DNA from: Candidatus Methanomethylophilaceae archaeon
Lineage (GTDB): Archaea > Thermoplasmatota > Thermoplasmata > Methanomassiliicoccales > Methanomethylophilaceae
Assembly (NCBI GenBank): GCA_944320495.1
Contig: CALUHR010000008.1
Coordinates: 32,001-96,000, forward strand
Length of the DNA: 64,000 nt
Direction of reading: 5' to 3'
Shown here: one piece after another, positions 1 through 64,000 of the stretch
Layout of the letters: each line of letters starts with the position of its first letter
Position numbering within the stretch: position 1 is the first letter of the stretch
Position numbers and translations under genes: made by a program
Notes under the pieces: model-generated
Databases searched by the model: none
What the model was told of the DNA's origin: nothing
Seen by the model: only the letters and a program-made list of their open reading frames with translations

Positions 1-975
1 CTCGCTGAGGACCATGAGGGCCATCATGAGCTGTGAGGCGTTGGTGTCCTGGAATTCATCGATCATGACGTACCTGTAGGAGTTCATCTGCCTGACGCGC
101 GTGTTTCCGTATATGATGGAGAACGCGAGCATGGCGTTGACCCCGAAGGTCAGGCGGTCGTCCCTGATGCATCTGCGGATGTACTCCCAGTAGACGTCGT
201 GGATGAAGAGGATGAGGTCCGAGCGGTCCTCGTTCACCGCGGAAACTAGGACGGAATCCTCGACGGTGGACTCGCCTATCCTGGCGGGGAGCGGGTCGTA
301 CTCGTTGACATCCAGATCCTTGGAGAACGCCTTCAGGACGTCGGACTTCCTCTGCTTGGGCCTCAGCTCGTTCATGTCGCGGAGCGTGGCGAGCAGCCCG
401 GCGGTGTCGCCATCCAGCACATTGTCCTCGTTGCCGAACCATCCGCCCTTGGTGGGGTAGATCCCGCGGGACATCAGGCGGTTGATGAGCTCGTAGACAT
501 CCCTCTGGTTCTGGCTGGATATGGTCGCCCATTCCCCGTAGTCCTCGCCGCGGGCCTCCAGGAAGGAGTCCAGGAATGTGGAGAAGTGCACCCTGTTCAG
601 GGTCTCGTTCTCCTCCATCCTCACGGAATGGGAGAGCTTGTCGTCGATTCCGAAAAGGGAACCGGCGTTCTCCGGGGATTCCATCACTATCGATGTGCAG
701 AACGCATCGAACGTCTTCACCTGGACGAGCTTGGAATCCTCCATCATGCCGTTGGCGGCCATCTCGCCCTTGATGCGCTCCTCCATCTCGTTGGCGGCGT
801 TGCGTGTGAATGTCAGCATGAGGACGTCCATCGGCCCGACATCCTCTCTGGACACGAGGTTCAGGTACCTCCTGACGATGGTGTGCGTCTTCCCCGTGCC
901 GGGTCCGGCGTCGACGACCATCATGCCGTCGAGGGTTTCGGCTATGCGTCTCTGCGACTCGTTTAGCTCACTCAT
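1..975 (-). CDS. UvrD/AddA-like SF1A helicase, N-terminal part (runs off the window start)
   Basis: My translation from ATG at 975 gives MSELNESQRRIAETLDGMMVVDAGPGTGKT (Walker A), TFTRNAA and YVMIDEFQDTN (Walker B). The start overlaps the stop of the upstream nuclease (ATGAGTGA). Absent from the ORF track because it is open-ended. Confidence 0.93.
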   Translation of the reverse strand, partial: MSELNESQRRIAETLDGMMVVDAGPGTGKTHTIVRRYLNLVSREDVGPMDVLMLTFTRNAANEMEERIKGEMAANGMMEDSKLVQVKTFDAFCTSIVMESPENAGSLFGIDDKLSHSVRMEENETLNRVHFSTFLDSFLEARGEDYGEWATISSQNQRDVYELINRLMSRGIYPTKGGWFGNEDNVLDGDTAGLLATLRDMNELRPKQRKSDVLKAFSKDLDVNEYDPLPARIGESTVEDSVLVSAVNEDRSDLILFIHDVYWEYIRRCIRDDRLTFGVNAMLAFSIIYGNTRVRQMNSYRYVMIDEFQDTNASQLMMALMVLSE

Positions 976-3631
976 CGGCATCATCCTCCCCGTCGGCGGA
1001 GGCACCGAGGAGTATGGCCCGGGTGCACACCTGGAAGTATGGGCATTTGCGGCATCTCACGTTCCCGTTGGGGGCGGCCGGCAGGGATGTCGCCATCTGC
1101 ATGAGCATGGTCTCGTGCATCCTGTCCAGCGCATCGAGGAAGAGCTTCAGGCTACCTCTCGGGACGAGAATGCGCCCGTCGGCGATCACCATCCCGCCGA
1201 TGCAGATGCCCTCGAACTTGCCCAGGACTGTGGCCGCCTCCGAATCATCAGCATCCGGTCCCATGGCCTCGCGTGTGAGGGCGATGAGCTCCGGATTGTC
1301 CTTCCATTCGGAGGGGAGTCCCCTGATGTGGTCCCTTATCGCGGCTATGATCGCATCGGCGCGGTCCTTGTAGTCCTTCTTAATGCTGGCGCGCAGGGCA
1401 TCCACCGTGCGCTTGTCCGAGAGGAATGAGCGGAAGTCCCCGTCCACCAGTTCTATGGTACGGACACTGTCCATTATGTCGTATCCGTCGAAGGAGGACT
1501 CCACATCCCTGTCCATGGCGTAGAACTGGCGGAACACGTTCCTGGTCCCCACAATCTCCTTCGCCAGCCCCAGATAGATCAGCGGCTGGTACTCGGGATA
1601 GAAGGCCACCTTGCCGACGTCCATTGCCTTCGTGATCTCGCTCGGCTTCTTGGCCCTCCCGGTCTTGTAATCGGTGATGACGCCGTCCCAGTAGACGTCG
1701 AAGATCCCGTGCATCGGATGGACGTTGGAGCGATGGTCGGTCTCGCAGGAATCGCTGGTTCTGTCCTCGCCGATGGAGCGGATGAAGCGGTTGTCCCTCT
1801 TGTCCGTGAGAGGCGTGTCCGCATCGGCAAGGATCCCCACGGTGTCGATGTAGGCCATGACGTTGCACATGGCCCTGCGTATCCTGTCCCTGTCGAGCCC
1901 CTCCATAAGGGGCGTGGACAGTCCGGCGTAGCGGTCGGAGATCATGTCGACGAACTCGTCCACACCGCGTTCGCGGACCTCCCGCCCGTAGCAGGCGTAG
2001 AGCTCGGCGAACTCGTGGATGAGGTTCCCGAACTCCGTGTATGTCTCCTCGGGGGTCGGGAGTATCTCGTTGAACAGGTAGCGGCGGGGGCAGGCGGCGT
2101 AGGCGTTGAAGGACGATTTCGAGAACGGACGTCCGAACTCCCCGACGGGATCGACGGTGGCGTAGCCCCTGTCCGGTATCCTCTCCGCGGTCGGTTCCTC
2201 CCATCTGCCCTGAATTATCCTATCGCAGATGTCGGAGAACCTCTCGCATCTCTTCCCCAGAGCGAGGTCGAATGTGAGGCATGGTCTCGCGGGCTTGCCG
2301 TTCTTGCTCGGATTGACGAGGTAGATTCTGCGCTGACCCTGCTGGAGGAGGACCGTCAGGCGCAGGGCGTTGCGCTCCGCCTCGGTCTCGGAGTCGATGT
2401 ACTTCCTCCCCACTACGGGGATGTTCCATTCCTGCTCCATGCCGAGGAATATGACCACGGGCCTGTCGACGAAGACGGAGTTCCGGCAGTCGGCCAGGAG
2501 GACGCCCTTCTTCTCTGAATCTGGGATCTGCTCGTTGTGCTCGAGGCTCTGGACATTGTCCACAGCGAACCGCAGCTCTGAGACGCGGTCCGGTGTGACT
2601 GTGAGGCCTTCCATGCCGAGTTCCTGGAGAAGCATCGTTATGAGAGGCCGGTTCTTCGATTCGAACAGAACGTCGCGGACCTCGCCGAAGGTCATCCCCT
2701 TCTCGACGATGCGCCACATAGTGTCCTTGAGGTCGGCGGTCCTCTCGCCGAGGGAGTCTTCGGCCTGCTTCTCCAAGAGGAACGATTCGATCCCGCTGCG
2801 GAAGCTCCCGCCGAAGGTGGAGAACATCTCCTTCACCTCCCTCACCCTCACGGTCCTGTAGCGGAAAGCCAGACCGAGGAAGCCGAGGAAGTCGCGAACG
2901 CGATTGAGGTCCCTCATATTGAGGCTGTTGATGAATCCTATCTCGCGGCGGTAGAGGGCCGCGCGCACGGCGTCAGCGATGGGAGCGGTGGCGTTCAGGA
3001 CGATGGCGTAATCCTCCGCCCTGGCGGGATCGATGAGCCCGGCGGCGTTCTCCGCTAGCTGGCGGTCGTTCCCGACCTCGTTGATGGTCTCGATGCGGAA
3101 CTCGTCGTCGGTGAACATGTCGATGTCATCGAAGTCCATCGGGAGGAAGTGTTTGTCCAGATCATCGAAGAGGTCGACCCCGATGACGGCGACGCCGTCC
3201 GCCCTCTGGAAGAACCATTCGAAGCGGGGGTCGTCGGGGTCGAACACGCCCATCGAGGCCTCGAGGGTCGGGTGATGGATGTAGGATTCGTAGATGAGAC
3301 GGGAGTTCCTGGTGGTTATGTAGTCGCCGACGTCCTTCGTGTGGCGGCGGATCTCCCTGAAGTTCTGGATGTCGCCATAGACGTGCCTGAAGCTCAGCTG
3401 GGTCTCATCGGAGACCTTGGATATGAGCTCGAGATCGGACAGGAACGGCTTCCCAAGGGCGAGAGGTCCGAGGAGCAGGGCGATGTGCCTGGGCGTCATG
3501 GCCAGGGGGCCGATGCGTGGCGTGTCTATCCTCGCGTTCAGAGCGGTCTCCAACGGCGCGTCATTCGTTATGACGAGTCCGTAGTCTCTGACCTCCTCGT
3601 ACAGTTCGTCGATGGTCTTGAGTCTCCTCAT
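968..3631 (-). CDS. AddB-like PD-(D/E)XK nuclease with degenerate helicase region and Fe-S staple cysteines
   Basis: SKSSFNAYAACPRRYL, GIFDV..ITDYKTG nuclease motifs and C-terminal CRKCPYFQVC. Start placed at MRRLKT (3631); the track starts at 3655. Ends TGA. Confidence 0.85.
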   Translation of the reverse strand: MRRLKTIDELYEEVRDYGLVITNDAPLETALNARIDTPRIGPLAMTPRHIALLLGPLALGKPFLSDLELISKVSDETQLSFRHVYGDIQNFREIRRHTKDVGDYITTRNSRLIYESYIHHPTLEASMGVFDPDDPRFEWFFQRADGVAVIGVDLFDDLDKHFLPMDFDDIDMFTDDEFRIETINEVGNDRQLAENAAGLIDPARAEDYAIVLNATAPIADAVRAALYRREIGFINSLNMRDLNRVRDFLGFLGLAFRYRTVRVREVKEMFSTFGGSFRSGIESFLLEKQAEDSLGERTADLKDTMWRIVEKGMTFGEVRDVLFESKNRPLITMLLQELGMEGLTVTPDRVSELRFAVDNVQSLEHNEQIPDSEKKGVLLADCRNSVFVDRPVVIFLGMEQEWNIPVVGRKYIDSETEAERNALRLTVLLQQGQRRIYLVNPSKNGKPARPCLTFDLALGKRCERFSDICDRIIQGRWEEPTAERIPDRGYATVDPVGEFGRPFSKSSFNAYAACPRRYLFNEILPTPEETYTEFGNLIHEFAELYACYGREVRERGVDEFVDMISDRYAGLSTPLMEGLDRDRIRRAMCNVMAYIDTVGILADADTPLTDKRDNRFIRSIGEDRTSDSCETDHRSNVHPMHGIFDVYWDGVITDYKTGRAKKPSEITKAMDVGKVAFYPEYQPLIYLGLAKEIVGTRNVFRQFYAMDRDVESSFDGYDIMDSVRTIELVDGDFRSFLSDKRTVDALRASIKKDYKDRADAIIAAIRDHIRGLPSEWKDNPELIALTREAMGPDADDSEAATVLGKFEGICIGGMVIADGRILVPRGSLKLFLDALDRMHETMLMQMATSLPAAPNGNVRCRKCPYFQVCTRAILLGASADGEDDADE

Positions 3632-3733
3632 CGTCCCTTCCCTCTTCACGGACATATCCGCAGGAGGTTTATGAACTGCTGGCTGTTATCCGTATAGTCC
3701 CTGTTATTCAGGACACGTTGGGAGGGTGCTGAA

Positions 3734-4285
3734 ATGGATGACGTGTACGTGGTCGAGGTCGCCGTGACGGGTCCCAGGGGTGCTCCGAAGGACCGCGTGG
3801 CGGAGGTGGCGGTATGCAGGGTCCTCTCGGACGGCTCGGACTTCGAGACCGTGTACAACGATGCGGTGGCCCTGGACCCCCTGGATCTGGGGAAGGGACC
3901 TCTGGATTACATGGAGGCGAACTACAGCATAACGCCCGAGGACCTCTATGCCGGGAGCCCGGAAGGACGCGTGGTGTCTGACCTCCAGGAAGCGATTTTC
4001 GGGAAGGAGTGCACATCATACAACGTGGGGAACGTGTTCGGCAAGCACCTCAGCTTCGAGCCCTGGGACGCCACCAGGAACCTCACGCTCCTCCCATCTC
4101 TCTCTGTGAGGCTCCCCGGCGATCTGCGCGGACCGCCAGAGCAGGAGCACATCCTCATCAGGCGTGCGTACGACTCCATCTGCCCCGGGGACCCGGCCGG
4201 TGTCGGTGAAGGGAACCACGCGATAGACCTTGCGCAGATGGCGGCTTCGGTCGCCTCCGTCTTGCGTAGGGAGGGCATCTTCCGA
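3734..4285 (+). CDS. Hypothetical protein resembling a degenerate DEDDh 3'-5' exonuclease fold; ends at CGA
   Basis: VVEVAVTG...VAEVAV resembles Exo I and HAIDLA resembles Exo III. In-frame CGA at 4283-4285 follows REGIF; the track extends it into AT-rich spacer to 4354. Confidence 0.6.
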
Positions 4286-4376
4286 CAATGTTTCAACACT
4301 CGATATTTTGTAGGTTGTCTATACAAATCAGGATCTTCCACTTCAAAACTATAATTTTTTCCAAGATACCTGGTGT

Positions 4377-4802
4377 TCAAAACGGACCTACGCCATGAAA
4401 CCTGAACACCATGTCGTCCAGGGATGCGAGTGCCAGGCATCCCAGGAAGAGCAGGACGTACATTATCCAGCAGGGTACCGCGAAAACTATCGTGAAGATG
4501 CCGAACGTTAGGAAGACGGCGGCCACGAAGAACAGTAGACCCAGGAGCAGGGCGATGTAGCCCCTCTTCTGTCTCGGGTTCCTGTAGATGAGGCCCAAGC
4601 CGAGGAGACCGACGAACGCCGGGATGACCGACAGGAGTATTGCGACCTTGCGGCTTCCGCTCCTCCTCTGCCTCTTCTGGTATCCTCCGGACCTGTCGCG
4701 GACCGGCTCCGGCTCGACGGGGATCTTCTTATAGCATTTGGGGCAGGTCACGCTGTTGGATGGTACCAGCTCGCCGCAGTACGGACAGCGCCTGTCGGCC
4801 AT
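4377..4802 (-). CDS. Zinc-ribbon membrane protein
   Basis: N-terminal CPYC...CPKC followed by hydrophobic TM segments; ATG at 4802 directly after the thioesterase stop. Confidence 0.75.
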   Translation of the reverse strand: MADRRCPYCGELVPSNSVTCPKCYKKIPVEPEPVRDRSGGYQKRQRRSGSRKVAILLSVIPAFVGLLGLGLIYRNPRQKRGYIALLLGLLFFVAAVFLTFGIFTIVFAVPCWIMYVLLFLGCLALASLDDMVFRFHGVGPF

Positions 4803-4803
4803 G

Positions 4804-5235
4804 TTACTCACCCTTCAGGACGAACGAGGTGCATACGGCCGATGCGATAAGCTTTCCCTCCTCGCTATAGGCGCGCACGTCGTAGACCTCCAGGGACCTG
4901 GAGCGGTTGATCGGGACGCAGACCGCCCTCAGTCTTCCAGACGCGGGGCGGTAGTAGGAGATGTGGGTGTTCTGTCCGGTGCACGGATGATGCATGTTGC
5001 ATGCGATGGCGAAGGTATGATCGATCAGCCCGTACACGGCGCCCCCGTGACCCCTGGCCATGCTGTTCATGAGCTCGGGCCTGATCTCGAGGGAGCACTC
5101 TACGCGATCCGACTCGATAGATTCGATCTCGATGCCGAGGAGTCTGGCGAAGGGAGCACCGTACATGTCCATCACGGCATCTATGCACTGCCTGGTATCC
5201 TCGGACATTCTCACGAGGATCTCGTCCCTGTCCAT
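4804..5235 (-). CDS. PaaI-family hotdog thioesterase
   Basis: NSMARGHGGAVYGLID hotdog motif; 143 aa; ends TAA. Confidence 0.9.
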   Translation of the reverse strand: MDRDEILVRMSEDTRQCIDAVMDMYGAPFARLLGIEIESIESDRVECSLEIRPELMNSMARGHGGAVYGLIDHTFAIACNMHHPCTGQNTHISYYRPASGRLRAVCVPINRSRSLEVYDVRAYSEEGKLIASAVCTSFVLKGE

Positions 5236-5370
5236 GCCGCACCGTAGGGGGATCAGGGCTTAACGGTTGCCACCAGTCGTTCGGGGATGCTGGGATGATG
5301 AGGTCACATATCGGCCGTCCCTCACACAGGGATGGGAGAATGTATAATCGGAGGACGCTTGGGGGTGGCC

Positions 5371-6912
5371 ATGGAGGAGCCCCTCACTGTCACTCAGCTT
5401 AACACGAGAGTCAGGGCCCTGCTCTCCTCGACCCCCGATGTCAGGGACATCTGGGTCAGCGGGGAGATATCCAACCTCACACGCGCATCCTCCGGCCATT
5501 ACTACTTCGTCCTCAAGGACGCGACGGGGGAGGTGCGCTGCGCCCTCTTCGCCCGCGCGAGGTCGAGGGTCGACTTCGAGCCCAGGGAGAACATGAAGGT
5601 CCTCGCCTTCGGAAGCGCCGACCTGTACATCCAGAGGGGTAGCTACCAGTTCATCGTCGAGAACATGCGCCGCTCCGGCATCGGGGAGCTCTACCAGGCG
5701 TATGTGGAGCTGAAGAACAGGCTGGAGGGGGAGGGGCTGTTCGACCCGGCGAGGAAGAAGACCCTTCCGAAGTATCCGAGGAGGATCGGGGTGGTCACCT
5801 CGGAGACGGGGGCGGTCATCCATGATATCATAACGACGTCGGCGAGCAGGTTCCCGGCGGACATCATCCTGGCGCCCGCTCAGGTGCAGGGCGAGGGGGC
5901 TGCAGCCACCATCGTTTCCGGGATCAGGCTCCTGGACCGCTTCGGGGTGGACGTCATCATAGTCGGCAGGGGAGGCGGGTCCCTTGAGGATCTCTGGCCA
6001 TTCAACGAGGAATCGGTCGCCCGCGCGATATTCGAATGCTCCACCCCGATCGTATCCGCCGTCGGACACGAGACCGACTTCACCATCGCCGACTTCGTGG
6101 CGGACGTCCGCGCACCGACACCGACTGGTGCCGCGGCGATAATCCTCCGCGACAGAGCTGAGATACGCTCCCAGCTCAACAGGGACATGGCCAACGCCGA
6201 GAGGGCTCTCCGCTCGGTCCTGGACAGGATGAGGGCGTCCTTCGACGTCCTGGACGCAAGGCTCTCGCCCGAGAGGGCCTCCCGCGACCTCGATCTTAAG
6301 GGCATGTCCCTCGACGACTGGTGGGGGAGGGTGGACCGCTCCGTGAGGTCCGGCCTCTCCGAGAGGGAGCACCGGCTCGCCCTGCTCTCCGCCCGCGTAT
6401 CGGTAGCCGGCGCCTCCCAGGACATCGATTCCCGCAGGAGGGCGTTGGACGACATCGTCGAGAGGATCCGCAGAGCGGTGGCCGACGGGATGGCGAAGCG
6501 CGCGAGCGGTCTCGCCGTCCTAGATGCGAGGGTGTCGCCCGTGGCAGCTGTCAGGGACATTGAGAGCCGCAGGACCCGCCTGGAGGCAACATACGGCCGC
6601 GCATCTCCCGTGGACGCGGCCAGGGACCTGAGGGACCACAGGGCGAGGCTGGATTCGCTGTTCGCGAGAGCCTCTTCCGCATCGCTCGAGACCTACAGAT
6701 CATCATCATCGAGGCTCGAATCCGCATCCGCGGGCCTCGCATCGCTCAACCCCACGAGGGTCATGGAACGCGGATACGGGATAATCCTCAGACCGGACGG
6801 TCAGGTCCTGACATCGGTGTCGGACATGCTCGTCGGCGAGAAGATCGACATACGTCTGAGGGACGGTACCGCCAGGGCGGCGGTCAGAGAGATAACGGAG
6901 GACAGGGAATGA
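5371..6912 (+). CDS. xseA: Exodeoxyribonuclease VII large subunit
   Basis: OB-fold GEISN..SGHYYF, RIGVVTSETGA, IIVGRGGGSLEDLW, SAVGHETD, APTPTGAA, LNPTRVMERGY. Confidence 0.96.
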   Translation: MEEPLTVTQLNTRVRALLSSTPDVRDIWVSGEISNLTRASSGHYYFVLKDATGEVRCALFARARSRVDFEPRENMKVLAFGSADLYIQRGSYQFIVENMRRSGIGELYQAYVELKNRLEGEGLFDPARKKTLPKYPRRIGVVTSETGAVIHDIITTSASRFPADIILAPAQVQGEGAAATIVSGIRLLDRFGVDVIIVGRGGGSLEDLWPFNEESVARAIFECSTPIVSAVGHETDFTIADFVADVRAPTPTGAAAIILRDRAEIRSQLNRDMANAERALRSVLDRMRASFDVLDARLSPERASRDLDLKGMSLDDWWGRVDRSVRSGLSEREHRLALLSARVSVAGASQDIDSRRRALDDIVERIRRAVADGMAKRASGLAVLDARVSPVAAVRDIESRRTRLEATYGRASPVDAARDLRDHRARLDSLFARASSASLETYRSSSSRLESASAGLASLNPTRVMERGYGIILRPDGQVLTSVSDMLVGEKIDIRLRDGTARAAVREITEDRE

Positions 6913-7160
6913 CGGACATGGAGCAGTACAGGGCCGAGGTCGCAGAGATGACCTTCGAGAAGAGCATGGAGGAGCTGGAGAGGCTCGTCGATGAGCTCGA
7001 GCAGGGAGGCGTCGACCTCGACAGGAGCCTGGAGATCTACGAGAGGGCGGTGGTCCTGAGGGACCACTGCAGGGCCATCCTCGATGACGGCCAGCGCCGT
7101 ATCCAGAAGATCATGGAGACAGCCGACGGCGTCAGGACAGAGGACCTCAGGGTTGAGTGA
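6909..7160 (+). CDS. xseB: Exodeoxyribonuclease VII small subunit
   Basis: TFEKSMEELERLVDELEQG..LDRSLEIYERA; ATGA overlap with xseA. Confidence 0.95.
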   Translation: MTDMEQYRAEVAEMTFEKSMEELERLVDELEQGGVDLDRSLEIYERAVVLRDHCRAILDDGQRRIQKIMETADGVRTEDLRVE

Positions 7161-8010
7161 GCCTCCAGAGCGGGATTCCCGCCTCGTCGGCCCATTCGGT
7201 GGTGTCCGCGTAGAGCCTGGTGGAGCGGAAGCACTCGTCAGAGAACGCCAGTCTGAGGGCGCCGCCGAGGGACCCCTCGTCCAGCCCGGACGCGTTGAAC
7301 CCTCCGAATGAGCGCTTCAGGCCGATAAGCAGTATGGAGATCGTGTCGTGACCGCGTGCGGCCTCCCACATGTCGTCGAGCTGCTCGGCCTCGTCGTTGA
7401 GGATCCTAAGGAGCTCCTTCCTGCCGATCCTGGCCGAGCGGGAGTTGTCCAGCACCTCGGACACCATCTGGCGGGCGTCGAGGGCCATGCTGGCAGGGTT
7501 GATGAAGCGGTTGAAAGTGAGATTCTTGAAGCTCAGGTTGAGCCCCCTCTCCTGCGATATGAACATCAACAGGCCGATCGGATAGCTGGACGAAACCAGC
7601 GCATCCCTTATCGGGCCGAACCTCTCCTCGAAGCGGTCCACCTTCTCCGGGTCGCCATACTCGCTTATGACGTCATCCAGGGCGTTGCTCCTGATCGCCA
7701 TCATCTCCATGTCGCGGCAGTCGGTGTGGAAGAGTGGGGGCCTGGCGTGGCGACCGCGGAGGCGCTCCAGGTCGGGGTCCATGATCCCGAGCGTCTTCCG
7801 GTCCCTCCTGCGACCGGACATCTCCTTCACAACGCCACGGACGTTGTCCTTGGAGTGCGCGATCACGATGCTGACCTCGCCGCGGTCGACGAATTTGCCG
7901 AAAAGCCTGCTGTCGGTTATGCCCTCGACGATCAGGAACGCACCGTCGAACACGGTGCGCTCCATGCTGAGCTCGTTGCAGATGTCCTCGGTCGTCAGGA
8001 ACTCGCGCAT
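7147..8010 (-). CDS. DUF4435-like TOPRIM-domain protein (AriB-like)
   Basis: LIVEGITD and IMDPD TOPRIM-type acidic motifs; directly downstream of an ABC-type ATPase. Confidence 0.75.
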   Translation of the reverse strand: MREFLTTEDICNELSMERTVFDGAFLIVEGITDSRLFGKFVDRGEVSIVIAHSKDNVRGVVKEMSGRRRDRKTLGIMDPDLERLRGRHARPPLFHTDCRDMEMMAIRSNALDDVISEYGDPEKVDRFEERFGPIRDALVSSSYPIGLLMFISQERGLNLSFKNLTFNRFINPASMALDARQMVSEVLDNSRSARIGRKELLRILNDEAEQLDDMWEAARGHDTISILLIGLKRSFGGFNASGLDEGSLGGALRLAFSDECFRSTRLYADTTEWADEAGIPLWRLTQP

Positions 8011-9043
8011 TGGTAGGCCTCAGCTCCCTGGCCATGTCCCACTTGTCGTGGATGATCTGGGGCGAATGCGTGGCGACGATCATCTGGATGTCGCGTACCC
8101 TGCAGATGTCGAGAAGATAGTCCCCGAGCTTCTGCTGCCAGCAGACGTGGAGGGATATCTCCGGTTCGTCGATGATGACGATGGAGCCCTGGGGGGCGTG
8201 GAAGAGCAGAGCGTAGAACATGATGAGGATCTGCTTCTCTCCTGACGAGAGCTTCTGCAGCTGGAGAACGGTGCCATTGTTCATCGCCACCCCGATCCTG
8301 CCGGTGTCCGAGACGGTTACGGACTTGTTGAGGAAAATGTCGTTGACGATGTCTTTGAAGATGATGACGGACTCGGCGAGGATGTAATCCTTCTCGACAT
8401 AGTCGGCGAGGGAGCTGGCCAGCTCCTCGTATCCCTTGCGGTCCTTGGCAATCTCGTACCTGGACGGAGGGAACTTCTTGCCTGCTGGTATGTCGGGTTC
8501 GAAACCCGCGTCCCTGATAAAGTCGAGCTTGGCCTTGAGGTCCTTGCACCAGAACTCCAGGTCGCCGTCGGACATCTCCGACACGCCCTCCCTGAGCACC
8601 GGCTCGAGCTCCCTGTGCTCCCTCGCATAGCGGATGCGGTCCGCCAGCTCCTGGGCGTACACCTCGAGGGTGGGGGCCAGATGCCCGTCGCCCCTCTTGA
8701 TGGCTAACCTCTCCGGCGGGACGTAGAGCGTCTCGACGATGGAGGCCATGTCGGAGGGAGTCAGGTCCGTGTCGACGTCGCTCTTCCTCATGAGCACGAG
8801 CATCTCACCCTGGTAGTTCTGGATGACAAGGTCCTCGTCGTCGTCGAAGAGGATGTCAAACCTGGAGAACGGGGTCCCGCGGAGGTAGTCCACATCGCCG
8901 CGGAGGGCGGCGTAGATCATCCTCATCAGAGTACTCTTCCCAAGACCATTTGGGGAGTGCAGGAACGTGAGCGGCTGACCCATATCGAGGGCGAAGTCAT
9001 ACTCGTTGAAGAGCTTCGAGACATAGACTGACTTTATCTTCAT
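8003..9043 (-). CDS. AAA_21/ABC-type ATPase (AriA-like); ends at CGA
   Basis: Walker A HSPNGLGKS, signature LSSGEKQ, Walker B IIDEPE, H-loop ATHSP. CGA at 8005-8003 gives 346 aa and an 8-nt ATGCGCGA overlap with the next start; the track reads on to 7673. Confidence 0.85.
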
Positions 9044-9168
9044 GGGCGTCCTGAAAATGGCCCTATCAGATAGAAGAAGGTTTCAGTGAGCCGGGGGCGT
9101 CTGGCATCCGGTGCCTGACTGTCGGAGTTAAGAAACCTATTAATCGGGTCCGCCAATCAACCGGGACG

Positions 9169-10002
9169 ATGGACGCCGACAAGACCTTCGAAGAGATACG
9201 CTCGCTCATATCGCAGGGCAGGAACGAAGAGGCCGTGGAGCTCACGGGGGAGCTCGCCGAGAGCTCGTCCGACCCCATGGTCGGGATCAAATGCCTCTCC
9301 CTTCTGAAGGTCGTCGGCGAGACCGAGAGGTCCAAGCCCATAGTCTCGAAGGTCGCATCCAATCTGCCAGATGACCCCCAGATGAGGATCCAGATTGCGG
9401 GTGCCCTCCGCGGGCTCGAATATCCGTCCACTGCCTACGGCATCCTTAAGGCCATGGACCAGGACGATACGGTCAGGAGGCTCTCGTGCATGTGCCTCGA
9501 GGACATGGAGGAGTACGAGCTCGCCCTGGATGCGGTGACCTCGATATCGCAGCTCCTTCCCTTCGACCGCGTCATGCTCACGGAAGTCAACAGCGCGTTG
9601 GGCAACCACAAGGAGGCCGTCAGGGTGTCCGAGGATCTCCTCCGCGAGTACCCGGACGATTTCGACGTCCGCAGGTCCTACGTCTCGGCACTCCTCCTGG
9701 CCGGAAGGGACAAGGAGGCCGTCAAGTTCGCCCGCGGATGCCTCAAGGAGAAGACCGCAGGTTCCAACGCCCTGGTGGCCTACGTCATGCGCATCCTGGG
9801 CAACACCAAGGCCGCGGCCGGATATGCCACCCGCGCGATCAACATGGATCCCAAGAACGTCAGCGCCATGGAGACCCTGGGCATATGCCTTGCCGAGAAG
9901 GGCGAGTACGACAAGGCCCGCATCGTGGCAGGGGCCATCAACGAGGCCTCTCCGGGCAGCCGCGCCGCCCTCAACGTCCTTTCCTTCTGCGAGGGGCACT
10001 GA
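9169..10002 (+). CDS. TPR-repeat protein
   Basis: Helical repeats such as AAGYATRAINMDPKNVSAMETLGICLAEKGEYDKA. Confidence 0.75.
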   Translation: MDADKTFEEIRSLISQGRNEEAVELTGELAESSSDPMVGIKCLSLLKVVGETERSKPIVSKVASNLPDDPQMRIQIAGALRGLEYPSTAYGILKAMDQDDTVRRLSCMCLEDMEEYELALDAVTSISQLLPFDRVMLTEVNSALGNHKEAVRVSEDLLREYPDDFDVRRSYVSALLLAGRDKEAVKFARGCLKEKTAGSNALVAYVMRILGNTKAAAGYATRAINMDPKNVSAMETLGICLAEKGEYDKARIVAGAINEASPGSRAALNVLSFCEGH

Positions 10003-10014
10003 CCCCTCCCCAAC

Positions 10015-11577
10015 TCACATCCTTCTTCCGGACCTTCTGACGCCGATGTCCGAGACGCGGCCCCTGCGCTTGGCGCGGCTGTTGAGCCAGACGTCCTTCC
10101 AGAACCCGGGCGTGAAGAGGATCGCGGCCGTGACTATCTCGAGACGTCCCATCCACATCAGCACGATGAGGATGCCCTTGATCCAGCCGTCGAGCCCGGC
10201 GAAGTCCCCGGTGGGTCCGAAGTTGCCGAAACCCATGCCTCCGTTGGACACCGCGGATATGGAGAGTCCGACCGAGTCCAGCAGGTCGTTGCCCCCGGTC
10301 ATGATCAGGACCGCACCGATGAGGATGGTCAGGACGAACATCACGAACACCATGAGCGCCGAACGGATCACGCTGTCCTCGACCACGCGGCCGTCGACCT
10401 TCACGGAGTAGACGGAGTTGGTGTGGACCAGGGTGCTGAATCCTGCCCTGATGTACTCGTAGATGATCCTCAGCCTCCCGATCTTGATTCCTCCGCTGGT
10501 GGAGCTGGTGGACGCTCCGATTACGACGACGATCATCAGGAAGATGGTGCACTGGGCCGGCCAGAGGGTGTAGTCCTCGACGTAGAATCCCGTGGACGTC
10601 CCGAGGGACACCGTGGTGAACAGGACGTCCTTGAAGACCTCGTAGAGGCTCCTGGCGTCGGTAGGCTTGCCGGAGACGATCATGTCCTGGAGCATCAGCA
10701 GGAAGATGACCACCGTGATGACCCCGAACCACACGATCATGGCACGGTACTCGGAGTTGCCACGGTAGACGCCGCGCTCCCTCCTGGCTATGGCGCGGTA
10801 GTGGAGGTAGAAGTTCGTTCCTCCGAGGAACATGAAGGCGATGGTGACCCATTGGACGGCGTCCGAGTAGATCATCAGGCTGCTGTTGAACATGAACAGG
10901 CCACCGGTCGAGATGGTGGAGAACATGAGGCACATGGCCTCGATGGTAGGCACCTGCAGGATCACGAGGAAGATGAAGTTCAGGGCGCTCAGCAGCATGT
11001 AGATCATGATGAACGAGCGGGCGACGTCCCTCATCTTATGGGAGTAGTCCGAGGACTCGTACCCGGCCAGCTCGTTGTAGAACAGTCCGCGGCCGTGGCC
11101 CACCTTCGGCAAGAAGTAAAGGAAGATCAGGACGACGGCGATACCTCCGATCCACTGGGTCATGGACCTCCAGATCAGGAGACTGGTGCTCTGCTCGCTC
11201 AGGTCGCCGATGACGGTGAGCCCGGTGGTGGTGATGCCGCTGACCGACTCGAAGATCGCGTCAATGGGGTCTATCCCCGACATGATGTAAGGGATGGTGC
11301 CGATGGCGAACATCACCAGCCAGGAGAGCCCAACCAGCAGCAGTCCGTTCACGAAGCGGAACGTGCGGTACTGGGTGAACATGAGGTACTGGAAGGATCC
11401 GAGGGCCAGAAGAAACGGGATCGGGGCAAGGAAGGGCATAGCGTCCTCGCCGAAGTACAGGGCGAAGGCGGCCGGCACCAGCAGCACCAGGCCGAAGATT
11501 ACCTCCACCAGGCCGAGGACGTTGACCGTCGTCCCCTCCCAACGGATGCAGCGCTTGCGAAAATCCTTCCACTTCAA
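10015..11577 (-). CDS. trkH: Trk potassium uptake membrane protein
   Basis: Pore-loop motifs FESVSGITTTG, STISTGG, GTSTG, SAVSNGG and MWMGRLE; TTG start. Confidence 0.95.
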   Translation of the reverse strand: MKWKDFRKRCIRWEGTTVNVLGLVEVIFGLVLLVPAAFALYFGEDAMPFLAPIPFLLALGSFQYLMFTQYRTFRFVNGLLLVGLSWLVMFAIGTIPYIMSGIDPIDAIFESVSGITTTGLTVIGDLSEQSTSLLIWRSMTQWIGGIAVVLIFLYFLPKVGHGRGLFYNELAGYESSDYSHKMRDVARSFIMIYMLLSALNFIFLVILQVPTIEAMCLMFSTISTGGLFMFNSSLMIYSDAVQWVTIAFMFLGGTNFYLHYRAIARRERGVYRGNSEYRAMIVWFGVITVVIFLLMLQDMIVSGKPTDARSLYEVFKDVLFTTVSLGTSTGFYVEDYTLWPAQCTIFLMIVVVIGASTSSTSGGIKIGRLRIIYEYIRAGFSTLVHTNSVYSVKVDGRVVEDSVIRSALMVFVMFVLTILIGAVLIMTGGNDLLDSVGLSISAVSNGGMGFGNFGPTGDFAGLDGWIKGILIVLMWMGRLEIVTAAILFTPGFWKDVWLNSRAKRRGRVSDIGVRRSGRRM

Positions 11578-11581
11578 CCGA

Positions 11582-12934
11582 TCACATCTCCGGCAGGACT
11601 CCCTTGCCGAAGATCCTCACGACCTCCGACTCCATCTTCGCGTTCGAGAATAGAATGACCGAGTCACCGTCCTCCATCCTGGTGTCCAGCACCGGGTACA
11701 GGATCTCGCCTTGGCGCTCGATGGCCACGAGACGGAGCCCCTCGGGCATGTTCAGGTCCCCGACGAAGCGGTTCAGCAGCTTGGAGCCCGAGTCGACGAC
11801 ATGGGTGAAGAACATCCAGTCGCTGCTCTGCATCCTGGCTATGGCCAGCTCGTCGGAGACGAGGCATTTGATGATCTCGTTGGACACGACCTGGTTGAAG
11901 CCGATGATGGTCTGCAGGCCGGTGTAGCGGAAGATGTCCTCGTACTCGCGCATGAAATACCGAGAGATGACCTTGCGCGCGTTGTGCCTGCCGGCGGACA
12001 TGCACATGAGGAGGTTCGTCTCGTCCCTCGACGAGGTCGAGACGGTGGCATCCACGCGGAACACGTTCTCGTCCGCCTGGATGTTCGGGTCGGTGTAGTC
12101 GGCGTTGATGATGGCGACGCCGCTGAGCGCCCTGGAGAGGGCGATGCAGCGGGCCGGGTCGCGCTCGATGATCTTGATGTATCTCTTTACGGGATCGTCG
12201 GAGAGCATCTTGGCGAGGTTTAATCCGACGATGGAGCCTCCGAGGATGCAGACCTCCCTGGTGACGTCCTCGACACCGACCATCTCGTTGAACTGGGAGA
12301 TTGCCTCGTCGCTCCCGAACACGCACAGGCGGTCGCCGGGATGGACCTCCATCGTCTCCGGGGATGTGAACACATCGTCGTCGCGATAGATGGCGAAAAC
12401 GGTGCATCCTGGCGGTATGGGGAGGTGCATGACGACACGTCCCACGATGGGCTTCTGTCCCTGGACGGAGAACACGGCGATGCTCACGCCCATGCTCCTG
12501 ATGCTCTCGTACTCGACGACGTTCTCGAGGACGCTGAGCCTGTACATCTTCTCCGCGGTCGTCAGGTCGGGGGATATGATGTAGTCGATGCCCTCCACGC
12601 CGTCGGACGCGGTGTCGACCATGAAGTCGGGGTTGTGGATGGTGGCCACGGTCTTGATGTCGGGCTTGATCCTCTTGGCCATCATGCAGACGAATAGGTT
12701 CTCCGAGTCTGAGCTCAGCGTCGAGACTATGACCTCGGCGCCATGGCTCTCTATGGCGTATCTGAGGATGCGCGGATTCGTACCGTCCTCCCTCAGGACG
12801 GCGACGTTGAGGCGGCCCTTCAGGGTCTCCGTCACGGATTCGTCCTTCTCGATGACGAGGACGTCGTGAACGTCGGAGACCGTCTCGGCGGAGACGAATC
12901 CGACGTTCCCCGCCCCGACTATGATGACCTTCAT
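11582..12934 (-). CDS. trkA: Trk potassium transporter RCK subunit
   Basis: IIVGAGNVG and second ILGGSIVG Rossmann motifs; adjacent to trkH. Confidence 0.95.
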   Translation of the reverse strand: MKVIIVGAGNVGFVSAETVSDVHDVLVIEKDESVTETLKGRLNVAVLREDGTNPRILRYAIESHGAEVIVSTLSSDSENLFVCMMAKRIKPDIKTVATIHNPDFMVDTASDGVEGIDYIISPDLTTAEKMYRLSVLENVVEYESIRSMGVSIAVFSVQGQKPIVGRVVMHLPIPPGCTVFAIYRDDDVFTSPETMEVHPGDRLCVFGSDEAISQFNEMVGVEDVTREVCILGGSIVGLNLAKMLSDDPVKRYIKIIERDPARCIALSRALSGVAIINADYTDPNIQADENVFRVDATVSTSSRDETNLLMCMSAGRHNARKVISRYFMREYEDIFRYTGLQTIIGFNQVVSNEIIKCLVSDELAIARMQSSDWMFFTHVVDSGSKLLNRFVGDLNMPEGLRLVAIERQGEILYPVLDTRMEDGDSVILFSNAKMESEVVRIFGKGVLPEM

Positions 12935-13074
12935 CCGCTGGGACTACGCCTACGGGAACTATAACACTTTTCGGTCGGTCGGGAGGGGTCATCCAGCCCC
13001 CTCTCCCTTCCATATATAGGATATGGAGTTTCCGACCGAATCATATTAACATTGAGATTCGCATCCGTCGCCTC

Positions 13075-14331
13075 ATGTGGCAGCAAGTCAACGAGGACTT
13101 CTGGAAGGAGAACCGCGAATCCAAGGTCGGACAGGTCGAGGACACCGTCCGCGAGATCGTCGAAAACGTCAGGCAGAACGGCGACAAGGCCCTCAGGGAG
13201 CTGGCGAAGAAGTTCGACAAGGTCGACCTGGGTGAGATCGCGGTGACCCGCGAAGAGATCGAGGCCGCCTACGAGCAGGTGAAGCCCGAACTCGTGGAGG
13301 AGCTCGAGAACGCTGCATTCAACATCGAGAGGTTCCACAGGATGCAGATGCCCGCAGGCCTCTGGCTCACCGAGGTCGAGCCCGGCATCACCCTCGGGGT
13401 CAAGTCCACCCCCCTCGAGAGGGTCGGATGCTACATCCCCGGAGGGCGCGCGTCCTATCCCAGCACCGTGCTCATGACCGCCATCCCCGCCAAGGTCGCG
13501 GGCGTCGACGAGGTCATCATGTGCACCCCCGCACCGATCAACCCCCTCACCCTCGTGGCCGCCGACATCGCCGGCGTCGACGAGATCTACAAGTCCGGAG
13601 GCGCCCAGGCCATCGCCGCCATGGCCCTCGGTACCGAGAGCATCGAGCCCGTTCAGAAGATCGTCGGGCCCGGCAACGTGTTCGTCACCGGCGCCAAGAT
13701 GATGCTCCGCAACACCGTCGACATCGACTTCCCCGCCGGCCCCTCCGAGATCGGCGTCCTCGCAGACGAGACCGCCGTGCCCGAGTACGTGGCCTCCGAC
13801 CTCATCGCCCAGGCGGAGCACGACCCGTCCTCCGCCAGCCTGCTGGTCACCAGCGACCCCGACCTCCCCGACAGGATCTGGGAGATCATGGAGGGCATGA
13901 TCGAGAAGGCCCCCAGGAGGGAGATCATCGAGAAGGCCATGAACAACTCCGGCTACATCATCGCCGAGGACATGGACCTCGCCATCGAGATCATGAACGG
14001 CATCGCCCCCGAGCACCTGTCCATCCAGGTCCGCGACCCGCTGGACGTCCTCGGCAAGGTCAGGAACGGCGGTTCCATCTTCGTCGGACCCTACACCCCG
14101 GTCGCCGCCGGCGACTACGCATCCGGGACCAACCACGTCCTGCCCACGTCCGGCCACGCCGCAACCTGCTCCGGCCTGAACGTCCACCACTTCATGAAGA
14201 CCTCCACCGTCCAGATGCTCTCCAAGGAGGGGCTGGCCGTTCTCGCGCCGACCATCGAGACCCTGGCCACCGCTGAGGGCCTGCACGCCCACTGCGAATC
14301 GGTCAAGATCAGGAAGCCGGAGGAGGAGTGA
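13075..14331 (+). CDS. hisD: Histidinol dehydrogenase
   Basis: YIPGG, KIVGPGN, AGPSE, AQAEHD, APEHL, GDYASGTNHVLPT. Confidence 0.98.
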   Translation: MWQQVNEDFWKENRESKVGQVEDTVREIVENVRQNGDKALRELAKKFDKVDLGEIAVTREEIEAAYEQVKPELVEELENAAFNIERFHRMQMPAGLWLTEVEPGITLGVKSTPLERVGCYIPGGRASYPSTVLMTAIPAKVAGVDEVIMCTPAPINPLTLVAADIAGVDEIYKSGGAQAIAAMALGTESIEPVQKIVGPGNVFVTGAKMMLRNTVDIDFPAGPSEIGVLADETAVPEYVASDLIAQAEHDPSSASLLVTSDPDLPDRIWEIMEGMIEKAPRREIIEKAMNNSGYIIAEDMDLAIEIMNGIAPEHLSIQVRDPLDVLGKVRNGGSIFVGPYTPVAAGDYASGTNHVLPTSGHAATCSGLNVHHFMKTSTVQMLSKEGLAVLAPTIETLATAEGLHAHCESVKIRKPEEE

Positions 14332-14335
14332 TCCC

Positions 14336-16438
14336 ATGGCGGGCCGCACCACGAAGAGGGCCCCCGCGGACGAGACCCCTGCGGCCCCCGATCTCTACGA
14401 CTCCAAGTACTACATCAACAGGGAGCTGTCGTGGCTCGAGTTCAACAGGAGGTGCCTCGAGGAGGCCAAGGACGCCTCCAACCCCCTGCTGGAGAGGGTG
14501 AAGTTCCTGGCGATATGCTACGGGAACCTGGACGAGTTCTACATGATCCGCGTCCCCGGGATCATCGCCAAGACCCCCATACCCGGACCGGACTACCTAA
14601 CGATCAACTACAACACCCTGATGCAGCAGGTCTCCGAGACCGTGCAGAAGCTCGTCTTCGAGTACTCCGACTGCTGGAACGGGATCAAGACGGAGCTCGC
14701 CGAGGCGGGCATCGTCATCAGCAAGGTGGAGCAGCTCTCGCCCGACCAGCAGGCCTGGGTGGCCGGGTTCTACAAGCAGAGGGTCCACCCCCTGCTGACC
14801 CCGCTGGCACTGGACGTGAGCCACCCGTTCCCGTTCATCTCCAACAACTCGCTGAACATCGCGGTGAGGATGTACGACAAGAACCACGAACAGCTGTTCG
14901 CCCGTGTCAAGGTCCCCGTCGGCGTCCTCCCCAGGTTCGTGCGGGTCCCCTCCACAAAGGGCGAGCAGTACGTCCTCCTGGAGGACATCCTGGAGAACCA
15001 CATCTCCTCGCTGTTCCCCGGCCTCGACGTGGTGGGTGCGTACATGTTCCGCGTCACACGCAACGCGGATGTGAAGGTCACGATCGACGAGGCCTGCGAC
15101 TTCATGACCGCGGTCGAGGAGTCCCTCGAGGACAGGGACATCGGGTTCCCCGTCAGGATGGCCGTCGAGCGCACCATGCCGCCGGAGATGGTCAAACTGT
15201 TCGCCAGGAACCTGAAGCTCAGCGACCTCCAGGTCCACAGGACCGACGCCATCAGCCTCGGGGACCTGTGGGAGCTCGTGGGCCTGGACTATCCGAAGAT
15301 GAAGGACAAGCCCTTCGAGCCCTACACCCCGCCGGAGCTGGCCGAGGGGATGGACATATTCGAGTCCATCAAGGACAGGGACTGGATCCTGTTCCACCCC
15401 TACGAATCGTTCCAGACCATCGTCCGCTTCATCACCACATCCGCCGAGGACCTAAACGTCCAGAGCATCAAGATCTGCCTGTACAGGATCGGCAAGGACC
15501 CGTCCCTGGTGAAGGCGCTGATGCGCGCCAAGGAGAACGGCAAGACGGTCTCGGTCCTGATGGAGCTCCGCGCCAAGTTCGACGAGAGCAACAACATCCT
15601 GTGGGCCAGGGAGATGGAGAAGATCGGCGTGCACGTGGTCTACGGTCCGGTGAACCTGAAGGTCCACTCCAAGCTCCTCCAGGTCGTCCGCCTCGAGGGG
15701 GAGAAGCTCGTCCGCTACACGCACATGAGCTCGGGCAACTACAACTCGTCCACCGCCAAGCAGTACGGGGACATCTCGTTCCTGACCGCCAACCCGGAGA
15801 TCGGGGAGGACGTGGGGGAGCTGTTCAACGCCCTGACCGGATACTTCGGACCCAGGATGTACACGCATCTGCTGGTGGCTCCGCTGACACTTAAGAGCTC
15901 CCTGATCGAGAAGATCGAGCGCGAGATAGAGGTGTGCAGGACCACCGGAAGCGGGTACATCGCCATGAAGGCGAACGGGCTGATCGACTCGGACATCATC
16001 GCCGCGCTCTACAAGGCGTCCAACGCCGGCGTCCGCATCGACCTCAACATCCGCGGACTCTGCTGCCTACGCCCGGGGATCCCCGGTGTCTCGGAGAACA
16101 TCAGGGTCACCAGCATCGTGGACAGGTTCCTCGAGCACTCGAGGATCTACTACTTCGAGAACGGCGGCCATCCGGAGATGTACATGGGATCATCGGACAT
16201 GATGCCCAGGAACCTACTGGCCAGGGTGGAGGTGCTGTTCCCCGTGCTGGACCAGGACATGCTCGCCCACATAAGGGACGACATCCTGAGGATCCATCTC
16301 AGCGACAACGTGAAGGCACGCGAGCTTCTGCCCGACGGCACCTACAGGCTCGTCCAGAGGCCGGAGGGCGAGAAGAGGATGAGATCCCAGAAGTGGTTCC
16401 TCGACCACAGGGGATGCTGGCATGGAACAGAGGACTGA
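14336..16438 (+). CDS. ppk1: Polyphosphate kinase 1
   Basis: INRELSWLEFNRR, HPFP, FHPYES, ELRAKFDE, LKVHSK, GNYN, RFLEHSRIYYF. Confidence 0.97.
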   Translation: MAGRTTKRAPADETPAAPDLYDSKYYINRELSWLEFNRRCLEEAKDASNPLLERVKFLAICYGNLDEFYMIRVPGIIAKTPIPGPDYLTINYNTLMQQVSETVQKLVFEYSDCWNGIKTELAEAGIVISKVEQLSPDQQAWVAGFYKQRVHPLLTPLALDVSHPFPFISNNSLNIAVRMYDKNHEQLFARVKVPVGVLPRFVRVPSTKGEQYVLLEDILENHISSLFPGLDVVGAYMFRVTRNADVKVTIDEACDFMTAVEESLEDRDIGFPVRMAVERTMPPEMVKLFARNLKLSDLQVHRTDAISLGDLWELVGLDYPKMKDKPFEPYTPPELAEGMDIFESIKDRDWILFHPYESFQTIVRFITTSAEDLNVQSIKICLYRIGKDPSLVKALMRAKENGKTVSVLMELRAKFDESNNILWAREMEKIGVHVVYGPVNLKVHSKLLQVVRLEGEKLVRYTHMSSGNYNSSTAKQYGDISFLTANPEIGEDVGELFNALTGYFGPRMYTHLLVAPLTLKSSLIEKIEREIEVCRTTGSGYIAMKANGLIDSDIIAALYKASNAGVRIDLNIRGLCCLRPGIPGVSENIRVTSIVDRFLEHSRIYYFENGGHPEMYMGSSDMMPRNLLARVEVLFPVLDQDMLAHIRDDILRIHLSDNVKARELLPDGTYRLVQRPEGEKRMRSQKWFLDHRGCWHGTED

Positions 16439-17996
16439 CACCGAGACCGTAGGCTTCATCGACGTCGGCACCAACTCCATCCATCTGCTGGTGGTCAGGT
16501 TCTATCCTGACACCTCCGGGACGCCCATATTCCAGGACAAGGAGTCCGTGAGGCTGGGCAAGAGCCTGTACAGCACCGGGCGCATCACCCCCGAGGCGGT
16601 GGAGAAGAGCGCCCTGGTCGTATCGAGGTTCGCCCGGATATCCAGAGGCCTCGGCGCAGACCGCGTGATCGCGTTCGCGACCTGCGCGGCCAGGGAGGCC
16701 GCCAACCGCCAGGAGCTCATCGACGCCGTCTCCAAGGATGTGGAGCTGAAGGTAATCCCCGGCACCGAGGAGGCCAGGCTGATCGCCCTGGGCGTATTCG
16801 GGGACCAGGGGCCGGCTGAGCGCACAGTCGAGATCGACATCGGCGGGGGCAGCACCGAGGTCATCGTCCGCGAGAAGGGCGAGGACATCTTCCTCGACAG
16901 CCTCAGCATGGGCGCGGTCCGCTACAACTACTCCCTCAACATCGACTGCTCCGGACCCGTGAGCCAGGAGCAGTACTCCATGATACTCCGCACCGTCGAC
17001 ATATCGTCGTACCACGCGGTGAACAAGGTCCGCGCCCTCGGCTTCCGCAGAGCGGTGGGATCCTCCGGGACGCTCATGTCCATAGCCGACATGTGCGCCG
17101 CCCGCAGGGGAGACGGGGACGCCTCGTACTTCACCCGCAAGGAGCTCCGCTCACTGATGCAGGACCTCTGTCCCATGACCGCCGAGGAGCGCCTCAGGGT
17201 CCCGGGCATGGGGAAGACGAGATCGGACATCATCATCCCCGGAGGGGCGATAGCAGAGGAGCTGATGTCCCTTTTCGGCATATCCAGGATGGACATAAGC
17301 CCGGACGGGCTCAAGCAGGGGATGATGCTGGACCATCAGCTCTCCCACGGGTACACCGTATTCGGTGCCAGGCAGTCCTCCGTGCGCGCCCTGGCCCACA
17401 GGTGCCAGTACGACCGCCGCCATGCCGAGACCGTCGAGCGCAACGCCATGTCCCTCTTCGACCAGTCGAGGGAGCTGGGAATGCACGACCTCGGCCCGCA
17501 GTGGAGGAGCCTGCTCTCCTGCGCGTGCATACTGCACGACATAGGCGAGCTAATCAGCTACTCCAACCACAACGTGCTGTCCCAGGTCATCATCGAGAAG
17601 GCCGACCTCCAGGGGTTCACCTGCGAGGAGATCGCGGCCATGGGTCTCATGGTCAGGTTCCACCACAAGAAGTTCCCCGGCCCGAAGGACTCCCGCCTGG
17701 CGGGCATGTCCAGGGAGGACGCCACAGCCGTCAGGGTGTGCGCCATGCTGCTCAAGATGGCGGACGTCATGGACCGCCACAGGAACAACTCGGTCCGCAG
17801 CGCGCGCATGAGGATAGACGGGGGGCGTCTCATCCTATCGCTCTCCGCCGATGAGGACCCCAGCATGGAGATCTGGAGCCTCGAGCGCATCCGCCCCGAC
17901 TTCCAGAAGCTCTTCGGTCTGGACCTCGTGCCCGTCTCCGTAGATCCGATGACACCCGTCCCGTCTCGGAACGGGGCCGGAACATCCCCGGAATGA
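16422..17996 (+). CDS. ppx: Exopolyphosphatase Ppx/GppA with HD domain
   Basis: IDVGTNS, DIGGGSTE, LHDIG; overlaps the end of ppk1. Confidence 0.93.
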   Translation: MEQRTDTETVGFIDVGTNSIHLLVVRFYPDTSGTPIFQDKESVRLGKSLYSTGRITPEAVEKSALVVSRFARISRGLGADRVIAFATCAAREAANRQELIDAVSKDVELKVIPGTEEARLIALGVFGDQGPAERTVEIDIGGGSTEVIVREKGEDIFLDSLSMGAVRYNYSLNIDCSGPVSQEQYSMILRTVDISSYHAVNKVRALGFRRAVGSSGTLMSIADMCAARRGDGDASYFTRKELRSLMQDLCPMTAEERLRVPGMGKTRSDIIIPGGAIAEELMSLFGISRMDISPDGLKQGMMLDHQLSHGYTVFGARQSSVRALAHRCQYDRRHAETVERNAMSLFDQSRELGMHDLGPQWRSLLSCACILHDIGELISYSNHNVLSQVIIEKADLQGFTCEEIAAMGLMVRFHHKKFPGPKDSRLAGMSREDATAVRVCAMLLKMADVMDRHRNNSVRSARMRIDGGRLILSLSADEDPSMEIWSLERIRPDFQKLFGLDLVPVSVDPMTPVPSRNGAGTSPE

Positions 17997-18151
17997 GCCT
18001 CGGACCCGCTCCGGACGGGCGAAAAAGGACAGATTCAAATAATCCAGCAGGGATAGGGAATCAGAGTGGAAGCCGGTCCCCTTGCATGGAAGAGATTCCA
18101 AACCGGCCTCTACTTACCTTCACATCCCGCCTTCATCAGCGGACGTGATGG

Positions 18152-19441
18152 ATGGGGGATCTCATGGTGACGGGCACGGCATTCTTCGAAGCGGCCGCCG
18201 CCTACAACGATGCACCGGTGAAGAGCGGATTGTGCTCCATATGCAAGGGCGCCCACAGGCTGTGCGGCAAGGACCGCTGCCCCCTGATGATCAAGTTCTA
18301 CTCGCAGCAGAAGACCCGGCCGCTCATAGACGCCAAGGACCTGGCCGGCTCAAGCCCACCGTCCGTCTTCGTGGGACGCTACGGATACCCGAAGGTGGAC
18401 ATCGGACCCCTGGTCCCGCCGGAGTTCGGTGACACCTCCGTAATGGGGAGACCTGAGATGTGGGTCGGGAAGTCGATAGACGAGATCGTCGACATGCGCT
18501 TCCGCCTGGTGAGGGGGAAGTACCGCATCGACGCCACCGACTTCGCGAAGTACGGGCGCATGGTGGACGCGGTCCAGGAGGTGGCGCTGACCGAGCGCCC
18601 CATAGACATAGAGACCACCTTCTCCCAGAAGCCCCGCGGCAGGGTCGTCCTGGACGATGACATCGAGCCCTTCGGTCCTTCGGCCAGGATGGAGGCCATG
18701 TCCATAGGCAACGGGAGGTTCGAGAGGAACCTGGAGAGGTCGTTCTACGACACCGACATGCGCGCCGTGGACGCCGTGGTGTCGGCGTACAGGGGAGGGA
18801 CCCTGATCTCCGAGATCCAGAAGGCCTTCTCTGTTGGAACGATGGGGACCGGCAAGCGCAGGCGCTTCGTCCCCACCAGATGGAGCATCACCGCCGTCGA
18901 CGACATCATAGGCAAGGACCTGCTGAAGACCACCAGGTGGAACCCGACCATCGACGACTTCAGGCTCTACCTCTGGGAGGAGCTGGACAACAGGTGGGCC
19001 ATCCTCCTGATGCCCTGCACCTGGAGGTTCGAGCTCATAGAGGCGTGGTATCCCAACACCACCTGGAACCCCACCGGGAAGACCATAGACGTCATCCACG
19101 ACAGCGAGTTCTTCGACGGCAGGACGGAGTACGCCCACATCGGAGGATGCTACTACGCGTCAAGGATGGCGGTCAACGAGCTGCTCATTAAAGAGGGGAG
19201 GACCGCAGGTGCCGTCATCATGAGGGAGGCCCATCCCGGATACGTTATGCCCGTCGGGGTCTGGAACGTCAGGGAGAACGTCCGCGCCGCTCTGAAGACG
19301 GAGCCCCTCCATTTCGAGACCTACGACCAGGCGATGACCCGTGTGGAGCAGATGATGGACATCAAGCGCGACGGATGGATCGCCAACTCCGACGTGATGA
19401 GGGACTGGCTCGTCCAGAGGAGGATTGAGGACTATTACCGA
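18152..19441 (+). CDS. nreA: Archaeal DNA repair protein Nre; ends at CGA
   Basis: CSICKG...CGKDRCP, SPPSVFVGRYGYP, RFVPTRWSITAVDD, GGCYYA. C-terminal PIP box QRRIEDYY is followed directly by CGA (19439-19441), giving 429 aa; the track gives a 773-aa read-through. Confidence 0.93.
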
Positions 19442-20222
19442 CACGACCCTCGGCGACTTCTCCGGAGAGAGGCTGGAATGGGACGGTCCTTTCCGGATAG
19501 TGGAGTGCGGCAGGGCGCTGTCCCCATCCGGGCTGGACGAGATGGACTACGCCCTGAACCCCTACGGGGGATGCGAGCACGGCTGCATCTACTGCTACGC
19601 CCCGGGACACACCCATTCGGATCTCGCGGGATGGAGGGTCGTCCGCGTCAAGAGGAACGTGATCGACAGGCTGTCCAGGGAGCTGCCCTTCGCGGACGGT
19701 ATAATCGGCATAGGCACGGTCACCGATCCGTACCAGGCCGCAGAGGGCAGGTTCCGCCTGACCAGGGGATGCCTGGAGGTCCTGGCCTCGAGGGGCCGGA
19801 GGATCCACATCCACACCAAATCGGACCTCGTCCTCCGCGACATCGACATCCTGTCGGGGATGGACTGCGTCGTCGGGATCACGTTCACCGGCGTCGATCC
19901 GAGGGTCTCGAAGATGACCGAGCCAGGCGCCCCGCTGCCCGAGGCGAGGCTCCGGGCGATCACCGGCCTCTTGGACGGCGGGGTGCGGACGTACGCCCTG
20001 GTCGCCCCCACCATGTCGACCGCCGAGGGGCACGAGGCGGAGATCATCGATGCCCTCCGTTCCACGGGGGTCCGCCGCGTATACGTGGAACCCCTCAACC
20101 TCAGGCTTGTGGACACCACGCGTCTCGACAGGATGGGCATAACCCCGTCCCCCAAGGCTGTCGCGGAGATGGCCAGACTCTGCCGCGAGGCTGGCATCCT
20201 GGGCATGGGCGTGGTTCGTCGA
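19425..20222 (+). CDS. Radical SAM protein (SplB/Rv2578c-like); ends at CGA
   Basis: NPYGGCEHGCIYCYA (CxxxCxxC), TDPYQ, HTKSD. TTG start overlaps the nre end. CGA at 20220-20222, two codons before TGA. Confidence 0.88.
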
Positions 20223-20619
20223 TATTGAGAACCATTATGAATCGCGATCGTTTCAATCAGACATCTGGGAATTGCGCCATTGCCTTCAGATTGCGAGGGT
20301 CGGAAGGGTTCCTCGATGGACTGGAGAACGGCGATGGAGTTCGTGGGCGCCACTTACGAACTGATCATCCTGTGCTTCGCCTATGGTTCCCCGAACCACT
20401 CCGCCCAGTGTGCCAGAGGGGATTGGGCTGTTGCACGGCCAGATCTCCATGGTCTCCATGTACTACATGTTGAGGACGATCAAACCCTGCTGTTCTTCAA
20501 GATCTCTGACCATCTCGGCAGGAATCCGGCCACCGTAAAGATCCCCCGGTCTCGATATACGGGTGTTTCGCCCCAAGAGGTGTAAGAAGGGAACGACCGA
20601 CAGATCGCCGCCGGCCAGT

Positions 20620-20989
20620 TTTCAGTGTATGCGATCAATCCTCGAGACGATCTTCCACTCGCCGTTTTTACAGGCATTTCCGTGAAGGGCGGAGCATTCA
20701 TCTCTACATTGTAATGCGCGCGAACGCGGCCGAGCCCTCGATTTCAAGGACATCAATGCACGTCATCGCATCGGGAACCGCCCAGGTCTTGTCCACCGAG
20801 TCGAAGAGAGATTGCATGAATCCCCGGCAAGCTCCCCGTTCACGTAGCCTCAAAACCGCCTCCTGGTCAAACGTTTTCCCGAGGAGGGTGGTGTCACAGC
20901 CCCTTCATCCGTCGGAGTAAAATCTGCATTGCCTTCACGACTTCCTCGAAGTCCGATATCTTGTCCGAATCCATCACCTTCGTATCCAT
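20620..20989 (-). pseudogene. Degraded NTF2/lumazine-binding-like gene relic
   Basis: Fragments in different frames (SDFEEVVKAMQ, GYVNGELA, MQSLFDSVD, IDVLEIEGSAAFARI, NGEWKIVSR) match the intact 22317-22703 protein in order. Confidence 0.55.
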
Positions 20990-21015
20990 GCTGACTAATA
21001 GGATTCAGGTGACAC

Positions 21016-21038
21016 GCGGGGTGCAGGGCACACCCGCA
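21016..21038 (-). terminator. GC hairpin directly after the CGA stop
   Basis: GCGGG-GTGC agg GCAC-a-CCCGC inverted repeat. Confidence 0.4.
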
Positions 21039-21671
21039 TCGTTCGCTTGGCGGCATGATGAAGTGCGTCCAGAGGTGGGGCTCATAGACGGGCTTCTCGG
21101 TTCCCGCCATCCTTCCGGCGTTGATGCACTTCAGGAGCCACGCCATGTTCTGGGCGAGCGTGCGCATGGTCTGCAGCCCCTCCTCGTCCCTGCGGACGTC
21201 TTCGGGGGTGAAGCCATGGACCTGGTTCCAGTATTGTGATGGGACCAGCGGCATGTTGCAGATCGTGAAGTACTTGTTCAGGCGGTCGAAGGCCGCGGAA
21301 GCCCCGCCCCTGCGGCAGGACACGACAGATGCTCCGAGCTTGCCGGCCATCCTCGCCGCATTGGAATAGAAGAACCTGTCCGCGAATGCGCAGACCTGAC
21401 CAGACGGGCCAGCGTAGTACACAGGCGAGCCCAGAACGATTGCGTCGAACTCGTCCAGCCTCTCCGCCAGGACGTTGACGTCGTCCTTGATCGAGCACCT
21501 GCCCTTCTTGGCGCAGTATCCGCAGTCCCTGCATCCAGCGGTGTCGTTCTTGATGTGATAAATCTCCGACTCGACGCCCTCCTTGGTGAGTGTTTCCGCA
21601 ATCTCCTTCAGGGCGGTGTAGGTGCAGCCGTGCTCCTTGGGGCTGCCGTTGATAAGTAGAACCTTTGCCAT
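21039..21671 (-). CDS. NADPH-dependent FMN reductase/flavodoxin-family protein; ends at CGA
   Basis: LLINGSP, CRDCGYC, GSPVYY, SCRRGG, SQYWN. CGA at 21041-21039 gives 210 aa and is followed by a hairpin. Confidence 0.88.
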
Positions 21672-21767
21672 AGTATCGCTCCGATTGGGCCGAATGGCCA
21701 TACTGCGTCCCCAAATCGAGGACTGATAAGAACCCGCCATCCGAAGACAGCGAGGTCTGGTTTGTTA

Positions 21768-22313
21768 TCAAATGGATGCTCCCAGCTTCCTGGCCTCGTC
21801 CAGGTCACCGTGACCCTTGATGTCCCCTACGGCCATGACGCCGCCGCAAAGTACCTTCCCCAGGCTCTTCCAGCCCAGGTGGCGTATGAGGTTGTCATAG
21901 TAGTTCACGACCTCGTCGAAGCCGTCGCCCTCGGCCGCCATGAGAAGGACGCATTCCTTCACCGGGTTCCTGTAGTCCGGGTTGCACTCCGCCACCGCGA
22001 ACAGACGGTCGAACGCCGTCCTGAGCTGACCGCTGAGGTTCCAGTAGTACAACGGGGATGCCAGGACGACGACGTCCGTGGCCTTGTAGGCCGGATAGAT
22101 GTCGTCCATCCCGTCCCTCTGGATGCACGGGTGGTCCGGGTCCTTCCCGCCGCAGAAGCATCCGCGACAGCCGTGGATGTCCATCCCCTGGAGGAAGAAC
22201 GTCTCGACGGTGTTGCCTGCGCCCTCCGCGCCTTCGGTGAACGCCGTGATGAGCTCGGATGTGTTGCCGTTCCTCCTGGGGCTCCCGTTGAGAACAACGA
22301 TCTTCTTTGCCAT
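21768..22313 (-). CDS. NADPH-dependent FMN reductase/flavodoxin-family protein
   Basis: VVLNGSPRRNGNT, CRGCFC, LASPLYYWN. Confidence 0.9.
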   Translation of the reverse strand: MAKKIVVLNGSPRRNGNTSELITAFTEGAEGAGNTVETFFLQGMDIHGCRGCFCGGKDPDHPCIQRDGMDDIYPAYKATDVVVLASPLYYWNLSGQLRTAFDRLFAVAECNPDYRNPVKECVLLMAAEGDGFDEVVNYYDNLIRHLGWKSLGKVLCGGVMAVGDIKGHGDLDEARKLGASI

Positions 22314-22316
22314 GTG

Positions 22317-22703
22317 TCACCCCTTCTTGATCGTGTCCGAGTTCTGGTTGTAGACCTTGGCTACGCACTTCCACTCGCCGTCTATCTTGATCATCATCAG
22401 GAAATCGCTGAAGTCGATGCGTCCTCCCCAGTTGTCCTCCAGGACGCGGACGATTGCCACGGTCTCCTCGATACAGAGGACGTCTATCCTGGCCTTGTAC
22501 CCGGGGTCCGCGCCGACGGTGTCGATGTTGTCATACAGGTTCTGGATGGGGCCGTGCTCGAGTCTCCCGTCTAGGAACCCGAACATGACGGCCTCGGGGT
22601 AGAAGAGCTCCTTGGCGGGCGTGCTATTGCCCGAGCCGACGCTCTCGACGAACTTCTCTGCCGCTCTCTCCACCGCATAGTACTCGCTCATGTCAGATCT
22701 CAT
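22317..22703 (-). CDS. NTF2-like/lumazine-binding-family protein
   Basis: FYPEAVMFG, IDVL..AIVRV, DFLMMIKIDGEWKCVAK. Confidence 0.8.
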   Translation of the reverse strand: MRSDMSEYYAVERAAEKFVESVGSGNSTPAKELFYPEAVMFGFLDGRLEHGPIQNLYDNIDTVGADPGYKARIDVLCIEETVAIVRVLEDNWGGRIDFSDFLMMIKIDGEWKCVAKVYNQNSDTIKKG

Positions 22704-22893
22704 TGCCGATCCCCTCAGCGACATGGTCGCTTTAGACAGACCATCTCTGGAAAGGATATAAGTCGCGCACTTTCGCGCACATCAGTCACTCACCTGCGCT
22801 CCAGTCACTTACCCGGGGTGAAGCTTGGGCCATGCTTCATAAATTGAAGTGTGAGGGTTTTTTGAATCACGGTCGCATTATGTCGGACGGCGA

Positions 22894-23244
22894 GTGCCAA
22901 TGGTCCAGTGCAGCATTCTCGAGGCCGACATAGATACGACGGGGTTCAGCTACACCCTGTCCCTGATCAATGGGAAGTACAAGATGTTCATCCTGTACGC
23001 CCTGATGGAGTTCGGCACCGTCCGCTTCAACGAGATGAAGGGGTACATCAGGGGAATCTCCTTCAAGACGCTCAGCTCGAACCTCAAGGAGCTGGAGCAG
23101 GACGGCCTGGTGCACAGGGAGGAGTACCCGCAGGTGCCCCCGAAGGTCGAGTATTCCCTCACCGAGACCGGCAAGTCGCTCATCCCGATCCTCGACTCCA
23201 TGTGTGAGTGGGGGGACGTCCATCGCGGAGACCGTCCGAGATGA
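22894..23244 (+). CDS. HxlR-family winged-helix regulator
   Basis: [44 protein letters not shown]; divergent from the redox genes. Confidence 0.92.
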
Positions 23245-23330
23245 TGACCGTCTGTAATGAGCATCATATTATCTAACACATTGTTCCTTATCCGCCCCAT
23301 GGCCGAACTAGCGGCCCCGAGGGGAATCCA

Positions 23331-23840
23331 TTGTCGAAGGAACTTATCGCATTCTACTCAAGGGCCGACGAGAACTACTTCGCCGGTTCCTACAGATACG
23401 TGGACGTCGGGAACACCGAGATTGTCGCCGGAATGCTCCAGGAGCTCACCGGGGCCGACATTTTCAAGATTGAGCAGGCGAAGCCCTACTCCAAGGACTA
23501 CAACACCTGCATCGAGGAGGCCAAGGAGCACCAGAGGAGGGACGCGCACCCCGAGCTGAAGTCCTGCCCGAAGAGCATCGACGGGTACGACACGATCTAC
23601 CTAGGCTACCCGAACTACTGGGGGACGATGCCCATGGCCGTCTTCACCTTCCTCGAGAGGTACGACTTCACAGGCAAGACCATCCGACCCTTCTGCACTA
23701 ACGAGGGCAGCGGTCTCGGCAGTAGCGTCTCCGACATCAGTAGCCTCTGCCCCGGGGCCAACATCGAGAAAGGCCTGGCCATCACAGGCGGACAGGCCAG
23801 GGGTTCCCGCCCCTCCCTCGAGCGCTGGCTCAAAGGATGA
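23331..23840 (+). CDS. Flavodoxin
   Basis: FYSRADENY..GNT, YLGYPNYWGTMP, PFCTNEGSG; TTG start. Confidence 0.9.
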   Translation: MSKELIAFYSRADENYFAGSYRYVDVGNTEIVAGMLQELTGADIFKIEQAKPYSKDYNTCIEEAKEHQRRDAHPELKSCPKSIDGYDTIYLGYPNYWGTMPMAVFTFLERYDFTGKTIRPFCTNEGSGLGSSVSDISSLCPGANIEKGLAITGGQARGSRPSLERWLKG

Positions 23841-23847
23841 CCCCCGA

Positions 23848-23880
23848 CGGTGGGGGCCGCTCCCATCCCGGCCCCCACCG
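23848..23880 (+). terminator. 12-bp perfect GC hairpin after flavodoxin
   Basis: CGGTGGGGGCCG / CGGCCCCCACCG. Confidence 0.5.
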
Positions 23881-23937
23881 ACCCCGCGGACAAGTCCCAG
23901 ACACGCTGCGTTCAGACGCGTAGTATAATAACAACAC

Positions 23938-23944
23938 TTTTATA
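23938..23944 (+). promoter_or_regulatory. Candidate TATA box of the thermosome gene
   Basis: TTTTATA about 45 nt upstream of ATG 23988 in an AT-rich spacer. Confidence 0.4.
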
Positions 23945-23987
23945 GAAGAACTAAATTGTCGTAATCAAACATACAGGTGATAATACC

Positions 23988-25604
23988 ATGTACGGTTCTG
24001 GAAACCAGCCCGTCATCGTGCTCAAAGAGGGCACGGAGAGGAGCAAAGACAAAGAGGCTCAGTTCAACAACATCAGCGCCGCCAAGGCCGTTGCCGACGC
24101 TGTCAGGTCCACCCTGGGACCCAAGGGAATGGACAAGATGCTGGTCAACACCATCGGCGATGTCGTCATCACCAACGACGGTGTGACCATCCTGAAGGAG
24201 ATCGACGTCCAGCACCCCGCCGCCAAGATGGTCGTCGAGGTCGCCAAGACCCAGGACGCCGAGTGCGGAGACGGGACCACCACCAGCGTCGTCCTCGCCG
24301 GGGAGCTCCTCAAGCAGTCCGAGACCCTCATCGACGCCAACGTCCACCCCACCGTCATCACCAATGGTTTCAAGATGGCCGCCGACAAGGCCGTCGAGAT
24401 CCTCAACGAGATCGCCATCGACGCGAAATCCGACGAGGTCCTGAAGAACGTCGCCTCCACCGCCCTGGTCGGCAAGTCCGTCGGCGATGAGGAGGAGGCC
24501 CTGGCCGAGATCGTCGTCAAGGCCTGCAAGTCCGTCGAGGAGGACGGAAAGGTCGACACCAAGAACATCCGCATCCAGAAGAAGGTCGGCGGAGTCATCG
24601 GCGACACCTACCTCGTGCAGGGAGTCGTCATCGACAAGGAGAAGGTCCACTCCAGGATGCCCTCCCACGTCGAGGACGCCAAGATCGCCCTGTTCTCCTG
24701 CCCCCTTGAGGTCAAGAAGACCGAGTTCGACGCCCAGATCCAGATCACCGACCCCACCATGATGTCCTCCTTCCTCGACGAGGAGGAGAAGTCCATGAAG
24801 GCCATGGTCGAGAAGATCAAGGAGGTCGGAGCGAACGTCGTCTTCTGCCAGAAGGGAGTCGACGAGCTCGTCCAGCACTACCTCTCCAAGGCCGGCATCC
24901 TCGCCTACAGGAGGCTCAAGGAGTCCGACCTCGAGGCCATCGCCAAGGCCACCGGCGCCAACATCGTCGGCAACGTCATGGAGATGACCAAGGAGGACCT
25001 CGGAACCGCCGGAGCGGTCGACGAGAAGCAGGTCGGAGAGGACGGCATGGCCTTCATCACCGGCTGCAAGAACCCCAAGGCGATCACCATCTTCGTCCGC
25101 GGCGGAACCGAGCACGTCCTGGAGGAGGTCGAGAGGGCCCTCAACGACTCCATCCGCGTCGTCGGTGTCGCCATCGAGGACGGAAAGGTCGTCGCCGGTG
25201 CCGGAGCCCCCGAGATCGAGCTCGAGCTCAGGCTGGACGACTACGCCGCATCCGTCGGAGGACGCGAGCAGCTCGCCATCGAGAAGTTCGCCAAGGCCAT
25301 GGAGATCATCCCCTGGACCCTCGCCGAGAACGCAGGTATCGACCCTATCGACAGCATCATCAAGCTGAAGAACGCCCACGAGAAGAAGGAGAACGGCGCC
25401 GTCTACGCCGGTCTCGACCTCGACAGCGGCGACGCCGTCGACATGAAGGCCAGGAACGTCCTCGAGCCCCTCAGGGTCAAGGTCCAGGCCATCAACTCCG
25501 CCCAGGAGGTCGCCAACATGATCCTCAGGATCGACGACGTCATCGCGTCCCGCAGGGCCCCTCCGGCGCCTCCGCAGGGAGCCGGCGGAATGCCCGGAAT
25601 GTGA
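23988..25604 (+). CDS. ths: Thermosome (group II chaperonin) subunit
   Basis: [31 protein letters not shown] and C-terminal GAGGMPGM. Confidence 0.98.
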
Positions 25605-25626
25605 TTCCGTAAAAACGCCCACATCC

Positions 25627-25654
25627 GGGGGCGGGGGTCTTGCCCCCTCGCCCC
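25627..25654 (+). terminator. GC hairpin followed by a pyrimidine tract after the thermosome gene
   Basis: GGGGGCGGGGG tcttg CCCCCTCGCCCC then CCTTCCTTCATTTT. Confidence 0.45.
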
Positions 25655-25696
25655 AAACCTTCCTTCATTTTATACAGAGAATGAGATGCGTTCCCC

Positions 25697-26014
25697 ATGA
25701 GAGGCGCCATCAATGCCGATCCGGACCAGGCCGTCAGGGGCTACCGCTCCCTCAGGCTCCTTTCCGTCGTCCTGGTCGTGTGCGCTATCTTGGGACACGT
25801 CCTGGGCCACGGATGGCTCACACTCGTCTGCGCCATATTCGCGGCCGTTCTGCTCGCCTTCGAGGCCCACATCTCCCTGAAGGTCTACAAGAACCCCCCG
25901 CACCTCGATGATGACAGCCCCACGGCGACCATCCGCTACGCGTCCCCGGAACACAGCAGGCTCGTCAACGATCTCATCTACTTCGAGACCGTCGAGGAGA
26001 GGGACCGCGAATGA
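25697..26014 (+). CDS. Small membrane hypothetical protein
   Basis: 105 aa, two hydrophobic helices, coding-like codon usage. Confidence 0.6.
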   Translation: MRGAINADPDQAVRGYRSLRLLSVVLVVCAILGHVLGHGWLTLVCAIFAAVLLAFEAHISLKVYKNPPHLDDDSPTATIRYASPEHSRLVNDLIYFETVEERDRE

Positions 26015-26129
26015 GGAGGCCCTGCCCTTCCGTACGCAACGGTTTTCACAACGGTCCACGATTATTGAGACGATAGGATTCCCGCGGCACGGGCATTGTC
26101 GAGGGGATCCGGACCGAGGGGGTTAGGAC

Positions 26130-27233
26130 ATGGCCGACATGGAGTACAGGAGACTGCCTCACGGCGGGGAGGAGATCAGCGTAATCGGATTCGGGACGGG
26201 GTTCAACGAGTTCCCAGGCCACGAGGCGATGGTGCGGACCATACGCTTCGCGCTCGACTCCGGCATCAACCTGCTCGATCTCACGCCATGGGATGCCAGG
26301 GTGCTGGGGGCCTTCGGCGAGGCCCTGAGGGGGAGGCGCGAGGACGCATACCTCCAGATCCACTTCGGGTCCGACTACCCCTCCGGAACCTACGAGAGGA
26401 TCCACGGGCTTGACAGGGTCAGGAAGGCCGTGGAGCGGCAGATGGCCCAGGTTGGCACCGACTACATCGACTTCGGATTCATACACTGCCTCGACGATCC
26501 GCAGGTCTTTGAGGACGAGTTCTCCAACGGCACCATCGACTATCTCCTGAAGCTCAGGGATGAGGGTATCGTGCGCCATGTGGCGCTGTCCACCCACACC
26601 CCCTCCATCGCCAACAGGGTCCTCGACGAGGGATTCCTGGACCTCCTGATGTTCAGCATCAACCCCGCCTATGACTACCAGCATGGGCAGTACGCCTTCG
26701 GCGGGACCGACGAGAGGGCGGAGCTCTACACCCGCTGCATGACCGATGGCGTTGGGATATCGGTCATGAAGCCGTTCAGCAAGGGGCAGCTGCTGGATCC
26801 ATCCCTGTCGCCTTTCGGGAAGGGTCTCACCGTCAACCAGTGCCTGCAGTACGCCCTAGACAAGCCCGGCGTGGTGTCGGTTCTGCCCGGCATCAAGGGG
26901 ATGGACGACCTCCGCGGTGTGCTGTCGTTCCTGGACTCCACACCGGAGGAGAGGGACTACTCCGTGGTGAGGACGTTCTCCCCGCCGGACGTGTCCGGGA
27001 GATGCGTCTACTGCAACCACTGCCAGCCCTGTCCTCGGGGCATCAACGTCGGACTGGTCAACAAGTACTACGACCTCGTCCTCGCAGGCGACGCACTGGC
27101 CGCCGACCACTACATGAACCTCTCGCTCAAGGCGGGTGACTGCGTCGGATGCGGCCACTGCAACGATGTCTGTCCGTTCCATGTGGACCAGGTCAGGAGG
27201 ATGGCGGAGATCCGGGACCGCTTCGGGCAGTGA
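26130..27233 (+). CDS. Aldo/keto reductase with C-terminal 4Fe-4S domain
   Basis: DYIDFGFIH, LSTH, VMKPF, CVYCNHCQPCP and CVGCGHCNDVCP. Confidence 0.92.
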   Translation: MADMEYRRLPHGGEEISVIGFGTGFNEFPGHEAMVRTIRFALDSGINLLDLTPWDARVLGAFGEALRGRREDAYLQIHFGSDYPSGTYERIHGLDRVRKAVERQMAQVGTDYIDFGFIHCLDDPQVFEDEFSNGTIDYLLKLRDEGIVRHVALSTHTPSIANRVLDEGFLDLLMFSINPAYDYQHGQYAFGGTDERAELYTRCMTDGVGISVMKPFSKGQLLDPSLSPFGKGLTVNQCLQYALDKPGVVSVLPGIKGMDDLRGVLSFLDSTPEERDYSVVRTFSPPDVSGRCVYCNHCQPCPRGINVGLVNKYYDLVLAGDALAADHYMNLSLKAGDCVGCGHCNDVCPFHVDQVRRMAEIRDRFGQ

Positions 27234-27309
27234 CCCCTGGGACCCGAACACGGGCCCTCGACAATCCTTTATAACGGCGGAGCCGATGCGTCTGCGGGAT
27301 GGATGCACA

Positions 27310-28083
27310 ATGCGCGCAGCGCTATACGCCAGGGTCTCGACGGACGACCAGGCGGTCGAGGGTTTCTCGCTCGACGCCCAGGTCAAGCGCCTCGAGGCCT
27401 ATTGCAGGGTCCGCGGCTGGGAGGTCGGCGGGATCTACAGGGACGAGGGGTTCTCCGGCAGGAACACCAAGCGTCCGGAGTACGAGAGGATGATGCGCGA
27501 GTCCGACTCGTGGGACGTCCTCCTCGTTCTGAAGATGGACCGTATCCACAGGAACAGCGTCAACTTCGCCCGCATGATGGACGACCTGCGCGACATGGGC
27601 AAGGAGTTCAACTCGGTCCAGGAGAAGTTCGACACCACCACCGCCATGGGACGGTTCGTCATGGACATCATGCAGAGGATCGCCCAGCTGGAGAGCGAGC
27701 AGATCGGCGAGAGGACGTTCATGGGCATGGAGTTCAAGGCCCGCAACGGCACCGGAAACCTCGGCTCCGGCCACCCGTACGGATACGTGTACACCGAGCA
27801 CGGCCTGGAGGTCGTGAAGGATGAGGCGCATACGGTGCGCGCGATCTACAACATGTACGTAAGGGGCTCCACCATGGAGGACATCGCCGGATTCCTCAAC
27901 AGCGCCGAGATCCCCGCCAAGAAGGGCGGCAAGTGGAACAGGCAGTCCGTCTGCAACATCCTCCACAACCCGCTCTACGTGGGATACTCGGAGTGGAACG
28001 GCATCCTGCGCAAGGGCGAGCAGCAGCCCATCGTCGAGATGGCGGTCTTCGAGAAGGTCAACGGGCCGTTGGAGATCCAGCGA
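27310..28083 (+). CDS. Serine recombinase 1 (resolvase + recombinase domain); ends at CGA
   Basis: ALYARVSTDDQ, DEGFSG, KMDRIHRN, HNPLYVG. CGA at 28081-28083 overlaps the next ATG (CGATG). Confidence 0.9.
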
Positions 28084-28940
28084 TGCGTGCGGCCATATAC
28101 GTGAGGGTCTCCACCGAGGAGCAGGCCGCCGAGGGGTACTCCATCGAGGCCCAGAAGGAGCTACTCCAGGACTACTGCATCGTCGAGGGGTGGGAGGTCG
28201 CCGGCGTCTACGAGGACGACGGATTCTCCGGAAGGAACGACAAGCGTCCCGCCTACCGCAAGATGATGTCGGAGATGGACCTTTGGGATGTGGTCGTCGT
28301 CATCAAGATGGACCGTATCCACAGGAACAGCCGCAACTTCATGTCCATGATGGACACGCTCACCAAGCATGGGAAGATGTTCGTGTCCTCGTCCGAAGCA
28401 TTGGATACGACCAACGCCCTCGGGAGGTTCGTGGTCGACATGATACAGAGGCTCGCCCAGCTGGAGAGCGAGCAGATCGGCGAGAGGACGTACATGGGCA
28501 TGCGCGAGAAGGCCGAGACCCTCGAGGCCGTCCAATCCGGTAAGAGGACCATGGGCTTCACGCCGCCGTTCGGCTACCGTCTTGAGGACGGGGCACTCGT
28601 CGAGGACGAGGGGGAGCTCCCGATCGTCAGGCGCATGTTCGCCGAATATGCCGAGGGCAGGCCCATGGATGCGATATGCTTCGGCCTCAACCGCGACGGG
28701 ATACTCACCCGCAGGGGCAATCCCTGGAACAAGCGCAACCTCGCCAACATCCTCCACAACCCCGTCTACGCCGGGTACATGAGATGGGAGGACATCCTCA
28801 TCCGCCACGATGCGGAGACGGTCCTCTCGCCGGAGCAGTTCAACGGCGTGCAGGAGCGCATCGCCTCCAGGATCAGGGACCCCTCCAAGAGGGGCGTGAA
28901 TCTCCTTCCAACAGAGTCAGATTATGCGACGGGGATGCGA
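28083..28940 (+). CDS. Serine recombinase 2; ends at CGA
   Basis: AIYVRVSTEEQ, DDGFSG, KMDRIHRN, PFGY, HNPVYAG. First CGA at 28938-28940, upstream of the TAG the track uses. Confidence 0.88.
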
Positions 28941-29156
28941 ACCGGACGAGCCGGTTAGTTAACGGAGAACGTTCGGTGCAAATATCCCATATTATAAATA
29001 ATGTATCCGAAAAAGTCCATTTGTTGACGTCTCAATCTCCATTGTCTGGCACATGCCTCTGGATGTCTATGCCTGTACGCATGCGCCACATATGGTATTA
29101 AATAGTGATTACGTCGAATCATTCCCCGGGTCCTAGACCCAATAGGAGGAAAACAA

Positions 29157-29681
29157 ATGACTGACGAATGCAAAACCATCGACCCGACGGCCTTCGGCCT
29201 GTTCTTCGTGGCCGTTGTGTCCCTTCCACTCGCCCTGGCCGGATTCTTCGGCTACATGGGCAACGAGTGGAACGCGACCATCATGGCTGGCGTCGGATCT
29301 CTGCTGATGGTAAACGGATTCTTCATTCTTCTCGCAGCGCTGTACGCCTACAAAGCCGGCAGCAACTTCGGATTCGTCGTATTCGGCCTCGTCTCCATGG
29401 GAGTGTTCTATGCCGGATACGGAGGGGGAGACCTCTGGATCAACGTCACCTTCGGAATCATATTCCTGATCTGTCTGATCTGGTCCTACCGCGCAAAGAC
29501 GCTGAAGACCCTGACGTTCATCCTGCTGACCACCGCCCTTGTGTTCATCGCCAACGGCTGTGTTATCGAGACCGGTGCCGAGTGGTCCTGGCTGTTCCTC
29601 GGAATCGCCGCCATCCTCAACTTCATCCTCACTCTGTACCTGGCTTTCGCGCTCGCCGACGAGCACATCCGCTGTGTCTGA
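29157..29681 (+). CDS. AceTr/SatP (GPR1/FUN34/YaaH)-like membrane transporter
   Basis: IDPTAFGLF N-terminal motif resembling the NPAPLGL signature; about six TM helices. Confidence 0.6.
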   Translation: MTDECKTIDPTAFGLFFVAVVSLPLALAGFFGYMGNEWNATIMAGVGSLLMVNGFFILLAALYAYKAGSNFGFVVFGLVSMGVFYAGYGGGDLWINVTFGIIFLICLIWSYRAKTLKTLTFILLTTALVFIANGCVIETGAEWSWLFLGIAAILNFILTLYLAFALADEHIRCV

Positions 29682-29755
29682 TCGGAGGACCTCAAACCCC
29701 TTACCGGCCTCTGGCCGGGACATCTTTATTTAAGCGTTCTCAATCACCGACCCTC

Positions 29756-29851
29756 ATGAAGAAGGAAATGAAGATCAAGATCGGTGCCTACTTCATGGTC
29801 ATCATCATGGTCGTCGTCGTTGTAACGGCAGCCGCCTCCGCCCTGATCTGA
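29756..29851 (+). CDS. 31-aa single-TM small protein
   Basis: MKKEMKIKIGAYFMVIIMVVVVVTAAASALI; TATA-like TTTATTTAAG upstream; TGATG coupling to the SDR gene. Below the track cutoff. Confidence 0.55.
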   Translation: MKKEMKIKIGAYFMVIIMVVVVVTAAASALI

Positions 29852-30603
29852 TGATCGCCGTCGTCACCGGGGCATCGTCGGGCATCGGGGCCGAGTTCTG
29901 CAGGGCCCTGGACGGGGAGGGGCTGGATTCCATCTGGATCATCGCCAGGAGAGCCGACAGGCTGGAGGCCCTGGCATCCGAGCTCTCCACCCCCTGCGTC
30001 GTAATCCACGCGGATCTCACCGACAGGAAGCAGCTGTCCGAGCTCGTCGGACGCATAGGATCCTCCGGCGAGAGGGTCGACTACCTGGTGAACTGCGCCG
30101 GAGTCGGCAGGTTCGGAGAGACCTGGGAGCTCTCATCGGAGGAGACGCTGTCCATGATCGACCTGAACGTCTCCGCCCTCACGGAGATGTGCCGCGGATG
30201 CATCCCCCGCATGGAATCCGGATCCCGCATCATCAACGTCTGCTCCGCATCCGCGTATCTTCCGCTGGAGCGCCTCAACGTGTATTCCGCCACCAAGGCG
30301 TACGTGCGCGCGTTCTGCAACGCCCTCGGAAGGGAGCTAAAGACCAGAGGCATCACGGTATTGGAGGTCTCCCCTGGATGGGTGGAGACAGATTTCATCC
30401 CGCTCTCCAGGTCCACAGGCGACGTTCCCGAGACTGTCTTCAAGCACACCGTTAAGGCTCGCGACGTCGCCGTGAGGGCCATCGCCGACGCCAAGCACGG
30501 GAGGAAGCGCTCGATATGCGGCGCGTACAACAGGCTCCAGGTCTTCGTGTGCACCCACATGCCTCGCATGGCATCATACGTCTGGGGAAGGTCCCTGCTG
30601 TGA
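29851..30603 (+). CDS. Short-chain dehydrogenase/reductase
   Basis: TGASSGIG, NCAG, catalytic YSATK. Confidence 0.93.
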   Translation: MIAVVTGASSGIGAEFCRALDGEGLDSIWIIARRADRLEALASELSTPCVVIHADLTDRKQLSELVGRIGSSGERVDYLVNCAGVGRFGETWELSSEETLSMIDLNVSALTEMCRGCIPRMESGSRIINVCSASAYLPLERLNVYSATKAYVRAFCNALGRELKTRGITVLEVSPGWVETDFIPLSRSTGDVPETVFKHTVKARDVAVRAIADAKHGRKRSICGAYNRLQVFVCTHMPRMASYVWGRSLL

Positions 30604-31205
30604 CGACGGTCCTCCGCGAGTTCAGGGAGGGGGACTGCAAACCCATATCCGCGATAATGTGCGACGTCTGGTCCATGGTGAGCTACGGCGCCGATGTCGC
30701 CATGCCCGGGTCGAGGATGTACTGCTGCCAATGCGTCCTCGGGTCGTCGTTCATCCGTGTGGCCGAGGTCGACGGGAGGATCGTCGGATGCGTCGGGGCC
30801 AGATACGGGAACGAGAGGGTCGATGCACCCTGGGCCGAGAGGATGCTGCGGCAAGAGAGGGATTCCTTGGCGAACTCCGAGGACGGGATGCGGATGATCG
30901 CCGAGTTCGAGTCCTACGATTCCATAGACAGGGACCTCGGCATCAGTACCGAGATCGACACCGATGCGGAGCTCACCATACTCATCCTTTCCGAGGGTTG
31001 CAGGGGACTCGGACTGGGCAGGATGATGTTCAACGCCGCCTGCGATTACCTTCGCTCCAAGGGCGCCGGGAGCATGATGCTGTACACCGACACCGACTGC
31101 AACACAGGGTTCTACGATGCCCTCGGCGCAGAGCGCGTGGCAACCTCAGGAATGATGTGCCTGGGGGAGCCGCTCGGAATGTTCCTTTACAGATATCCGC
31201 TGCGA
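30600..31205 (+). CDS. GNAT acetyltransferase; ends at CGA
   Basis: GTG start in a GTGA overlap; GCRGLGLG acetyl-CoA motif, TGFYDALG; ends YRYPL-CGA (31203-31205). Confidence 0.82.
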
Positions 31206-31212
31206 GGAGTCA

Positions 31213-32301
31213 TCGGAATCCGAACAGAGCCTTCGCATTGTCGACATGCTCCTCCGCATCGAGATGGAACGGACACCTCGAGGTGCACCTGCCACAGTGC
31301 AGACAGTCGGAAGCGTGCTTCGACAGAGCCCTGTAGTGCTCCCAGGCCATCTCGTCGCCAACGGCGAACAAGTCGCTGAACTTGTTGACCTTCCCGATGT
31401 CGATGCCTGCGGGGCACGGGAGGCAGTGGTTACAGTAGACGCACTGGTCCTACATGTCCGCCGCCGTCAGGCCGCCGATGAACGAGTAGTCCCTCTCCTC
31501 CCTAGAAGCGTCTAGGTACGAGAGCATAGCCTCGAGCTGTCCGACTGAGCCTATTCCCGGGACCACGGACACTGCCCCGGGGCGGTCCAGCGCGTACTGA
31601 ATGCACTGCGCCGGGGTCATCGCCCTCCCGAACGGGGAGGTCTCGGCATCCATCAAGATGCCTCCCCCATAGGGCTTCATCACGACTATCCCGATCCCCC
31701 TGCGCTCGCAGTCGCGGTAGAGCTCCAGCCTCTCGGGGTCCATCACGAGGCCGTTGTCCCCGGCCACGAAGTCATAGGTGGGATTGAGGCTGAGCATGAA
31801 GTCGTCGACAACCGTTTCCTCGATGAAGCGCCTGCATATCTCTGGGGTGTGAGACGTGAACCCGATGTTGTCCACGCGCCCCTCGTCCTTCCATTCGACC
31901 AGCATGTCGTACAGCCCATCGGACATGATGCGCTCGTAGTCCTGGGCCTCGTCGACGCAGTGGAAGAGCAGCAGGTCGGCGTGATCGAGACCGTACTTCC
32001 TCAGCTCGGTCTCGAAGGACTCGCGGCACTCCTCGGGGTCCCTCGTGGCCGCGTACTGACCTCCTGGGTAGTGTACGCCGGTCTGCAGCTGGAACACCAT
32101 CCCGTCTCCGTGCTCCCTGACGGCCTCCCTGATGGCGGGAGCGCAGGGGTCGTCATACATGGAGGTCTCCATGAAGTTGACGCCTGCGTCCATAGCCTTC
32201 GATACGATGGTGTGGACATCGTCACCCGCATCCCTGAGGAAGCCAGATCCAAGACCCAGTGCGCTGATCCTTTTACCGCTACGAAGTCTCCTGTACTCCA
32301 T
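31213..32301 (-). CDS. Aldo/keto reductase with 4Fe-4S domain, containing an in-frame TAG (likely Pyl); ends CGA-TGA
   Basis: After TAG (31452-31450) the frame continues DQCVYCNHCLPCP...CLHCGRCTSRCP, collinear with the paralog at 26130. 362 aa with readthrough versus 367 aa for the paralog. Confidence 0.88.
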
Positions 32302-32414
32302 GGGAACACCTACTAGTGACTGCATGTCAGCTATCTCCCGTATAATTACTATGTGGTCACGCTCACGAGAAGACGACATCGATATAACCGCACATAGCGT
32401 CCACCTCATCAGAC

Positions 32415-33614
32415 ATGGGGCAGGACATGTGGTGGCTGATGCACGGCGACATATCCGTCGCCTCGGTTCACATCGACAGATACGGTCATCTGACATCATT
32501 GGGAGAGATATTCGATGAAGATCATCTGCCAGTCGGTGTGAAGACCGGTGACAGGGAGCACACCCTCGAAGGACTCGATCGCTGGTGGTCGAAGCGCGCG
32601 ATACCCATCTCAAGACCCGGCGTGTCAGCCATGTTGGAATCCATGGGGATCGCATCCACGGAATCGCTTCAGATGATGTCCAAGGGACTGGGCCTCTCGG
32701 ACTCCTATTGGATCCGTCCGGAAGGATCGGACCTGTCATGGTCGGACGTGAACTTCCACGATAACGATTTCTCCGAGGAGGTCGGCAACGCCCTGTTCAA
32801 CCATGGCACGACCGACGTCCTGAACTTCGACTCCCCGGACTCCTCCTCGGACGGCAACCTCAGGAAGAGATGGGTGATCGAGGATGGGGTGAGGATCCTG
32901 ATGAAAGGCGGGAGCGGCCAGATGCAGGAACCGTTCAATGAGGTCCTTGCATCAGAGATCATGCGTCGCCTGGACGTACGGCACGTCGACTACAATCTGA
33001 GATGGGTTGATGGCGAGCCGTTCTCCGTCTGTCCAGCGTTCACCGACAGCCGCACCGAGCTCGTGCCTGCCTGGTCCGTGCTCGCGACGTGCAAGAGAGA
33101 AGATGGGGAGACGCTTTACGACTTCACGAGACGCTGCTTCGAGTGCTGCGGACTGAAGGACCCCACCGCTTCCCTTGAGAGGATGATTGCCGTTGATTTC
33201 CTGATAGCGAATGAGGACAGGCACCTCGGGAACTTCGGTCTGCTCCGCGACCCCGAGACTCTGAAAACCAAGGGGTTCGCCCCGCTGTACGACAACGGGG
33301 CCTCGCTGGGGCATCGCGTGATCACGCTCTGGATAGAGGAGGGTTACGACCTGATCTGCCGGCCGTTCAAGGTCACCCACGGAGAACAGATCCATCTGGT
33401 CAGGGACCTCGGATGGTTCGACCCCGACAGGCTGGAGGGCATGGACGACTTCGCCAAGGATCTGTTCGATGGGTCAAAAGGGTTCGTGGACGAGCGCAGG
33501 AACAAGGCGATCATCGGATTCCTACAGAGAAGGATCGACAAGCTCGCCCAGTACGCCGAGAGTCCGGACTTCCGGGACGACCGGCACCTGGACCTGAGAG
33601 TGGTAAGCGGCTGA
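32415..33614 (+). CDS. HipA-like Ser/Thr kinase 1
   Basis: DSYWIRP, DGNLRKRW, NEVLAS, NEDRHLGNFG, APLYDNG. Confidence 0.85.
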   Translation: MGQDMWWLMHGDISVASVHIDRYGHLTSLGEIFDEDHLPVGVKTGDREHTLEGLDRWWSKRAIPISRPGVSAMLESMGIASTESLQMMSKGLGLSDSYWIRPEGSDLSWSDVNFHDNDFSEEVGNALFNHGTTDVLNFDSPDSSSDGNLRKRWVIEDGVRILMKGGSGQMQEPFNEVLASEIMRRLDVRHVDYNLRWVDGEPFSVCPAFTDSRTELVPAWSVLATCKREDGETLYDFTRRCFECCGLKDPTASLERMIAVDFLIANEDRHLGNFGLLRDPETLKTKGFAPLYDNGASLGHRVITLWIEEGYDLICRPFKVTHGEQIHLVRDLGWFDPDRLEGMDDFAKDLFDGSKGFVDERRNKAIIGFLQRRIDKLAQYAESPDFRDDRHLDLRVVSG

Positions 33615-33699
33615 TGGTCGAGGCTATTCGGCGATCTCGTCCTGGACTCGTCTGTCTTCCTGTGACCCTGTCTCTTCGACTTCATATTACCCGCGGATG

Positions 33700-33843
33700 G
33701 CCTAGCTGACCAACTTCTCACGGAGAACCGTTTGTTCCCTTCCTCATCCGTAGCCGTGTGGGCCTCAACACAGGACATACGGTCACCGTGCCTGGGGCAC
33801 TCTGTCTCGGGGCAGTCGCAGTTCAGTTGAGCTCCTGAGCCAT
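33700..33843 (-). pseudogene. Possible small Cys-rich gene relic with a 5-nt duplication frameshift
   Basis: ATG GCT CAG GAG CTC AACTG AACTG CGAC...; removing one AACTG gives MAQELNCDCPETECPRHGD..SCVEAH. Confidence 0.3.
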
Positions 33844-34066
33844 GCGAGATGGGATGGAGCATCAGGATAGACCTGTTTCCCGGACGGCGTATCTCGTCTT
33901 TCGTGTGCCGACACCTGCTGTACGGACTCCTGAACAGAGTTGATATTGTTATCATACAATGCTTAATGACAATTTTTGATTAATAAATTGGATTAAGATA
34001 TCACATAAATTAATAATGTATGGTGATTGAGAAGATAGGATAAACCCTCGCGACATACGGTCATCC

Positions 34067-35236
34067 GTGTCGGAGGGACGTTTTCAGCTCATGCAAGGGG
34101 ACCACCGGGTCGCAGAGGTGTGCATCTCCGACAACGGCATTATGACGGAGCTACGTGAGATGTTCGATCCGGAGAGGATGCCCTGGGGGACCATTGGCAC
34201 CGACCCCGGCGATACCATCAGAAGGCTCGGAGAATGGTGGGGATATCGCTGCATCCCGAGGAAGAGGAACATCCAGGACGCACTGGGTCGCCTCGGATTC
34301 AGCTCGAGCGAGGCGCTCATGACCGCTGGCCTGGCGGTCAACATGACGGACCGCTACTGGATCCGCCCGAACGGGAGCGGCCTGTCGTGGGACGATGTCA
34401 GCCCCCACACCAACGACTTCTCCGAGACGCTGGGCAGGACGCTGCTCGGTAAGGGGGACGGGTTCGAACCGTCTCCGGACTGCGCCACCGACGGGATGGT
34501 CCCGAAGATGTGGACATCGGAACGTCGCCTGCTCAAAGGCGGGACGACCCGCTGCAGGCAGCAGCCGTACAACGAGGTCCTGGCCTCGGAGGTCATGAGA
34601 CGCCTCGACGTGGAGCACGTCGATTACGATCTGAGGCGCATCGACGGGAAGGTTGTCAGCTCGTGCCCGTGCATCACCTCAGAAGGGGTGGAGATGATAC
34701 AGGCCAGATGTCTGATGATGACCCGCCCGATGGACAGGTCTAAATCCATCTACCACCACCTCATGGAGAGATGCGGGAGCATAGGCCTCGTGGACCCGAA
34801 GGACTTCGTAGACAGGATGCTCGTCGTCGATCACATCATGGCGAACAACGACCGGCACTACAACAACTTCTCCATCCTCAGGGACCCGGAGTCGCTAGAG
34901 GTCCTCGGCTTCGCCCCCATATACGACACGGGCTCGTCCCTGGGCTACGACCTCCGGGTCGGGGACATCTCTGGATCGGAGACGAGGGGCAGGACGTTCA
35001 AGGCACGTCTCGACGACCAGTTGCTGCTCCTCGGGGACACGGACTGGATCGATCTGGACGCTCTCGAGGGGATCGACTCCTTCGCCCGTCGTCTGATGGG
35101 AGGCTCGGAAACGGTCTCGCCCGAGAGGGTGGAAGCGGTCGTAGAGCTCCTGCTGTCCCGTATCGAGTCGCTGAGGGACCGCATCGAGAATCCACGCGGA
35201 TTCCGCGACGAGCCGTCCGAGGACATACCGGTCCGA
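34067..35236 (+). CDS. HipA-like Ser/Thr kinase 2; ends at CGA
   Basis: DRYWIRP, DGMVPKMW, NEVLAS, NNDRHYNNFS, APIYDTG. CGA at 35234-35236 falls at about the paralog's C-terminus (389 aa). Confidence 0.85.
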
Positions 35237-36642
35237 TCGTCGTGTTGTCAGCAAATGTCGTCAATAATTCTCACTGCGAACTTGGAGAGCACCAGCTTAC
35301 GTTCCTGCATGCGAATATCTTGTCTCAGATGTGTAGCTAATATAATTTATCTGATAGCTATTCTTGATTAATTAATTTTAAACTATTCCCATTCATCTCT
35401 GAATACAGCGAAAACATTGTTTCAAAGGCGCAGAGACTCGATTCAACGATGAGACGTATTCAACCGATCATGGGATTATCAGCATCCATCGGGCAACGGG
35501 ATGATGTCTTTGTCATGCGGATGGTGGCCCTTGCATTAGGGCGGACAGTGGAGCCGTCAGTCCAGGTTCATCGATTGTTCAACCGTGTTGATGAAATCGA
35601 CTCTACACTCATGTTCGATCCATGGCCGTCTCCAGTCGATTAGGAGGGGTGTGGAATCCAACTCGGGAATCATCAATCCTTCTGATGGAAAGAGACCCCA
35701 TGCATTGCAAGATGTCCGACCTACAGTGATCAACCGGCAGATCATATCAGAGCAGATGGAACCAGACCGATGTATCCGGATCTAGATCGGATCGGACGAC
35801 GTCAGAAAGGCAGAGGAGCCACTTCTACCTCACAGCAATGAGCTGATGCACTCGGACATCGACTCTGTTCCGCATGCACGTGGGATGTCTGCGGCGCTCA
35901 TTCTTGCTGTCTACATGAAACCTGATATCGGAGCCTCTCGAAGACGATACCGAAGACTCGATGCATTGTATCGATACAAATCAAGTGTATTAAGATATCA
36001 ACTTAATTAATTACAAATAGCAAACAAAATGCAGAAACCTGGTGCAAAATTTAATTAATTGAGGTAGAAAAAGAGGAAGATATCGGGGTCGATCGGAGCG
36101 GCTTCGAAACCCCTCGAAATCGCACGAAAACCCCACCCTTTTCGGTGATTTTCCGGGATCCCAAGTACACATTCGGGAGGCCGTCGTGGACACGAAGGTG
36201 CCCAAAAACCGATGATTTTTCCAAATCGGATCCATAAATGAAGATTTTCTGCCTATGTGCAGAAAATGACCCTGAAATGTGCGATTTGCACTAGATTTTT
36301 GAGAAATTCTTCATATTCGAGAATAAATGATGAAATAACGATATTTGCTTTATTTTATTAGTACCTGTGAATCCTATTGGGTTCCTTCCGGGTACAATGC
36401 AACGATACTCGAAAAATGACGTTTTCAAATGATAAATGGAGAATTCATTAAAATCTGAGATTAATAAATGTAATAAATGCTCTAGCTTTATTTTATAAGC
36501 ATTCTGTATGGATTCAAAGAACGAATGCAAAGATGTGAGATTAATCAATGAAGTAAAGTTATCTACTTTACTAATATCGATAAAATAAGAAATGAGGGTT
36601 TTAGGGCGGAACTGCCGCGTAGAGACGATTCCGCCCATGGAA

Positions 36643-37833
36643 TCAGAGTTCGTCGCGCAGGTACATCATCATCCCCTGCAGGGAGTTGAGCACCTGGGAG
36701 TATCCGTATTCGAGCTGAGCCTCCTCGGGCGTCAGGGAGCCGACGTACTCGTCCTGATGCCGGGGATCCCTGGATTCGCTGAGGACGGTGATGATCCTGC
36801 GGAATCCGTCGAGGACGCTGTCGTGGTCCTGGAAATCGATGGAGAGGATCGCATCGCACACCGAGATGTCGGTCTTGAGGAAATCGACGATGTCGTCGCA
36901 CACCTCGAGCGGTATGTCCCCGTTGACCGCCGAGTCGAGGAACAGATCGATCTTGGAGTCCTTCATGTCGCGGACGCGCTGTATGATGTCGACCTTCTCC
37001 CTGCTGAGGAAGGCGCCCTGCGCATTGCCCTGCGTTTCGACGGCGGCTTCGTCGGCGGGGGCCTCTTCGGGCTCGGGTTCGGAAGCGGGGATCTCGGATT
37101 CGGTCCCTTCGACCTCTGCGACAGGTGGTTCCTGCTCGACCGGTTCCGGTTCGGCAGAGGGAGCCTCCGGCTCGGTGACCTCCTCCTCGACAGGGGCCTG
37201 CGCCTCCTGGACGGGTTCGGCGCTGTATGCCGACTCTAGGACGGAGAGCTTCTGCTCGGCGAGCATGAGGTCGGTCTTCAGGGAGGCGATGGTCGCGCGT
37301 AGACTCCCGTTCTCTTCGGAGAGACGGTCGCGTTCCGCCTCGGCCTCGGACAGCTGGTCCCTGGCGGTCTGGGCGTCACCCCTGGCGAATTCGAGCTCGG
37401 ACGACATCTCATCCACGCGGGCCCTGCAGGACTTGAGTTCATCCATCACGGATGCGAGGGCATCGCTGTCATCGTGAGCGTTGAGCGATTCGGCGGCCTG
37501 CCTGATGATCTCGCGGACGCTGCCGAGCAGCTCGTCGTCGAATCCCTCCACGGTCGGTTCCGATTTGAGCGCATTGAACGCATCCTCGTCGGCCCTCTCC
37601 GACGAGGAGAGCCTCGACAGGTATTCCGGGGAATCAAGGGGATCCAGCTCGATGGCGGTTTCGCCCTCGGTGTCCAGGAGGGTATCGCAGGCATCGATGT
37701 CGTCCCCCAATGAGACGATGATATCGATGTACGTGTCGACGTTGGAGCTGTCGATCTTCGCCATCGAGGCGAAGACCATGATCTCGTTCAGCTTACGGTC
37801 CCTTACCCTGGTGATCAGGTTTGCATCCCACAT
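36643..37833 (-). CDS. Hypothetical acidic coiled-coil protein
   Basis: C-terminal part of track ORF 36643-38667, from ATG 37833 (MWDANL); E/P/A-rich linker; ends TGA. Confidence 0.65.
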   Translation of the reverse strand: MWDANLITRVRDRKLNEIMVFASMAKIDSSNVDTYIDIIVSLGDDIDACDTLLDTEGETAIELDPLDSPEYLSRLSSSERADEDAFNALKSEPTVEGFDDELLGSVREIIRQAAESLNAHDDSDALASVMDELKSCRARVDEMSSELEFARGDAQTARDQLSEAEAERDRLSEENGSLRATIASLKTDLMLAEQKLSVLESAYSAEPVQEAQAPVEEEVTEPEAPSAEPEPVEQEPPVAEVEGTESEIPASEPEPEEAPADEAAVETQGNAQGAFLSREKVDIIQRVRDMKDSKIDLFLDSAVNGDIPLEVCDDIVDFLKTDISVCDAILSIDFQDHDSVLDGFRRIITVLSESRDPRHQDEYVGSLTPEEAQLEYGYSQVLNSLQGMMMYLRDEL

Positions 37834-37893
37834 GAGGCACGAATCGTGTCGATGTGATATAGAGTTGCGGATGCGTATTCGCTTGAATCGGAT

Positions 37894-38667
37894 TCGAGGC
37901 GAGAGGCTGCGGTCGGAGGAGAGCGGATAATCTGAATTGAATGCGCATCTGGCGTACATGGCGGCCACATATCTGGGCATCTCCCTGCGGAAGGCCGTGA
38001 GCGCATCGGATTCCTTCATGTCCAGGACGTCGCCGAACATGGAATCGAATCCCTCCTCGGACACCGTGCCCAACGAGATGCAGACCTTCGAGATCTCGGA
38101 ACTCTCGACGTTGCCGAGGGAAGCGATGCGAAGCAGCACGGAGCACTCTCTCCTGGTGACGGAGATGTAATCGGTAATCCCCTCCAGTATCTCCGGGTCC
38201 TGTCCAGAGCAGCGTTCGGACGCGCGGTCCATGAGGTCCATGACACGGCGGAACACCAGGGAGTCGCTGTCTGTGAGAGAGCATTCCGGCCTCCCATCGC
38301 GGAAGATGTCCAACGCCATCATGAGCAGCGGGGTCTGGCCGGTGAGCTCCTGTATCATCCAGACGAAATGACCCTCGTCCTCCATGTCCTCCCTGTCCAG
38401 CCTGTCGAGATAGGAGGAGAACATCTCCGTCGGCATGGGAGGGCATCCCTCGGTCAGGGTGTCCATCATCTCCTCGAACTCTGTCAGGTCGTTGACTCCG
38501 ATCTTCGCGATGCACCGGGCGTAGTTGATCTGTCCCGCAAGGATCCTGACCTTGATCGACCTCTCAGTCTCGCTCAGCGACTGGTCGAACGTTGCGGCGG
38601 CTATCTCGCAGCTCTTGCGGACGATGATCCTGCGCAGAATCTGTATGTCGAGATAGTCGAATAACAT
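37894..38667 (-). CDS. Hypothetical protein (257 aa); ends at CGA
   Basis: N-terminal part of the track ORF; four in-frame CGAs in the following AT-richer linker. Confidence 0.62.
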
Positions 38668-38815
38668 GTTCTCTCACTCCTTTGCATCAATTAAATCTTG
38701 TAAAGCTATCACATGAATTATTCTATATTTATCATCAAGCAATCTTCTAATGCAACCTCATCGCGAGATGCGTTAGGGCCCCCATCGGAATCCGCTATAT
38801 CAAATGGCTGGGGAA

Positions 38816-40525
38816 TCGGTCGATCCGTGGAGGGAACAGGATCTTCACGGTGTCCCCGTCGGTGGTTATGCCCTCCGATACCTCTACACGCAGCATCCTA
38901 CCGTCGGGATGCTGGACTATGTCACCATCCGATAAGTCCTCGTCTGCCGCCAGGATGTGGTAGAGCAGGTCGTTCATGAACGTCAGGAGCGTATCGGGTC
39001 TGTCGCGGCATCCCACCGTCTCTACCTCGAGCTTGCCGAACAAGTGTAGCCCGCAGGTGTAGGACCTGACCTCACCATCGCGGTGGGACAGCCCCACCCA
39101 GACCCAGTCCCCAATCGGAAGGGCGCCGTCCCTGATGGACTCGGCTTCACGGACGTAGTCGTCAGCGCTGATGACTGCACCGGGGATGTACACCCCGATG
39201 GTGCCGGGCTGCCTGCAAACGGCCGAGACGATCTTGGTGTGCAGGGTGGCGGCCGCGATGCAGTCGCTGCCGTGATTCACCAGGGCGACCATGATGTGGG
39301 CCCTGTGCTGCCCGACCCTGTCGCGGGCATCGGGCCAGCGGTAGTTGTTGAGGGCGTTCTCCTCCGCCTCCCCGTCGGGGACGGGTCCGGAGGTCTTGCT
39401 GATGATGACCAGGTCCCCGTCGCATTCGAACGTGAGGTTGGACCCGTCCGTGCTGAAACGGCAGCGTATGCCCCATTGGGACACGAGGTCGAACTGTATC
39501 CTGTCCGGATCCCACGCGTCCTCCTCCAGTAGGACCATGGCGATGAACGGGCCACCCCTGTCGCGTGGGACATCGAGGGACATCCTCTCGTCGAACGATG
39601 CTATGACGGGCTCCTGTCCCCCGTACCCGGCGAAGCTCAGGAACGACCTGAGTCCGCGGTCTACGCTGACGGCATACAGCGGCCTCCCCTCCACCCTCCT
39701 GCCGAGAGCGGCGCGGGCGGCGTCCTCCATGTCGGGGATGGCGTCGATGATGCGCCTGATGTCCTGCACCGGGATCTTGGACAGGTACGCCTCGTTCATC
39801 ATGAGGGTCACGAACACCGACCCCCCGGGGAGGTCCATCACGTAGGTGCAGTATGGATGGTCGGCGATCCAACCGGCGGGGCGGAGGGCTTCCTTGACCT
39901 CGCGGAGCCCTTCCGGGTCGACCATAATGCCCTTGACGGCCTCGACGGCGGTCCGATCCGGGGAATCCTCCCCGGGCTGGCGGGACTCCATCTCCTCGAT
40001 GGTCCTGCATGCCTCGATGTCACCCATCAGAGCGGTGAAGTCCGGATCCGCCGGAACGAGATCGAGGCCCCTCCTGGCGGCGGAGAGGGCCTTGGAGCGG
40101 TCCCCGTAGTGGCAGTAGAGCCTTCCGAGGGTCAGCCAGTTCCAGGGATAGGAGGGTTCCTCGTCGGTACCGCGGAGGAGATACTCCATGGCGAGACGCG
40201 GCCTCCCGCAGTACATGAGGGCGTTGGCGTACCTGTAGAACCACACGCCACAGCCGCGGGCCAGGTCCTCCACGTCGGAGAGCCACTGGAGGGAGGTCCT
40301 GAAGTGCTCATAGTCTCCGATGTTGTTGCAGGCGTAGGCGATCATGAGCGCCACATCAAGGTCATGATGGGCCTGCCTCTCGGTGAACCTGCCCTCCGAC
40401 ACGCCGACTGCTATGATGCGGCCGATGCAGTCGAGCATGCCTTCGAAATCTCCGGACGAATCGTCCTCGTAGGACTGTATCTCTCTGAAGTCCTCCGGAC
40501 GGAGGACTCCTCCGAGATCGTTCAT
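38816..40525 (-). CDS. TPR-module + DUF4261-like protein; ends at CGA
   Basis: WFYRYANALMYCGRP TPR-like module; C-terminal HRAHIMVAL, YTCGLHLFGKLEVE. CGA at 38818-38816 precedes the track's TAG. Confidence 0.65.
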
Positions 40526-40633
40526 GGTCTTCCATATCGACGGAAAGGTAAAAATCCGCTTCGGTTCGTCTACGTTTGAAGGGATGGAAGTCGTGAGCGA
40601 TTATGTAATTGATGACCTTTGATGCATGGCCGT

Positions 40634-41545
40634 TCGGCCCCGCCTCACGTCGATGTCCAGATCGTCCGAGCTCACATAGCCGGCCACGCCAATCTCCATC
40701 GCGCGGATGAGGTGCTTCTCGGCCTCCTCGGTCCTGCCCACCTTCATGAGGGCGCTGGCTAGGTCGTGGTGCAGGGTGACGAGCGCCTCCCTGTCGTAGG
40801 CCATGTGGTTCTCCATCATGCTCTCCATGATACCCACCGCCGCGGTGAGGTCCGCGACGCTGTCCTCGTGCCTTCCAAGGTCGGTCTCGCTGCCGGCCTT
40901 CATGACCAGGTCCATGATTAGCGCGTCCGGCTCCTCCAGGACCCCCCTGGACATTAGGTCCGAGCCGATCGCTATGGCTATCGAGTACTGCTCCACCGAG
41001 GCTTCCACGTTGCCGAGGCCGTCCAGGGCCTCCGCGGCGAGGGAGCGCAGCTCCATGCGCCTGTTGTCCGACCATGGGTCGAAACCGCCTAGGATGTCCA
41101 GCCCCTTGCGGATGAAGGGCTCCGAATCCTCCGGATGCTCGGAATCGATGAGGTTCTCGGAGACTGAGATGCACATCCTGACGATGCTGCGCAGGTCGTA
41201 GTGCCTGGAATCGGGGCCCAGGTCCCCGAGACGCTCGGCCGCGATGTCGTACTCCTCCACAGGGTCGCCGTCCTGGTCGAAGATCAGGGAGCCCATCGTG
41301 ACGTGTATCTTCACGAAGGTGCCCGCGTCGACGCGCACGCCATCGGACTCGAGATCGGCGGCGAGGTCGGCCGCGCTCTCCAGATCGTCCAGAGCGGACG
41401 TGCGGTACTCGAGCATGGCCAGGACGTTTCCGCGGTTGACGTAAGCCTCCAGGAGGTCCCCGCGGTCTCCGCCGTCCTCCAGGGAGTTGACCCTGTCGTT
41501 GAGGTCCTGCAGCGTGTCTTCCAGGTGGGAATCCGTCCTCTCCAT
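40634..41545 (-). CDS. TPR-like helical repeat protein; ends at CGA
   Basis: EAYVNRGNVL, HHDLASALMKVGRTEEAEKHLIRAM; CGA at 40636-40634. Confidence 0.65.
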
Positions 41546-41639
41546 CGGCCCGCGATTGACTGCGACGGTTAAAACAGTTCGTCAGGGCCGTTCAGTGTGA
41601 CTGCGCCAAGGTTAGATAGTATCCGTCCATTGCGCGGTC

Positions 41640-42980
41640 ATGAAGCACGAAAGGATCCTCGCCGTCCATGACATCTCATGCGTCGGCAGATGCTCGCTGA
41701 CCGTCGCCCTCCCCATAGTATCCTCCGTAGGGATAGAGTGTTCCGGGCTCCCCACGGCCGTGCTGTCGACCCATACCGGCGGATTCACCGGGTACACCTA
41801 CAGGGACCTCACCGAGGACATGGTCCCCATAGACGAGCACTGGAGGACCCTGGACATAAAGTTCGACGCGTTCTACACCGGGTTCCTCGGATCCTTCGAG
41901 CAGATAGATATCGTCTCCAGGCTGTTTGACGACCTCAGCCACGAGGGCACCACCATCTACGTGGATCCCGTCATGGCCGACGGCGGGAAGCTCTACCCCG
42001 TCTTCGGACCCGACTTCCCCAAGGGAATGAGGAGGCTTTGCGAGAAGGCGGACGTCATCATGCCCAACCTGACCGAACTTTGTCTGATGCTCGACGAGGA
42101 GTGGATCCCCGGCCCGTACACCCACGAGTACGTGGACTCCATGATCGAGAAGGCCCGCGGGTTCGGCGTCAGCAAGGTCGTCCTCACCGGGATCAGCTTC
42201 GAGGAGGGGCAGGTCGGCGCCGTCTACAGGGACTTCGAGACCTGCGAGACCGGATCCGTCATGCGTGCGGAGATCCCCGGATACTACCACGGGACCGGCG
42301 ACGTCTTCGGATCCGCTCTGGTGGGGGCGTGCGAGTGCGGGCTCCCGCTCTCCAAGGCCGTGGAGGCAGCGGTGAACCTGACCGTGAGCAGCATCATCCG
42401 TACCTATGAGTCCGGGGAGGACGTGAGGTACGGCGTCAACTTCGAGATAGGCCTCCGCGACTACATCGCCGAGGTGGATGCCGGCCGTCCGGTGAAGGTC
42501 CGTCCCGCAGTGTCCGACTGGGACCTGTCGATAGTCGAGGACATCGCCAGAGAGGTCTGGACCGAGGCCTACGAGGGCGTGGTGCCCCGCGCACAGACCG
42601 ACTACATGGTCGAGAAGTTCCAGACGGTTCCCGCCCTCAGGGAGCAGATCTCCCGCGGTTACACCTATCTGCTCGTCACCGTCGACGGGACTCCAGCGGG
42701 ATACTGCGGATACGTCCCCGACGACAGGGGCCTGTTCCTCTCCAAGATCTACATCAGGAAGGAGTTCAGGGGAACCGGCCTCTCCTCCCGCCTGTTCGAC
42801 ATCCTCCGCGTCACCGCCAGGACCATGGGCAAGGACCGCGTGCATCTGACGGTGAACAGGGACAACGCCCGCGCCATCGCCGTCTACGAGCACGAGGGCT
42901 TCTCCGTCTCCGGCACCGCGGACACCGACATCGGCGAGGGCTTCGTGATGAACGACTACCTGATGGAGATGAGGGTCTAA
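41640..42980 (+). CDS. pdxK: Pyridoxal kinase fused to a C-terminal GNAT domain
   Basis: VHDISCVGRCSL, VDPVMADGG, PNLTE, YHGTGDVF, then LSKIYIRKEFRGTGL..NARAIAVYEHEGF; ends TAA. Confidence 0.88.
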   Translation: MKHERILAVHDISCVGRCSLTVALPIVSSVGIECSGLPTAVLSTHTGGFTGYTYRDLTEDMVPIDEHWRTLDIKFDAFYTGFLGSFEQIDIVSRLFDDLSHEGTTIYVDPVMADGGKLYPVFGPDFPKGMRRLCEKADVIMPNLTELCLMLDEEWIPGPYTHEYVDSMIEKARGFGVSKVVLTGISFEEGQVGAVYRDFETCETGSVMRAEIPGYYHGTGDVFGSALVGACECGLPLSKAVEAAVNLTVSSIIRTYESGEDVRYGVNFEIGLRDYIAEVDAGRPVKVRPAVSDWDLSIVEDIAREVWTEAYEGVVPRAQTDYMVEKFQTVPALREQISRGYTYLLVTVDGTPAGYCGYVPDDRGLFLSKIYIRKEFRGTGLSSRLFDILRVTARTMGKDRVHLTVNRDNARAIAVYEHEGFSVSGTADTDIGEGFVMNDYLMEMRV

Positions 42981-42985
42981 GTCCC

Positions 42986-44674
42986 ATGTTCATACCCACC
43001 ACCAGGGAGGAGATGGACCGCCTGGGCTGGGACCGGGCGGACATCCTGCTGGTCTCGGGTGACACCTACACCGACAACTCCTACAACGGGACCGCCCTGG
43101 TGGGCCACTGGCTGATGGACCACGGGTACAGGGTCGGCATCATAGCACAGCCGAGGGTCAACACGGGGGAGGACATCTCCCGCCTCGGCCGCCCCAGGTT
43201 GTTCTGGTCCGTCTCGGCCGGATGCGTAGACTCCATGGTGGCGAACTACACGCCGACCAGGAAGTTCCGCAAGGAGGACGACTTCACCCCGGGAGGCGTC
43301 AACGACCGCCGTCCGGACAGGGCCTGCATCGCCTACACCAACCTGATCAAGAGGCACTGCAAGGGGGAGCCGGTGTTCCTGGCGGGCGTCGAGGCCAGTC
43401 TCAGACGCATCGCGCACTACGACTTCTGGTCCGACTCCGTCCGCCGCTCCGTGCTCTTCGACGCGAAGGCCGACGGGATCGTCTACGGGATGGGGGAGCT
43501 GACCAACCTCCAGATCGCCGAGAGGCTGGATTCCGGCGATGACTGGAGGGACCTCCGCGGCGTCTGCCACGCATCCTCATCGAAACCGGACGGATGCGTG
43601 GAGATGCCCTCGTACGAGGAGGTCTCCAGGAGGGACGATCGGAGGGCGTTCATGAGGGCGTTCTCCATCCTGAGGCACAACTCCGACCCCGTCACCGCGA
43701 GACAGCTCTGCCAGGCCCACGGGAACCGCTGGCTGGTGCAGAACCGCCCCCAGAGGTGCATGACCACGGAGGAGCTCGACGCGGCCTACGAGTCCTCCTT
43801 CGAGAACAGGGTCCACCCCTTCTACGCCGGAGGCGGACGCGTCGCCGCCCTGGACACCGTCAGGAACTCCGTCACCACGCATAGGGGATGCTACGGGGAC
43901 TGCTCCTTCTGCGCCATAGCGGCGCACCAGGGGACGACGGTCGTCTCGAGATCGCACGACTCCATCATGAGGGAGGTCCGTCGCATGGCCGCCTCCGAGG
44001 GTTTCGACGGCGTCATACGCGATGTGGGAGGGGCCACGGCCAACATGTACGGGATCGAATGCACCAAGAAGCTCTCGAACGGGAGGTGCGAGGATAGGAG
44101 ATGCCTCGGAGGGAGACCGTGTCCGAGGCTGCCGATCGACCACTCGGAGCAGATCCGCCTGCTGGATGACGTATCGTCGGTGGACGGTGTGCGCAGAGTG
44201 TTCATCGCCTCCGGCATAAGGCACGACATGGTGCTCGCGGACAGGCGCAGGGGCGGGGACTACCTGGACAGGGTCGTCTCCGAGCACGTGTCCGGACAGA
44301 TGAAGGTCGCCCCGGAGCACGTGTGCGACGATGTTCTCAGGCTGATGGGCAAGCCCGGCAGGGATGCCCTGCTGGGATTCAAGGGCATGTTCGACGAGTG
44401 CTGCAGGGAGCGCGGGAAGGAGGAGTTCCTCACCTACTACCTGATGGCCGCGCATCCCGGATGCACCCGGGACCACATGCGCGAACTCGCATCCTTCTGT
44501 ACCAGGGAGCTCGGCACCCATCCCGAGCAGGTGCAGGTCTTCACCCCGACCCCTTCCACGTATTCGACGGCAATGTGGTGGTGCGGCACCGACGAGAGGG
44601 GCCGTCCGGTGACCGTCGAACGCTCCATCCAGGGCAGGCAGAGGCAGAAGGAGATGGTCTGCGGGAGGCGCCGA
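42986..44674 (+). CDS. ygiQ: YgiQ-family (UPF0313) radical SAM protein; ends at CGA
   Basis: GDTYTD, GCVDSMVANYT, GVEASLRRIAHYD, RGCYGDCSFC, QVFTPTP. CGA at 44672-44674 overlaps the next ATG. Confidence 0.92.
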
Positions 44675-45345
44675 TGGACGCCTGTCTCTCCCGCTTGGTC
44701 TCCGAACGCTGCGGATGCGAGGTGGACGCTTCGTTCATCAGAAGGAAGGAGTTCCGCTTCGCATGGGGCACGCGCGACGGACGTCCCGTCATCCAGATAT
44801 CGGACTATCTCCGGGACGCCCCGGACCAGGTCCTGACGGACTTCGGGGAGATGCTGGTCCGTCGCTCCAGGAAGCAGAGGACCGCCGTTCCGGCGTCGTT
44901 CTGCGAATACGTGGCCACCGACGACTTCGTCATATCCCGGAGGCCCACCTACATCGATCGCAGCAGGAACCTGCTCCGCACCGACATCGGGGACCACGCC
45001 TTCATACCGGACTCGATCCAGAGGCTCCTGGACGCGGGGCTGCTGACACCCGAGGACATTCGCAACTCCTGGTTCTCCTGGACCCGCAGGGACAACCTGC
45101 GCAGGCTGGGGTTCTGCTCCACGCTGTTCCGTGTCGTGGGGATATCCTCTGCCCTGGACTCGCCGGAAGTCCCGGATTCCATCAGGGACTATGTGGTCTA
45201 CCATGAGTGCCTGCATCTCAGGCAGGGATACCGCCCCGGCGGGCGCATCCATGATGCGGAGTTTCGTCGTTGGGAGCGCTCCTACCCCGGATGGAAGGAA
45301 TGCGAGAACGCCCTTCGCACCCTCCACCGCCGGACAGGTTCTTGA
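44674..45345 (+). CDS. M48/YgjP-like zinc metalloprotease-domain protein
   Basis: DYVVYHECLH (HExxH) and HDAEF; ATG in the CGATG overlap. Confidence 0.75.
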   Translation: MDACLSRLVSERCGCEVDASFIRRKEFRFAWGTRDGRPVIQISDYLRDAPDQVLTDFGEMLVRRSRKQRTAVPASFCEYVATDDFVISRRPTYIDRSRNLLRTDIGDHAFIPDSIQRLLDAGLLTPEDIRNSWFSWTRRDNLRRLGFCSTLFRVVGISSALDSPEVPDSIRDYVVYHECLHLRQGYRPGGRIHDAEFRRWERSYPGWKECENALRTLHRRTGS

Positions 45346-45367
45346 ATGACGAGCCGATTCGGCATCC

Positions 45368-46243
45368 ATGGAGCAGAGAGGCTTCGTGTTCCACGGAACC
45401 GACGGAGAGGCCGTGTACAGCATAGACCAGGTCAGGGAGCTCGCCTCCCGCGACGATCCGGACGGGGTGTACGCCCTCGCGATGGCATACCTCTTCGGAT
45501 GGGACGTCGAGGCCGATGAGGACAGGGGATACGATCTTCTCGAGAAGGCAGTGGGGCTCGGACAGACCGACGCCATGGCCCTGATGGTCCGCCTGTACAT
45601 GCAGAACGAGTACGACGGCATCGACAACGAGCGCGCCGCCGAACTTTCGATCACAGCGGCCAAGGACGGCATCCCCGAGGCGCAGCTCTATGCCGGCCTC
45701 GCCTACATGGACGGGGTCTCCGTACCCCAGGACTATGCGGAGGCGTCCCGCTACCTGTCCCTCGCGGCCAACCAGGGCGACCAGGAGGCCAGGACCGCGC
45801 TGGCGTACCTCTACGAGAACGGCCTGGGCGTGGGGAAGGACGAGGCCAAGGCATTCTCCATGTACAGGACGGCCGCCCGCGGAGGATGCGTGAACGCCAT
45901 GTTCCACGCCGGCATCTGCCTCGAGTTCGGCATCGGCACCAAGGCGGACCCCGACAAGGCCAAGGGATGGTATCTCGAGGGCTCCAAGGGAGGGGATGCC
46001 TTCGCCATGGAGAGGCTCGGCCACCTGACCCTCGATGAGGATCCCGGGGAGGCCTTCGAATGGTTCCTCAAGGCCGCCCTCGAGGGTGTGACCACCGCCA
46101 TGGGGACCGTCGGGTTCTGCTATCTGAACGGGGTCGGGACGGAGGCCGACAGGACGGAGGCCGTGAAATGGCTCCGCATGGCGGCCGACAACGGCATCGA
46201 GGAGGCCTCGGAGGCGCTCTCCGAGCTGGGGGGTCGCCACCGA
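45368..46243 (+). CDS. Sel1-repeat protein; ends at CGA
   Basis: Repeated AQLYAGLAY.DG..V.QD..EA units; CGA at 46241-46243. Confidence 0.85.
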
Positions 46244-46304
46244 TGGGGAGCGATCCCTCTGCCAAGAAAGTTAAAGCAGTGAGTGCATCGCCGTGGCGAT
46301 TCCA

Positions 46305-46973
46305 ATGACCGCAGGCGATTCTCTCGAGACCATGGCGGCTGGGGGAGACCCAGATTCGCAGTTCCAGCTCGGCGTCCAGTACCTCTACGGCACCGGCGAC
46401 ACCCCCAAGGACGCCTCCAAGGCCGCCGAATGGTTCAGGAAGGCCATGGAGAGCGGACATGTCCCCGCCATCAGGGAGTACGGGATTCTCGTCGCATCCA
46501 GCGAGGGCGTCGAGGCCGACCCGGAGGAGGGGGCACGCATCCTCGGAAGGGCGGCCGACGAGCTCGACCCCAGCGCGATGTACCATCTCGGCCTGATGTA
46601 CGAGAAGGGCATCGGCGTGCCCGTGGACATGCAGAAGGCCGTCAGGCTCCTCGCTTACGCGGCCATGATGGGCTATCCCGGCGCCGACATCGACGCACAG
46701 CGCATCGATGACATCCTCACCGAGGAGCGCAACAGGCGCCTGAAGTCCAGGCCCGTCATCAAGCTCATGCTCTCCGACGTGGACGTGGAGGCGGCCTGCT
46801 GCCCGAGGATGCTTGACGACCTCCTGGCCCAGAGGACCGTTTTCACCGAGAGCGAGGAGGGCCCCGCCCTGCTCGGCGACGACGCCCAGGGATTCGAGGC
46901 CGTCTTCCACGCGTGCCCCTACTGCGGAGCTCCCATCCAGATCGTTCCGAGGGACAAGCAGTACTTCGGATGA
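46305..46973 (+). CDS. Sel1-repeat protein with C-terminal Cys-containing domain
   Basis: SQFQLGVQYLYG, AMYHLGLMYEKG; C-terminal CCPRM...CPYCG. The start may instead be GTG 46293. Confidence 0.8.
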   Translation: MTAGDSLETMAAGGDPDSQFQLGVQYLYGTGDTPKDASKAAEWFRKAMESGHVPAIREYGILVASSEGVEADPEEGARILGRAADELDPSAMYHLGLMYEKGIGVPVDMQKAVRLLAYAAMMGYPGADIDAQRIDDILTEERNRRLKSRPVIKLMLSDVDVEAACCPRMLDDLLAQRTVFTESEEGPALLGDDAQGFEAVFHACPYCGAPIQIVPRDKQYFG

Positions 46974-47927
46974 TCGCATCCGGGCGGCCAGGAACTCGGC
47001 CGCCTCGGGGCATCCTATCTCGGATGACAGCCTGATCAGCCCCATGCCCTTGCGCTCGTCGGCTTCGATGCCCTCCCCGTTGAGGTACATCAGCCCGAGC
47101 ATGAATATGGCCAGTGGATCCCACGATTCCGCCGCACCCCTGAAGAGGCTTCTGGCGGAGCCGAGGTCCCTCTCCACCCCTAAGCCTGAATAGTACATCA
47201 TCCCCAGCGTGAGCATGGACTCGCGATCGCCGCGTTCCGCCGAGCATGACAGCATCCGGGCGGCCAGGACCTCGTCCTTCGCGACGCCGTCGCCGTACAG
47301 GTAGCGGAGGCCGATCTCCCTCAGCGAGTTGGGCTCCCCGTGCGATGCGGCGATGCCGTACCACTCCACCGCCTTTGCCGGATCCTTCCCCGTCCCCTCG
47401 CCGGTCTCGAACATGCGCGCGACGTTGAACATCGCATCGACGTTGCCATGGTCGGCGGATTTCGAGAAGAGGGCGAACGCCTCAGACCTGTCCAGACGTG
47501 TGCCCCAGCCGTTGTAGTACAGGATCCCTAGGTTGCACTGCGCGCCCGGATGGCCCTGGTCGGCGGCAAGTAGATACCACTTGGCGGCCTCCATCTTGTT
47601 GACCGGTATGCCGAGACCCTTGTCGCAGATGTAGCCGAGTCCGTACTGCGCCTCGGAGTACCCCTGGTCCGCTGCTTTGCGGTACCAGTGGATGGCCTCC
47701 GTCGCATCGGCCGGCATCCCGATCCCGTTGAGCAGGAAGTAGCCGTAGGTGTACTGCGCCTCGGCATATCCGGAACGGGCGGCATCGGAGATGAGGGAGA
47801 CCGCCCTCTTCGGGTCCCTCTCGACGCCGTCGCCTTCGTAACAGCGTCTGCCCAGAATGTACTGCGCCTCGGGATCGCCGCGTTCGGAACGGGCGGTCAG
47901 CTCCAGGATGGAATGGCCGTCGGACAT
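46974..47927 (-). CDS. Sel1-repeat protein; ends at CGA
   Basis: About eight Sel1 units (AQYILG, AQYTYG, AQYGLG, AQCNLG...). CGA at 46976-46974 abuts the convergent gene's TGA. Confidence 0.88.
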
Positions 47928-48084
47928 ATGACCATAAACCGACTATCTCCAATTAATGATGTCTGTCGAACTGGGACGCATCCATCGTTCCAGGATGGGA
48001 CAGTCACCCATCGTCGGCTGATCGCACGGATCCCACGCGTCTTTCGATGCAGAATCTATATGTCCGTACTCCATTCCGAATCCC

Positions 48085-48642
48085 ATGGCAGACCCACAGA
48101 CCGAGGAGTACACCCTGGAGGAGGCCGCTGCGATCATAGAGGCGGCCATCGACAGGAAGAAATCTGAGATTGAGTGCCTGCGGAAGCGCGCGAACCGCCT
48201 CAAGAAGGAGGAGAAGGTCAACGCCAACCGCCAGCTCGTCGCCTATCTCGAGGCTGACGTGACCGCATACACCACCGTTCTCGCCGACATGCGCGACGAC
48301 GACGCCCTCCTCGAGGGTCTCGACCTGGACGCCGAGCCCGTGGAGGTCCCGGACGACTACCAGGACTACATCGACGGACTCTCCGCGGACGACCTCGAGA
48401 ACGAGATGGACGCGGAGTCCATCCGCGCCGACTACTGCGACGCCGTCGTCGAGGAGATGTGCACCTCCATCGGCGAGCAGGCCCTCAGCTCCAAGAAGAT
48501 GGTGAAGGCCCTCCTGGAGGACCCGTACGCACTGGAGCAGATCGGCGAGGTCGTGTTCTACGACGACTACCTCTACGACCTCTTCAAGACCATCTCCGCC
48601 GAGAAGGCTGAGAAGAAGTCCAAGAAGAAAAAGAAGAAGTGA
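48085..48642 (+). CDS. Acidic hypothetical protein with Lys-rich tail
   Basis: 185 aa, D/E-rich, ends KKSKKKKKK; strong coding-type codon usage. Confidence 0.7.
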   Translation: MADPQTEEYTLEEAAAIIEAAIDRKKSEIECLRKRANRLKKEEKVNANRQLVAYLEADVTAYTTVLADMRDDDALLEGLDLDAEPVEVPDDYQDYIDGLSADDLENEMDAESIRADYCDAVVEEMCTSIGEQALSSKKMVKALLEDPYALEQIGEVVFYDDYLYDLFKTISAEKAEKKSKKKKKK

Positions 48643-49337
48643 TCCCGGTGCCCGCAAGCAAGTACGAGAGGGAGCTGAGATTCATCGATTCCGAGGTCGC
48701 CAGGCTCAACCGCGGACTCAAGGACCTAGCGGAACGCATGCCCGACAGCCCTTCAGAGGCGGCCAGAAAGGCCGACGAGGTTCTGGGCATCCAGGACAAG
48801 ATCGCCACCCTGATCGCCAGGAAGCGCGAGATCGAGGACTCCTTCATCAGGGCCGGGATGGACGTCCCCGACATCGGACGCAGCATGAACGCCACCGTCC
48901 ACAACGCCGGGGGATTCGAGATCCACGGGACCCAGGAGGCGGAGACCGTGGCCGGCCTTAAGCCGACCCAGATGTCCATCGAGGGCATCAACGAGGACAT
49001 CCGCAGCATCAACGCGGAGCTCGCCTCCATCGAGGACCGCCGGGTCGCCGCCGAGATCGAGGGCGACTCCGACGAGGTCCAGAAGCTCGACATGATGGCA
49101 TCGTCCCTCCGTTCCAGGAGGGACTCCCTGATCCAGTCCGCCAGAGAGATCCGCTCCGCCCCCAAGGAGGAGGAGCCCTCGCAGGTGAGCGGCGAGGATC
49201 TCGAGAGGATCGCCAGACTCGAGTCCGAGACGGCCTCCCTGCGCTCGCAGGTCTCCGACGTGAGGAACGGCCTGCAGGACGTCAAGGAGCAGCTCAGGCA
49301 GATCATGCTGGCCCTGGGCATCGAACCGGACGAATGA
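48639..49337 (+). CDS. Coiled-coil hypothetical protein
   Basis: GTG start in a GTGA overlap; heptad-rich sequence. Confidence 0.65.
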   Translation: MIPVPASKYERELRFIDSEVARLNRGLKDLAERMPDSPSEAARKADEVLGIQDKIATLIARKREIEDSFIRAGMDVPDIGRSMNATVHNAGGFEIHGTQEAETVAGLKPTQMSIEGINEDIRSINAELASIEDRRVAAEIEGDSDEVQKLDMMASSLRSRRDSLIQSAREIRSAPKEEEPSQVSGEDLERIARLESETASLRSQVSDVRNGLQDVKEQLRQIMLALGIEPDE

Positions 49338-51410
49338 TCGTCCCTCCGCGGCCTCGATGAGGCCGCGGATCAACTCCCCTTCCCTTGCGGACCAGAAGCC
49401 GACGTCACATACCACGACGAGTCTGCGTCTGGCCCTTGAGACCGCCGTGTTGATCACCCTTCTGCCCATCGGCGTCTCCGAGCTCGTGAACCTCAGGGGG
49501 ACGTCCCTGTTCACGGTCCCGCTGTCCGCCACGCTGAGCACCACCGTGTCCCATTCCCTCCCCTGGGACCCGTGGACGGTCATCACGCAGTCTGAATACC
49601 TGCGCCCCACCTTGGACCTCAGGAGCCTGCACTGCGCCGTGTAAGGCGAAAGGACGCACACATCCGAGGGGTCTGGCGACGAAGCCTTCAGCAGCCTGGC
49701 TATGGCATCCGCCTCCGCCCTGTTCTCGCGGGTGTCGCGCTCCCCGCAGACGACGTCGATGCACTCTATCGACATGTCCGTCTCCGAGGAACCGGTCATG
49801 CCGTTGCGGTAGACGTAGCGGTCCAGGACCCTGGCGAGGGATTCCCCGAACCTCCTCGAATCTGTCAGGTCCCTGCGCACTGTGACCGAGAAGGACGGCC
49901 CGGAGCCGGAGATGTACTCGGCACGCAGGTCGATCAGGCCTCTTGTGAGGACGGTCTCGCAATGGAGGGCGGACATGTTCCAGATGAACGCATCGGAAAG
50001 CCATCCGCCCGACTGAGCCCTGTCCATGAGCAGGGCCTCGTCGAGCTGGGTCACCGGCGGAAGCTGCATGTGGTCCCCGAACATGGCCACCGGCACGCCG
50101 TTGGTGAAGAGGGCGAGCGCCTGCACCAGGCCACAGTATCCGGCCTCGTCGAGGAATATCCTGTCCACGTCGAGCTCCATCCTCCCGTCCTCGGGGGAGC
50201 CCTTCGGACGGAATCTGGAGATGAACTGGTGGGGCGTCGCCGCGATTATCGGAGCACTGGCTATCCTGTTCCCGGTCGACCTGGACCTCAGCACGGACAT
50301 CTCATCGTAGAGCCTGGAGATCTCCGCCGATATCTCCTCCGCGCTCCACTCGCCGTACTCGGAGATCTCCGCCGCCGGACGCTCGCGGTCGAAGAGGGCG
50401 GAATGGAGCTATCTCGCGGCCTCCGACAGCGGTACGCCCTCCGACATTATCGCGGCGGTCGAAGGGCGCATGGAAGCCACCGTCATTATGTCCCCGATGA
50501 TGCGCTCCCTCTCAGGATCACCGTCGGCATACCCCTCCGCATCGTCCAGGATCCCGGCGGACGTCAGGTGCTCGAGCTGGGCCCTTACGGAATCGCAGGC
50601 CCTCTCGTAGAGGACCTCCTCGAGATTCCCGATGGACCTGGCACATCCGTCTATCCTCATCTGGGCCTGGTTGTCCTCGCACATGTCCGGATGCTCCGCG
50701 AGGAACCCCTTCGTCGGGACGCCCAGCCTGACTATCCCCTTCGGGACCCCGTCCTCGCCGAACGCCCCCAGGATCCCCCTCAGCACCTGCTCGACCGAGT
50801 TGTTGGTGGGTGCGAACACCGCGACCCTCTCACCGGCCTCGAGACAGCCGCGGATGCAGGATGCCAGAACGAACTGGGTCTTGCCCGTGCCCGGGGCCCC
50901 CCAGACATACGACATCGACGACGAGGCGACCGCCAGGGCCGCCGATTCCTGCTGTCCGGTCGGGACGCCGGGATATTGCGGCTCGACCGTGTTCTGAGGC
51001 TCGCCGGGGGCTCTGACGTAGGCCCCGTACCTGCGGTAGAAGTCCCCCGCGGCCAGTACCAGGAACTTCATGTCCGCGAGGACCGAGATCCTGGCACCCT
51101 CCACGGACATGACGCGGAGGACCTCGGCATCAGGCCTGACCACGATGGTCCTCGAGATCTCGTCGTACCTCGTGAACCCGGCATCCTGCTCGCCCAGGAC
51201 CCTCTCGCCTATCCTGAGCAGGAGGCCCGAGGTGTCGCTGAGGCGGGCCGCCAGATGCAGTATCGCGAAGCCCTGCCTCACATCGGCGGAGGTCACCAGG
51301 GTCTCGGACATCCCCATCGGTGGATCCGTCACCCACTGCATGTCCTCCATGTAGCGGTAGACGGCATCGGCCGATCCGGAGAACACCGCTGATATCTCTT
51401 CCCCATCCAT
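49338..51410 (-). CDS. Upf1/DNA2-like SF1B helicase with an in-frame TAG (likely Pyl); ends at CGA
   Basis: GAPGTGKT lies before TAG 50411-50409; DEAG, GDHMQLPPV, TVHGSQGREWD and NTAVSRAR lie after it in the same frame. 690 aa with readthrough. Confidence 0.85.
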
Positions 51411-51482
51411 GACGCCGTCTGCCGCAATGGGGATTTAAGCGGAACGGCGCAGGCTACACTCTTCGATATAGGGAGCGTAGCA

Positions 51483-51917
51483 TCAGGAGTAGAAGCTGGC
51501 CCAGTTCTGCTCGATGTCCTTGTCATCGAACTTGGGGACTCCCTCGGAGAAATCGTCCCAGTCCACGGGCTCCCTGGAGAGCACGACGAAGGAGTTGTTC
51601 CCTGTGTCGAACTTGATGGCGTCGGAGGAGACCATGATCTTGACGTTGAACAGCATGCTGATGTTCAGGTCCTTGTAGTCCCCGTCGGGGTCCTCGACGG
51701 AACGGTCCCTGCGCAGGCTGTTGATGCGGATCTTGCGCTCCTTGAACAGGCCCTTCACGACCTTGGTGGCCCTGTCGAGGTAGTATCCGTCGCCCAGTTC
51801 CAGCGACCAGTACTCGACGCCCGCCGCATCCGGGCCGACCTCGGCCTCCGTCCATCCGGTGTAGTCGTCCTTGCTGGTGCCAGCGTAGATCCTGTATTGA
51901 ATCTCCTTCGAGATCAT
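51483..51917 (-). CDS. Hypothetical protein
   Basis: 144 aa with coding-type codon usage; no motif recognised. Confidence 0.65.
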   Translation of the reverse strand: MISKEIQYRIYAGTSKDDYTGWTEAEVGPDAAGVEYWSLELGDGYYLDRATKVVKGLFKERKIRINSLRRDRSVEDPDGDYKDLNISMLFNVKIMVSSDAIKFDTGNNSFVVLSREPVDWDDFSEGVPKFDDKDIEQNWASFYS

Positions 51918-52051
51918 CCCGTACCCTGCCTCTCCATGGATGTCCGATATTTAGCTCTTAATCGGCCCCATCCCGGTTTTCGATGGCCGTTATCCCGCCC
52001 CGTGAGTAACCGGGGCAATCATCATTATAGCGTCCTCCCGATACGGGTCGC

Positions 52052-52933
52052 ATGTTCGCGGACGCCTGTGGCAAGGTCTCGGAGTTCTCCAGACCTGTGG
52101 TCATCTCGACTAGGCATCAGGACGGCACCATCAAGACCGAATGCGGCACGTTCATCGTCCTCAACCGGGACGGCTGGATAATCACCGCCGGCCACATGTA
52201 CGACTCCTATGTGAAGTACCAGGGGGACCGCAAGAAGGCCGAGGAGATCGAGGAGCTCAACGCCGCCCGCAGCTCCAGGCCCGGTGCCCCGTCGCAGCCG
52301 GTGAAGCTCGATCCCGGCATGATAACGAACCACTCCTTCTGGTGGGGCTGGGACGGCGTCCGCATCACCAACGTCTACGTCAACAGGCAGCTGGACATGG
52401 CCGTGGGAAGGCTGGAGCCCTTCGACCCCGAATGGGTCCGTGAGTATCCGGTCCTCAGGGACCCGGACCATCTCCGCCCGGGCACCAGCGTGTGCAGGTC
52501 CGGATACCCGTTCGTCAACATCACCGCGTCCTGGGACGACGCGACCTCCTCGTTCAGGATACCCAAGATCCCGATCAGGGACCTGATATTCCCCAACGAG
52601 GGCATACACACGCGGACCGTCGACCGCGGCAGGACCAGGGACGGCGACTTCCGCATGCTCTACGTGGAGACGTCGTCGCCCGGGCTCAAAGGCCAGTCGG
52701 GGGGCCCCATCTTCGACAGGGAGGGGAGGATCTACGCGATGCAGGTGCAGACCATGCACATGCCCCTCGGCTTCCATCCCACCGTCGAGTACGACGGCAA
52801 GACCGTCGTGGAGAACCAGTTCATGAACGTCGGCCTCGGGGTCCATGTGGCCACCATCAGGGACGTCCTCGACAGCCGCGGCGTGAGATACGACGCCGAG
52901 GAGGACGCCGGGGGATACAGGATCGTGGGCCGA
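52052..52933 (+). CDS. Trypsin-like serine protease; ends CGA(-TGA)
   Basis: Catalytic triad motifs ITAGH, DMAVG, GQSGGP. Confidence 0.82.
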
Positions 52934-53439
52934 TGACCGAACCGCTCTTCACCGTGTCGACGGCGTACACGCTGTCCACCTACCGTGACTACAACCGCGC
53001 CGTGCAGGCCGCCAACGGAGTCTACCGGAGGATCTGGCTCTCCGCCGTCATCTACATCGCGGCCGGCGCCCTCCTCTGCCTGCTCCTGGAGACGTGGATG
53101 CCCGCGCCGCTGTTCGTCATACTCGCGGCGGTGAACATATGGCTGAACTTCAGGAACCTGAGGAGGGCGGAGGACTTCCAGTACCAGCAGGAGCAGCTCA
53201 TCGGCACGGTGCGCTACGACTTCTACGACGACAGGATCGATGTCACCACCACCGACGGTACGACCCAGAACCCGTACTCCGGCGTTCAGCGCGTCTACGA
53301 GACCGACAGGTCGTACCTGATCATGTTCGCGCCCATGTCCGGGGCCATCCTCCCCCGCGAGGACTGCAGCCCCGAGCTCATCGAGTTCCTCGCTACACGG
53401 TTTAAGTTTGAAAGACTACGTTCCCCCCGTTCGATTTAA
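52933..53439 (+). CDS. YcxB-like membrane protein
   Basis: Two TM helices then YDFYDDRI...YSGVQRVYETDRSYLI...AILPR; ends TAA. Confidence 0.7.
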   Translation: MTEPLFTVSTAYTLSTYRDYNRAVQAANGVYRRIWLSAVIYIAAGALLCLLLETWMPAPLFVILAAVNIWLNFRNLRRAEDFQYQQEQLIGTVRYDFYDDRIDVTTTDGTTQNPYSGVQRVYETDRSYLIMFAPMSGAILPREDCSPELIEFLATRFKFERLRSPRSI

Positions 53440-53463
53440 ATCTTAACATCCTAATAGCTAATC

Positions 53464-53766
53464 ATGGACGACTCCGATATCGAGCGTCTCTCGTTGATCG
53501 GAAAGGCGCTCTCAGATCCCAGCAGGATCCGCATACTCCTCAACTTCAGGGGAAGGACCCTCTCGATCTCCACGATGACGGAAGAGCTGGAGACATACCA
53601 GTCCAATCTCTCGTACCACATGTCCATCCTGGTGAAGGCGGGTCTAGTCACCCGTGTCGACACAGGCAAGTGGCACTATTACGCCGTTGACCCCGAGACC
53701 CTCGAGCTGGCTCGCAGGTTCATCACCCAGTGCTCCAAGCGCCCCCGCTCCCGCAGGCAGGAGCGA
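53464..53766 (+). CDS. ArsR/SmtB-family regulator; ends at CGA
   Basis: KALSDPSRIRIL, SNLSYHMSILVKAGLV, KWHYY. CGA at 53764-53766 gives 100 aa. Confidence 0.85.
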
Positions 53767-53806
53767 GGGCCAACTGTTTTTCTATTGGCTCGGATTCCGC
53801 CCGGGC

Positions 53807-55873
53807 ATGATGGGAATGTTCTGCCCCAGATGTCATGCCCTCGTGTCCCCGACGGATGCGAGATGCCGCTCCTGCGGCGCACCCCTGGACAGCCTGGTGG
53901 AGAGCAACCAGTCGGTCCTGGACGGCGTCGCCGAGAGGCCGAGGAGGGCGGAACCCGAGGTCACCGAGGTGAAGGGCGCCCCGTACATGCCATACGAGCC
54001 GCGCGGATGCCAGATGGACATCATCACGGACATGGTTAAGGCCCTTGACTCCGGGAGGCACTTCGTCATGGAGTCGGGCACCGGCACCGGCAAGACCATC
54101 GTGTCGCTGGCCGCATGCCTCGACCACGCCTCCCGCACGGGAAAGACCATCGTCTACCTCACCAGGACCATCTCTCAGAGCGACCAGGTGATGAGGGAGC
54201 TCCGCGCCATCTCCAGGATCAGGCCCGTATCGGGCATCACGATCACCGGCAGGGGGAAGTCCTGCCCGCTCTTCAGGGGCCTGAAGGACTTCGACTCCAT
54301 TCCGTCGAACGTCCTCTCGATGATGTGCAACGACGCCCGCGAGAAGAGCCGCCACGGGAAGGCGGGGGGATGCAGGTACTTCGACCGCGTGGAGATGTCC
54401 CTGCCGCAGATCGAGTCATACGTCAGGACGAGGTTCCCCACCTCCGACGAGCTGGACGAGTACTGCATCAGGATGCAGGTCTGCCCCTACGAGGCCAAGA
54501 AGGCGCTCATGAAGGGTTCTGAGGTGGTGGCCGCACCTTACGTCCACATCCTCGACCCGGACATCAGGGACAGCCTCATGACCAACCTAGACAGGCCCGG
54601 GGACCCGAGATCCCTGCTCATCATCGTGGACGAGGCCCACAACCTCGTCGACGCGGCGAGGGAGAGCGAGACGTTCAGGATCGACCGCGCCCTCGTAGAC
54701 GCCGCCGTGGACGAATGCTCCACGTTCTCCCACCAGCCGGAGGTCGGGGACAGGATACTCCTCTCCGAGTTCCTCGGGACCCTGAAGAGGGCCATTCGCG
54801 CCGCCGCGATCGAGCTCATCCCCATGGGAAAGGACACCGTCGCCATCCGGGACGACCGCATCGAGAGGACCATCATGGACAAGTTCGGACTGTCCCCGTC
54901 CGAGCTCCAGGTGGCCATCGAGGACGCCATAGACCTCGGCGAGGCCAGGACCGACAAGCTCCTCGACAGCGGGGAGAACCGCGTCTCCGACATACAGGAG
55001 GTCGCGGTGGCCCTGAAGTCATGGTGCGGAGCGGACTCCAAGCGCTTCGTCCGCACCATCCACGCCGACCGCGAGGGGGAGTTCCTCCGCGCGTACTGCA
55101 TCGATCCCAAAGAGATCTCGATGTTCCTCAACTCCACATCGGGGACCGTCCACATGTCTGGGACGCTGCATCCCATGGACCAGTACGCGAGGGTCATCGG
55201 ACTCTCGAGCAACTGCACGTTCCGCAGGTACCCATCCCCTTTCCCGCCGGAGAACCGCCTGGTGGTCTACACGCCCCATCTCACCACCAGATGGCAGGAC
55301 CTCAAGGCCAATCCGGACATGAGGGCGAGGCTGGAGAGGACCATAGCGGACCTGTGCAACTCCGTCGACAAGAACACGCTCGTGTTCTTCACATCCTATG
55401 CCAGCATGCAGTCCATGCGCGGATACCTGGAGGAGCACATCCACAAACGCCTCTACTGGGAGCAGTCTAGGAACAACCGCGCCAACGCCTCCGCGCTGTC
55501 GTCCTTCAGGGCGAGACGCGACGGGGTGCTCTTCTGCGTCATGGGCGGCAAGTTCGCCGAGGGCATAGACTTCCCCGGCGAGGAGCTGTGCTTCGCCGTG
55601 ATCGTCGGCATCCCCTATCCCCCGCCGTCACCCGACCTGGACGCCATGTCGGACATGTTCGAGTCGCGCTACGGACAGGGCAAGGGTTTCGCCTACACGT
55701 CGTCCATCCCCGCCCAGAGGAAGCTCAAGCAGGCCATCGGGCGCCTCATCAGGACGGAGACCGACCGCGGGATGGCCGTCATCCTCGACAGCCGCGCGTC
55801 CAGGTTCGCCAAGGACCTCGATGCGAGACCGTCGGACGACCCGGTGGGCGAGGCCGCCAGGTTCTTCCGCCGA
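53807..55873 (+). CDS. xpd: XPD/Rad3-like SF2 helicase with N-terminal zinc ribbon; ends at CGA
   Basis: CPRC..CRSC, ESGTGTGKT, Fe-S cysteines, DEAHN, SGT, EGIDF, QAIGRLIR. CGA at 55871-55873, four codons before TAA. Confidence 0.88.
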
Positions 55874-56006
55874 GAGCGTGTCTAATGATAGCAACGTAAC
55901 AGAACCATTCGTTCGGTGAAACGGATGATGCATGTACGTATGACATGTCACAATCGATCATAGTGATTAAGCAACGCGTATATAGGGGTCCGCGATTCGT
56001 CGGCGC

Positions 56007-56963
56007 ATGGCATTGCTTGAGACCCTCGAGGACATCAAGGTCTGGATAGTCGCGGCCATAGTGCTCGCCCTTCTGATAGGGTTCGACAGCCCCGATGCGT
56101 CCACCATCATGATGGTGGCCCTCATCGCCCAGATGGCCGTCGCGCTCGACGGGATCCAGTTCAGCAGGAGCGACTTCGGCACCTACAGGAAGCCGATCGT
56201 CGTCAACATCGTCTGCTGCTTCGGCATCTGCACGGGCTTCACACTCCTGACCGGTCTGCTGTTCATCGACGACACTGCCCTCTGGACGGGCTGGGTGATG
56301 CTCTCGGCCGTACCCTGCGCCATATCCGTGGTCCCGTCCGCCCTCTATCTAAGGGCGGACCCCAAGCTCGCGGTGCTCTCCCTCACCGTGATCTATGTTG
56401 TGGCCCTGGCGGTCACCCCGCTCCTGACCCATGTGCTGATCGGCGACTCCGTCAGCCCGCTCGAGGTGCTCAGATACATCCTGATGTTCATCCTCATCCC
56501 GTTCATCCTCACGATCCCGCTGAAGCGGCTCCATCTGAAGAGGGTGCCCAAGACGCTCTTCATCAACCTGATGATGTTCGTCCTGGTGTTCGTGGGACTC
56601 GGATCCAGGCAGGAGTTCGTTTTCGGCGAACCGATGGTGGTCCTGGCACTCGTGATCGCCTGCATGTTCAGGATCTTCCTCGTCTCGACCGTGATCGTCC
56701 TCGCGATGAGGAGAATGGGCTGCAACAGGGACAACGGTCTGAACTACGTCACTTTCTGCTACTGGAAGAACTCCGGGATGAGCGCATCCCTCACGATGGG
56801 GCTCTTCGCCGCCACCATGCCGGAGGCCGTGCTCCCCTGCGTGATATCCCTCATCGTCGAGGCCGTGTGGTTCGCCATCCTGACGAAGTACATCGACAGG
56901 ATGTGGCCACCTAAGATGTCGACGGACGATATGCTCACTGCAGAGGCGAACCTGACGTCTTGA
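56007..56963 (+). CDS. Bile acid:Na+ symporter/ACR3-like membrane transporter
   Basis: About nine TM helices; AVPCAIS and WKNSG motifs resembling the BASS family. Confidence 0.65.
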   Translation: MALLETLEDIKVWIVAAIVLALLIGFDSPDASTIMMVALIAQMAVALDGIQFSRSDFGTYRKPIVVNIVCCFGICTGFTLLTGLLFIDDTALWTGWVMLSAVPCAISVVPSALYLRADPKLAVLSLTVIYVVALAVTPLLTHVLIGDSVSPLEVLRYILMFILIPFILTIPLKRLHLKRVPKTLFINLMMFVLVFVGLGSRQEFVFGEPMVVLALVIACMFRIFLVSTVIVLAMRRMGCNRDNGLNYVTFCYWKNSGMSASLTMGLFAATMPEAVLPCVISLIVEAVWFAILTKYIDRMWPPKMSTDDMLTAEANLTS

Positions 56964-57047
56964 TCGCATATGACCGTCACGAGTCTCGCTCAGAGATGAG
57001 AGATGAGAGGAGTAACCGCTCAAATATCCAGACCTCACTTTCCGAAC

Positions 57048-57395
57048 ATGGACTGCAAGACCATCGCCGTGGCCGTGGTTTCGATACTGATTGGAATCGG
57101 CATAGGTTATGTGGCATTCCATGAGAACGAGAACGTAGTCGAGTATTCCTACGGCACCGATAACAACTGGGGTGACATGGTGAGTTATGAGGTCTTCCAT
57201 GATTCCGCCAAACCAGTGTGGGTAACGGCAGAGGTCGGTGGACAGAAAGTCATACTCAAAGATGGCGACAGGATTCTCGCCTCCCCAGGCGATAGCTTCT
57301 CGCTCACCTTCTCGAATCCGACAGATTACGGAATCGATGAGCTGAGGGATCACATCACACTGTACTTTGACGGAATCGAAGGGAAGAGGTTATGA
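57048..57395 (+). CDS. Hypothetical secreted/anchored small protein
   Basis: N-terminal hydrophobic helix, 115 aa, lower GC. Confidence 0.5.
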   Translation: MDCKTIAVAVVSILIGIGIGYVAFHENENVVEYSYGTDNNWGDMVSYEVFHDSAKPVWVTAEVGGQKVILKDGDRILASPGDSFSLTFSNPTDYGIDELRDHITLYFDGIEGKRL

Positions 57396-57926
57396 TTTCA
57401 TTCCCGCAATTGCTTCCGCCATATACACAGTACCTTGCCGACATGGTTCTCTCCATAGACCCCATCTGGAATTGTACGGTATCCTGAGGCCACACACCAA
57501 TGTCGAACCTGTCTTCAAGATCGGGGACAACGTGATCGTCGACAAGCCCCCAGAGGGCTCCGAGGAGAGGTGGTTCGATGATACGCCGACATACCAACCA
57601 TTCATCGGGTACATCACGACGTGCTCTTCCTGTCCCATCGTGATACGATCGCCGACTGGCGACCGCGATTCCCATCATAGGCAGATCGGAAATCGTATGG
57701 TTCTGGTCAAAAACGTGGATTTGCTCGTATCCAAGAGTGACTCTTCCCCATACCAGAGAAATCTCTGAAGAGACAATCGCCTCGGAACTCAGGAGCATGC
57801 GGGAGAGGGAGAGAAGCTGGGTTCGACACACAGCCCGTTACGTCAGATGCGGAAGCGGAAAGAACATCGACCTTTGACATGAACAAAGATGCCTGTTCAC
57901 ACCGACACGCGACCTGAACCTTCCCC

Positions 57927-57933
57927 TTAAATA
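57927..57933 (+). promoter_or_regulatory. TATA box of tRNA-Ser
   Basis: TTAAATA about 25 nt upstream of the tRNA 5' end. Confidence 0.55.
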
Positions 57934-57957
57934 CGGCATGAATCTACACCGAATGAG

Positions 57958-58041
57958 GCGGAGGTAGCCGAGCGGCCCAAGGCGCTGGTCTTGAAAACCA
58001 GTGGAGGATTCTCCTCGGGGGTTCAAATCCCTCCCTCCGCG
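57958..58041 (+). tRNA. tRNA-Ser (anticodon TGA)
   Basis: Acceptor stem GCGGAGG/CCTCCGC, anticodon arm CTGGT-CT TGA AA-ACCAG, long variable arm, T-loop TTCAAAT, discriminator G, no encoded CCA, followed by TTTTT. Confidence 0.95.
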
Positions 58042-58272
58042 CTTTTTGATCAATCTGAGCGTATCGGGTGACCTGTAGGTACACTCCGCATTGTCAAAGA
58101 AAATGTCAGGCCCAGAGATGTCTCCCGATCGATGAATCGCGGATCGCCTCACTCATCCCTCGGGTGAGTGGTCCGCATACCGATCGCCGCAGAAGCGATT
58201 GAGTGCACAGAGCCTGTTCCCGGGTAGTCTACGCTGAATCTGTTATCGTCGGACGGATACGTCGGATTGCGG

Positions 58273-61200
58273 TCGAACCTCCGGCAGCCAGTCCCCGCCG
58301 AGCCTCACGTCCTCGACCCTGCCGTTGAGATTCCTGTAGGTGAGCGTCACCCCCATGCCCCCGTCCACGGTCACCGTGGTCAGGACACCGGCGCGGTTGG
58401 ACATCGGGTCCCTCTCGCGCATGAGGACGGCCAGGGAGGACCATCTTCCCGACATCGCCCTGTCGCGGATCCCCGCGAGCCGCGACGGGTCCATCTTCGA
58501 TACCGCGGCGATGTTCGTCTCGAACACCATCGAGACCCTCCCTCCGCGGGTGTCGAGGTCGAAGCAACAGTACGGGCCGTCCTCCTCCCAGGTCCCGTCC
58601 ACAGGCTCGAACATCCCGCGGAAACGCTCCGCACCCTCTGGGTCCGTCAGGATGCAGTCGATGGTCCTGAGCTTGCCGTCGCTCGCCGGGTCGTCACCGG
58701 CCTGGAGGACCGCGTCCGCTCCGGGGTCGATCCAATGGAACTCGAAGCGGTCGAGATCGTATCCCGCCTCGATCTCCGAGGCGAGGGTCTCGAACTCGTA
58801 GTCGCCGGGCACCAGCTCCAGCCCCCTGCGGACCGCGTCCATCGCCGCAACCCTGTCGCCGAAGTGGGCGCGCAGCTTGGCGACCTGCAGCCACACCCAT
58901 GGATAGCACGGCTCCTCGACGGCCCCCCTCTCGGCGTATACCAGCGCCTCCTCGAGGCGACCGCAGTACATCAGGGCGCAGGAGTAGCGGTAGAACCATG
59001 TCCCGCAACCCGATGCCGCGGATTCCGACGAGGGCATCCACCGTGCAGCGCGCCAGTAGTGGACGTAGTCCCCGATGTTCAGGCAGGCGTAGGAGAACCA
59101 AAGCGCCACGTCCAGGTCCCTCTCGACTTGTCTCGAGCTGAACCTCCCCGACCTTATCCCGTCGTTGAGGGTTTCTACCAGGTCACCGAGCATCGCGTGA
59201 TACCGCCCGTCGATCTCCCCCTCATAGGAGGAGAGGCGCTCGACGTCCTCCTGCGACAGGATGGGCTCCGCGGGATCCTCGGGAACGGTGCGGTCCATGA
59301 CCCTGACCGAAGGGCAGTCCCTGCGGAAGCTGTGGAAGCTGGCCCATGCCAGGTCAGTCCCCTCGAAGAAGCGGGATGCGGCGGAGAGCGTGCGCTCCAG
59401 GTCCCAGGCCATGAGGTCGATGTATCCGTACCGGGTCCCGGTTGCTCCTCCGATGATGCGTACGGAGTCCTCGCCCGCCTCGGCGACGATGGCTTCGGAT
59501 GCCGCGTCGCGGAAGCGGAGGATGTCCCCGGAGCGGTCTTCCCCGGCGAAGCCGTCGAGCGGGAATATCAGGAACCCCGCCACGGCGCCGTCGGCGTGGA
59601 GCATGTCCGCCGAGGCGTCCTCGCAGGAGATGTAGCTCCCCACGAGCTTGGCGCAGGAGGTGACGCCGACGACCACGTCGGCCCTCCAGTCCGCCTCTGG
59701 ATCCTCCACGGGGTCGGACCTGTAGACCCTGCTGACGTTCAGGTACGAGTCGGCGTCGATCTCCATGTTGAAGCCCATGTCGATGAGACGGTCCCTGAGC
59801 TCCGACAGGCGGACGGTGTCCCCCTCCGGGGCCTTGCCGACCACGTCGATGCCGTCCAGGACCGACATGGCGGGGACCTCGCCGATGACCCTCTCCATCA
59901 GGTTGGCTACCATCCATCCCACATCGTCGGGTTCGGTGGAATATAGGCTGTCCAGCTTCCCGCAGTGCATCGTGAGCCTGACGAAGTCGCCGCTCCTCTC
60001 GATGGATACGTCCACGTCCTCAGGCGCTATCCTCACGCCGTCATGCTCGATCTCCATGCCGATGCCGGGAGGCCGGCCGGCGGTCACTCCCCATCTCCTC
60101 AGCACGTCCTCGGGCGCGCGCCTGATGAACTCGGAGATCTCGAACAGCCTCACCCTGTCCGCCTCCGGGGTCAGGATGAGATGGAACCTCTCGCCGTCAT
60201 GACCGATCTCGAAGGCGACATCCCCGAACGTGATATCCAGTATCCCATCGACCAGACCGATCAGTTCGCCCTCGACGACGGCACGGTCGGGATGGGCCAG
60301 GAGCCTCTCGATCTCGTCCATCTCCTCGGCGAACCTCCTCCATGTGAGCTCAGCGCGCTCGCGGAAGCATCTGTGGAAGCGGGGGTGCGCCAAACCGTTC
60401 AGACAGGATCCCAGCATCTCCCCCGCATCCGGATCGGTCTCGGCTGCCTTGGCGAAGTACGGAATCGCCTCCGGCTCCCTGTCCATCATGTAGTACGAGT
60501 ATCCCATGCGGTAGTTCCAGAGCGGATCGTCCGACTTGGCTTCCCGGATGGATTCGAGGATGGCTATGGCCTTGCGGAAGGGCTCAGGATCGTCCGGTCC
60601 GCCGATGTTGTTGTACGCCCTGGCGAGGATCCCGTACAGGTCGGGGGTCCTCTCGGACTCGGGCAGAGCCTCGATCGCCTCTATGATCCTCTTGTGGAGG
60701 CCCTCGACGTGCCAGCTCTCCAGCTGCTCCATCAGCGGGGATTGGTCTGCACCGGGGGAGGCGTCGCCGCCCGATGCCGCATCCCATGCGGGATCGTCCA
60801 TCACCTCCTCGACGGAGATGTCCATGCGGTAGAACGAGAGCATGTCGGAGAACGTCTCCCTGATGGAATCGACATCGGACCCCGTCATCCGGTAGCCCAG
60901 CTCGTCCTGGAGCTTCAGCACGCTTCCGGCCCTGGACCTCAGCTGGTCGATCATCTCCTGGCGGGACCAACCGCCCGTCGGTATCCAGAAGCTGAGGCCC
61001 CTGAAGATGTGCTGCGTACGCCTGAGGAAGTCCTCCGGGACCGATCCCCCGTCGGCCATCGCCCTGCAGAAGACGTATTCTTTCGGGAAAGGGCGCTCGT
61101 CTTGGAACGGCCAGAGGTCGGCCTCGGGCACCTCGGCGGACGCCTCTTTCTGGATGCCGTCCTCGGTGACGGGCTCATCGAGACGGACGATCCTCCTTAT

Positions 61201-61974
61201 CAGGAACCTTCCGGGGATCTCACCGTCCGGGCCGGTCTTTATCGGATTGAAATGAGGCGAGCATGGCAGGTATCCGAGCACGGGGCCGTATCCCGTGAGG
61301 ATGTTCCCGCCGAGGTCCCCGCCCCTGAACAGAGGGGTCTCTGAGCGTACCAGTTCGACCTCGAACGGGTCGTATGCGATGGTCAGACCGAACTGGTTCG
61401 CCTCTTCGAACACGCAGGGGCCGTCGAATCCCTCCAGATGCCTGAGTCCGGAGCGGAAATCGAAGCGGTCGCCCCAGAGGAACAGAGTCTTGGAGCCTCC
61501 GCCGCAGAGATACTCCCATTCATCCGATGTCGGGAGATCGAATCCCTCCTCCAGGGAGCCGAGAGCATCCTCGGTCCTCCCCTCGAACGCATCGGGCATC
61601 ATCTGCACGAGCATGGGCGGGACGACTGCTGTCCGAACGGAACCGATCATCCTCCTCAGCACCTCGTCGGGATCCCCCTCGTACCCGTGCTCCCTCAGGA
61701 CGCGTTCGATCTGGAAACGCGTCTCCCCGTCCAGATCCTTGAAGGAACCTCCCCATTCGAGGGTCACGGTGTCCCCCGGCACGAATACGAAGTAACGGCC
61801 GTCCCTCTCGAACACTGCGGAATAGGTGTAGATGCCCCATCTCTCGAACCTGCGGAAGCCGACGAGCGTCATGCCGTGGGATTCGCCTGCCGCACGGAGG
61901 ATCCTCTGCCTCGAATCGATTGTGAGAAGGTCGTATTCGTTCCTGTAGAGCCGGCGGAGGTCCTCTTCGTCCAT
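58273..61974 (-). CDS. Large multidomain protein (FGE/sulfatase-modifier-like N-terminus, two TPR modules); ends at CGA
   Basis: LPTSDEWEY motif, TPR LWNYRMGYSYY, second module WFYRYSCALMYCGRL. First CGA at 58275-58273 gives 1233 aa. Confidence 0.7.
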
Positions 61975-62218
61975 GGGATCGACACGATATCCGTCTCTTA
62001 TAATAAATACGTTTAGAGTTGTTACGTCCTTAACCGAATCCGCGACTGTGCGTTTGGAATTTCCGTCACCATCGCAGCCGATTCGGCCATTTCATTGACG
62101 ATATCAACATCCGATCTCATTCGCGGATGACTTTTGGGATTCAAACTTCATCAAATTAAAGACTTAGAAGATTTTGCAGTTTGTAAGATTTATAATGGAT
62201 GAAGACGATTGAGACCTC

Positions 62219-63286
62219 ATGTCCGACTTGGATTCCGCGCTCAAGATGCAGATCGACATGATCAGGGCACAGGCAGAGACCCAGAAGAACATGTACCGGC
62301 AGATGTACGGATCCGATCCGGCGATGGCCGAACAGTTCTGCGCCCAGATCGATCAGAACACCGAGATGCAGATCAACATGATCATGCAGATGATGGGCGG
62401 GAACCAGGATCCCGGGGAGGCCCTGCTCGACCAGATGTCGCATGCGAGGGACGTCCTCGGACAGCTCGGCTACGGTGAGGGAGAGATATCCGCAGCCATG
62501 GGCGACGACGCAGGGGACACCCTCACCGAGAGGGTTCTGGGGGACCTCGACCCGTCTGAGTTCGGATACGGCGACATCGTGACGGCCATCGCATCCCTCG
62601 ACGAGCTCGGGGAGATGACCCCCGCTCCGGCGGATGCCGACGGGATTCGCAGGTTCGAGATCCTCCTGACCGGCATAATCTCCACCCTCAACGACCATCT
62701 GCTGGACGGCCTGGACGTGGAGCCGAGGAACGCCGAGAGCACGGACCTGGTGAGATCCATCCTGTCGAACTACTGGGGAGTGGAGGGGAGGGAGAGTCTC
62801 ATCGACACCCTGAGGTACCTGATCGTGTCCGGACACACCATGGACTATGTGAGCGCACTGGAAGCCATATCGTCCGGCAAGGACGCCGCCGCGCTCCATA
62901 CCGAGGACATGGACGAGGAGGACATCGCGGTCTCCGACGCCAGGTTCGCGTTCACGGAGGCGTACGCCGGCAAGGTGGATCCGGTAATGCTCCGCGGGTG
63001 GGATCTGGGCAGGGCCGCCAACGTCACCCGCTGGGGATACTTCATCGGCTTCATCACCGAGGAGGAGGCCTGGGGACTCCTGGACCAGATAGCGGACGGG
63101 TGCATGGAGGCCTTCGACTCCTGGAGGTCCTTCGCCCAGTCGTACATCTTCGGGAGCATGTACTGGAAGTGCCCGTACGGCCCGGACGCATGCTACGAGA
63201 ACATCGCAGGCCTGATGTTCGCCGTGGAGCACCTGCTCACCGAGGGCGAATGGAAGGACTCCCCCTGGGCGAGCGGCAGGGCATGA
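62219..63286 (+). CDS. DUF1266-like protein with Q/M-rich N-terminus
   Basis: LSNYWGV..RESL, GWDLGRAANVTRWGY..GFITEEEAW, FDSWRSFAQSYIFG. Confidence 0.72.
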   Translation: MSDLDSALKMQIDMIRAQAETQKNMYRQMYGSDPAMAEQFCAQIDQNTEMQINMIMQMMGGNQDPGEALLDQMSHARDVLGQLGYGEGEISAAMGDDAGDTLTERVLGDLDPSEFGYGDIVTAIASLDELGEMTPAPADADGIRRFEILLTGIISTLNDHLLDGLDVEPRNAESTDLVRSILSNYWGVEGRESLIDTLRYLIVSGHTMDYVSALEAISSGKDAAALHTEDMDEEDIAVSDARFAFTEAYAGKVDPVMLRGWDLGRAANVTRWGYFIGFITEEEAWGLLDQIADGCMEAFDSWRSFAQSYIFGSMYWKCPYGPDACYENIAGLMFAVEHLLTEGEWKDSPWASGRA

Positions 63287-64000
63287 ACCTGGAGGAGCTC
63301 GAGGCGGCCTACGGGTACGGCGGGTCGCGCGAAGAGGTCATGAGGGTCGTCAGAAAGATAGACCCGTCAGAGACGGCGCCGCACGGAGTCACCGCCTTGC
63401 ACATCGCCGCCCGCCAGGTCGACCCCGAGACGATGGAGGCCCTCCTGGATAGGGGATTCCGTGCCGGCGCCACCGACGAGTACGGCAACACCCCGCTGCA
63501 TATCCTCGCGGTGCAGAGATGGGACGGCCGCGTGTCGAAGATGGCCGAATGCACTGACCTCCTGCTGACCCACCGCTGCCCTCCGTCGAGGAGGGACGAT
63601 CGCGGGAGGTGCTTCTATCACATAGCAGCGCAGATGCACAACCTGCCGATGATTTCCGTCATCGGCCAGAGAATGGTGCGCTGCGACGCCCTCCTCGAGG
63701 ACTCGGGGATGAACGCCCTGCACGTGCTGTGCGATTCGGCATCGAGCTACGACTACATCCGCGAGAGCAGACCCGAGGAGTTCGAGGAGAAGGACCGCAT
63801 GTGCCGCCGCATGGCCGAATGGCTGGTCGGATGCGGCATCGATCCGGAGGCGGAGACCAGGATCGGCAGGAAGGCCATCGACTTCGCCGTCGGGAACAGG
63901 ATCAAGCTGACCTCCTCTTTCCTCGCCGGGAACGACGATGCTGTCTCGGGAGGCATGGACCTCCACCAGGCCGTAACAGTGGACGATGCGGAAGCCATCT
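63283..64000 (+). CDS. Ankyrin-repeat protein (runs off the window end)
   Basis: ATGA overlap; GVTALHIAA, GNTPLHILA, GMNALHVLC. Absent from the track because it is open-ended. Confidence 0.85.
   Translation, partial: MNLEELEAAYGYGGSREEVMRVVRKIDPSETAPHGVTALHIAARQVDPETMEALLDRGFRAGATDEYGNTPLHILAVQRWDGRVSKMAECTDLLLTHRCPPSRRDDRGRCFYHIAAQMHNLPMISVIGQRMVRCDALLEDSGMNALHVLCDSASSYDYIRESRPEEFEEKDRMCRRMAEWLVGCGIDPEAETRIGRKAIDFAVGNRIKLTSSFLAGNDDAVSGGMDLHQAVTVDDAEAI

Follow-up and report, generated by a model that had tools for sequence, protein, structure and literature searches.

Does CGA, a codon read as Arg in public annotation, mark the ends of genes in this archaeon? The organism is a member of the Methanomethylophilaceae, of a Methanoprimaticola-like genus. 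The initial annotation of a 64-kb stretch of its DNA (the window, meaning the whole stretch that was analysed) proposed that CGA acts as a stop in a non-standard code, and placed 21 CGA codons at the ends of proteins. We found CGA at all 21 coordinates (minus-strand genes show it as TCG on the + strand). We then called genes by codon likelihood, resolving overlaps greedily, with CGA allowed as a stop: the window resolves into a tidy tiling of 57 gene calls, whose stops are TGA (29), CGA (23), TAA (3) and TAG (2). The proposed sites are the stops of independently called genes in 19 of 21 cases, and a twentieth, 31213, is also genuine, as it ends a gene whose frame continues across an in-frame TAG. 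The remaining site, 53764, is doubtful: its ORF overlaps a helicase gene (Table 1). Three of the CGA stops overlap the following start codon in the motif CGATG (28081/28083, 44672/44674 and 52931/52933).

Table 1. In-frame CGA codons of the window and the genes that carry them.
Feature	Position	Strand	Evidence or context
CGA stop, gene 3734-4285 (183 aa)	4283..4285	+	gene call
CGA stop, AAA_21/ABC-type ATPase gene 8003-9043	8003..8005	-	domain end aa 331, CGA codon 347; gene call
CGA stop, Nre gene 18152-19441	19439..19441	+	Nre_C end aa 428 (110/110 profile positions), CGA codon 430; gene call
CGA stop, gene 19425-20222	20220..20222	+	gene call
CGA stop, gene 21039-21740	21039..21041	-	gene call
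In-frame CGA, flavodoxin gene 23331-23837	23685..23687	+	Flavodoxin_4 aa 26-167, CGA codon 119
CGA stop, resolvase/recombinase gene 27286-28083	28081..28083	+	CGATG overlap with next ATG; Pfam; gene call
CGA stop, gene 28083-28940	28938..28940	+	gene call
CGA stop, gene 30516-31205	31203..31205	+	gene call
CGA stop, aldo/keto-reductase plus 2x[4Fe-4S] gene 31213-32409	31213..31215	-	in-frame TAG 31450-31452 inside
CGA stop, gene 34067-35236	35234..35236	+	gene call
CGA stop, gene 37894-38667	37894..37896	-	gene call; then same-frame gene 36643-37833
CGA stop, TPR/DUF4261 gene 38816-40525	38816..38818	-	DUF4261 end aa 562, CGA codon 570; gene call
CGA stop, gene 40634-41545	40634..40636	-	gene call
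CGA stop, radical-SAM gene 42986-44674	44672..44674	+	CGATG overlap; homologous end TGA or CGA in relatives; gene call; 616-aa read-through form in public collections
CGA stop, gene 45368-46243	46241..46243	+	TGA or CGA ends in relatives; gene call
CGA stop, Sel1-repeat gene 46974-47927	46974..46976	-	Pfam; gene call
CGA stop, helicase gene 49338-51410	49338..49340	-	frame passes in-frame TAG 50409-50411; Pfam; gene call
CGA stop, trypsin-like peptidase gene 52052-52933	52931..52933	+	CGATG overlap; Pfam; gene call
CGA stop, 100-aa ORF 53464-53766	53764..53766	+	overlaps helicase gene; uncalled; doubtful gene
CGA stop, XPD/Rad3-type helicase gene 53654-55873	55871..55873	+	Helicase_C_2 end aa 716, CGA codon 740; gene call
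CGA stop, 1233-aa gene 58273-61974	58273..58275	-	gene call

Across the 1.8-Mb genome, a four-stop code yielded 1698 genes and 90.3% coding sequence, compared with 1330 genes and 81% under the standard code; the 1698 genes end in TGA (1197), CGA (425, or ~25%), TAA (58) or TAG (18). In 1136 codon-bias-positive ORFs, the number of CGA codons per decile of ORF length was 891, 584, 275, 146, 45, 34, 43, 90, 136 and 377, a pattern far beyond chance; in the same ORFs AGA, CGT and CGG were flat through the interior, and CGG still aligns to Arg in this genome. The coding signal gave a similar result: of the segments upstream of an in-frame CGA, 100 of 149 scored best in frame 0, but downstream of it only 27 of 149 did, compared with 450 and 446 of 539 for AGA. 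The coding frame was preserved past AGA, CGT, CGG, TCA, AAA, ATT and ACT, and lost past CGA. Pfam domains terminate shortly 5' of the CGA stops, and same-frame "fusions" across CGA proved to be pairs of separate proteins (NifH-like with nitrogenase-component-1-like, FAA hydrolase with PurS, SNO with Sel1). The base after CGA is T at 11 of the 21 proposed window sites, a count that we reproduced, and at 232 of 425 CGA stops genome-wide (55%). The absence of a fixed motif, noted for the window, extended to the ~425 sites, among which no shared motif was found. CGA provides 5.3% of stops in the genes with the strongest codon bias, a proxy for expression, versus 34% in the lower half, and this avoidance would fit a weaker terminator.

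Orthologues stop where the CGA stands. We compared CGA-ended genes with their orthologues in 142 pairs: the stop of the relative lay at offset 0 in 46%, within two codons in 79% and within five in 94%; the corresponding values for TGA-ended genes were 63%, 87% and 96%. The relatives' stops opposite these CGA ends were TGA in 101 pairs, CGA in 23 and TAA in 17, the agreement holds at every +4 base, and at one gene end two relatives are distinguished only by CGA versus TGA. Most CGA stops are probably former TGA stops, changed from T to C. Conversely, CGA is rare within conserved alignments: per 1000 codons the genus has 0-0.2 and a closed Methanomethylophilus-type genome 0.07, versus 2-7.4 in other families. 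Related genomes behave alike, to differing degrees: where a C-terminus was expected, the first stop was CGA in 31/75, 6/65, 5/126, 0/54 and 6/170 genes of five relatives, and CGA stands at 0-41% of gene ends in independent assemblies of the genus and at ~3.5% in the closed Methanomethylophilus-type genome. Judged by these comparisons, the CGA-stop trait is natural and common to related species. Together, gene structure, orthologous stop positions, Pfam domain ends and independent related assemblies bear out the predicted role of CGA as a terminator in a non-standard code; that termination occurs at CGA itself we infer from sequence.

Loss of tRNA-Arg(UCG) had been put forward as one possible cause. 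Instead, we found the gene (G000:C13:413317-413390), so a tRNA that decodes CGA is encoded, and tRNA-Arg(UCG) is present in every genome examined. In the genus, however, its anticodon arm is defective: all nine tRNAs carry either a 31-39 mismatch (A.A, U.C or C.A) or C33, compared with none of 11 distinct tRNA-Arg(UCG) parsed from other genera. One other-genus tRNA-Arg(UCG) (g9) has a 27-43 mismatch.

Residues A119, F129 and M65 of aRF1 track the trait, but these substitutions are family-wide and confounded both with phylogeny and with the change of TAG to pyrrolysine that these lineages also underwent. The NIKS motif, which in eRF1 reads the first base of the stop codon, is unchanged, and nothing visible explains how C could be accepted at position 1. 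aRF1 is encoded by a single gene with one in-frame CGA, at codon 78, and the frame runs on in frame 0 across it. At least one CGA is present in 110 of 110 distinct aRF1 genes examined; in the genus there is exactly one, at codon 78 (30/30 and 36/38), in the context GCT/TCT CGA CTN with nearby synonymous sites varying, and in sister genera it lies at codon 25 or 11. No covarying RNA structure was found at the aRF1 CGA, and a stimulatory one finds no support. This conservation suggests an RF2-like autoregulation. The aRF1 CGA does not strictly parallel CGA-stop usage, as genus members without such stops in our sample (0/54) still keep it.

The initial annotation had also seen no internal CGA. 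Interiors are indeed largely purged, but not completely: we found ~6 candidate interior CGAs genome-wide, namely those of aRF1, ribosomal protein L18e (codon 30, a conserved Arg position), the GmhA-GmhB junction, a flavodoxin gene and two further sites. Those of L18e and the GmhA-GmhB junction are conserved in frame and so point to CGA as a default terminator with residual Arg reading, and at the conserved read-through sites the +4 base is G or C. The flavodoxin codon (23685), overlooked at first, is opposite AGG, CAT or TTC in orthologues; it is species-specific, and would be a premature stop or a site of low-level read-through. As tRNA-Arg(UCG) is retained, and as two or more essential genes (aRF1 and L18e) depend on Arg being read at CGA, termination there cannot be absolute.

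We consider it probable that a single explanation joins these observations, in which CGA is the default terminator, with aRF1-dependent release, a weakened tRNA-Arg(UCG), residual Arg sites and aRF1 feedback. The single aRF1, or an aRF1-dependent termination or rescue route, would free the peptide at CGA, outcompeting a tRNA that, in the genus, is kept in a form weakened by the mismatched 31-39 pair or C33. A small number of conserved sites would still be decoded as Arg (aRF1 codon 78, L18e codon 30 and the GmhA-GmhB junction), and how much aRF1 is made would depend on how often its own in-frame CGA is read as Arg and how often it ends translation. A bolder version, to which we give slightly less than an even chance, makes CGA a genuine fourth stop that aRF1 would recognise in much of the Methanomethylophilaceae (cultured Methanomethylophilus among them), with a deliberately weakened tRNA-Arg(UCG) and the self-regulating aRF1 CGA holding the balance.

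Alternatively, CGA may be unassigned, or "hungry": ribosomes would stall for want of a strong or abundant tRNA-Arg(UCG), and rescue (aPelota/ABCE1 splitting and peptidyl-tRNA hydrolysis) or slow, unspecific action of aRF1 would follow. This predicts the same genome-level pattern as CGA read by aRF1. It accords with a tRNA that is kept yet defective in the anticodon arm in nine of nine genus members, with the unchanged NIKS motif and with the avoidance of CGA stops by highly biased genes; in addition, some relatives purged CGA without using it as a stop (0/54, one genome), which resembles an unassigned stage. However, ribosome-splitting rescue would be costly for 25-41% of all proteins, and the in-frame aRF1 CGA, retained family-wide at positions that shift between genera, would be left without a reason. 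Moreover, 94 of the 425 CGA stops lie in CGATG overlaps, an arrangement typical of coupled termination and reinitiation. We regard a hungry codon as unlikely.

Far less likely is that CGA is always Arg, such that genes extend to the next TGA or TAA, their tails and fusions are tolerated, and a rare codon has drifted into gene ends. The existence of tRNA-Arg(UCG), the Arg required at the CGAs of aRF1, L18e and the GmhA-GmhB junction, and the usage of public annotation agree with this reading, but the coding signal ceases at CGA, orthologues carry TGA or TAA at that position, and fusions of unrelated proteins (FAA hydrolase with PurS, for instance) would result. The extensions, with a median length of 23 codons and some of hundreds, enter neighbouring genes or antisense strands, as was already apparent in the window; nor would constant Arg reading explain why CGA occurs at 0-0.2 per 1000 codons inside genes versus a quarter of gene ends. 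Least probable of all is a standard code with either sequencing or consensus error or C-to-U editing of CGA to UGA in mRNA, a mechanism that had been suggested at the outset: one transition separates CGA from TGA, but the same CGA ends recur in many independent assemblies, closed genomes among them, identity to outgroup proteins is no lower at NCG-A codons, which any-frame editing would recode (0.533, n=2023, versus 0.502, n=6097, for NCG plus another base), site-specific editing of ~425 sites without a shared motif is implausible, and editing would abolish the CGAs conserved in aRF1 and L18e.

We found no paper describing a CGA stop for this lineage, and to our knowledge established changes to cellular codes are stop-to-sense or amino-acid swaps only, sense-to-stop changes being confined to organelles. 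If true, default termination at CGA would be the first case of a sense codon turned stop in a cellular genome, affecting ~425 genes of a free-living archaeon (a gut methanogen); in the bolder version it would be caught at the "ambiguous intermediate" stage, in a lineage that also turned TAG into sense. As the tRNA and a few obligatory Arg sites are kept and relatives span 0-41% CGA use, the codon-capture and ambiguous-intermediate models could be compared directly. For these gut methanogens, common in humans and ruminants, the public annotations would contain false C-terminal extensions and fused proteins. Code predictors that rely on homology are blind to new stops. The claim is testable now, because cultured relatives with published proteomes exist.

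In organelles, sense codons have become stops under NCBI tables 2, 22 and 23: AGA/AGG in vertebrate mitochondria, UCA in Scenedesmus and UUA in Thraustochytrium (in part from PMC12574857). The likeness is that a sense codon marks gene ends and is purged from interiors, with an Arg codon involved in table 2 as here. The differences are that organelles have tiny genomes that lack the cognate tRNA, compared with a 1.8-Mb cellular genome with ~425 such stops and the tRNA retained, and that their codons lost all amino-acid meaning, whereas Arg positions of aRF1 and L18e keep CGA. Among archaea, two hydrothermal-vent assemblies read CGG as Trp and lack CGA in HMM-matched domains; that study raised a possible CGA stop without analysing gene ends (Melnykov, bioRxiv 10.64898/2026.04.02.715157). 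Absence of CGA from conserved domains is common to both cases. Those archaea, however, belong to another lineage with ~50% GC, with CGG reassigned and tRNA-UCG not found, whereas here CGG aligns to Arg, the genome has the tRNA, and we compared termination positions with those of orthologues.

Within the same family, Genetic Code 34, in which all TAG is pyrrolysine, has been described for Methanomethylophilus and other Pyl archaea, with CGA unmentioned (Kivenson et al., bioRxiv 10.1101/2024.09.30.615893). In our genome, too, TAG may lie inside genes, with almost none at ends: two window genes (31213-32409 and 49338-51410) have coding sequence on both sides of an in-frame TAG, and for the 18 of 1698 called genes that end in TAG the next in-frame stop is far away. 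That change is stop-to-sense, the opposite direction, and the CGA change would be layered over it.

Both partners in the proposed competition have parallels elsewhere. In Blastocrithidia and Condylostoma, an anticodon stem of tRNA-Trp shortened to 4 bp tunes the reading of UGA (PMC13092985). There, as here, a stem-end change at 31-39 affects a tRNA that competes with a release factor at a codon with two meanings; there the reading of a stop was strengthened, whereas here the reading of a former sense codon is presumably weakened. For archaea, where we know of no release-factor feedback loop, the aRF1 CGA suggests one. Like the in-frame UGA of prfB, the gene for bacterial RF2, this CGA is an early, conserved, in-frame copy of a terminator codon within a release-factor gene, so that synthesis would hinge on the efficiency of termination. 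prfB uses a +1 frameshift with a Shine-Dalgarno-like stimulator, whereas aRF1 continues in frame 0; escape in aRF1 would thus be Arg decoding, with read-through taking the place of the frameshift.

CGA marks the ends of many genes in the window. All 21 coordinates at which the initial annotation had placed a terminating CGA carry that codon, and reading CGA as a stop divides the window into genes that do not overlap except where a CGATG joins a stop to the next start. Our own gene caller predicted 57 genes here, 23 of them with a CGA end. Of the 21 claimed sites, 19 are stops of called genes. Site 31213 is the end of a reductase plus ferredoxin-domain gene with a TAG in its frame, and at 53764 the short ORF behind the CGA end is doubtful. 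In every window gene tested for which Pfam gave a match, the domain finishes just before the CGA. Two relatives differ in how they end the radical-SAM gene (44672), one reading CAT GGA TGA and the other CAT GGA CGA. The base after CGA is indeed T at 11 of the 21 sites, and 55% of CGA stops genome-wide have T at the +4 position. Reading through CGA has a systematic effect on public annotation of the clade: one window gene is deposited as a 616-aa protein whose final 54 residues run into the following gene, and its 562-aa, CGA-ended version is absent from the public protein collection.

Across the source genome (G000; 1.77 Mb in 14 contigs, with the window at C8:32001-96000), we found that CGA, alone among rare codons, is strongly concentrated towards the two ends of long ORFs, giving a U-shaped profile. 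Frame 0 was the best coding frame in 100 of 149 cases before the first in-frame CGA and in 27 of 149 after it; for seven control codons, the same test showed an unchanged coding frame past the codon. Gene calling with CGA added to the three usual stops (a four-stop code) yielded 1698 genes and a coding share of 90.3%, compared with 1330 genes and 81% under the standard code, and the stops used were TGA (1197), CGA (425), TAA (58) and TAG (18). A genome-wide comparison with orthologue stops, which the initial annotation had proposed, likewise places CGA at orthologous gene ends: in 142 orthologue pairs of CGA-ended genes, the relative's stop, mostly TGA (101) or TAA (17), coincides exactly in 46%, lies no more than 2 codons away in 79% and no more than 5 away in 94%. 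The corresponding values for TGA-ended genes are 63%, 87% and 96%, and the agreement of CGA-ended genes holds for every +4 base. Frame-0 coding signal persists downstream in 20 CGA-ended genes. Where Pfam domains match on both sides of such a CGA, they belong to separate proteins of same-frame neighbours (NifH-like and nitrogenase-component-1-like; FAA hydrolase and PurS; SNO and Sel1; ion channel and Asn synthase); once these are removed, only aRF1, a flavodoxin gene and a GmhA-GmhB junction are left. Together, these comparative data support well the conclusion that CGA acts as a stop.

Compared with TGA, CGA probably terminates translation less strongly or more slowly, because it is avoided in genes of high codon bias (5.3% of genes in the top tenth end in CGA, versus 34% in the lower half) and because a backup stop within 10 codons downstream is slightly enriched (31% after CGA versus 23% after TGA). 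An alternative raised at the outset was C-to-U editing of CGA to UGA. Such editing, acting on CGA in every frame, would recode NCG codons that precede A; identity to outgroup proteins at these codons is not reduced (0.533, n=2023, versus 0.502 at other NCG codons), and general editing is therefore unlikely. An assembly artefact is very unlikely, because the same CGAs are present in independent assemblies of relatives, closed genomes included.

To place CGA termination among relatives, we aligned the source genome's proteins to 80-300 kb DNA samples of 13 relatives; we used this in place of filtering genes by G at the first codon position, which failed to tell true ORFs from antisense ones. Within the source genus (Methanoprimaticola-like), CGA was the first stop at the expected C-terminus in 31/75 cases in G010, 6/65 in G004, 5/126 in G039 and 0/54 in G008, at 0.1, 0.2, 0.0 and 0.0 CGA per 1000 aligned codons, respectively. 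The sister-genus, Methanomethylophilus-type genome G070, a closed chromosome of 1,666,795 bp, gave 6/170 at 0.07 per 1000, and five of the six CGA ends coincide with the end of the source-genome orthologue. Two further genera (G076, G079) gave 0/71 and 1/68 at 0.2 per 1000, and another two (G073, G088, G094) gave 1/59, 1/74 and 0/49 at about 1 per 1000, with about half of the CGAs aligned to Arg. In other families of the order, CGA occurs at 2-7.4 per 1000, again about half aligned to Arg. The picture is that CGA all but disappeared as a codon in the family before it came back at gene ends. Among the sampled species, the two with the highest GC also have the largest share of CGA ends, G010 (41% of ends; 61.7% GC in the sampled DNA) and the source species (25%; 61.6% GC over the whole genome). 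GC content by itself is not enough to rank the species, because G004 uses CGA at only 9% of ends despite 61.0% GC.

We infer a mechanism that would combine recognition of CGA by aRF1, a weakened tRNA-Arg(UCG) and self-regulation of aRF1. Loss of this tRNA, as first suggested, is contradicted by its gene, which is present in the source genome beside those for GCG, CCG, UCU and CCU and was found in every relative examined. Divergent copies escaped BLAST searches that used the 74-nt tRNA as query; a covariance model, used instead, recovered the gene in 5/5 re-examined genomes. The anticodon arm is abnormal in all nine source-genus copies: positions 31 and 39 are A31.A39 in G000 and G010, U31.C39 in G021 and C31.A39 in G004, G118, G002 and G039, and two closed genomes, G008 (locus L172) and G023 (locus L173), have C33, where U is near-universal in tRNA. 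No CGA stops were found among the 54 gene ends sampled in G008. In other genera, 31-39 is paired in 11/11 distinct parsed copies, one of which (g9) is mismatched at 27-43. Because the source-genus mismatch at 31-39 persists while its bases change, and because the remainder of the tRNA is intact, these sequences suggest a maintained weakening rather than decay.

The source genome has a single aRF1 gene. Its relatives include one in a record titled 'Candidatus Methanoprimaticola sp. MG2' (91% identity); further relatives are from Methanomethylophilaceae or Methanomassiliicoccales MAGs from human, sheep and deer guts, and records titled 'Methanogranum', 'Methanoplasma' and 'Methanomethylophilus' are 72-78% identical. 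The proposal of an altered aRF1 finds no counterpart in the NIKS, YxCxxxF and GGQ motifs, all of which are intact in the alignment. M65 (human R68) distinguishes the family from other families, and the CGA-poor genera carry A119 and F129 on either side of YxCxxxF (T122 and H132, respectively, in the human protein); the latter two occur together in 75/83 aRF1 genes with a single CGA versus 4/27 with several. As a basis of CGA reading, A119 and F129 are leads only, because their distribution also follows descent and the TAG-to-pyrrolysine change of the same lineages.

The aRF1 gene itself contains one in-frame CGA, at codon 78, encoding the Arg of SIAA-R-LK downstream of NIKS, the position of R81 in human eRF1 by alignment. 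In 30/30 source-genus members first examined, codon 78 is the gene's only CGA, in the context GCT/TCT CGA CTN with variable adjacent synonymous sites; it is also the only one in 36/38 further species with aRF1 identity of at least 81%. Sister genera have a single CGA at codon 25 (TAT/TAC CGA GGN) or codon 11, and other families have 1-5 per gene, most 2-5, at varied positions. None of 110 distinct aRF1 genes lacks CGA, yet CGA-poor genomes contain at most 0.2 per 1000 codons. Because the codon is retained while its position moves, selection on the codon itself is the simplest explanation. The natural reading is feedback: with ample CGA termination, aRF1 would be truncated after 77 residues, and with scarce termination, tRNA-Arg(UCG) would let full aRF1 be made. 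We found no helix with covariation support around this CGA.

In the source genome, 11 CGAs were found to have coding signal both before and after them. Inside genes CGA is very rare but not absent; it occurs in frame in aRF1, ribosomal protein L18e, the GmhA-GmhB junction and the flavodoxin gene. The +4 base at these four sites is G or C, and CGA stops prefer T. The GmhA-GmhB CGA is kept in three other members of the genus (four with the source genome) and has no start codon behind it, making this a candidate read-through fusion, possibly programmed. The L18e CGA, in the fixed string TGG CGA GAC, is present in 30/30 members of the family and, across the class, in most of the families sampled. 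We rejected it as a second regulatory site and read it as an old nucleotide-level constraint, separate from the code change, because it is conserved also in lineages where CGA is an ordinary codon. Because this CGA is constrained, the family must keep some Arg decoding of CGA; an obligatory L18e CGA would account for the survival of tRNA-Arg(UCG). The flavodoxin CGA is species-specific (orthologues have AGG, CAT, TTC or CTG) and represents a premature stop of recent origin or else a weak read-through site.

Features discussed in the text; C2, C8 and C13 are contigs of the source genome G000
Feature	Location	Strand	Remark
aRF1 gene	G000:C2:85936-87165	-	
L18e gene	G000:C13:191557-191913	-	locus L143; CGA at codon 30
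GmhA(SIS)-GmhB(HAD) junction CGA	G000:C13:194143	-	locus L140; domains joined in frame
Flavodoxin in-frame CGA	window 23685-23687	+	inside Pfam domain of gene 23331-23837
In-frame CGA	G000:C8:6831	+	coding both sides; no start nearby downstream
In-frame CGA	G000:C13:143454	-	coding both sides; no start nearby downstream
Gene with 616-aa read-through record	window 42986-44833	+	in public collections (NCBI, ENA)
In-frame TAG, aldo/keto reductase	window 31450-31452	-	two 4Fe-4S motifs
In-frame TAG, helicase	window 50409-50411	-	
tRNA-Ser(TGA)	window 57958-58042	+	sole tRNA gene of the window

The two window genes with an in-frame TAG show good coding on both sides of it, and the Walker-A and AAA_12 halves of the helicase form one gene only when TAG is taken as sense. 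TAG ends just 18 called genes, and the next in-frame stop lies far downstream of them. This pattern is compatible with Genetic Code 34 (TAG as pyrrolysine), described for Methanomethylophilus and others (Kivenson et al., bioRxiv 10.1101/2024.09.30.615893), in a paper that makes no mention of CGA. Full-text literature searching turned up no publication that describes termination at CGA for Methanomassiliicoccales, Methanomethylophilus or Methanoprimaticola, and a sense-to-stop change was otherwise found only in an organelle paper (PMC12574857). A CGA stop has been raised as a possibility for two vent archaea in a 2026 preprint (Melnykov, bioRxiv 10.64898/2026.04.02.715157). Those archaea belong to a lineage unrelated to the source genome and are without tRNA-UCG, whereas here the tRNA is present.

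Follow-up and report, generated by a model that had tools for sequence, protein, structure and literature searches.

The C-terminal PIP box of an archaeal Nre protein anchors CGA as a probable leaky fourth stop codon in a genus of Methanomethylophilaceae

We found that the nre gene of a Candidatus Methanomethylophilaceae archaeon ends on the codon CGA, directly after the PCNA-binding PIP box of its product. About a fifth of the genes in this genome end in the same way, relatives carry TGA or TAA at the same columns, and CGA has been purged from the inside of genes. We consider it highly probable that the end of Nre at its C-terminal PIP box is one instance of a genus-wide fourth stop that is interchangeable with TGA. 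It also seems likely to us that the whole genus of gut methanogens uses a four-stop code, in which CGA would be a leaky stop read by the release factor aRF1 in the presence of a weakened tRNA-Arg(UCG) and a CGA within the aRF1 gene would act as a sensor. No sense-to-stop reassignment would precede it in a free-living cell, and it would be seen here at an ambiguous intermediate stage. The sequence analysed, hereafter the window, is the 64,000-nucleotide stretch G000:C8:32001-96000, where G000 denotes the genome assembly under study (1.77 Mb, 14 contigs, approximately 61% GC); positions given without a contig refer to the window.

Under translation table 11 the nre frame is open over 18152..20473 (+) and would encode 773 amino acids. 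Codon 430 of this frame is CGA (19439..19441, +), the sole CGA among the first 430 codons, and the part before it (18152..19438, +; 429 codons from the ATG at 18152) was assigned as the NreA-type coding sequence on the basis of its domains and coding score. An alternative start, the ATG at 18164, gives 425 amino acids, the length usual among orthologues. The translated frame contains both domains of the Nre family, Nre_N (PF04894, residues 37-306, E=2.6e-97) and Nre_C (PF04895, residues 321-428, E=2.6e-36), so the protein belongs to the NreA type; the Nre_C match extends to the final position of the 110-position profile and ends at residue 428 of 429. A Cys4 motif, CxxCx6Cx4C (Cys 28, 31, 38 and 43; 18233..18280, +), was read from the N-terminal part of the translation. 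At the other end, positions 19415-19441 (+) read CAG AGG AGG ATT GAG GAC TAT TAC CGA in the nre frame, exactly as an earlier note on this DNA had stated. The last eight residues before CGA, QRRIEDYY (19415..19438, +), form a PIP box of the type Qxx[ILM]xx[FY][FY], and this motif is C-terminal in the protein only if CGA terminates translation.

Many Nre proteins possess a Cys4 metal-binding domain and a C-terminal PIP motif, and PCNA binding together with a role in repair is known for NreA of Archaeoglobus fulgidus and Haloferax volcanii; in Haloferax, deletion of the PIP motif phenocopies the loss of NreA, and a SplB-like radical SAM gene adjoins nre in many archaea (MacNeill 2016, PMC4929162). 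The protein described here shares with these two NreA proteins a size of about 400 amino acids, restriction to archaea, the combination of Nre_N and Nre_C, the C-terminal PIP box, the N-terminal Cys4 motif and the neighbouring SplB-like gene. No difference from them was found in the protein, and only the stop codon is unusual.

The protein collection holds 7977 Nre homologues, mostly of 423-428 amino acids, and those with named sources come from Methanomethylophilaceae, Methanoplasma and other Methanomassiliicoccales. When the 120 best cluster representatives were compared, 92 were found to end exactly on Q-[RK]-R-[ILMV]-[DE]-[DE]-[FY]-x, which bears out the claim of the earlier note that the motif stands at the extreme C-terminus. 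The remaining representatives comprise 16 with one to seven more residues, 2 that are truncated and 10 that run on. Since 92 of the 120 end on the motif and the Nre_C profile ends at residue 428 of 429, the match to the motif is not due to chance. All 10 run-on proteins belong to close relatives, and each continues with R and then with a tail (1 to approximately 200 extra residues) that differs from the others in both sequence and length; conserved sequence past the PIP motif, which the note had named as evidence against its reading, was seen in none of the orthologues. The extended proteins given by gene callers for relatives measure 433-622 amino acids. Within one 90%-identity cluster, whose members come from NCBI, ENA and Logan assemblies, the 425-residue members stop at the motif and the 430-592-residue members continue after R.

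To make the comparison of orthologous stop codons that the earlier note had proposed, we fetched nre-locus DNA of a further 29 genomes of the order; the column after the PIP box was readable in 28 genomes including G000. This codon is TGA in 17 genomes, TAA in 3 (one outgroup family) and CGA in 8, namely G000, G018, G009, G034, G033, G025, G002 and G006, all of one genus. In a phylogeny built from nre coding DNA, the genomes with CGA are divided between two separately supported clades, each interspersed with TGA genomes; the well-supported branches force at least two independent switches from TGA to CGA, and a parsimony count gives 4 changes for the CGA label and 5 when all three stop states are considered. 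The nre locus thus provides a clean functional anchor for the CGA stop, because the PIP box is defined by its place at the end of the protein. The view that this anchor does not depend on the other cases holds in the sense that it is independent of codon statistics, with the caveat that CGA does not appear to be a clean stop.

The DNA past the CGA gives no sign of encoding a continuation of Nre. With a codon model trained on G000, the body of nre scores +0.385, in this frame only, and the same frame past the CGA scores -0.64. The apparent read-through tail of the table-11 frame (19442..20473, +; 343 codons plus TGA) is non-coding in the nre frame, its 343 residues matched no family in a Pfam search, and the tails of relatives do not resemble one another. 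Read as arginine, CGA would add Arg and 343 residues, in agreement with the 344 meaningless residues predicted in the note. The overlap of this tail with a radical SAM gene was confirmed as well: the +1 frame over the same DNA has a coding score of +0.25 and contains a PF04055 radical SAM domain with a CxxxCxxC cluster. This SplB-like gene occupies 19425..20222 (+); its start is probably the TTG at 19425, and in outgroups an ATG aligns with the ATT at 19434. It is itself terminated by a CGA (20220-20222), two codons before a TGA (20226-20228), and among its orthologues the first CGA lies 216-221 codons past the Cys motif in 10 of 22 congeners, the others having a standard stop at 215-222. The DNA past the nre stop column remains alignable because it is the start of this gene. 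In the radical SAM frame, which overlaps this stop, the C of the nre CGA closes a Thr codon, ACC; the base that varies among genomes is thus a Thr third position (ACT/ACC), which makes the T-to-C change in nre silent for the downstream gene. The base at +4 of the nre CGA is C, as at the CGA within the aRF1 gene, and since the next standard stop is 343 codons away, any leak at this codon would be costly.

The behaviour of CGA at nre recurs throughout the genome. When an in-frame CGA followed 50 clearly coding codons, the sequence after it was non-coding-like in 92% of 103 cases, and the remaining 60 sense codons each gave 1-9% in this test. The ends of coding stretches in G000 (n=1141) comprise 860 TGA, 230 CGA, 27 TAG and 24 TAA; CGA ends therefore make up approximately 20% of gene ends and occur on 13 of the 14 contigs, and TAA and TAG together account for <5%, TGA being dominant in this order. 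A stricter count of internal against terminal occurrences gave 3:212 for CGA, 290:120 for CGG and 664:106 for CGT. The third-position composition of coding stretches holds up to the base before the terminal CGA. Codon statistics played no part in a further test, in which the 60 residues preceding each terminal CGA were aligned to the pieces of three congeners. Among alignments that extended to the final residue, the next codon of the relatives was a standard stop or CGA at 44 of 57 CGA ends, with 275 of 311 for TGA-ended controls.

Past a terminal CGA, the next in-frame standard stop follows after a median of 23.5 codons and lies >100 codons away in 27% of cases, much as past TGA. Selection for backup stops is weak (median 23.5 versus 31 codons, p=0.08), and the excess within 5 codons can be neutral. 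Apart from a preference for T at +4, no shared context was found at terminal CGAs. Downstream genes lie in any frame, 26% of them as CGATG overlaps in the other frame, and 16.5% of CGA ends are followed by TCG, compared with 5% after TGA.

Internal CGAs have nearly disappeared, and those left in 1.77 Mb are found at Arg78 of aRF1, at a GmhA/GmhB-like junction and in a flavodoxin gene. The flavodoxin gene (PF12682, window 23277-23840) carries its CGA at 23685-23687, within the Pfam domain, where the closest relatives have AGG; either this CGA is read through as arginine, or the gene is truncated 50 codons early. At G000:C13:193618-194718 (-), a GmhA-like (SIS-type) and a GmhB-like (HAD-type) reading frame are joined in frame by a CGA at 194145, with no obvious start after it, and the junction may be a read-through fusion.

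Within the genus, gene ends on CGA are unevenly distributed: approximately 20% in G000, 11% in G013 and approximately 3% in G031 and G015, the congener counts being those of fetched genome pieces. The same pieces contain 0, 2 and 0 internal CGAs in G013, G031 and G015, respectively. Since internal CGA is equally rare and the share of CGA ends ranges from 3 to 20%, the loss of internal CGA looks genus-wide and the use of CGA as a terminator looks to have grown to differing extents. In outgroup families CGA is an ordinary arginine codon, as judged from their aRF1 genes (including those of G042, an outgroup of 42% GC), each of which contains as many as five CGAs at places that differ between genes.

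The single aRF1 gene of G000 (locus L052, G000:C2:85936-87165, -) has only one in-frame CGA, at codon 78, which encodes a conserved arginine 20 residues past the N of the NIKS motif, and its frame is open and conserved across this codon. Each of the 34 genus copies read across this column has CGA there, and outgroups use other Arg codons. A 35th, divergent copy (G005:C189) has Lys at column 78 and a CGA at Arg25 instead, which hints that the presence of a CGA inside aRF1 is itself under selection. The assembly from which this copy comes, G005, is contaminated and holds two aRF1 types (L091 at G005:C189 and L227 at G005:C255), one of them with the usual CGA at Arg78. Conserved rare codons flank the aRF1 CGA, with [GT]CT on its 5' side and CTN, then mostly AAA, on its 3' side, and its context, U-CGA-C, is uncommon at terminal CGAs. 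The bacterial prfB gene uses an in-frame UGA as feedback on the synthesis of release factor 2. The aRF1 gene resembles it in holding its own presumed target codon in frame and early in the gene, which suggests a negative feedback here as well; in prfB a +1 frameshift is needed to finish the protein, whereas in aRF1 plain read-through by tRNA-Arg would restore the conserved arginine.

Genus-specific changes in aRF1 lie beside NIKS: Q replaces Y/F where human eRF1 has F56, and M replaces R where it has R68, the equivalences being taken from the NIKS and YxC motifs, which are both offset by a constant +3. In two congeners (G001 and G012) aRF1 carries NIRS instead of NIKS. Peptide release at CGA, including a single CGA at a gene end, is known for yeast eRF1/eRF3; it competes with tRNA-Arg and is raised by UGA-biased mutants of L123 (F, R and Y) (Wada and Ito 2018, PMC7379694). 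The aRF1 of the genus has Arg at the position of yeast L123 (YRCDSTF). Because outgroup aRF1s share this residue, it can be at most a predisposition.

The gene of the cognate tRNA-Arg(UCG) is retained in G000 (C13:413317-413390), so CGA does not resemble a stop codon that has lost its tRNA. In total, 45 tRNA genes were found in G000 by aragorn without intron search, and the intron search added Trp and Tyr. Copies of tRNA-Arg(UCG) were collected from other genomes by BLAST with the G000 tRNA and, for the outgroups, with an outgroup tRNA; the loci compared were G000:C13:413317-413390, L032-L049 and L197-L226. In all 24 outgroup copies, which come from six other families, the anticodon stem is paired at five positions and the loop reads CUUCGRA. 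All 24 genus copies have one non-pair in this stem, at 31-39 (A-A, C-A or U-C) in 18 genomes and at 27-43 in 6, and in these 6 the near-universal U33 is replaced by C33. The remaining pairs of the stem show compensatory changes, from which it follows that the gene is maintained and functional and that some CGA must be read as arginine. The genus tRNA evolves fast (79-91% identity among species), and the copies of the six other families are much more alike. In 13 of the 37 genus genomes, G000 being counted among the 37, the tRNA gene was not resolved, for which incompleteness is a possible reason. Given the retained tRNA and the in-frame CGAs in aRF1 and the flavodoxin gene, CGA is probably not a clean stop.

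We propose the following mechanism, which would account for these features. The single aRF1 would recognise CGA besides UGA, that is YGA, by accepting either C or U at the first position, and the genus-specific substitutions beside NIKS are candidates for the underlying change in specificity. It would compete with the retained tRNA-Arg(UCG), whose weakening would let aRF1 win at most CGAs, so that termination would be efficient without being absolute. When aRF1 is plentiful, its own translation would terminate at codon 78, and when it is scarce, arginine would be inserted and the protein completed, by analogy with the feedback at the prfB UGA. At the nre/radical SAM overlap, TGA could have become CGA by a T-to-C change that is synonymous downstream (ACT to ACC, both Thr).

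An unlikely reading, but one to be taken seriously, holds that CGA is a "hungry", effectively unassigned codon, at which ribosomes stall and are then rescued (by aPelota/ABCE1 with peptidyl-tRNA hydrolase, or by drop-off) without recognition by aRF1. The aberrant anticodon arm in every genus tRNA copy would fit this, as would the near absence of CGA from the inside of genes even where few genes end on it, which is consistent with loss before capture. Yet eRF1-type factors are able to read CGA (PMC7379694), and rescue gives no reason why aRF1, alone among conserved genes, should keep an in-frame CGA in the genus copies read; in addition, stalling at 20% of gene ends would be expensive, and CGA and TGA replace each other freely at a given column, even inside one 90% cluster. 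A standard code with C-to-U editing of the mRNA, by which CGA would become UGA, has very little probability in our judgement. The two codons differ at the edited base only, and editing of this kind makes stops in plant organelles, but the genome-wide purge of in-frame CGA calls for a rule that applies to the codon rather than to single sites, the T preference at +4 is the only shared context found, and both the conserved CGA of aRF1 and the altered tRNA would be left unexplained. To our knowledge, mRNA editing has not been described in archaea.

The two readings particular to nre are still harder to sustain than editing, and we regard each as close to untenable. If the CGA were a +1 frameshift site yielding an Nre-SplB fusion protein, it would be understandable that the radical SAM gene overlaps the CGA in the +1 frame, and the two genes are indeed neighbours in many archaea (PMC4929162). 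However, the same overlap occurs with TGA or TAA in 20 other genomes, the PIP box would no longer be C-terminal, and elsewhere in the genome the genes downstream of CGA lie in any frame, including the CGATG overlaps and six convergent pairs that end on CGATCG. An ordinary arginine codon within a genuine 773-residue protein, or else a pseudogene or an error of assembly or sequencing, would agree with a frame that is open under table 11 and with the proteins of 433-622 residues called in relatives. Against this, the tail has neither coding signal nor domain nor conservation and overlaps a real gene, and the same CGA is present in independent NCBI, ENA and Logan assemblies; genes that end on CGA are moreover spread across several species and over 13 of the 14 contigs. 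Termination at CGA by aRF1, competing with a weakened tRNA, is the explanation that we prefer.

Three other candidates were rejected. A change that is confined to the window, or that was planted, is ruled out because other contigs and other species have CGA ends too. That the coding signal is lost through frameshift or indel errors is ruled out by the third-position composition and by orthologues that end at the exact column. As to an artefact of methylation or of a sequence motif, CGATCG accounts for a minority only (16.5% of CGA ends), and the same CGAs appear in independent assemblies.

Sense codons that became stops are found in organellar codes: AGA/AGG in vertebrate mitochondria (table 2), UCA in Scenedesmus (table 22) and UUA in Thraustochytrium (table 23); related surveys are available (PMC6821328 and PMC12574857). 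We know of no sense-to-stop code change outside mitochondria. As in these codes, a sense codon here marks gene ends and has vanished from gene interiors; in contrast to them, the genome is archaeal and the codon is CGA, which places the case outside tables 2, 22 and 23. Organellar genomes are also tiny, with a few dozen genes, whereas this is a 1.77 Mb archaeon of free-living type with approximately 230 CGA-ended genes, an eRF1-type factor, a cognate tRNA that is kept and an in-frame CGA in the release-factor gene. The closest biochemical likeness is the misdecoding of CGA by yeast eRF1/eRF3, in which release by an eRF1-family factor likewise competes with tRNA-Arg, although it is a weak side reaction in reporters there and here a fifth of the genes end regularly on CGA (PMC7379694). 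Codons with two outcomes set by tRNA against release factor are known from UAG, read as pyrrolysine or stop in methanogens (PMC12626013), and from UAA, read as Glu or stop in Blastocrithidia (PMC12153298); in both of these, stops gained a sense meaning, whereas here a sense codon gained a stop meaning.

Among archaea, two Njordarchaeales assemblies have CGG as Trp and lack CGA in known domains, a tRNA-UCG was not found in them, and a CGA stop was raised as a possibility (bioRxiv 10.64898/2026.04.02.715157). The likeness to our case lies in an archaeon without CGA in conserved domains. The differences are that those genomes belong to another phylum, that no tRNA-UCG was found there, and that the study did not include gene ends and makes no mention of Methanomassiliicoccales. 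The same work states that the Codetta and KACI screens are unable to infer stop codons, because of which a cellular sense-to-stop case would have been missed. In full-text searches of the literature we found no description of a CGA stop in Methanomassiliicoccales, nor for any free-living organism. The following is new here: the PIP box serves as an anchor for the stop; a single column alternates between TGA and CGA, even among members of a 90% cluster; the switch is silent in the gene that overlaps nre; congeners differ in their share of CGA ends; and the tRNA-Arg(UCG) of the genus is consistently defective.

If this reading is correct, the public annotation of the genus is wrong for 3-20% of genes, depending on the species, with run-on reading frames (the 773-residue "Nre" and its relatives of 433-622 residues), spurious fusions and hidden downstream genes. 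The genus would offer a natural system at the ambiguous intermediate stage of codon capture, in which one can see the tRNA as well as the release factor and a probable feedback loop, and one could test directly in it how factors of the eRF1 type distinguish U from C as the first base of a codon.

Several minor observations concern individual gene ends. Codon periodicity often continues after TAG in G000, as expected for users of pyrrolysine; a search with aragorn found no tRNA-Pyl gene in this genome. In the window, further CGA gene ends lie on the plus strand at 28081, 46241, 52931 and 55871 and on the minus strand at 40636, 46976 and 58275 (first CGA base on that strand); three of these seven are CGATG overlaps, and at 46976 the next standard stop is 301 codons off. 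Six convergent gene pairs of G000 end back to back on the palindrome CGATCG, at C14:5979-5984, C13:504936-504941, C13:480192-480197, C13:91302-91307, C8:104526-104531 and C3:57417-57422. Finally, a Pelota-like gene on contig G000:C1, recognised by a weak aRF1 match at C1:21757-22086, also appears to end on a CGA, at 22225 (+), with 424 open codons after it.

What the first reader, a model, noticed from the sequence alone, without database searches (positions are those of the whole stretch)
28081..52935. CGATG stop/start couplings mimic the TGATG operon overlap
Recombinase1 to recombinase2 (28081-28085), ygiQ to the protease-domain gene (44672-44676) and trypsin-like to YcxB (52931-52935) all join as CGATG. 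The ATPase to DUF4435 junction is ATGCGCGA (8010-8003). The same window shows the canonical TGATG coupling at 29849-29853. CGA therefore occupies the stop slot of standard translational-coupling geometry.
Basis: seen in the sequence. Interest (0 to 1): 0.75.

Follow-up and report, generated by a model that had tools for sequence, protein, structure and literature searches.

The report
CGA stop codons at coupled gene junctions
In this gut methanogen the arginine codon CGA sits where a stop codon belongs at overlapping gene junctions (CGATG in place of TGATG), which supports CGA ending translation in a free-living cell, a change I found described in no paper.

Summary
The motif alone means little: CGATG occurs 11,209 times in the genome and is not enriched at start codons, and neither is TGATG.

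Conditional tests are decisive:
- Where an open, coding upstream frame runs into an ATG, the overlapping codon is TGA 38 times, CGA 34 times, and all 13 other NNA codons together 16 times.
- Coding signal in the upstream frame collapses right after CGA.
- The downstream starts carry the same Shine-Dalgarno signal as TGATG and ATGA junctions.
- Relatives have TGA in the same column. The ATPase-to-DUF4435 junction is ATGCGCGA in 9 genomes of the genus and ATGCGTGA in 5. The ATP synthase C-to-F junction is TGATG or TAATG in 29 family genomes and CGATG only here.
- A sister genome run through the same pipeline shows TGA 15, CGA 1.
- Metatranscriptome contigs keep CGA, so no editing to UGA was seen.

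CGA ends about 24% of genes here. The scan had already flagged CGA as a stop on other pieces of this genome; this report adds the junction evidence. That the release factor reads CGA, and that these junctions couple translation, are inferred, not shown.

The parts
27310..28083 (+). Serine-recombinase-like gene 1 (Resolvase + Recombinase domains), ending at in-frame CGA 28081-28083. The next standard stop is 7 codons on (28102-28104).
   Evidence: Pfam hits; gene call; coding score falls from +0.63 to -0.97 after the CGA.
28081..28085 (+). CGATG junction: CGA of gene 1 overlaps the ATG of gene 2 by 1 nt.
   Evidence: Sequence. In the genus the same junction reads CGATG in 3 genomes, TGATG in 4, TGA plus 2-4 nt plus ATG in 4, and ATG followed 7 nt later by CGA in 4.
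28083..28940 (+). Serine-recombinase-like gene 2. The start is validated because the Resolvase profile begins at residue 3. It also ends at CGA (28938-28940).
42986..44674 (+). YgiQ-type radical SAM gene, 562 codons, ending at CGA 44672-44674. The table-11 frame runs 54 codons further.
   Evidence: Pfam. More than 60 bacterial and archaeal homologues stop 0-24 codons after this column. Genus orthologues toggle TGA and CGA in the same column.
44672..44676 (+). CGATG junction from ygiQ to the downstream gene.
   Evidence: Sequence. Orthologues show TGATG (L016, L009) or CGATG (L002, L018). The downstream N-terminus (M-D-A-x-L-S) is conserved.
44674..45345 (+). Downstream gene, 223 aa, with a weak YgjP-like metallopeptidase match below the Pfam cut-off.
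   Evidence: coding-frame switch at the junction.
52052..52933 (+). Trypsin-like peptidase gene ending GGC CGA, followed directly by TGA (52934-52936).
   Evidence: Pfam. The 24 genus orthologues examined place TGA or TAA directly after the last residue (G, E or D), the position that CGA holds here.
52931..52936 (+). CGATGA junction. It reads either as a CGA stop with a 1-nt overlap and a backup TGA, or by the standard code as an ATGA overlap. Ambiguous on its own.
   Evidence: Genome-wide, CGA is the codon before ATGA in 13-15 junctions against fewer than 1 expected, and in 0 of 61 in sister genome G008.
52933..53439 (+). YcxB-like gene, 168 aa.
   Evidence: Pfam; gene call. The start ATGACC is conserved in several orthologues.
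8003..9043 (-). AAA_21/AAA_15 ATPase gene, 346 codons, ending at CGA 8005-8003. The table-11 frame runs 110 codons further, over the next gene.
   Evidence: The Pfam domains end at residue 331, at the last positions of both profiles. Coding score falls from +0.33 to -0.85 after the CGA. The gene is found in 57 of 60 genus genomes.
8003..8010 (-). 8-nt overlap ATGCGCGA: ATG of the DUF4435 gene, then the CGA stop of the ATPase gene.
   Evidence: In the same column, 9 genus genomes have ATGCGCGA and 5 have ATGCGTGA. The T/C difference is synonymous (CGT/CGC) in the downstream frame.
7147..8010 (-). DUF4435 gene, 287 aa.
   Evidence: Pfam profile position 6 aligns at residue 27.
29849..29853 (+). 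TGATG junction between a 31-codon ORF (29756-29851) and a short-chain dehydrogenase gene (29851-30603).
   Evidence: The downstream N-terminus shows the usual TGxxxGIG motif. The upstream ORF is unverified.
18164..19441 (+). Nre gene ending at CGA 19439-19441, a further example in the window. The table-11 frame stays open for 344 more codons across a radical SAM gene that lies in another frame.
   Evidence: The Nre_C profile ends (110/110) at residue 428 and the CGA is codon 430; gene call.

Best explanation
In this archaeon CGA ends translation of about a quarter of the genes. It is a methanogen of the Methanomethylophilaceae: its assembly holds a methyl-coenzyme M reductase alpha gene, and its relatives are Methanomassiliicoccales genomes assembled from metagenomes. 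The CGATG and ATGnnCGA junctions are the direct counterparts of TGATG and ATGnnTGA.

Proposed mechanism: the upstream ribosome stops at CGA. The start codon of the next gene overlaps or lies just before that codon, behind a Shine-Dalgarno motif embedded in the upstream gene. The ribosome can therefore restart there (termination-reinitiation coupling).

Shown:
- the upstream coding frame ends at CGA;
- the downstream gene starts at the overlapping ATG;
- relatives have TGA or TAA in the same column;
- the geometry and Shine-Dalgarno content match canonical junctions;
- RNA-run contigs carry CGA unedited at one junction.

Inferred:
- the single release factor aRF1 reads CGA and releases the peptide;
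- reinitiation depends on that termination;
- the retained but abnormal tRNA-Arg(UCG) makes the stop slightly leaky, as the conserved in-frame CGA at codon 78 of the aRF1 gene would require.
For: - CGA is nearly absent from gene bodies and piles up at gene ends: 3-8 per decile against 316 in the last decile, while control rare codons stay flat in the body with only a smaller rise in the last decile.
- With CGA as a stop, 409 of 1675 genes end in CGA, and same-strand overlaps of 60 nt or more drop from 25 to 0.
- 54 CGATG junctions were called, 39 of them unambiguous. In the 22 with a run-on of 10 or more codons, the upstream-frame score goes from +0.45 to -0.89 per codon at the CGA, with 0 exceptions.
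- Slot test with starts called under the standard code: TGA 38, CGA 34, others 16. Sister genome G008 as control: TGA 15, CGA 1.
- A Shine-Dalgarno 5-mer is present at 61% of CGATG junctions, 57% of TGATG, 52% of ATGA, and 8% of internal CGATG.
- Orthologue ends against G008: 73 of 80 own CGA stops align to TGA, 59 of them within 3 codons. Junctions with conserved flanks read CGATG here and TGATG there.
- All four window junctions were checked in the genus.
- The ATP synthase C-to-F junction is TGATG in 24 and TAATG in 5 family genomes, and CGATG only here.
- RNA-run contigs from 2 studies bridge that junction with no differences.
- tRNA-Arg(UCG) has a broken 31-39 pair in 6 genus genomes, and C33 in G008. 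It is canonical in 11 copies from other genera.
Against: - No protein or ribosome data: termination at CGA is inferred from DNA alone.
- A tRNA-Arg(UCG) gene is still present, and the aRF1 gene needs CGA read as Arg at codon 78. CGA is therefore not a pure stop.
- No obvious change in the NIKS or YxCxxxF motifs of aRF1 separates this genus from its relatives. The one nearby difference is N51 (S in one genome) in place of D/E.
- 15 of the 54 junctions are CGATGA and can also be read as ATGA overlaps.
- At the ATP synthase junction a read-through would add only 5 residues, so that case alone could be a tolerated mutation.
- Gene calls come from my own simple caller.
- The RNA evidence consists of contigs, which can hide partial editing and may include DNA.
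Confidence: 0.8

Rival explanations
1. CGA is an unassigned or 'hungry' codon, not a true stop. Ribosomes stall there and are cleared by rescue factors. The downstream genes start independently at their own Shine-Dalgarno sites. The CGATG geometry is merely inherited from ancestral TGATG by T-to-C mutation under GC pressure.
For: Sister genome G008 has almost no CGA in coding regions (0.04 per 1000; 3 of 119,112 aligned codons) yet hardly uses CGA at gene ends, so a CGA-free stage exists. The tRNA-Arg(UCG) looks impaired. No clear aRF1 motif change was found.
Against: About 24% of genes, including ATP synthase subunit C, end this way, which would be very costly without productive peptide release. 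From general knowledge, the archaeal rescue factor Pelota lacks the peptide-release motif. CGA ends are as tightly placed relative to starts as TGA ends. Backup standard stops are only mildly enriched.
Confidence: 0.1
2. The mRNA is edited from C to U at these sites, so the ribosome sees an ordinary UGA.
For: CGA and TGA differ by a single C/T. Such editing creates stops in plant organelles (general knowledge).
Against: Contigs from three metatranscriptome runs (two studies) bridge the ATP synthase CGATG junction with zero differences. Those runs cover the operon but not the flanking gene that the DNA run covers, so they look like transcripts. I know of no such editing system in archaea.
Confidence: 0.03
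3. The standard code applies: CGA is a rare Arg codon, the upstream genes really run on to the next standard stop, and the junction motifs are chance.
For: CGATG is abundant and not enriched at starts by a simple composition test. A tRNA-Arg(UCG) gene exists.
Against: Coding signal, Pfam domain ends and homologue ends all stop at CGA. It would require out-of-frame overlaps of 110-322 codons in 9 genomes at a single junction. The slot test gives CGA 34 against 0-4 for every other sense codon.
Confidence: 0.01
4. CGA is a programmed -1 frameshift site. The downstream frame is -1 relative to the upstream frame, so the two ORFs would be fused into one protein.
For: At CGATG the ATG frame is the -1 frame of the upstream gene, and a slowly decoded codon can promote slippage (general knowledge).
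Against: The same junctions carry TGA or TAA in relatives. The partners are separate proteins in general, as with ATP synthase subunits C and F. The downstream ORFs keep ATG plus Shine-Dalgarno. Junctions with 8- and 14-nt overlaps do not fit a single slip site.
Confidence: 0.01

Closest known systems
Overlapping stop/start junctions (UGAUG, AUGA) with termination-reinitiation coupling in archaea and bacteria (Huber et al. 2019, PMC6728339)
   Same: Co-directional genes with a 1-nt or 8-nt stop/start overlap, a Shine-Dalgarno motif inside the upstream gene, and often subunits of one complex (ATP synthase C and F). Orthologous junctions in relatives are literally TGATG or TAATG.
   Different: The codon in the stop position is CGA, a sense codon in every described code of cellular genomes. 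The 4-nt ATGA form is impossible with CGA, so the 1-nt form takes over its share. Coupling itself has not been tested here.
Sense-to-stop codes of organelles (NCBI tables 2, 22, 23: AGA/AGG, UCA, UUA; from my own knowledge)
   Same: A former sense codon disappears from gene bodies and marks gene ends.
   Different: Those are tiny organelle genomes. This is the chromosome of a free-living archaeon with about 1,700 genes, a single aRF1 and a retained cognate tRNA gene.
Suggestion that CGA may be a stop in two hydrothermal-vent archaeal assemblies with CGG read as Trp (Melnykov 2026, bioRxiv 10.64898/2026.04.02.715157)
   Same: Archaea in which CGA is absent from conserved domains; the author raises the possibility that it is a stop.
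   Different: A different habitat and different assemblies. There the tRNA-UCG is absent and CGG is reassigned. No gene-end or junction evidence was given and the question was left open. Here CGG remains a rare codon with its tRNA-Arg(CCG) gene present, and gene ends were tested directly.
Unassigned codons and the codon-capture route (CGG in Mycoplasma capricolum, AGA/AUA in Micrococcus luteus; from my own knowledge)
   Same: Sister genome G008 looks like this stage: CGA is almost gone from genes and is barely used at gene ends.
   Different: In the window's genome the codon has come back in large numbers, but at gene ends.
Autoregulated release factor gene (bacterial prfB with an in-frame UGA; from my own knowledge)
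   Same: The only release-factor gene carries, in frame, the very codon whose reading is in question (CGA at codon 78, in 10 of 10 genus genomes).
   Different: No frameshift is involved. Full-length aRF1 would need CGA read as Arg. Untested.

Membership tests
Stop/start overlap junction used for translational coupling | Co-directional neighbouring genes | tested here: met
   All four window junctions and 54 genome-wide.
Stop/start overlap junction used for translational coupling | The end of the upstream coding frame and the start codon share 1, 4 or a few nucleotides | tested here: met
   Coding signal switches frame exactly at CGA. Pfam domain limits on both sides agree.
Stop/start overlap junction used for translational coupling | Shine-Dalgarno motif upstream of the restart codon, inside the upstream gene | tested here: met
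   33 of 54 CGATG junctions, against 21 of 37 TGATG and 199 of 2611 internal CGATG. The start caller used an upstream weight matrix, so the test is partly circular, but equally so for all classes.
Stop/start overlap junction used for translational coupling | Translation of the downstream gene depends on ribosomes reaching the upstream stop | not testable with these tools
   Needs reporter constructs, as in PMC6728339.
Sense-to-stop genetic code variant | The codon is absent from conserved coding positions | tested here: met
   0.22 per 1000 codons in gene bodies. 377 ORFs of 300 or more codons have none. One known exception: aRF1 codon 78.
Sense-to-stop genetic code variant | The codon stands where homologues have standard stops | tested here: met
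   73 of 80 against G008.
Sense-to-stop genetic code variant | Cognate tRNA lost or disabled | tested here: inconclusive
   The tRNA-Arg(UCG) gene is present, but its 31-39 pair is mismatched in 6 genus genomes and position 33 is C in G008. It is canonical in 11 copies from other genera. Function unknown.
Sense-to-stop genetic code variant | The release factor recognises the codon; protein ends confirmed | not testable with these tools
   No proteomic or biochemical data. The aRF1 motifs are not visibly changed.
Standard code (table 11), CGA = Arg | CGA aligns with conserved Arg throughout proteins | tested here: not met
   Gene bodies lack CGA, and the frames after CGA are non-coding or belong to another gene.
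Unassigned codon (codon simply unused) | The codon is absent from gene ends as well as gene bodies | tested here: not met
   409 gene ends at CGA in this genome. The feature is nearly met in sister genome G008.

The most novel reading that the evidence does not exclude
CGA is a fourth, slightly leaky stop codon in a free-living archaeal genus, read by an aRF1 with no obvious motif change. It arose by codon capture: CGA was first purged from genes (the stage seen in G008) and then re-created at gene ends by T-to-C changes of TGA in GC-richer lineages. It is efficient enough to sustain termination-reinitiation coupling in essential operons. A crippled tRNA-Arg(UCG) is kept because the aRF1 gene itself senses the balance between release factor and tRNA through its conserved in-frame CGA.
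Probability: 0.45. Interest if true: 0.95.

Novelty: new variant of a known kind. Interest (0 to 1): 0.85.

Why it matters
- A sense codon turned into a stop codon has been accepted only for organelles. In a cellular genome it would show that the release-factor side of the code can also evolve in free-living organisms.
- The junction evidence is functional in kind. Ribosomes must end at CGA for hundreds of genes, some in essential operons, to keep the layout that relatives maintain with TGA.
- Code-inference screens built on amino-acid alignments cannot detect new stop codons (PMC8629427). Standard-code gene callers, as in my table-11 run, extend about a quarter of the genes of this genus and lose or truncate their neighbours.
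- The genus offers living intermediates, from CGA-free genomes to CGA-stop-rich ones, for testing codon-capture theory.

Tried and rejected
- Motif-versus-composition test and raw positional profiles around starts. CGATG, like CCATG and GCATG, is common before ATG simply because position 0 is A. TGATG fails the same test, so the test was dropped as uninformative.
- CGA usage in relatives from single 20-kb samples with a crude ORF picker. Contamination by shadow ORFs made it too noisy, and no conclusion was drawn.
- BLAST-type DNA search for the tRNA missed several genus copies. A pattern search missed G008 and G015 because their copies are divergent. G008's copy was found with ARAGORN on fetched DNA. 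G015 was not resolved.
- A search for ribosomal protein L2 to pick a highly expressed operon found nothing in this 90.6%-complete assembly, so the ATP synthase operon was used instead.
- RNA runs leave parts of the stretch uncovered. Nothing was concluded from the uncovered parts.
- Backup standard stops after CGA are only mildly enriched (6.4% against 3.3% at the next codon). This is not strong enough to argue for leakiness.
- Literature searches for a published CGA stop in Methanomassiliicoccales or other archaea found only the open question in the 2026 preprint.


Full report
**1. The observation**
The five motifs are at the stated coordinates. The window is 61% GC and lies on contig C8 of a 1.77-Mb, 14-contig assembly.

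In each of the four CGA junctions the CGA is in frame with the upstream gene, and by table 11 that frame simply runs on:
- ATPase: 110 further codons, lying over the DUF4435 gene.
- YgiQ: 54 further codons.
- Recombinase 1: 7 further codons.
- Trypsin-like gene: TGA follows directly.

Pfam places the ends of the upstream proteins and the starts of the downstream ones at the junctions. The AAA_21 and AAA_15 profiles end at residue 331 of a 346-codon frame. The Resolvase profile starts at residue 3 of recombinase 2. DUF4435 profile position 6 aligns at residue 27.

**2. The bare motif is not informative**
CGATG occurs 382 times in the window and 11,209 times in the genome, mostly inside genes. 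Relative to all ATGs it precedes called starts at 0.72 times the average rate, and TGATG at 0.45 times. Positional profiles show that every NNA triplet is raised just before ATG.

**3. Genome-wide behaviour of CGA**
- Of 1,920 stop-to-stop ORFs of 300 or more codons, 377 contain no CGA. These include ORFs of up to 2,045 codons.
- ORFs with a single CGA have it in the first or the last tenth.
- I built a codon-model gene caller in which CGA scores zero. With it, CGA occurs 3-8 times per decile of gene body and 316 times in the last decile. Control rare codons (CGG, AGA, CGT, TCA and others) stay flat in the body and rise less in the last decile.
- Reading CGA as a stop gives 1,675 genes instead of 1,551. 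Their stops are TGA 1,195, CGA 409, TAA 54 and TAG 17.

**4. Junction statistics**
With CGA as a stop, same-strand overlaps of 60 nt or more fall from 25 to 0.
- Of 240 CGA-ended genes with a same-strand neighbour, 54 (22.5%) overlap the next start by exactly 1 nt. None falls at offsets -2 or 0, and 7 have the 8-nt form.
- Of 880 TGA-ended genes, 209 have the 4-nt ATGA form, 37 have TGATG and 19 have the 8-nt form. No TAATG junction was called.
- Of the 54 CGATG junctions, 15 are CGATGA and so are ambiguous. For the 22 whose run-on is 10 or more codons, the upstream-frame score is +0.45 per codon before CGA and -0.89 after it. The new frame scores +0.45. There are no exceptions.

The cleanest test uses starts called under the standard code. 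Where an open, coding upstream frame meets an ATG in the -2 register, the overlapping codon is TGA 38 times, CGA 34 times, and the 13 other NNA codons together 16 times. At ATGA junctions, CGA is the preceding codon 15 times.

The same pipeline run on 820 kb of sister genome G008 (same genus, 53.6% GC) gives TGA 15 and CGA 1, with 0 of 61 at ATGA junctions.

A 5-mer of GGAGGTGAT lies 4-18 nt upstream of:
- 61% of CGATG junction starts,
- 57% of TGATG junction starts,
- 52% of ATGA junction starts,
- 23% of starts after long gaps,
- 8% of internal CGATG sites.

**5. Orthologous junctions**
Against G008, 80 own CGA-ended genes had an orthologue end. 73 of these align to TGA, 31 in the identical column and 59 within 3 codons. 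Several junctions have conserved flanks on both sides and read CGATG here and TGATG there. Others read ATG-n11-CGA here against ATG-n11-TGA there, or CGATG here against ATGA there.

The four window junctions in the genus:
- YgiQ ends at TGA or CGA in the same column (L006 against L007 and L023), and as TGATG or CGATG elsewhere. The downstream N-terminus is conserved. More than 60 bacterial and archaeal homologues stop 0-24 codons after this column.
- ATPase to DUF4435 reads ATGCGCGA in 9 genomes and ATGCGTGA in 5. The T/C difference is synonymous in the downstream frame. The C form leaves the standard frame open for 110-322 further codons.
- Recombinase 1 to 2 reads CGATG in 3 genomes, TGATG in 4, TGA plus 2-4 nt plus ATG in 4, and ATG followed 7 nt later by CGA in 4.
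- The trypsin-like gene has TGA or TAA directly after the last residue in 24 orthologues. This genome has GGC CGA TGA there.

The best single case lies outside the window. A-type ATP synthase subunit C (PF01992) joins subunit F (PF01990) at C13:268300-268304. That junction reads TGATG in 24 genomes and TAATG in 5, across at least 9 genera of the family, with an invariant GGTGAT just upstream. It reads CGATG only here.

**6. Editing**
Contigs from three metatranscriptome runs, belonging to two studies, bridge that junction with no differences. Those runs have no depth over the neighbouring non-operon gene, whereas a DNA run covers it evenly. Complete C-to-U editing is therefore unlikely. Partial editing cannot be excluded from contigs.

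**7. Machinery**
- ARAGORN finds tRNA-Arg with anticodons GCG, CCG, UCG, CCU and UCU.
- The UCG species has a mismatched 31-39 pair in six genus genomes: A.A here, C.A in four, and U.C in one. In G008 it has C33 and A37. Eleven copies from other genera are canonical.
- The single aRF1 gene (C2:85936-87165, minus strand) has an in-frame CGA at codon 78, a conserved Arg, in 10 of 10 genus genomes. Other genera carry CGA at codon 25 or codon 11.
- The NIKS and YxCxxxF motifs are unchanged. The residue equivalent to 51 is N in 9 of the 10 genus genomes (S in one) and D or E elsewhere.
- G008 has 3 CGA in 119,112 aligned codons, yet about 2% CGA-first gene ends. It looks like a CGA-purged stage.

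**8. Identity and prior knowledge**
The assembly has a methyl-coenzyme M reductase alpha gene. Its relatives are named Methanomassiliicoccales or Methanomethylophilaceae metagenome-assembled genomes, including UBA71.

Earlier notes of this scan had already called CGA a stop on other pieces of this genome. I re-derived that claim independently and added the junction evidence.

In the literature:
- I found no description of this.
- Codetta cannot detect new stop codons.
- A 2026 preprint leaves open whether CGA is a stop in two unrelated vent archaea.
- Coupling at UGAUG and AUGA overlaps by termination-reinitiation is established for Haloferax volcanii.

**9. Verdict**
It is shown that the upstream frames end at CGA. 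Release by aRF1 and actual coupling are inferred.

Noticed in passing
window 46971-46976 and 49335-49340; genome-wide: Convergent genes end back to back on the palindromic hexamers TGATCG and CGATCG. 29 of 245 convergent pairs abut with no gap (13 CGA/CGA, 15 CGA/TGA, 1 TGA/TGA), against 6 or fewer at neighbouring distances. CGATCG is the commonest context of CGA stops (55 of 409). The base after a CGA stop is T in 54% of cases, against 28% after TGA.
   Followed up: partly
own genome C2:85936-87165 (minus strand); loci L168-L197: The only aRF1 gene has an in-frame CGA at codon 78 (a conserved Arg) in 10 of 10 genus genomes. Other genera of the family keep a CGA at codon 25 (three genera) or codon 11 (one genus). 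Conservation of a synonymous codon across genera suggests that it is functional.
   Followed up: partly
own genome C13:413317-413390; loci L199-L217; G008 at 762581-762657 of the fetched 820 kb: tRNA-Arg(UCG) is retained, but its anticodon arm is abnormal throughout the genus. The 31-39 pair is mismatched in six genomes, and G008 has C33 and A37. Eleven copies from other genera are canonical.
   Followed up: partly
G008 (same genus, 53.6% GC), 820 kb fetched as L039 and L047-L086: CGA is almost absent from genes (0.04 per 1000), yet only about 2% of orthologue ends are CGA-first, and there is one CGATG junction. This may be an intermediate stage of the code change.
   Followed up: partly
window 27310-28940: The tandem pair of short serine-recombinase-like genes (Resolvase + Recombinase domains, no zinc-ribbon part) is present as an adjacent pair in 54 of 60 genus genomes. 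It looks like a conserved core gene pair rather than a mobile element.
   Followed up: no
window 7147-9043: The AAA_21 ATPase gene is found in 57 of 60 genus genomes. In the 15 loci read it is followed by the conserved start of the DUF4435 gene. That is unusually conserved for what looks like a defence-type pair.
   Followed up: no
window 36643-38667 (minus strand): A table-11 ORF of 674 codons has an in-frame CGA at 37896-37894. Good coding signal continues in the same frame from an ATG 58 nt further on (37833). There is no Pfam hit. It could be two genes that happen to share a frame, or a read-through candidate.
   Followed up: no
window 45368-46243 and 21039-21671 (minus strand): These two genes also end in CGATG. 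The ATG after 46243 opens only a 21-codon frame, and no downstream gene was called after 21039. Not every CGATG at a gene end is a junction.
   Followed up: partly
whole genome: TAG ends only 17 of 1,675 called genes and TAA only 54. The ribosomal protein L2 family was not found in this 90.6%-complete assembly.
   Followed up: no

Follow-up and report, generated by a model that had tools for sequence, protein, structure and literature searches.

In Genetic Code 34, which was described for the taxa Methanomethylophilus, Methanogranum and Methanoplasma, all TAG codons encode pyrrolysine and only two stop codons are used (Kivenson et al., bioRxiv 10.1101/2024.09.30.615893); CGA is not mentioned in that paper (zero occurrences). 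For Methanosarcina acetivorans it was shown experimentally that the meaning of UAG is dual (Shalvarjian et al., PMC12626013). Arginine codons can act as terminators in vertebrate mitochondria, where AGA and AGG are stops that are released by mtRF1 (PMC9810596). Moreover, the yeast eRF1/eRF3 misdecode CGA (Wada & Ito 2018, PMC7379694): wild-type eRF1 shows detectable release at a terminal CGA, which is raised in the variants L123R, L123F and L123Y, L123R favouring UGA and CGA and residue L123 shifting the specificity away from UAA/UAG (PMC7379694; Saito et al. 2015, PMC4482090). For two hydrothermal-vent archaeal assemblies a possible CGA stop was reported and left open, CGA being absent from recognisable domains; gut Methanomethylophilaceae are not mentioned in that paper (Melnykov, bioRxiv 10.64898/2026.04.02.715157). 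Finally, there are release-factor genes that contain their own stop signal, such as the read-through circuit of plant eRF1 (PMC5397192) and giant-virus genes (PMC3521657), and in the literature searched such a circuit was not described for archaeal aRF1.

The window, i.e., the whole 64-kb stretch of DNA analysed here, appears to originate from a gut methanogen that resembles Methanoprimaticola and belongs to the Methanomethylophilaceae. Among named relatives, Ca. Methanoprimaticola sp. MG2 (Methanomethylophilaceae, Methanomassiliicoccales) is the nearest, showing that the first-pass annotation, which was made from the sequence alone, had guessed the lineage Methanomassiliicoccales correctly. 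Ab initio gene calling with the stops TGA, TAA and CGA and a minimal length of 80 aa resulted in 52 genes in the window, ending in TGA (28), CGA (21) and TAA (3) and none of them in TAG; the section from 31213 to 51410 contains 16 of these calls (nine CGA, six TGA and one TAA). The earlier count of 55 genes probably includes shorter ones. The stop and TAG codons named below were each confirmed in the sequence itself. The recount agrees with the earlier statement that no complete gene needs TAG as a stop, and also the stop set TGA/CGA/TAA proposed there fits the data, TAG serving as a sense codon. We consider it probable that two separate changes of the genetic code, TAG to sense and CGA to stop, jointly provide the best explanation of the sequence data.

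In the whole genome CGA ends approximately 24% of the genes (~375 genes). If in-frame CGAs are sorted by their relative position in the ORF, 6–28 are found per decile in the middle of the ORFs and 269 in the last decile, and the coding log-odds (+0.30 before, -0.49 after) and GC3 (0.87 before, 0.62 after) drop exactly at CGA; the same test showed no comparable drop for CGG, AGA, CGT and CTA. Only two conserved reading frames pass through a CGA in the entire genome. Pfam domains finish at CGA, and orthologues have TGA, TAA or TAG, mostly TGA, at offset 0 ±1 from the terminal CGA. Moreover, 39 CGATG junctions, in which the stop overlaps with the following start (-1 overlap), exist genome-wide as the counterpart of 228 ATGA overlaps at TGA stops. 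The base following the stop is T for 55% of the CGA stops vs. 29% of the TGA stops, and no fixed flanking motif was found for CGA stops genome-wide. CGA stops are present on every contig; terminal CGAs at matching positions, as well as the CGA in the aRF1 gene described below, recur in independent assemblies, and CGA is also missing from the gene interiors of relatives. CGA therewith appears to be a working terminator. Its usage is uneven: it amounts to 24–32% here, and in samples of three relatives (G015, G082 and G058) only about 5–7% of the genes end in CGA, making the genome studied here the extreme case.

Within the window, the Nre gene (18152–19441, plus strand) is, judged by its domain limits, the clearest case of a terminator CGA. 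The Nre_C profile is matched from position 3 to 110 of 110, up to residue 428, and the CGA (19439–19441) is codon 430, whereas the standard-code ORF would continue for 343 codons that contain no domain and cross the next gene. Similarly, in the AAA ATPase gene (8003–9043, minus strand) the ends of the AAA_21 and AAA_15 profiles are reached at residue 331 and the CGA (8003–8005) is codon 347, the standard-code frame running 109 codons beyond. Stop/start overlaps of the type CGATG are found at 44672–44676 (plus strand), between the radical-SAM gene (42986–44674) and the next gene, and at 52931–52935. Two standard-code ORFs of the window end in TAG, and both have, as noted in the first-pass annotation, a CGA shortly upstream. 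One is the ORF 27933–28958 (plus strand), in which CGA (28938–28940) precedes TAG (28956–28958) by five codons; its serine recombinase gene (28083–28958; Pfam Resolvase and Recombinase) has the Resolvase domain beginning at the start codon at 28083, and this ATG and the CGA that ends the upstream gene overlap (CGATG, 28081–28085). The other is the TPR/DUF4261 gene (38795–40525, minus strand), in which CGA (38816–38818) lies six codons ahead of TAG (38795–38797). Here, CGA is codon 570 and the DUF4261 match stops at residue 562; homology does not distinguish between the two ends, and it is the genome-wide behaviour of CGA that decides.

TAG occurs in-frame inside two genes of the window, both reported before and located in the sequence at 31450–31452 and 50409–50411 (both minus strand). 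The first interrupts a gene for an aldo/keto reductase with a 4Fe-4S dicluster region (31210–32325, minus strand) at codon 292, with Aldo_ket_red ahead of the TAG and Fer4 domains beyond it; the gene (31213–32325) ends at CGA 31213–31215, immediately followed by TGA 31210–31212. Homologues, i.e., a 40%-identical paralogue and the proteins of G082 and G090, are continuous across the site, where the TAG aligns to a linker position that varies (S/E/E) and lies two residues ahead of the first cysteine of the Fe-S motif, and every cluster cysteine downstream is intact. A paralogue lacking TAG and ending in TGA is encoded at 26130–27233 (plus strand). The second TAG is codon 334 of a 690-codon SF1 helicase gene (AAA_11/AAA_12; 49338–51410, minus strand), which ends at CGA 49338–49340 abutting the TGA (49335–49337) of a convergent gene. 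Pfam domains cover both sides of the TAG, and the 356 codons behind it are still coding (log-odds +85). Alignments with approximately 35 orthologues in the genus (47–59% identity) extend from residue 1 to ~688. Where the helicase has TAG, these orthologues have a sense codon, and all except one lack internal stops, with open frames of 700–750 aa; the standard-code frame in this genome has 893 aa. Pyrrolysine is presumed to be inserted at both sites. As both TAGs are lineage-specific, a recent nonsense mutation is formally possible for both genes. A more general reading of this kind, in which the TAGs of the window mark fresh pseudogenes and the terminal CGAs result from T-to-C errors of the assembly, could draw on the same lineage specificity and on CGA ends being four to five times more common here than in the sampled relatives. 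However, coding sequence continues intact beyond both TAGs, CGA ends are found on all contigs and have no motif by which systematic errors would be favoured, and neither their recurrence at the same positions in independent assemblies, including the CGA of aRF1, nor the CGA-free gene interiors of relatives is expected from errors, making this reading extremely improbable.

Genome-wide, TAG follows only 23 of 1551 called ORFs, so that the pattern of the window goes beyond chance. For 12 of these the coding signal persists for at least 30 codons beyond TAG, and the reductase adds a thirteenth that is backed by homology, giving at least 13 internal TAGs out of 23. These include two mtmB and two mtbB genes with one in-frame TAG each, and in three C2 genes the TAG positions are conserved across species. 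Most of the remaining TAG-followed ORFs reach another stop within 0–20 codons, so that about ten TAGs are located close to or at the end of a gene, backed up by a further stop nearby, five of them in well-scored genes. Among 408 orthologue ends from ten species of the genus none is TAG, and the same proteins end in TAG in 7 of 18 orthologues in the sister family f2 and in 7 of 19 in f3; TAG is therefore not the terminator of conserved genes in other parts of this genome either. The genes pylT, pylS, pylC and pylD are located on contig C9. The pylB gene was not found in this assembly, which is 90.6% complete, and is present in four of four genus relatives tested and in G058; of the pylTSBCD set that the first-pass annotation had suggested to look for, four genes are thus in place. 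TAG appears to encode pyrrolysine in this genome. It would be read by Pyl-tRNA(CUA), would be retained in the genes of methylamine methyltransferases for their catalytic sites and may have drifted into ordinary genes such as both window genes, while essentially never being relied upon as gene end. The view that amber is fully sense was borne out regarding its sense use; "fully" is beyond proof due to the ~10 gene-end TAGs and to aRF1 motifs that give no sign of lost UAG reading. The same two observations, together with the dual UAG meaning seen experimentally in M. acetivorans (PMC12626013), would suit an ambiguous TAG, which is read as pyrrolysine when Pyl-tRNA is plentiful and otherwise as stop, the genome keeping TAG rare and back-up stops near. 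We regard this as possible though rather doubtful, as frequent termination would mostly truncate the conserved 690-codon helicase and the reductase, TAG is absent from the 408 orthologue ends, and proteomics confirmed Code 34 for a species of Methanomethylophilus, a genus of the same methanogen group (10.1101/2024.09.30.615893).

The first-pass annotation had further suggested that one release factor changed in two linked ways, losing UAG recognition and gaining CGA. This model could build on the single copy of aRF1 in the genome, on the substitutions A20D and S/Y145C, which all members of the genus share and which do not occur outside it, and on the yeast data, in which residue L123 alone shifts the preference of eRF1 to UGA and CGA at the expense of UAA/UAG, the aRF1 of this genome carrying Arg at the equivalent position x of YxCxxxF (yeast L123R). 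However, relatives that use CGA as stop and those that use it as sense codon do not differ in the GT(E) loop, NIKS and YxCxxxF, and A20D and S/Y145C, the only genus-specific changes, are both located outside the known codon-contact motifs. Arg at x is common to all 68 aligned aRF1s of Methanomassiliicoccales and present in 68 of 123 diverse archaeal aRF1 representatives (55%); as the commonest archaeal state it does not explain a lineage-specific change. Moreover, TAG avoidance is spread through most of the family including the genera g22 (TAG ends 0/34; 17 sense CGAs) and g17, in which CGA still encodes Arg, whereas g20 has kept TAG ends (4/24) with CGA almost absent, showing that both changes are phylogenetically uncoupled. 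Relatives with lower GC use TAA freely, so the release factor is not UGA-specific. The coupling of both changes in one altered release factor was thus not supported and is unlikely.

Two other traits track the CGA stop. The cognate tRNA-Arg(UCG) is kept in the genome, and in all g1 copies examined it has either a mismatched 31–39 pair or C33 while the other stems covary; copies from outside g1 are canonical at both positions. The retention of this tRNA is unusual for a codon turned stop. Furthermore, in 36 of 36 aRF1 genes of at least 82% identity Arg81 is encoded by CGA, which is the sole CGA of the gene and has C as the next base; this CGA is also found in 25 of 26 g1 genomes. We infer that an aRF1 with ordinary motifs and Arg at x would outcompete a deliberately weakened tRNA-Arg(UCG) at CGA, its advantage being strongest if the next base is U. 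CGA would then be a leaky stop and not a codon read by a re-engineered release factor, and the leak would be exploited at Arg81 of aRF1, creating a negative feedback on the release-factor level, and probably also at the gmhA-gmhB linker.

Alternatively, the mRNA might be edited from C to U, turning the terminal CGA into UGA, so that CGA itself is not a stop. CGA and the dominant stop TGA differ by a single C/T exchange and orthologues mostly have TGA where this genome has CGA; moreover, in plant organelles CGA-to-UGA editing can create stops. However, CGA is purged from gene interiors genome-wide, so that editing would have to hit every CGA, which is equivalent to CGA being a stop, the CGA of aRF1 would need to escape, and the abnormal tRNA-Arg(UCG) is held under selection, pointing to events at the ribosome; editing is thus very unlikely. 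CGA might also be an unassigned, "hungry" codon, at which the crippled tRNA lets the ribosome stall and aPelota/ABCE1 and peptidyl-tRNA hydrolase act as rescue, with no recognition by a release factor. The unaltered aRF1 motifs, the abnormal anticodon arm and a pelota-like gene in the genome would be in line with such a process. It seems a somewhat better candidate than editing but still an improbable one, as a quarter of the genes would rely on rescue, the 39 CGATG junctions and the next-base bias resemble ordinary termination, and the eukaryotic homologue eRF1 is able to release at CGA (PMC7379694).

The proposed leaky CGA stop, combined with TAG as a sense codon, resembles several known systems in part. 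As in Code 34, the Pyl machinery is present in the same gut methanogen family, essentially no gene needs a TAG stop and many internal TAGs, also in genes other than those of methyltransferases, have homology on both sides; unlike in Code 34, CGA would be a third stop, and the code of this genome was deduced from comparisons of DNA sequences. The vent archaea belong to another lineage, in which CGG is read as Trp and tRNA(UCG) was not found. In bacterial prfB the release-factor gene contains its own stop signal, a UGA that is passed by +1 frameshifting. Similar to prfB and to the plant and viral circuits, a termination codon of the factor is located in-frame in its own gene, conserved in the clade (36/36) and in a context unlike that of most real stops; here, however, the codon formerly had a sense meaning, and instead of a frameshift the retained tRNA would simply decode it. 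With the mitochondrial AGA/AGG, CGA shares that an arginine codon at frame ends acts as terminator, but the mitochondrial case concerns two genes of an organelle, with the cognate tRNA absent and a dedicated paralogous release factor, whereas a free-living cell with ~375 such genes has kept an abnormal cognate tRNA next to one unremarkable aRF1. The yeast eRF1 case has in common the same codon, homologous factors, the competition of the release factor with a tRNA-Arg that decodes poorly, and the enhancement by Arg at x; what is a weak side reaction in yeast reporters would here be the normal end for a quarter of the genes.

The assembly of the source genome, a Methanoprimaticola-like archaeon, comprises 1.77 Mb in 14 contigs with 61% G+C and a completeness of 90.6%, and the window corresponds to positions 32001-96000 of its contig C8. 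A scan of its aRF1 against named genomes placed it among the gut Methanomethylophilaceae, with Candidatus Methanoprimaticola sp. MG2 being the closest named relative by this protein (91% identity). Using TGA, TAA and CGA as stops, the window contains 52 tightly packed genes, of which 28 end with TGA, 21 with CGA and three with TAA, and as suggested by the first-pass annotation TAG is needed as a stop by none of them. For the whole genome a gene set was compiled allowing all four stops and a minimal ORF length of 80 amino acids (n=1551). In this set the ORF is followed by TGA in 1101 cases, by CGA in 375, by TAA in 52 and by TAG in 23, and the gene coverage of the genome increases from 75% to 85% once CGA is counted as a stop.

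That CGA acts as a terminator is supported by its position, by the coding signal surrounding it and by the comparison with orthologues. When ORFs are called with the standard code, CGA occurs in frame 6–28 times per decile in the middle of the ORF and 269 times in the last decile. Exactly at CGA the log-odds for coding go down from +0.30 to −0.49 per codon, with GC3 dropping from 0.87 to 0.62, and no such drop was observed when the same alignment was performed on CGG, AGA, CGT or CTA. Opposite the terminal CGA of the source genome, orthologues from ten species of its genus, from other genera and from other families carry TGA, TAA or TAG at an offset of 0 ±1. Pfam domains in the window end shortly before the codon: the Nre_C domain ends at residue 428 (profile position 110 of 110) with CGA being codon 430, and the domain of an AAA ATPase ends at residue 331 with CGA being codon 347. 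Moreover, CGATG stop/start overlaps are present 39 times genome-wide and three times in the window, and a T follows 55% of the CGA stops compared to 29% of the TGA stops. CGA stops are found on every contig and no fixed flanking motif was found at them, which argues against a base-calling artefact. The two standard-code ORFs of the window ending in TAG (27933-28958 and 38795-40525) indeed have a CGA upstream, five and six codons ahead of the TAG, respectively.

Only four CGAs in the 1.77 Mb are flanked by coding signal both upstream and downstream. Two of these are located between adjacent genes, while the others are the codon for Arg81 in the aRF1 gene and a codon in the linker joining gmhA to gmhB, these last two being the only conserved frames of the whole genome that run on through a CGA. 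The gmhA (SIS isomerase) and gmhB (HAD phosphatase) parts lie outside the window on contig C13 (193618-194718, minus strand) in one frame, separated by the CGA alone; no separate start codon is available to gmhB for 45 codons, and its end is likewise a CGA. In genome G053, a member of another genus of the family (g14), the two domains form a single uninterrupted fusion ORF with a lysine at the position of the CGA. The gmhA-gmhB CGA may represent a programmed read-through giving two products.

Reading through TAG in the window yields two long minus-strand frames with one TAG each, at 31450-31452 and 50409-50411, confirming the internal TAGs that had been recognized in two genes. The first encodes an aldo/keto reductase with a C-terminal 4Fe-4S dicluster domain (31213-32325) and ends with CGA followed by TGA. 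Its TAG is placed between the two domains, opposite a variable linker position (S/E), and the cluster cysteines downstream are all intact. A paralogue at 26130-27233, 5 kb away and 40% identical, and the homologues from genomes G082 and G090 are all open across the TAG site (3/3), and no close orthologue of the TAG-containing reductase was found among 90 genomes of the family. The second frame encodes an SF1 helicase (49338-51410) with TAG as codon 334 and a terminal CGA at 49338-49340. It has approximately 35 orthologues in the genus, with 47–59% identity and an alignment spanning residues 1 to ~688, and an internal stop is absent from all but one of them. With 700–750 amino acids, the open frames of the orthologues fit a helicase end at the CGA at 49338-49340 and not the frame of 893 amino acids predicted by the standard code, which runs antisense over the neighboring gene.

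The surroundings of these two genes show further features. At 32001-40000 the G+C content of the window drops to 56–57% compared to ~61–63% elsewhere. Located in this region and its left flank are a serine recombinase (28083-28940), a HipA-like gene (34067-35236), a pair of ORFs with no Pfam match (36643-38667) and the TAG-containing reductase, a gene unique to the source genome. The low-G+C region together with its left flank may be an integrated mobile element. The helicase gene and the convergent gene at 48639-49337 (plus strand, TGA) abut exactly, so that TGATCG at 49335-49340 contains both stops back to back. A helicase orthologue in genome G087 (contig C14, 35109-37163) and a helicase paralogue in genome G088 (contig C47, 23492-25459) each have a single in-frame TAG of their own, which suggests that TAG has drifted repeatedly into this helicase family within the genus.

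Genome-wide, TAG directly follows only 23 of the 1551 ORFs, and in 12 of these a strong coding signal extends for 99 to 1635 codons beyond it; the window reductase is added by homology as the 13th gene with an internal TAG. These 13 genes, which have homology or coding signal on both sides of the TAG, include the window helicase as well as two mtmB and two mtbB genes, each with its canonical single TAG. One mtmB copy on contig C3 (56058-57410, plus strand) combines the catalytic in-frame TAG with a CGA end, its standard-code frame being 702 amino acids long. A terminal-like TAG remains in at most 10 of the 1551 ORFs, most of which have another stop 0–20 codons further on. TAG is thus not the terminator of many genes elsewhere in the genome. 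Among orthologue ends it is absent in ten species of the genus (0/408) and present in two sister families, i.e., in f2 (7/18) and f3 (7/19), and certain in-frame TAGs are kept between species. An all-frame scan for TAGs after coding signal returned 163 sites, mostly in antisense frames with several TAGs, and was dropped in favor of the gene-set census.

The machinery for decoding TAG as pyrrolysine (Pyl) is largely present. Of the pylTSBCD set looked for, pylS, pylC and pylD adjoin on contig C9, each scoring above its cut-off, with pylT directly upstream; the latter was undetected by an Rfam scan of the pyl region and identified by reading the sequence (anticodon loop CUCUAAA). The remaining gene, pylB, was not found in the 90.6%-complete assembly. 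It is present in genome G058 of genus g15 and in all four relatives from the genus that were tested (4/4), so the incomplete assembly is the likely reason for its absence. Altogether, the reading proposed by the first-pass annotation, with TAG as a sense codon and TGA, TAA and CGA as the stops, is well supported at the sequence level. To call TAG fully sense goes beyond what DNA alone can prove; as a caveat, UAG was shown to serve both as stop and as Pyl codon in Methanosarcina acetivorans (Shalvarjian et al., PMC12626013).

The same annotation had linked both changes to a single altered aRF1 that lost recognition of UAG and gained CGA, and this part is not supported. The source genome encodes a single aRF1, the second search match being pelota-like. 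An alignment of 68 aRF1s gave A20D and S/Y145C as the only substitutions that are fixed within the genus without occurring in any other aRF1, and no genus-specific change was found in the NIKS motif, the GT(E) loop or the YxCxxxF motif (LYRCDSTFF). The x of YxCxxxF is arginine in the source genome. The same position in yeast eRF1 (L123) was shown to act in discrimination of the second base, and its R, F and Y variants favor UGA and enhance release at CGA (PMC4482090; PMC7379694). Wild-type yeast eRF1 also releases at a single terminal CGA (PMC7379694). An arginine is found here in 68 of 123 diverse aRF1 representatives, so it constitutes a predisposition at most, and its interpretation as a lineage-specific adaptation for UAG loss and CGA gain was rejected because it is the commonest archaeal state. 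Moreover, TAG ends are avoided in genera g22 and g17, in which CGA is still read as arginine, whereas g20 keeps TAG ends with CGA being almost absent. These patterns show that the two traits are phylogenetically uncoupled, and the changes in TAG and CGA appear to be independent of each other. A quick-mode tree of aRF1 alone lacked the resolution to order the events outside the genus. Many distant aRF1 representatives (P0011, P0028, P0032 and others) are 700–1450 amino acids long, and their match to the query is split into two or three parts, i.e., the N-domain and then residues from ~186, a pattern suggestive of inteins or of another kind of large insertion in these long archaeal genes.

The purge of CGA from gene interiors extends beyond the source genome. 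Within orthologue alignments CGA is common and mostly opposite arginine in the other families (f2-f7) as well as in g21 and g22, and most of the remaining genera of the family have nearly none. In samples of 120–200 kb practically no interior CGA was seen in G015 and G082 of the genus, in G058 (g15), in G044 (g13) and in G053 (g14), and sense-like interior CGAs persist in g17, g19, g11 and g12. When genes were called in the same way, CGA terminated 32% of those in the sample of the source genome compared to 6.6% in G015, 5.5% in G082 and 4.7% in G058, making the source genome a heavy user inside a wider CGA-purged clade. Samples of 20–60 kb around aRF1 are underpowered for an ab initio test of CGA, as few CGA-ended genes occur there in any genome.

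Retention of the cognate tRNA is unusual for a codon that has turned into a stop; tRNA-Arg(UCG) is present in every genome of the genus examined (contig C13, 413317-413390, in the source genome). In the genus this tRNA always has either a mismatched 31-39 pair or C33, while outside of it both the 31-39 pair and position 33 are canonical. The mismatch (C·A, A·A or U·C) is present in 11 genomes of the genus, while covariation is maintained in the acceptor stem and in the remainder of the anticodon stem. The subclade of G015, G008, G007 and G084 has CCUCGAC as its anticodon loop, with C33 replacing U33. The possibility that this subclade is devoid of tRNA-Arg(UCG) was dropped when a covariance model found the gene; BLAST with the tRNA of the source genome had missed the divergent copies and a pattern search gave tRNA-Glu(UUC) instead. 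Most tRNA-Arg(UCG) copies of the genus have a D-loop two bases shorter than other tRNA-Arg genes. The change in CGA correlates with tRNA anatomy and not with release-factor motifs.

Next to the tRNA, the aRF1 gene itself contains a conserved CGA. The invariant Arg81 ('AARLKTY') is encoded by an in-frame CGA in 25 of 26 genomes of the genus and in 36/36 named aRF1 genes of at least 82% identity. None of these genes has a second CGA, and in the 36 named ones the next base is invariably C. Within the family, nearly all of the more distant aRF1 genes have one or a few CGAs in the region for the N-domain, located at codons 14, 28, 30, 53 or 81. These are conserved arginine positions, and such CGAs occur even in genera whose coding sequence is otherwise nearly devoid of CGA, suggesting that the CGA of aRF1 may predate wide use of CGA for termination. 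As the most likely mechanism, CGA would be a leaky stop at which an ordinary aRF1 competes with an attenuated tRNA-Arg(UCG), and this leak would serve a feedback on the release-factor level via the Arg81 codon. Taken as a whole, we put forward tentatively, and with somewhat less than even confidence, that this free-living archaeon uses a code contained in no table: TAG would encode pyrrolysine, CGA would be a leaky stop set by aRF1 against a deliberately weakened tRNA-Arg(UCG), and the aRF1 level would be sensed at Arg81 by a feedback that is maybe older than the general CGA stop.

If CGA indeed ends genes here, this would be the first sense-to-stop code change in a cellular, non-organelle genome, and the organism would combine it with a stop-to-sense change (TAG to Pyl). 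Public annotations would then be wrong for about a quarter of the proteins of these common gut methanogens, with false C-terminal extensions, fusions to neighbors, missed proteins and truncated TAG genes. The correlation with the tRNA offers a concrete and testable route by which termination captures a sense codon. PylRS/tRNA pairs of Methanomethylophilaceae are in use for genetic-code expansion, making their native decoding context of practical interest.

In comparison with known systems, the TAG half is a further case of an already known code variant. The pattern was named Genetic Code 34 and was confirmed by proteomics for two archaea, including a Methanomethylophilus species, and CGA is unmentioned in this study (Kivenson et al., bioRxiv 10.1101/2024.09.30.615893). 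As in Code 34, the source genome has internal TAGs beyond the methyltransferases and does not rely on TAG as a stop; however, Code 34 uses only two stops (TGA and TAA), while CGA ends 375 of the 1551 genes here. For the CGA half, established precedents in the literature searched are confined to organelles: no paper describing a CGA stop in this lineage was found, and for two vent archaea a CGA stop was raised as an untested possibility (Melnykov, bioRxiv 10.64898/2026.04.02.715157). The in-frame, conserved codon for its own stop in the aRF1 gene resembles release-factor autoregulation, with plant eRF1 (PMC5397192) and release-factor genes of giant viruses (PMC3521657) as analogues. The proposed feedback would make this archaeal release-factor gene, carrying its own new stop codon, a candidate for the same class of regulation. 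Bacterial prfB is an analogue of release-factor feedback, and the archaeal gene would, if the reading holds, be a natural counterpart to prfB autoregulation.
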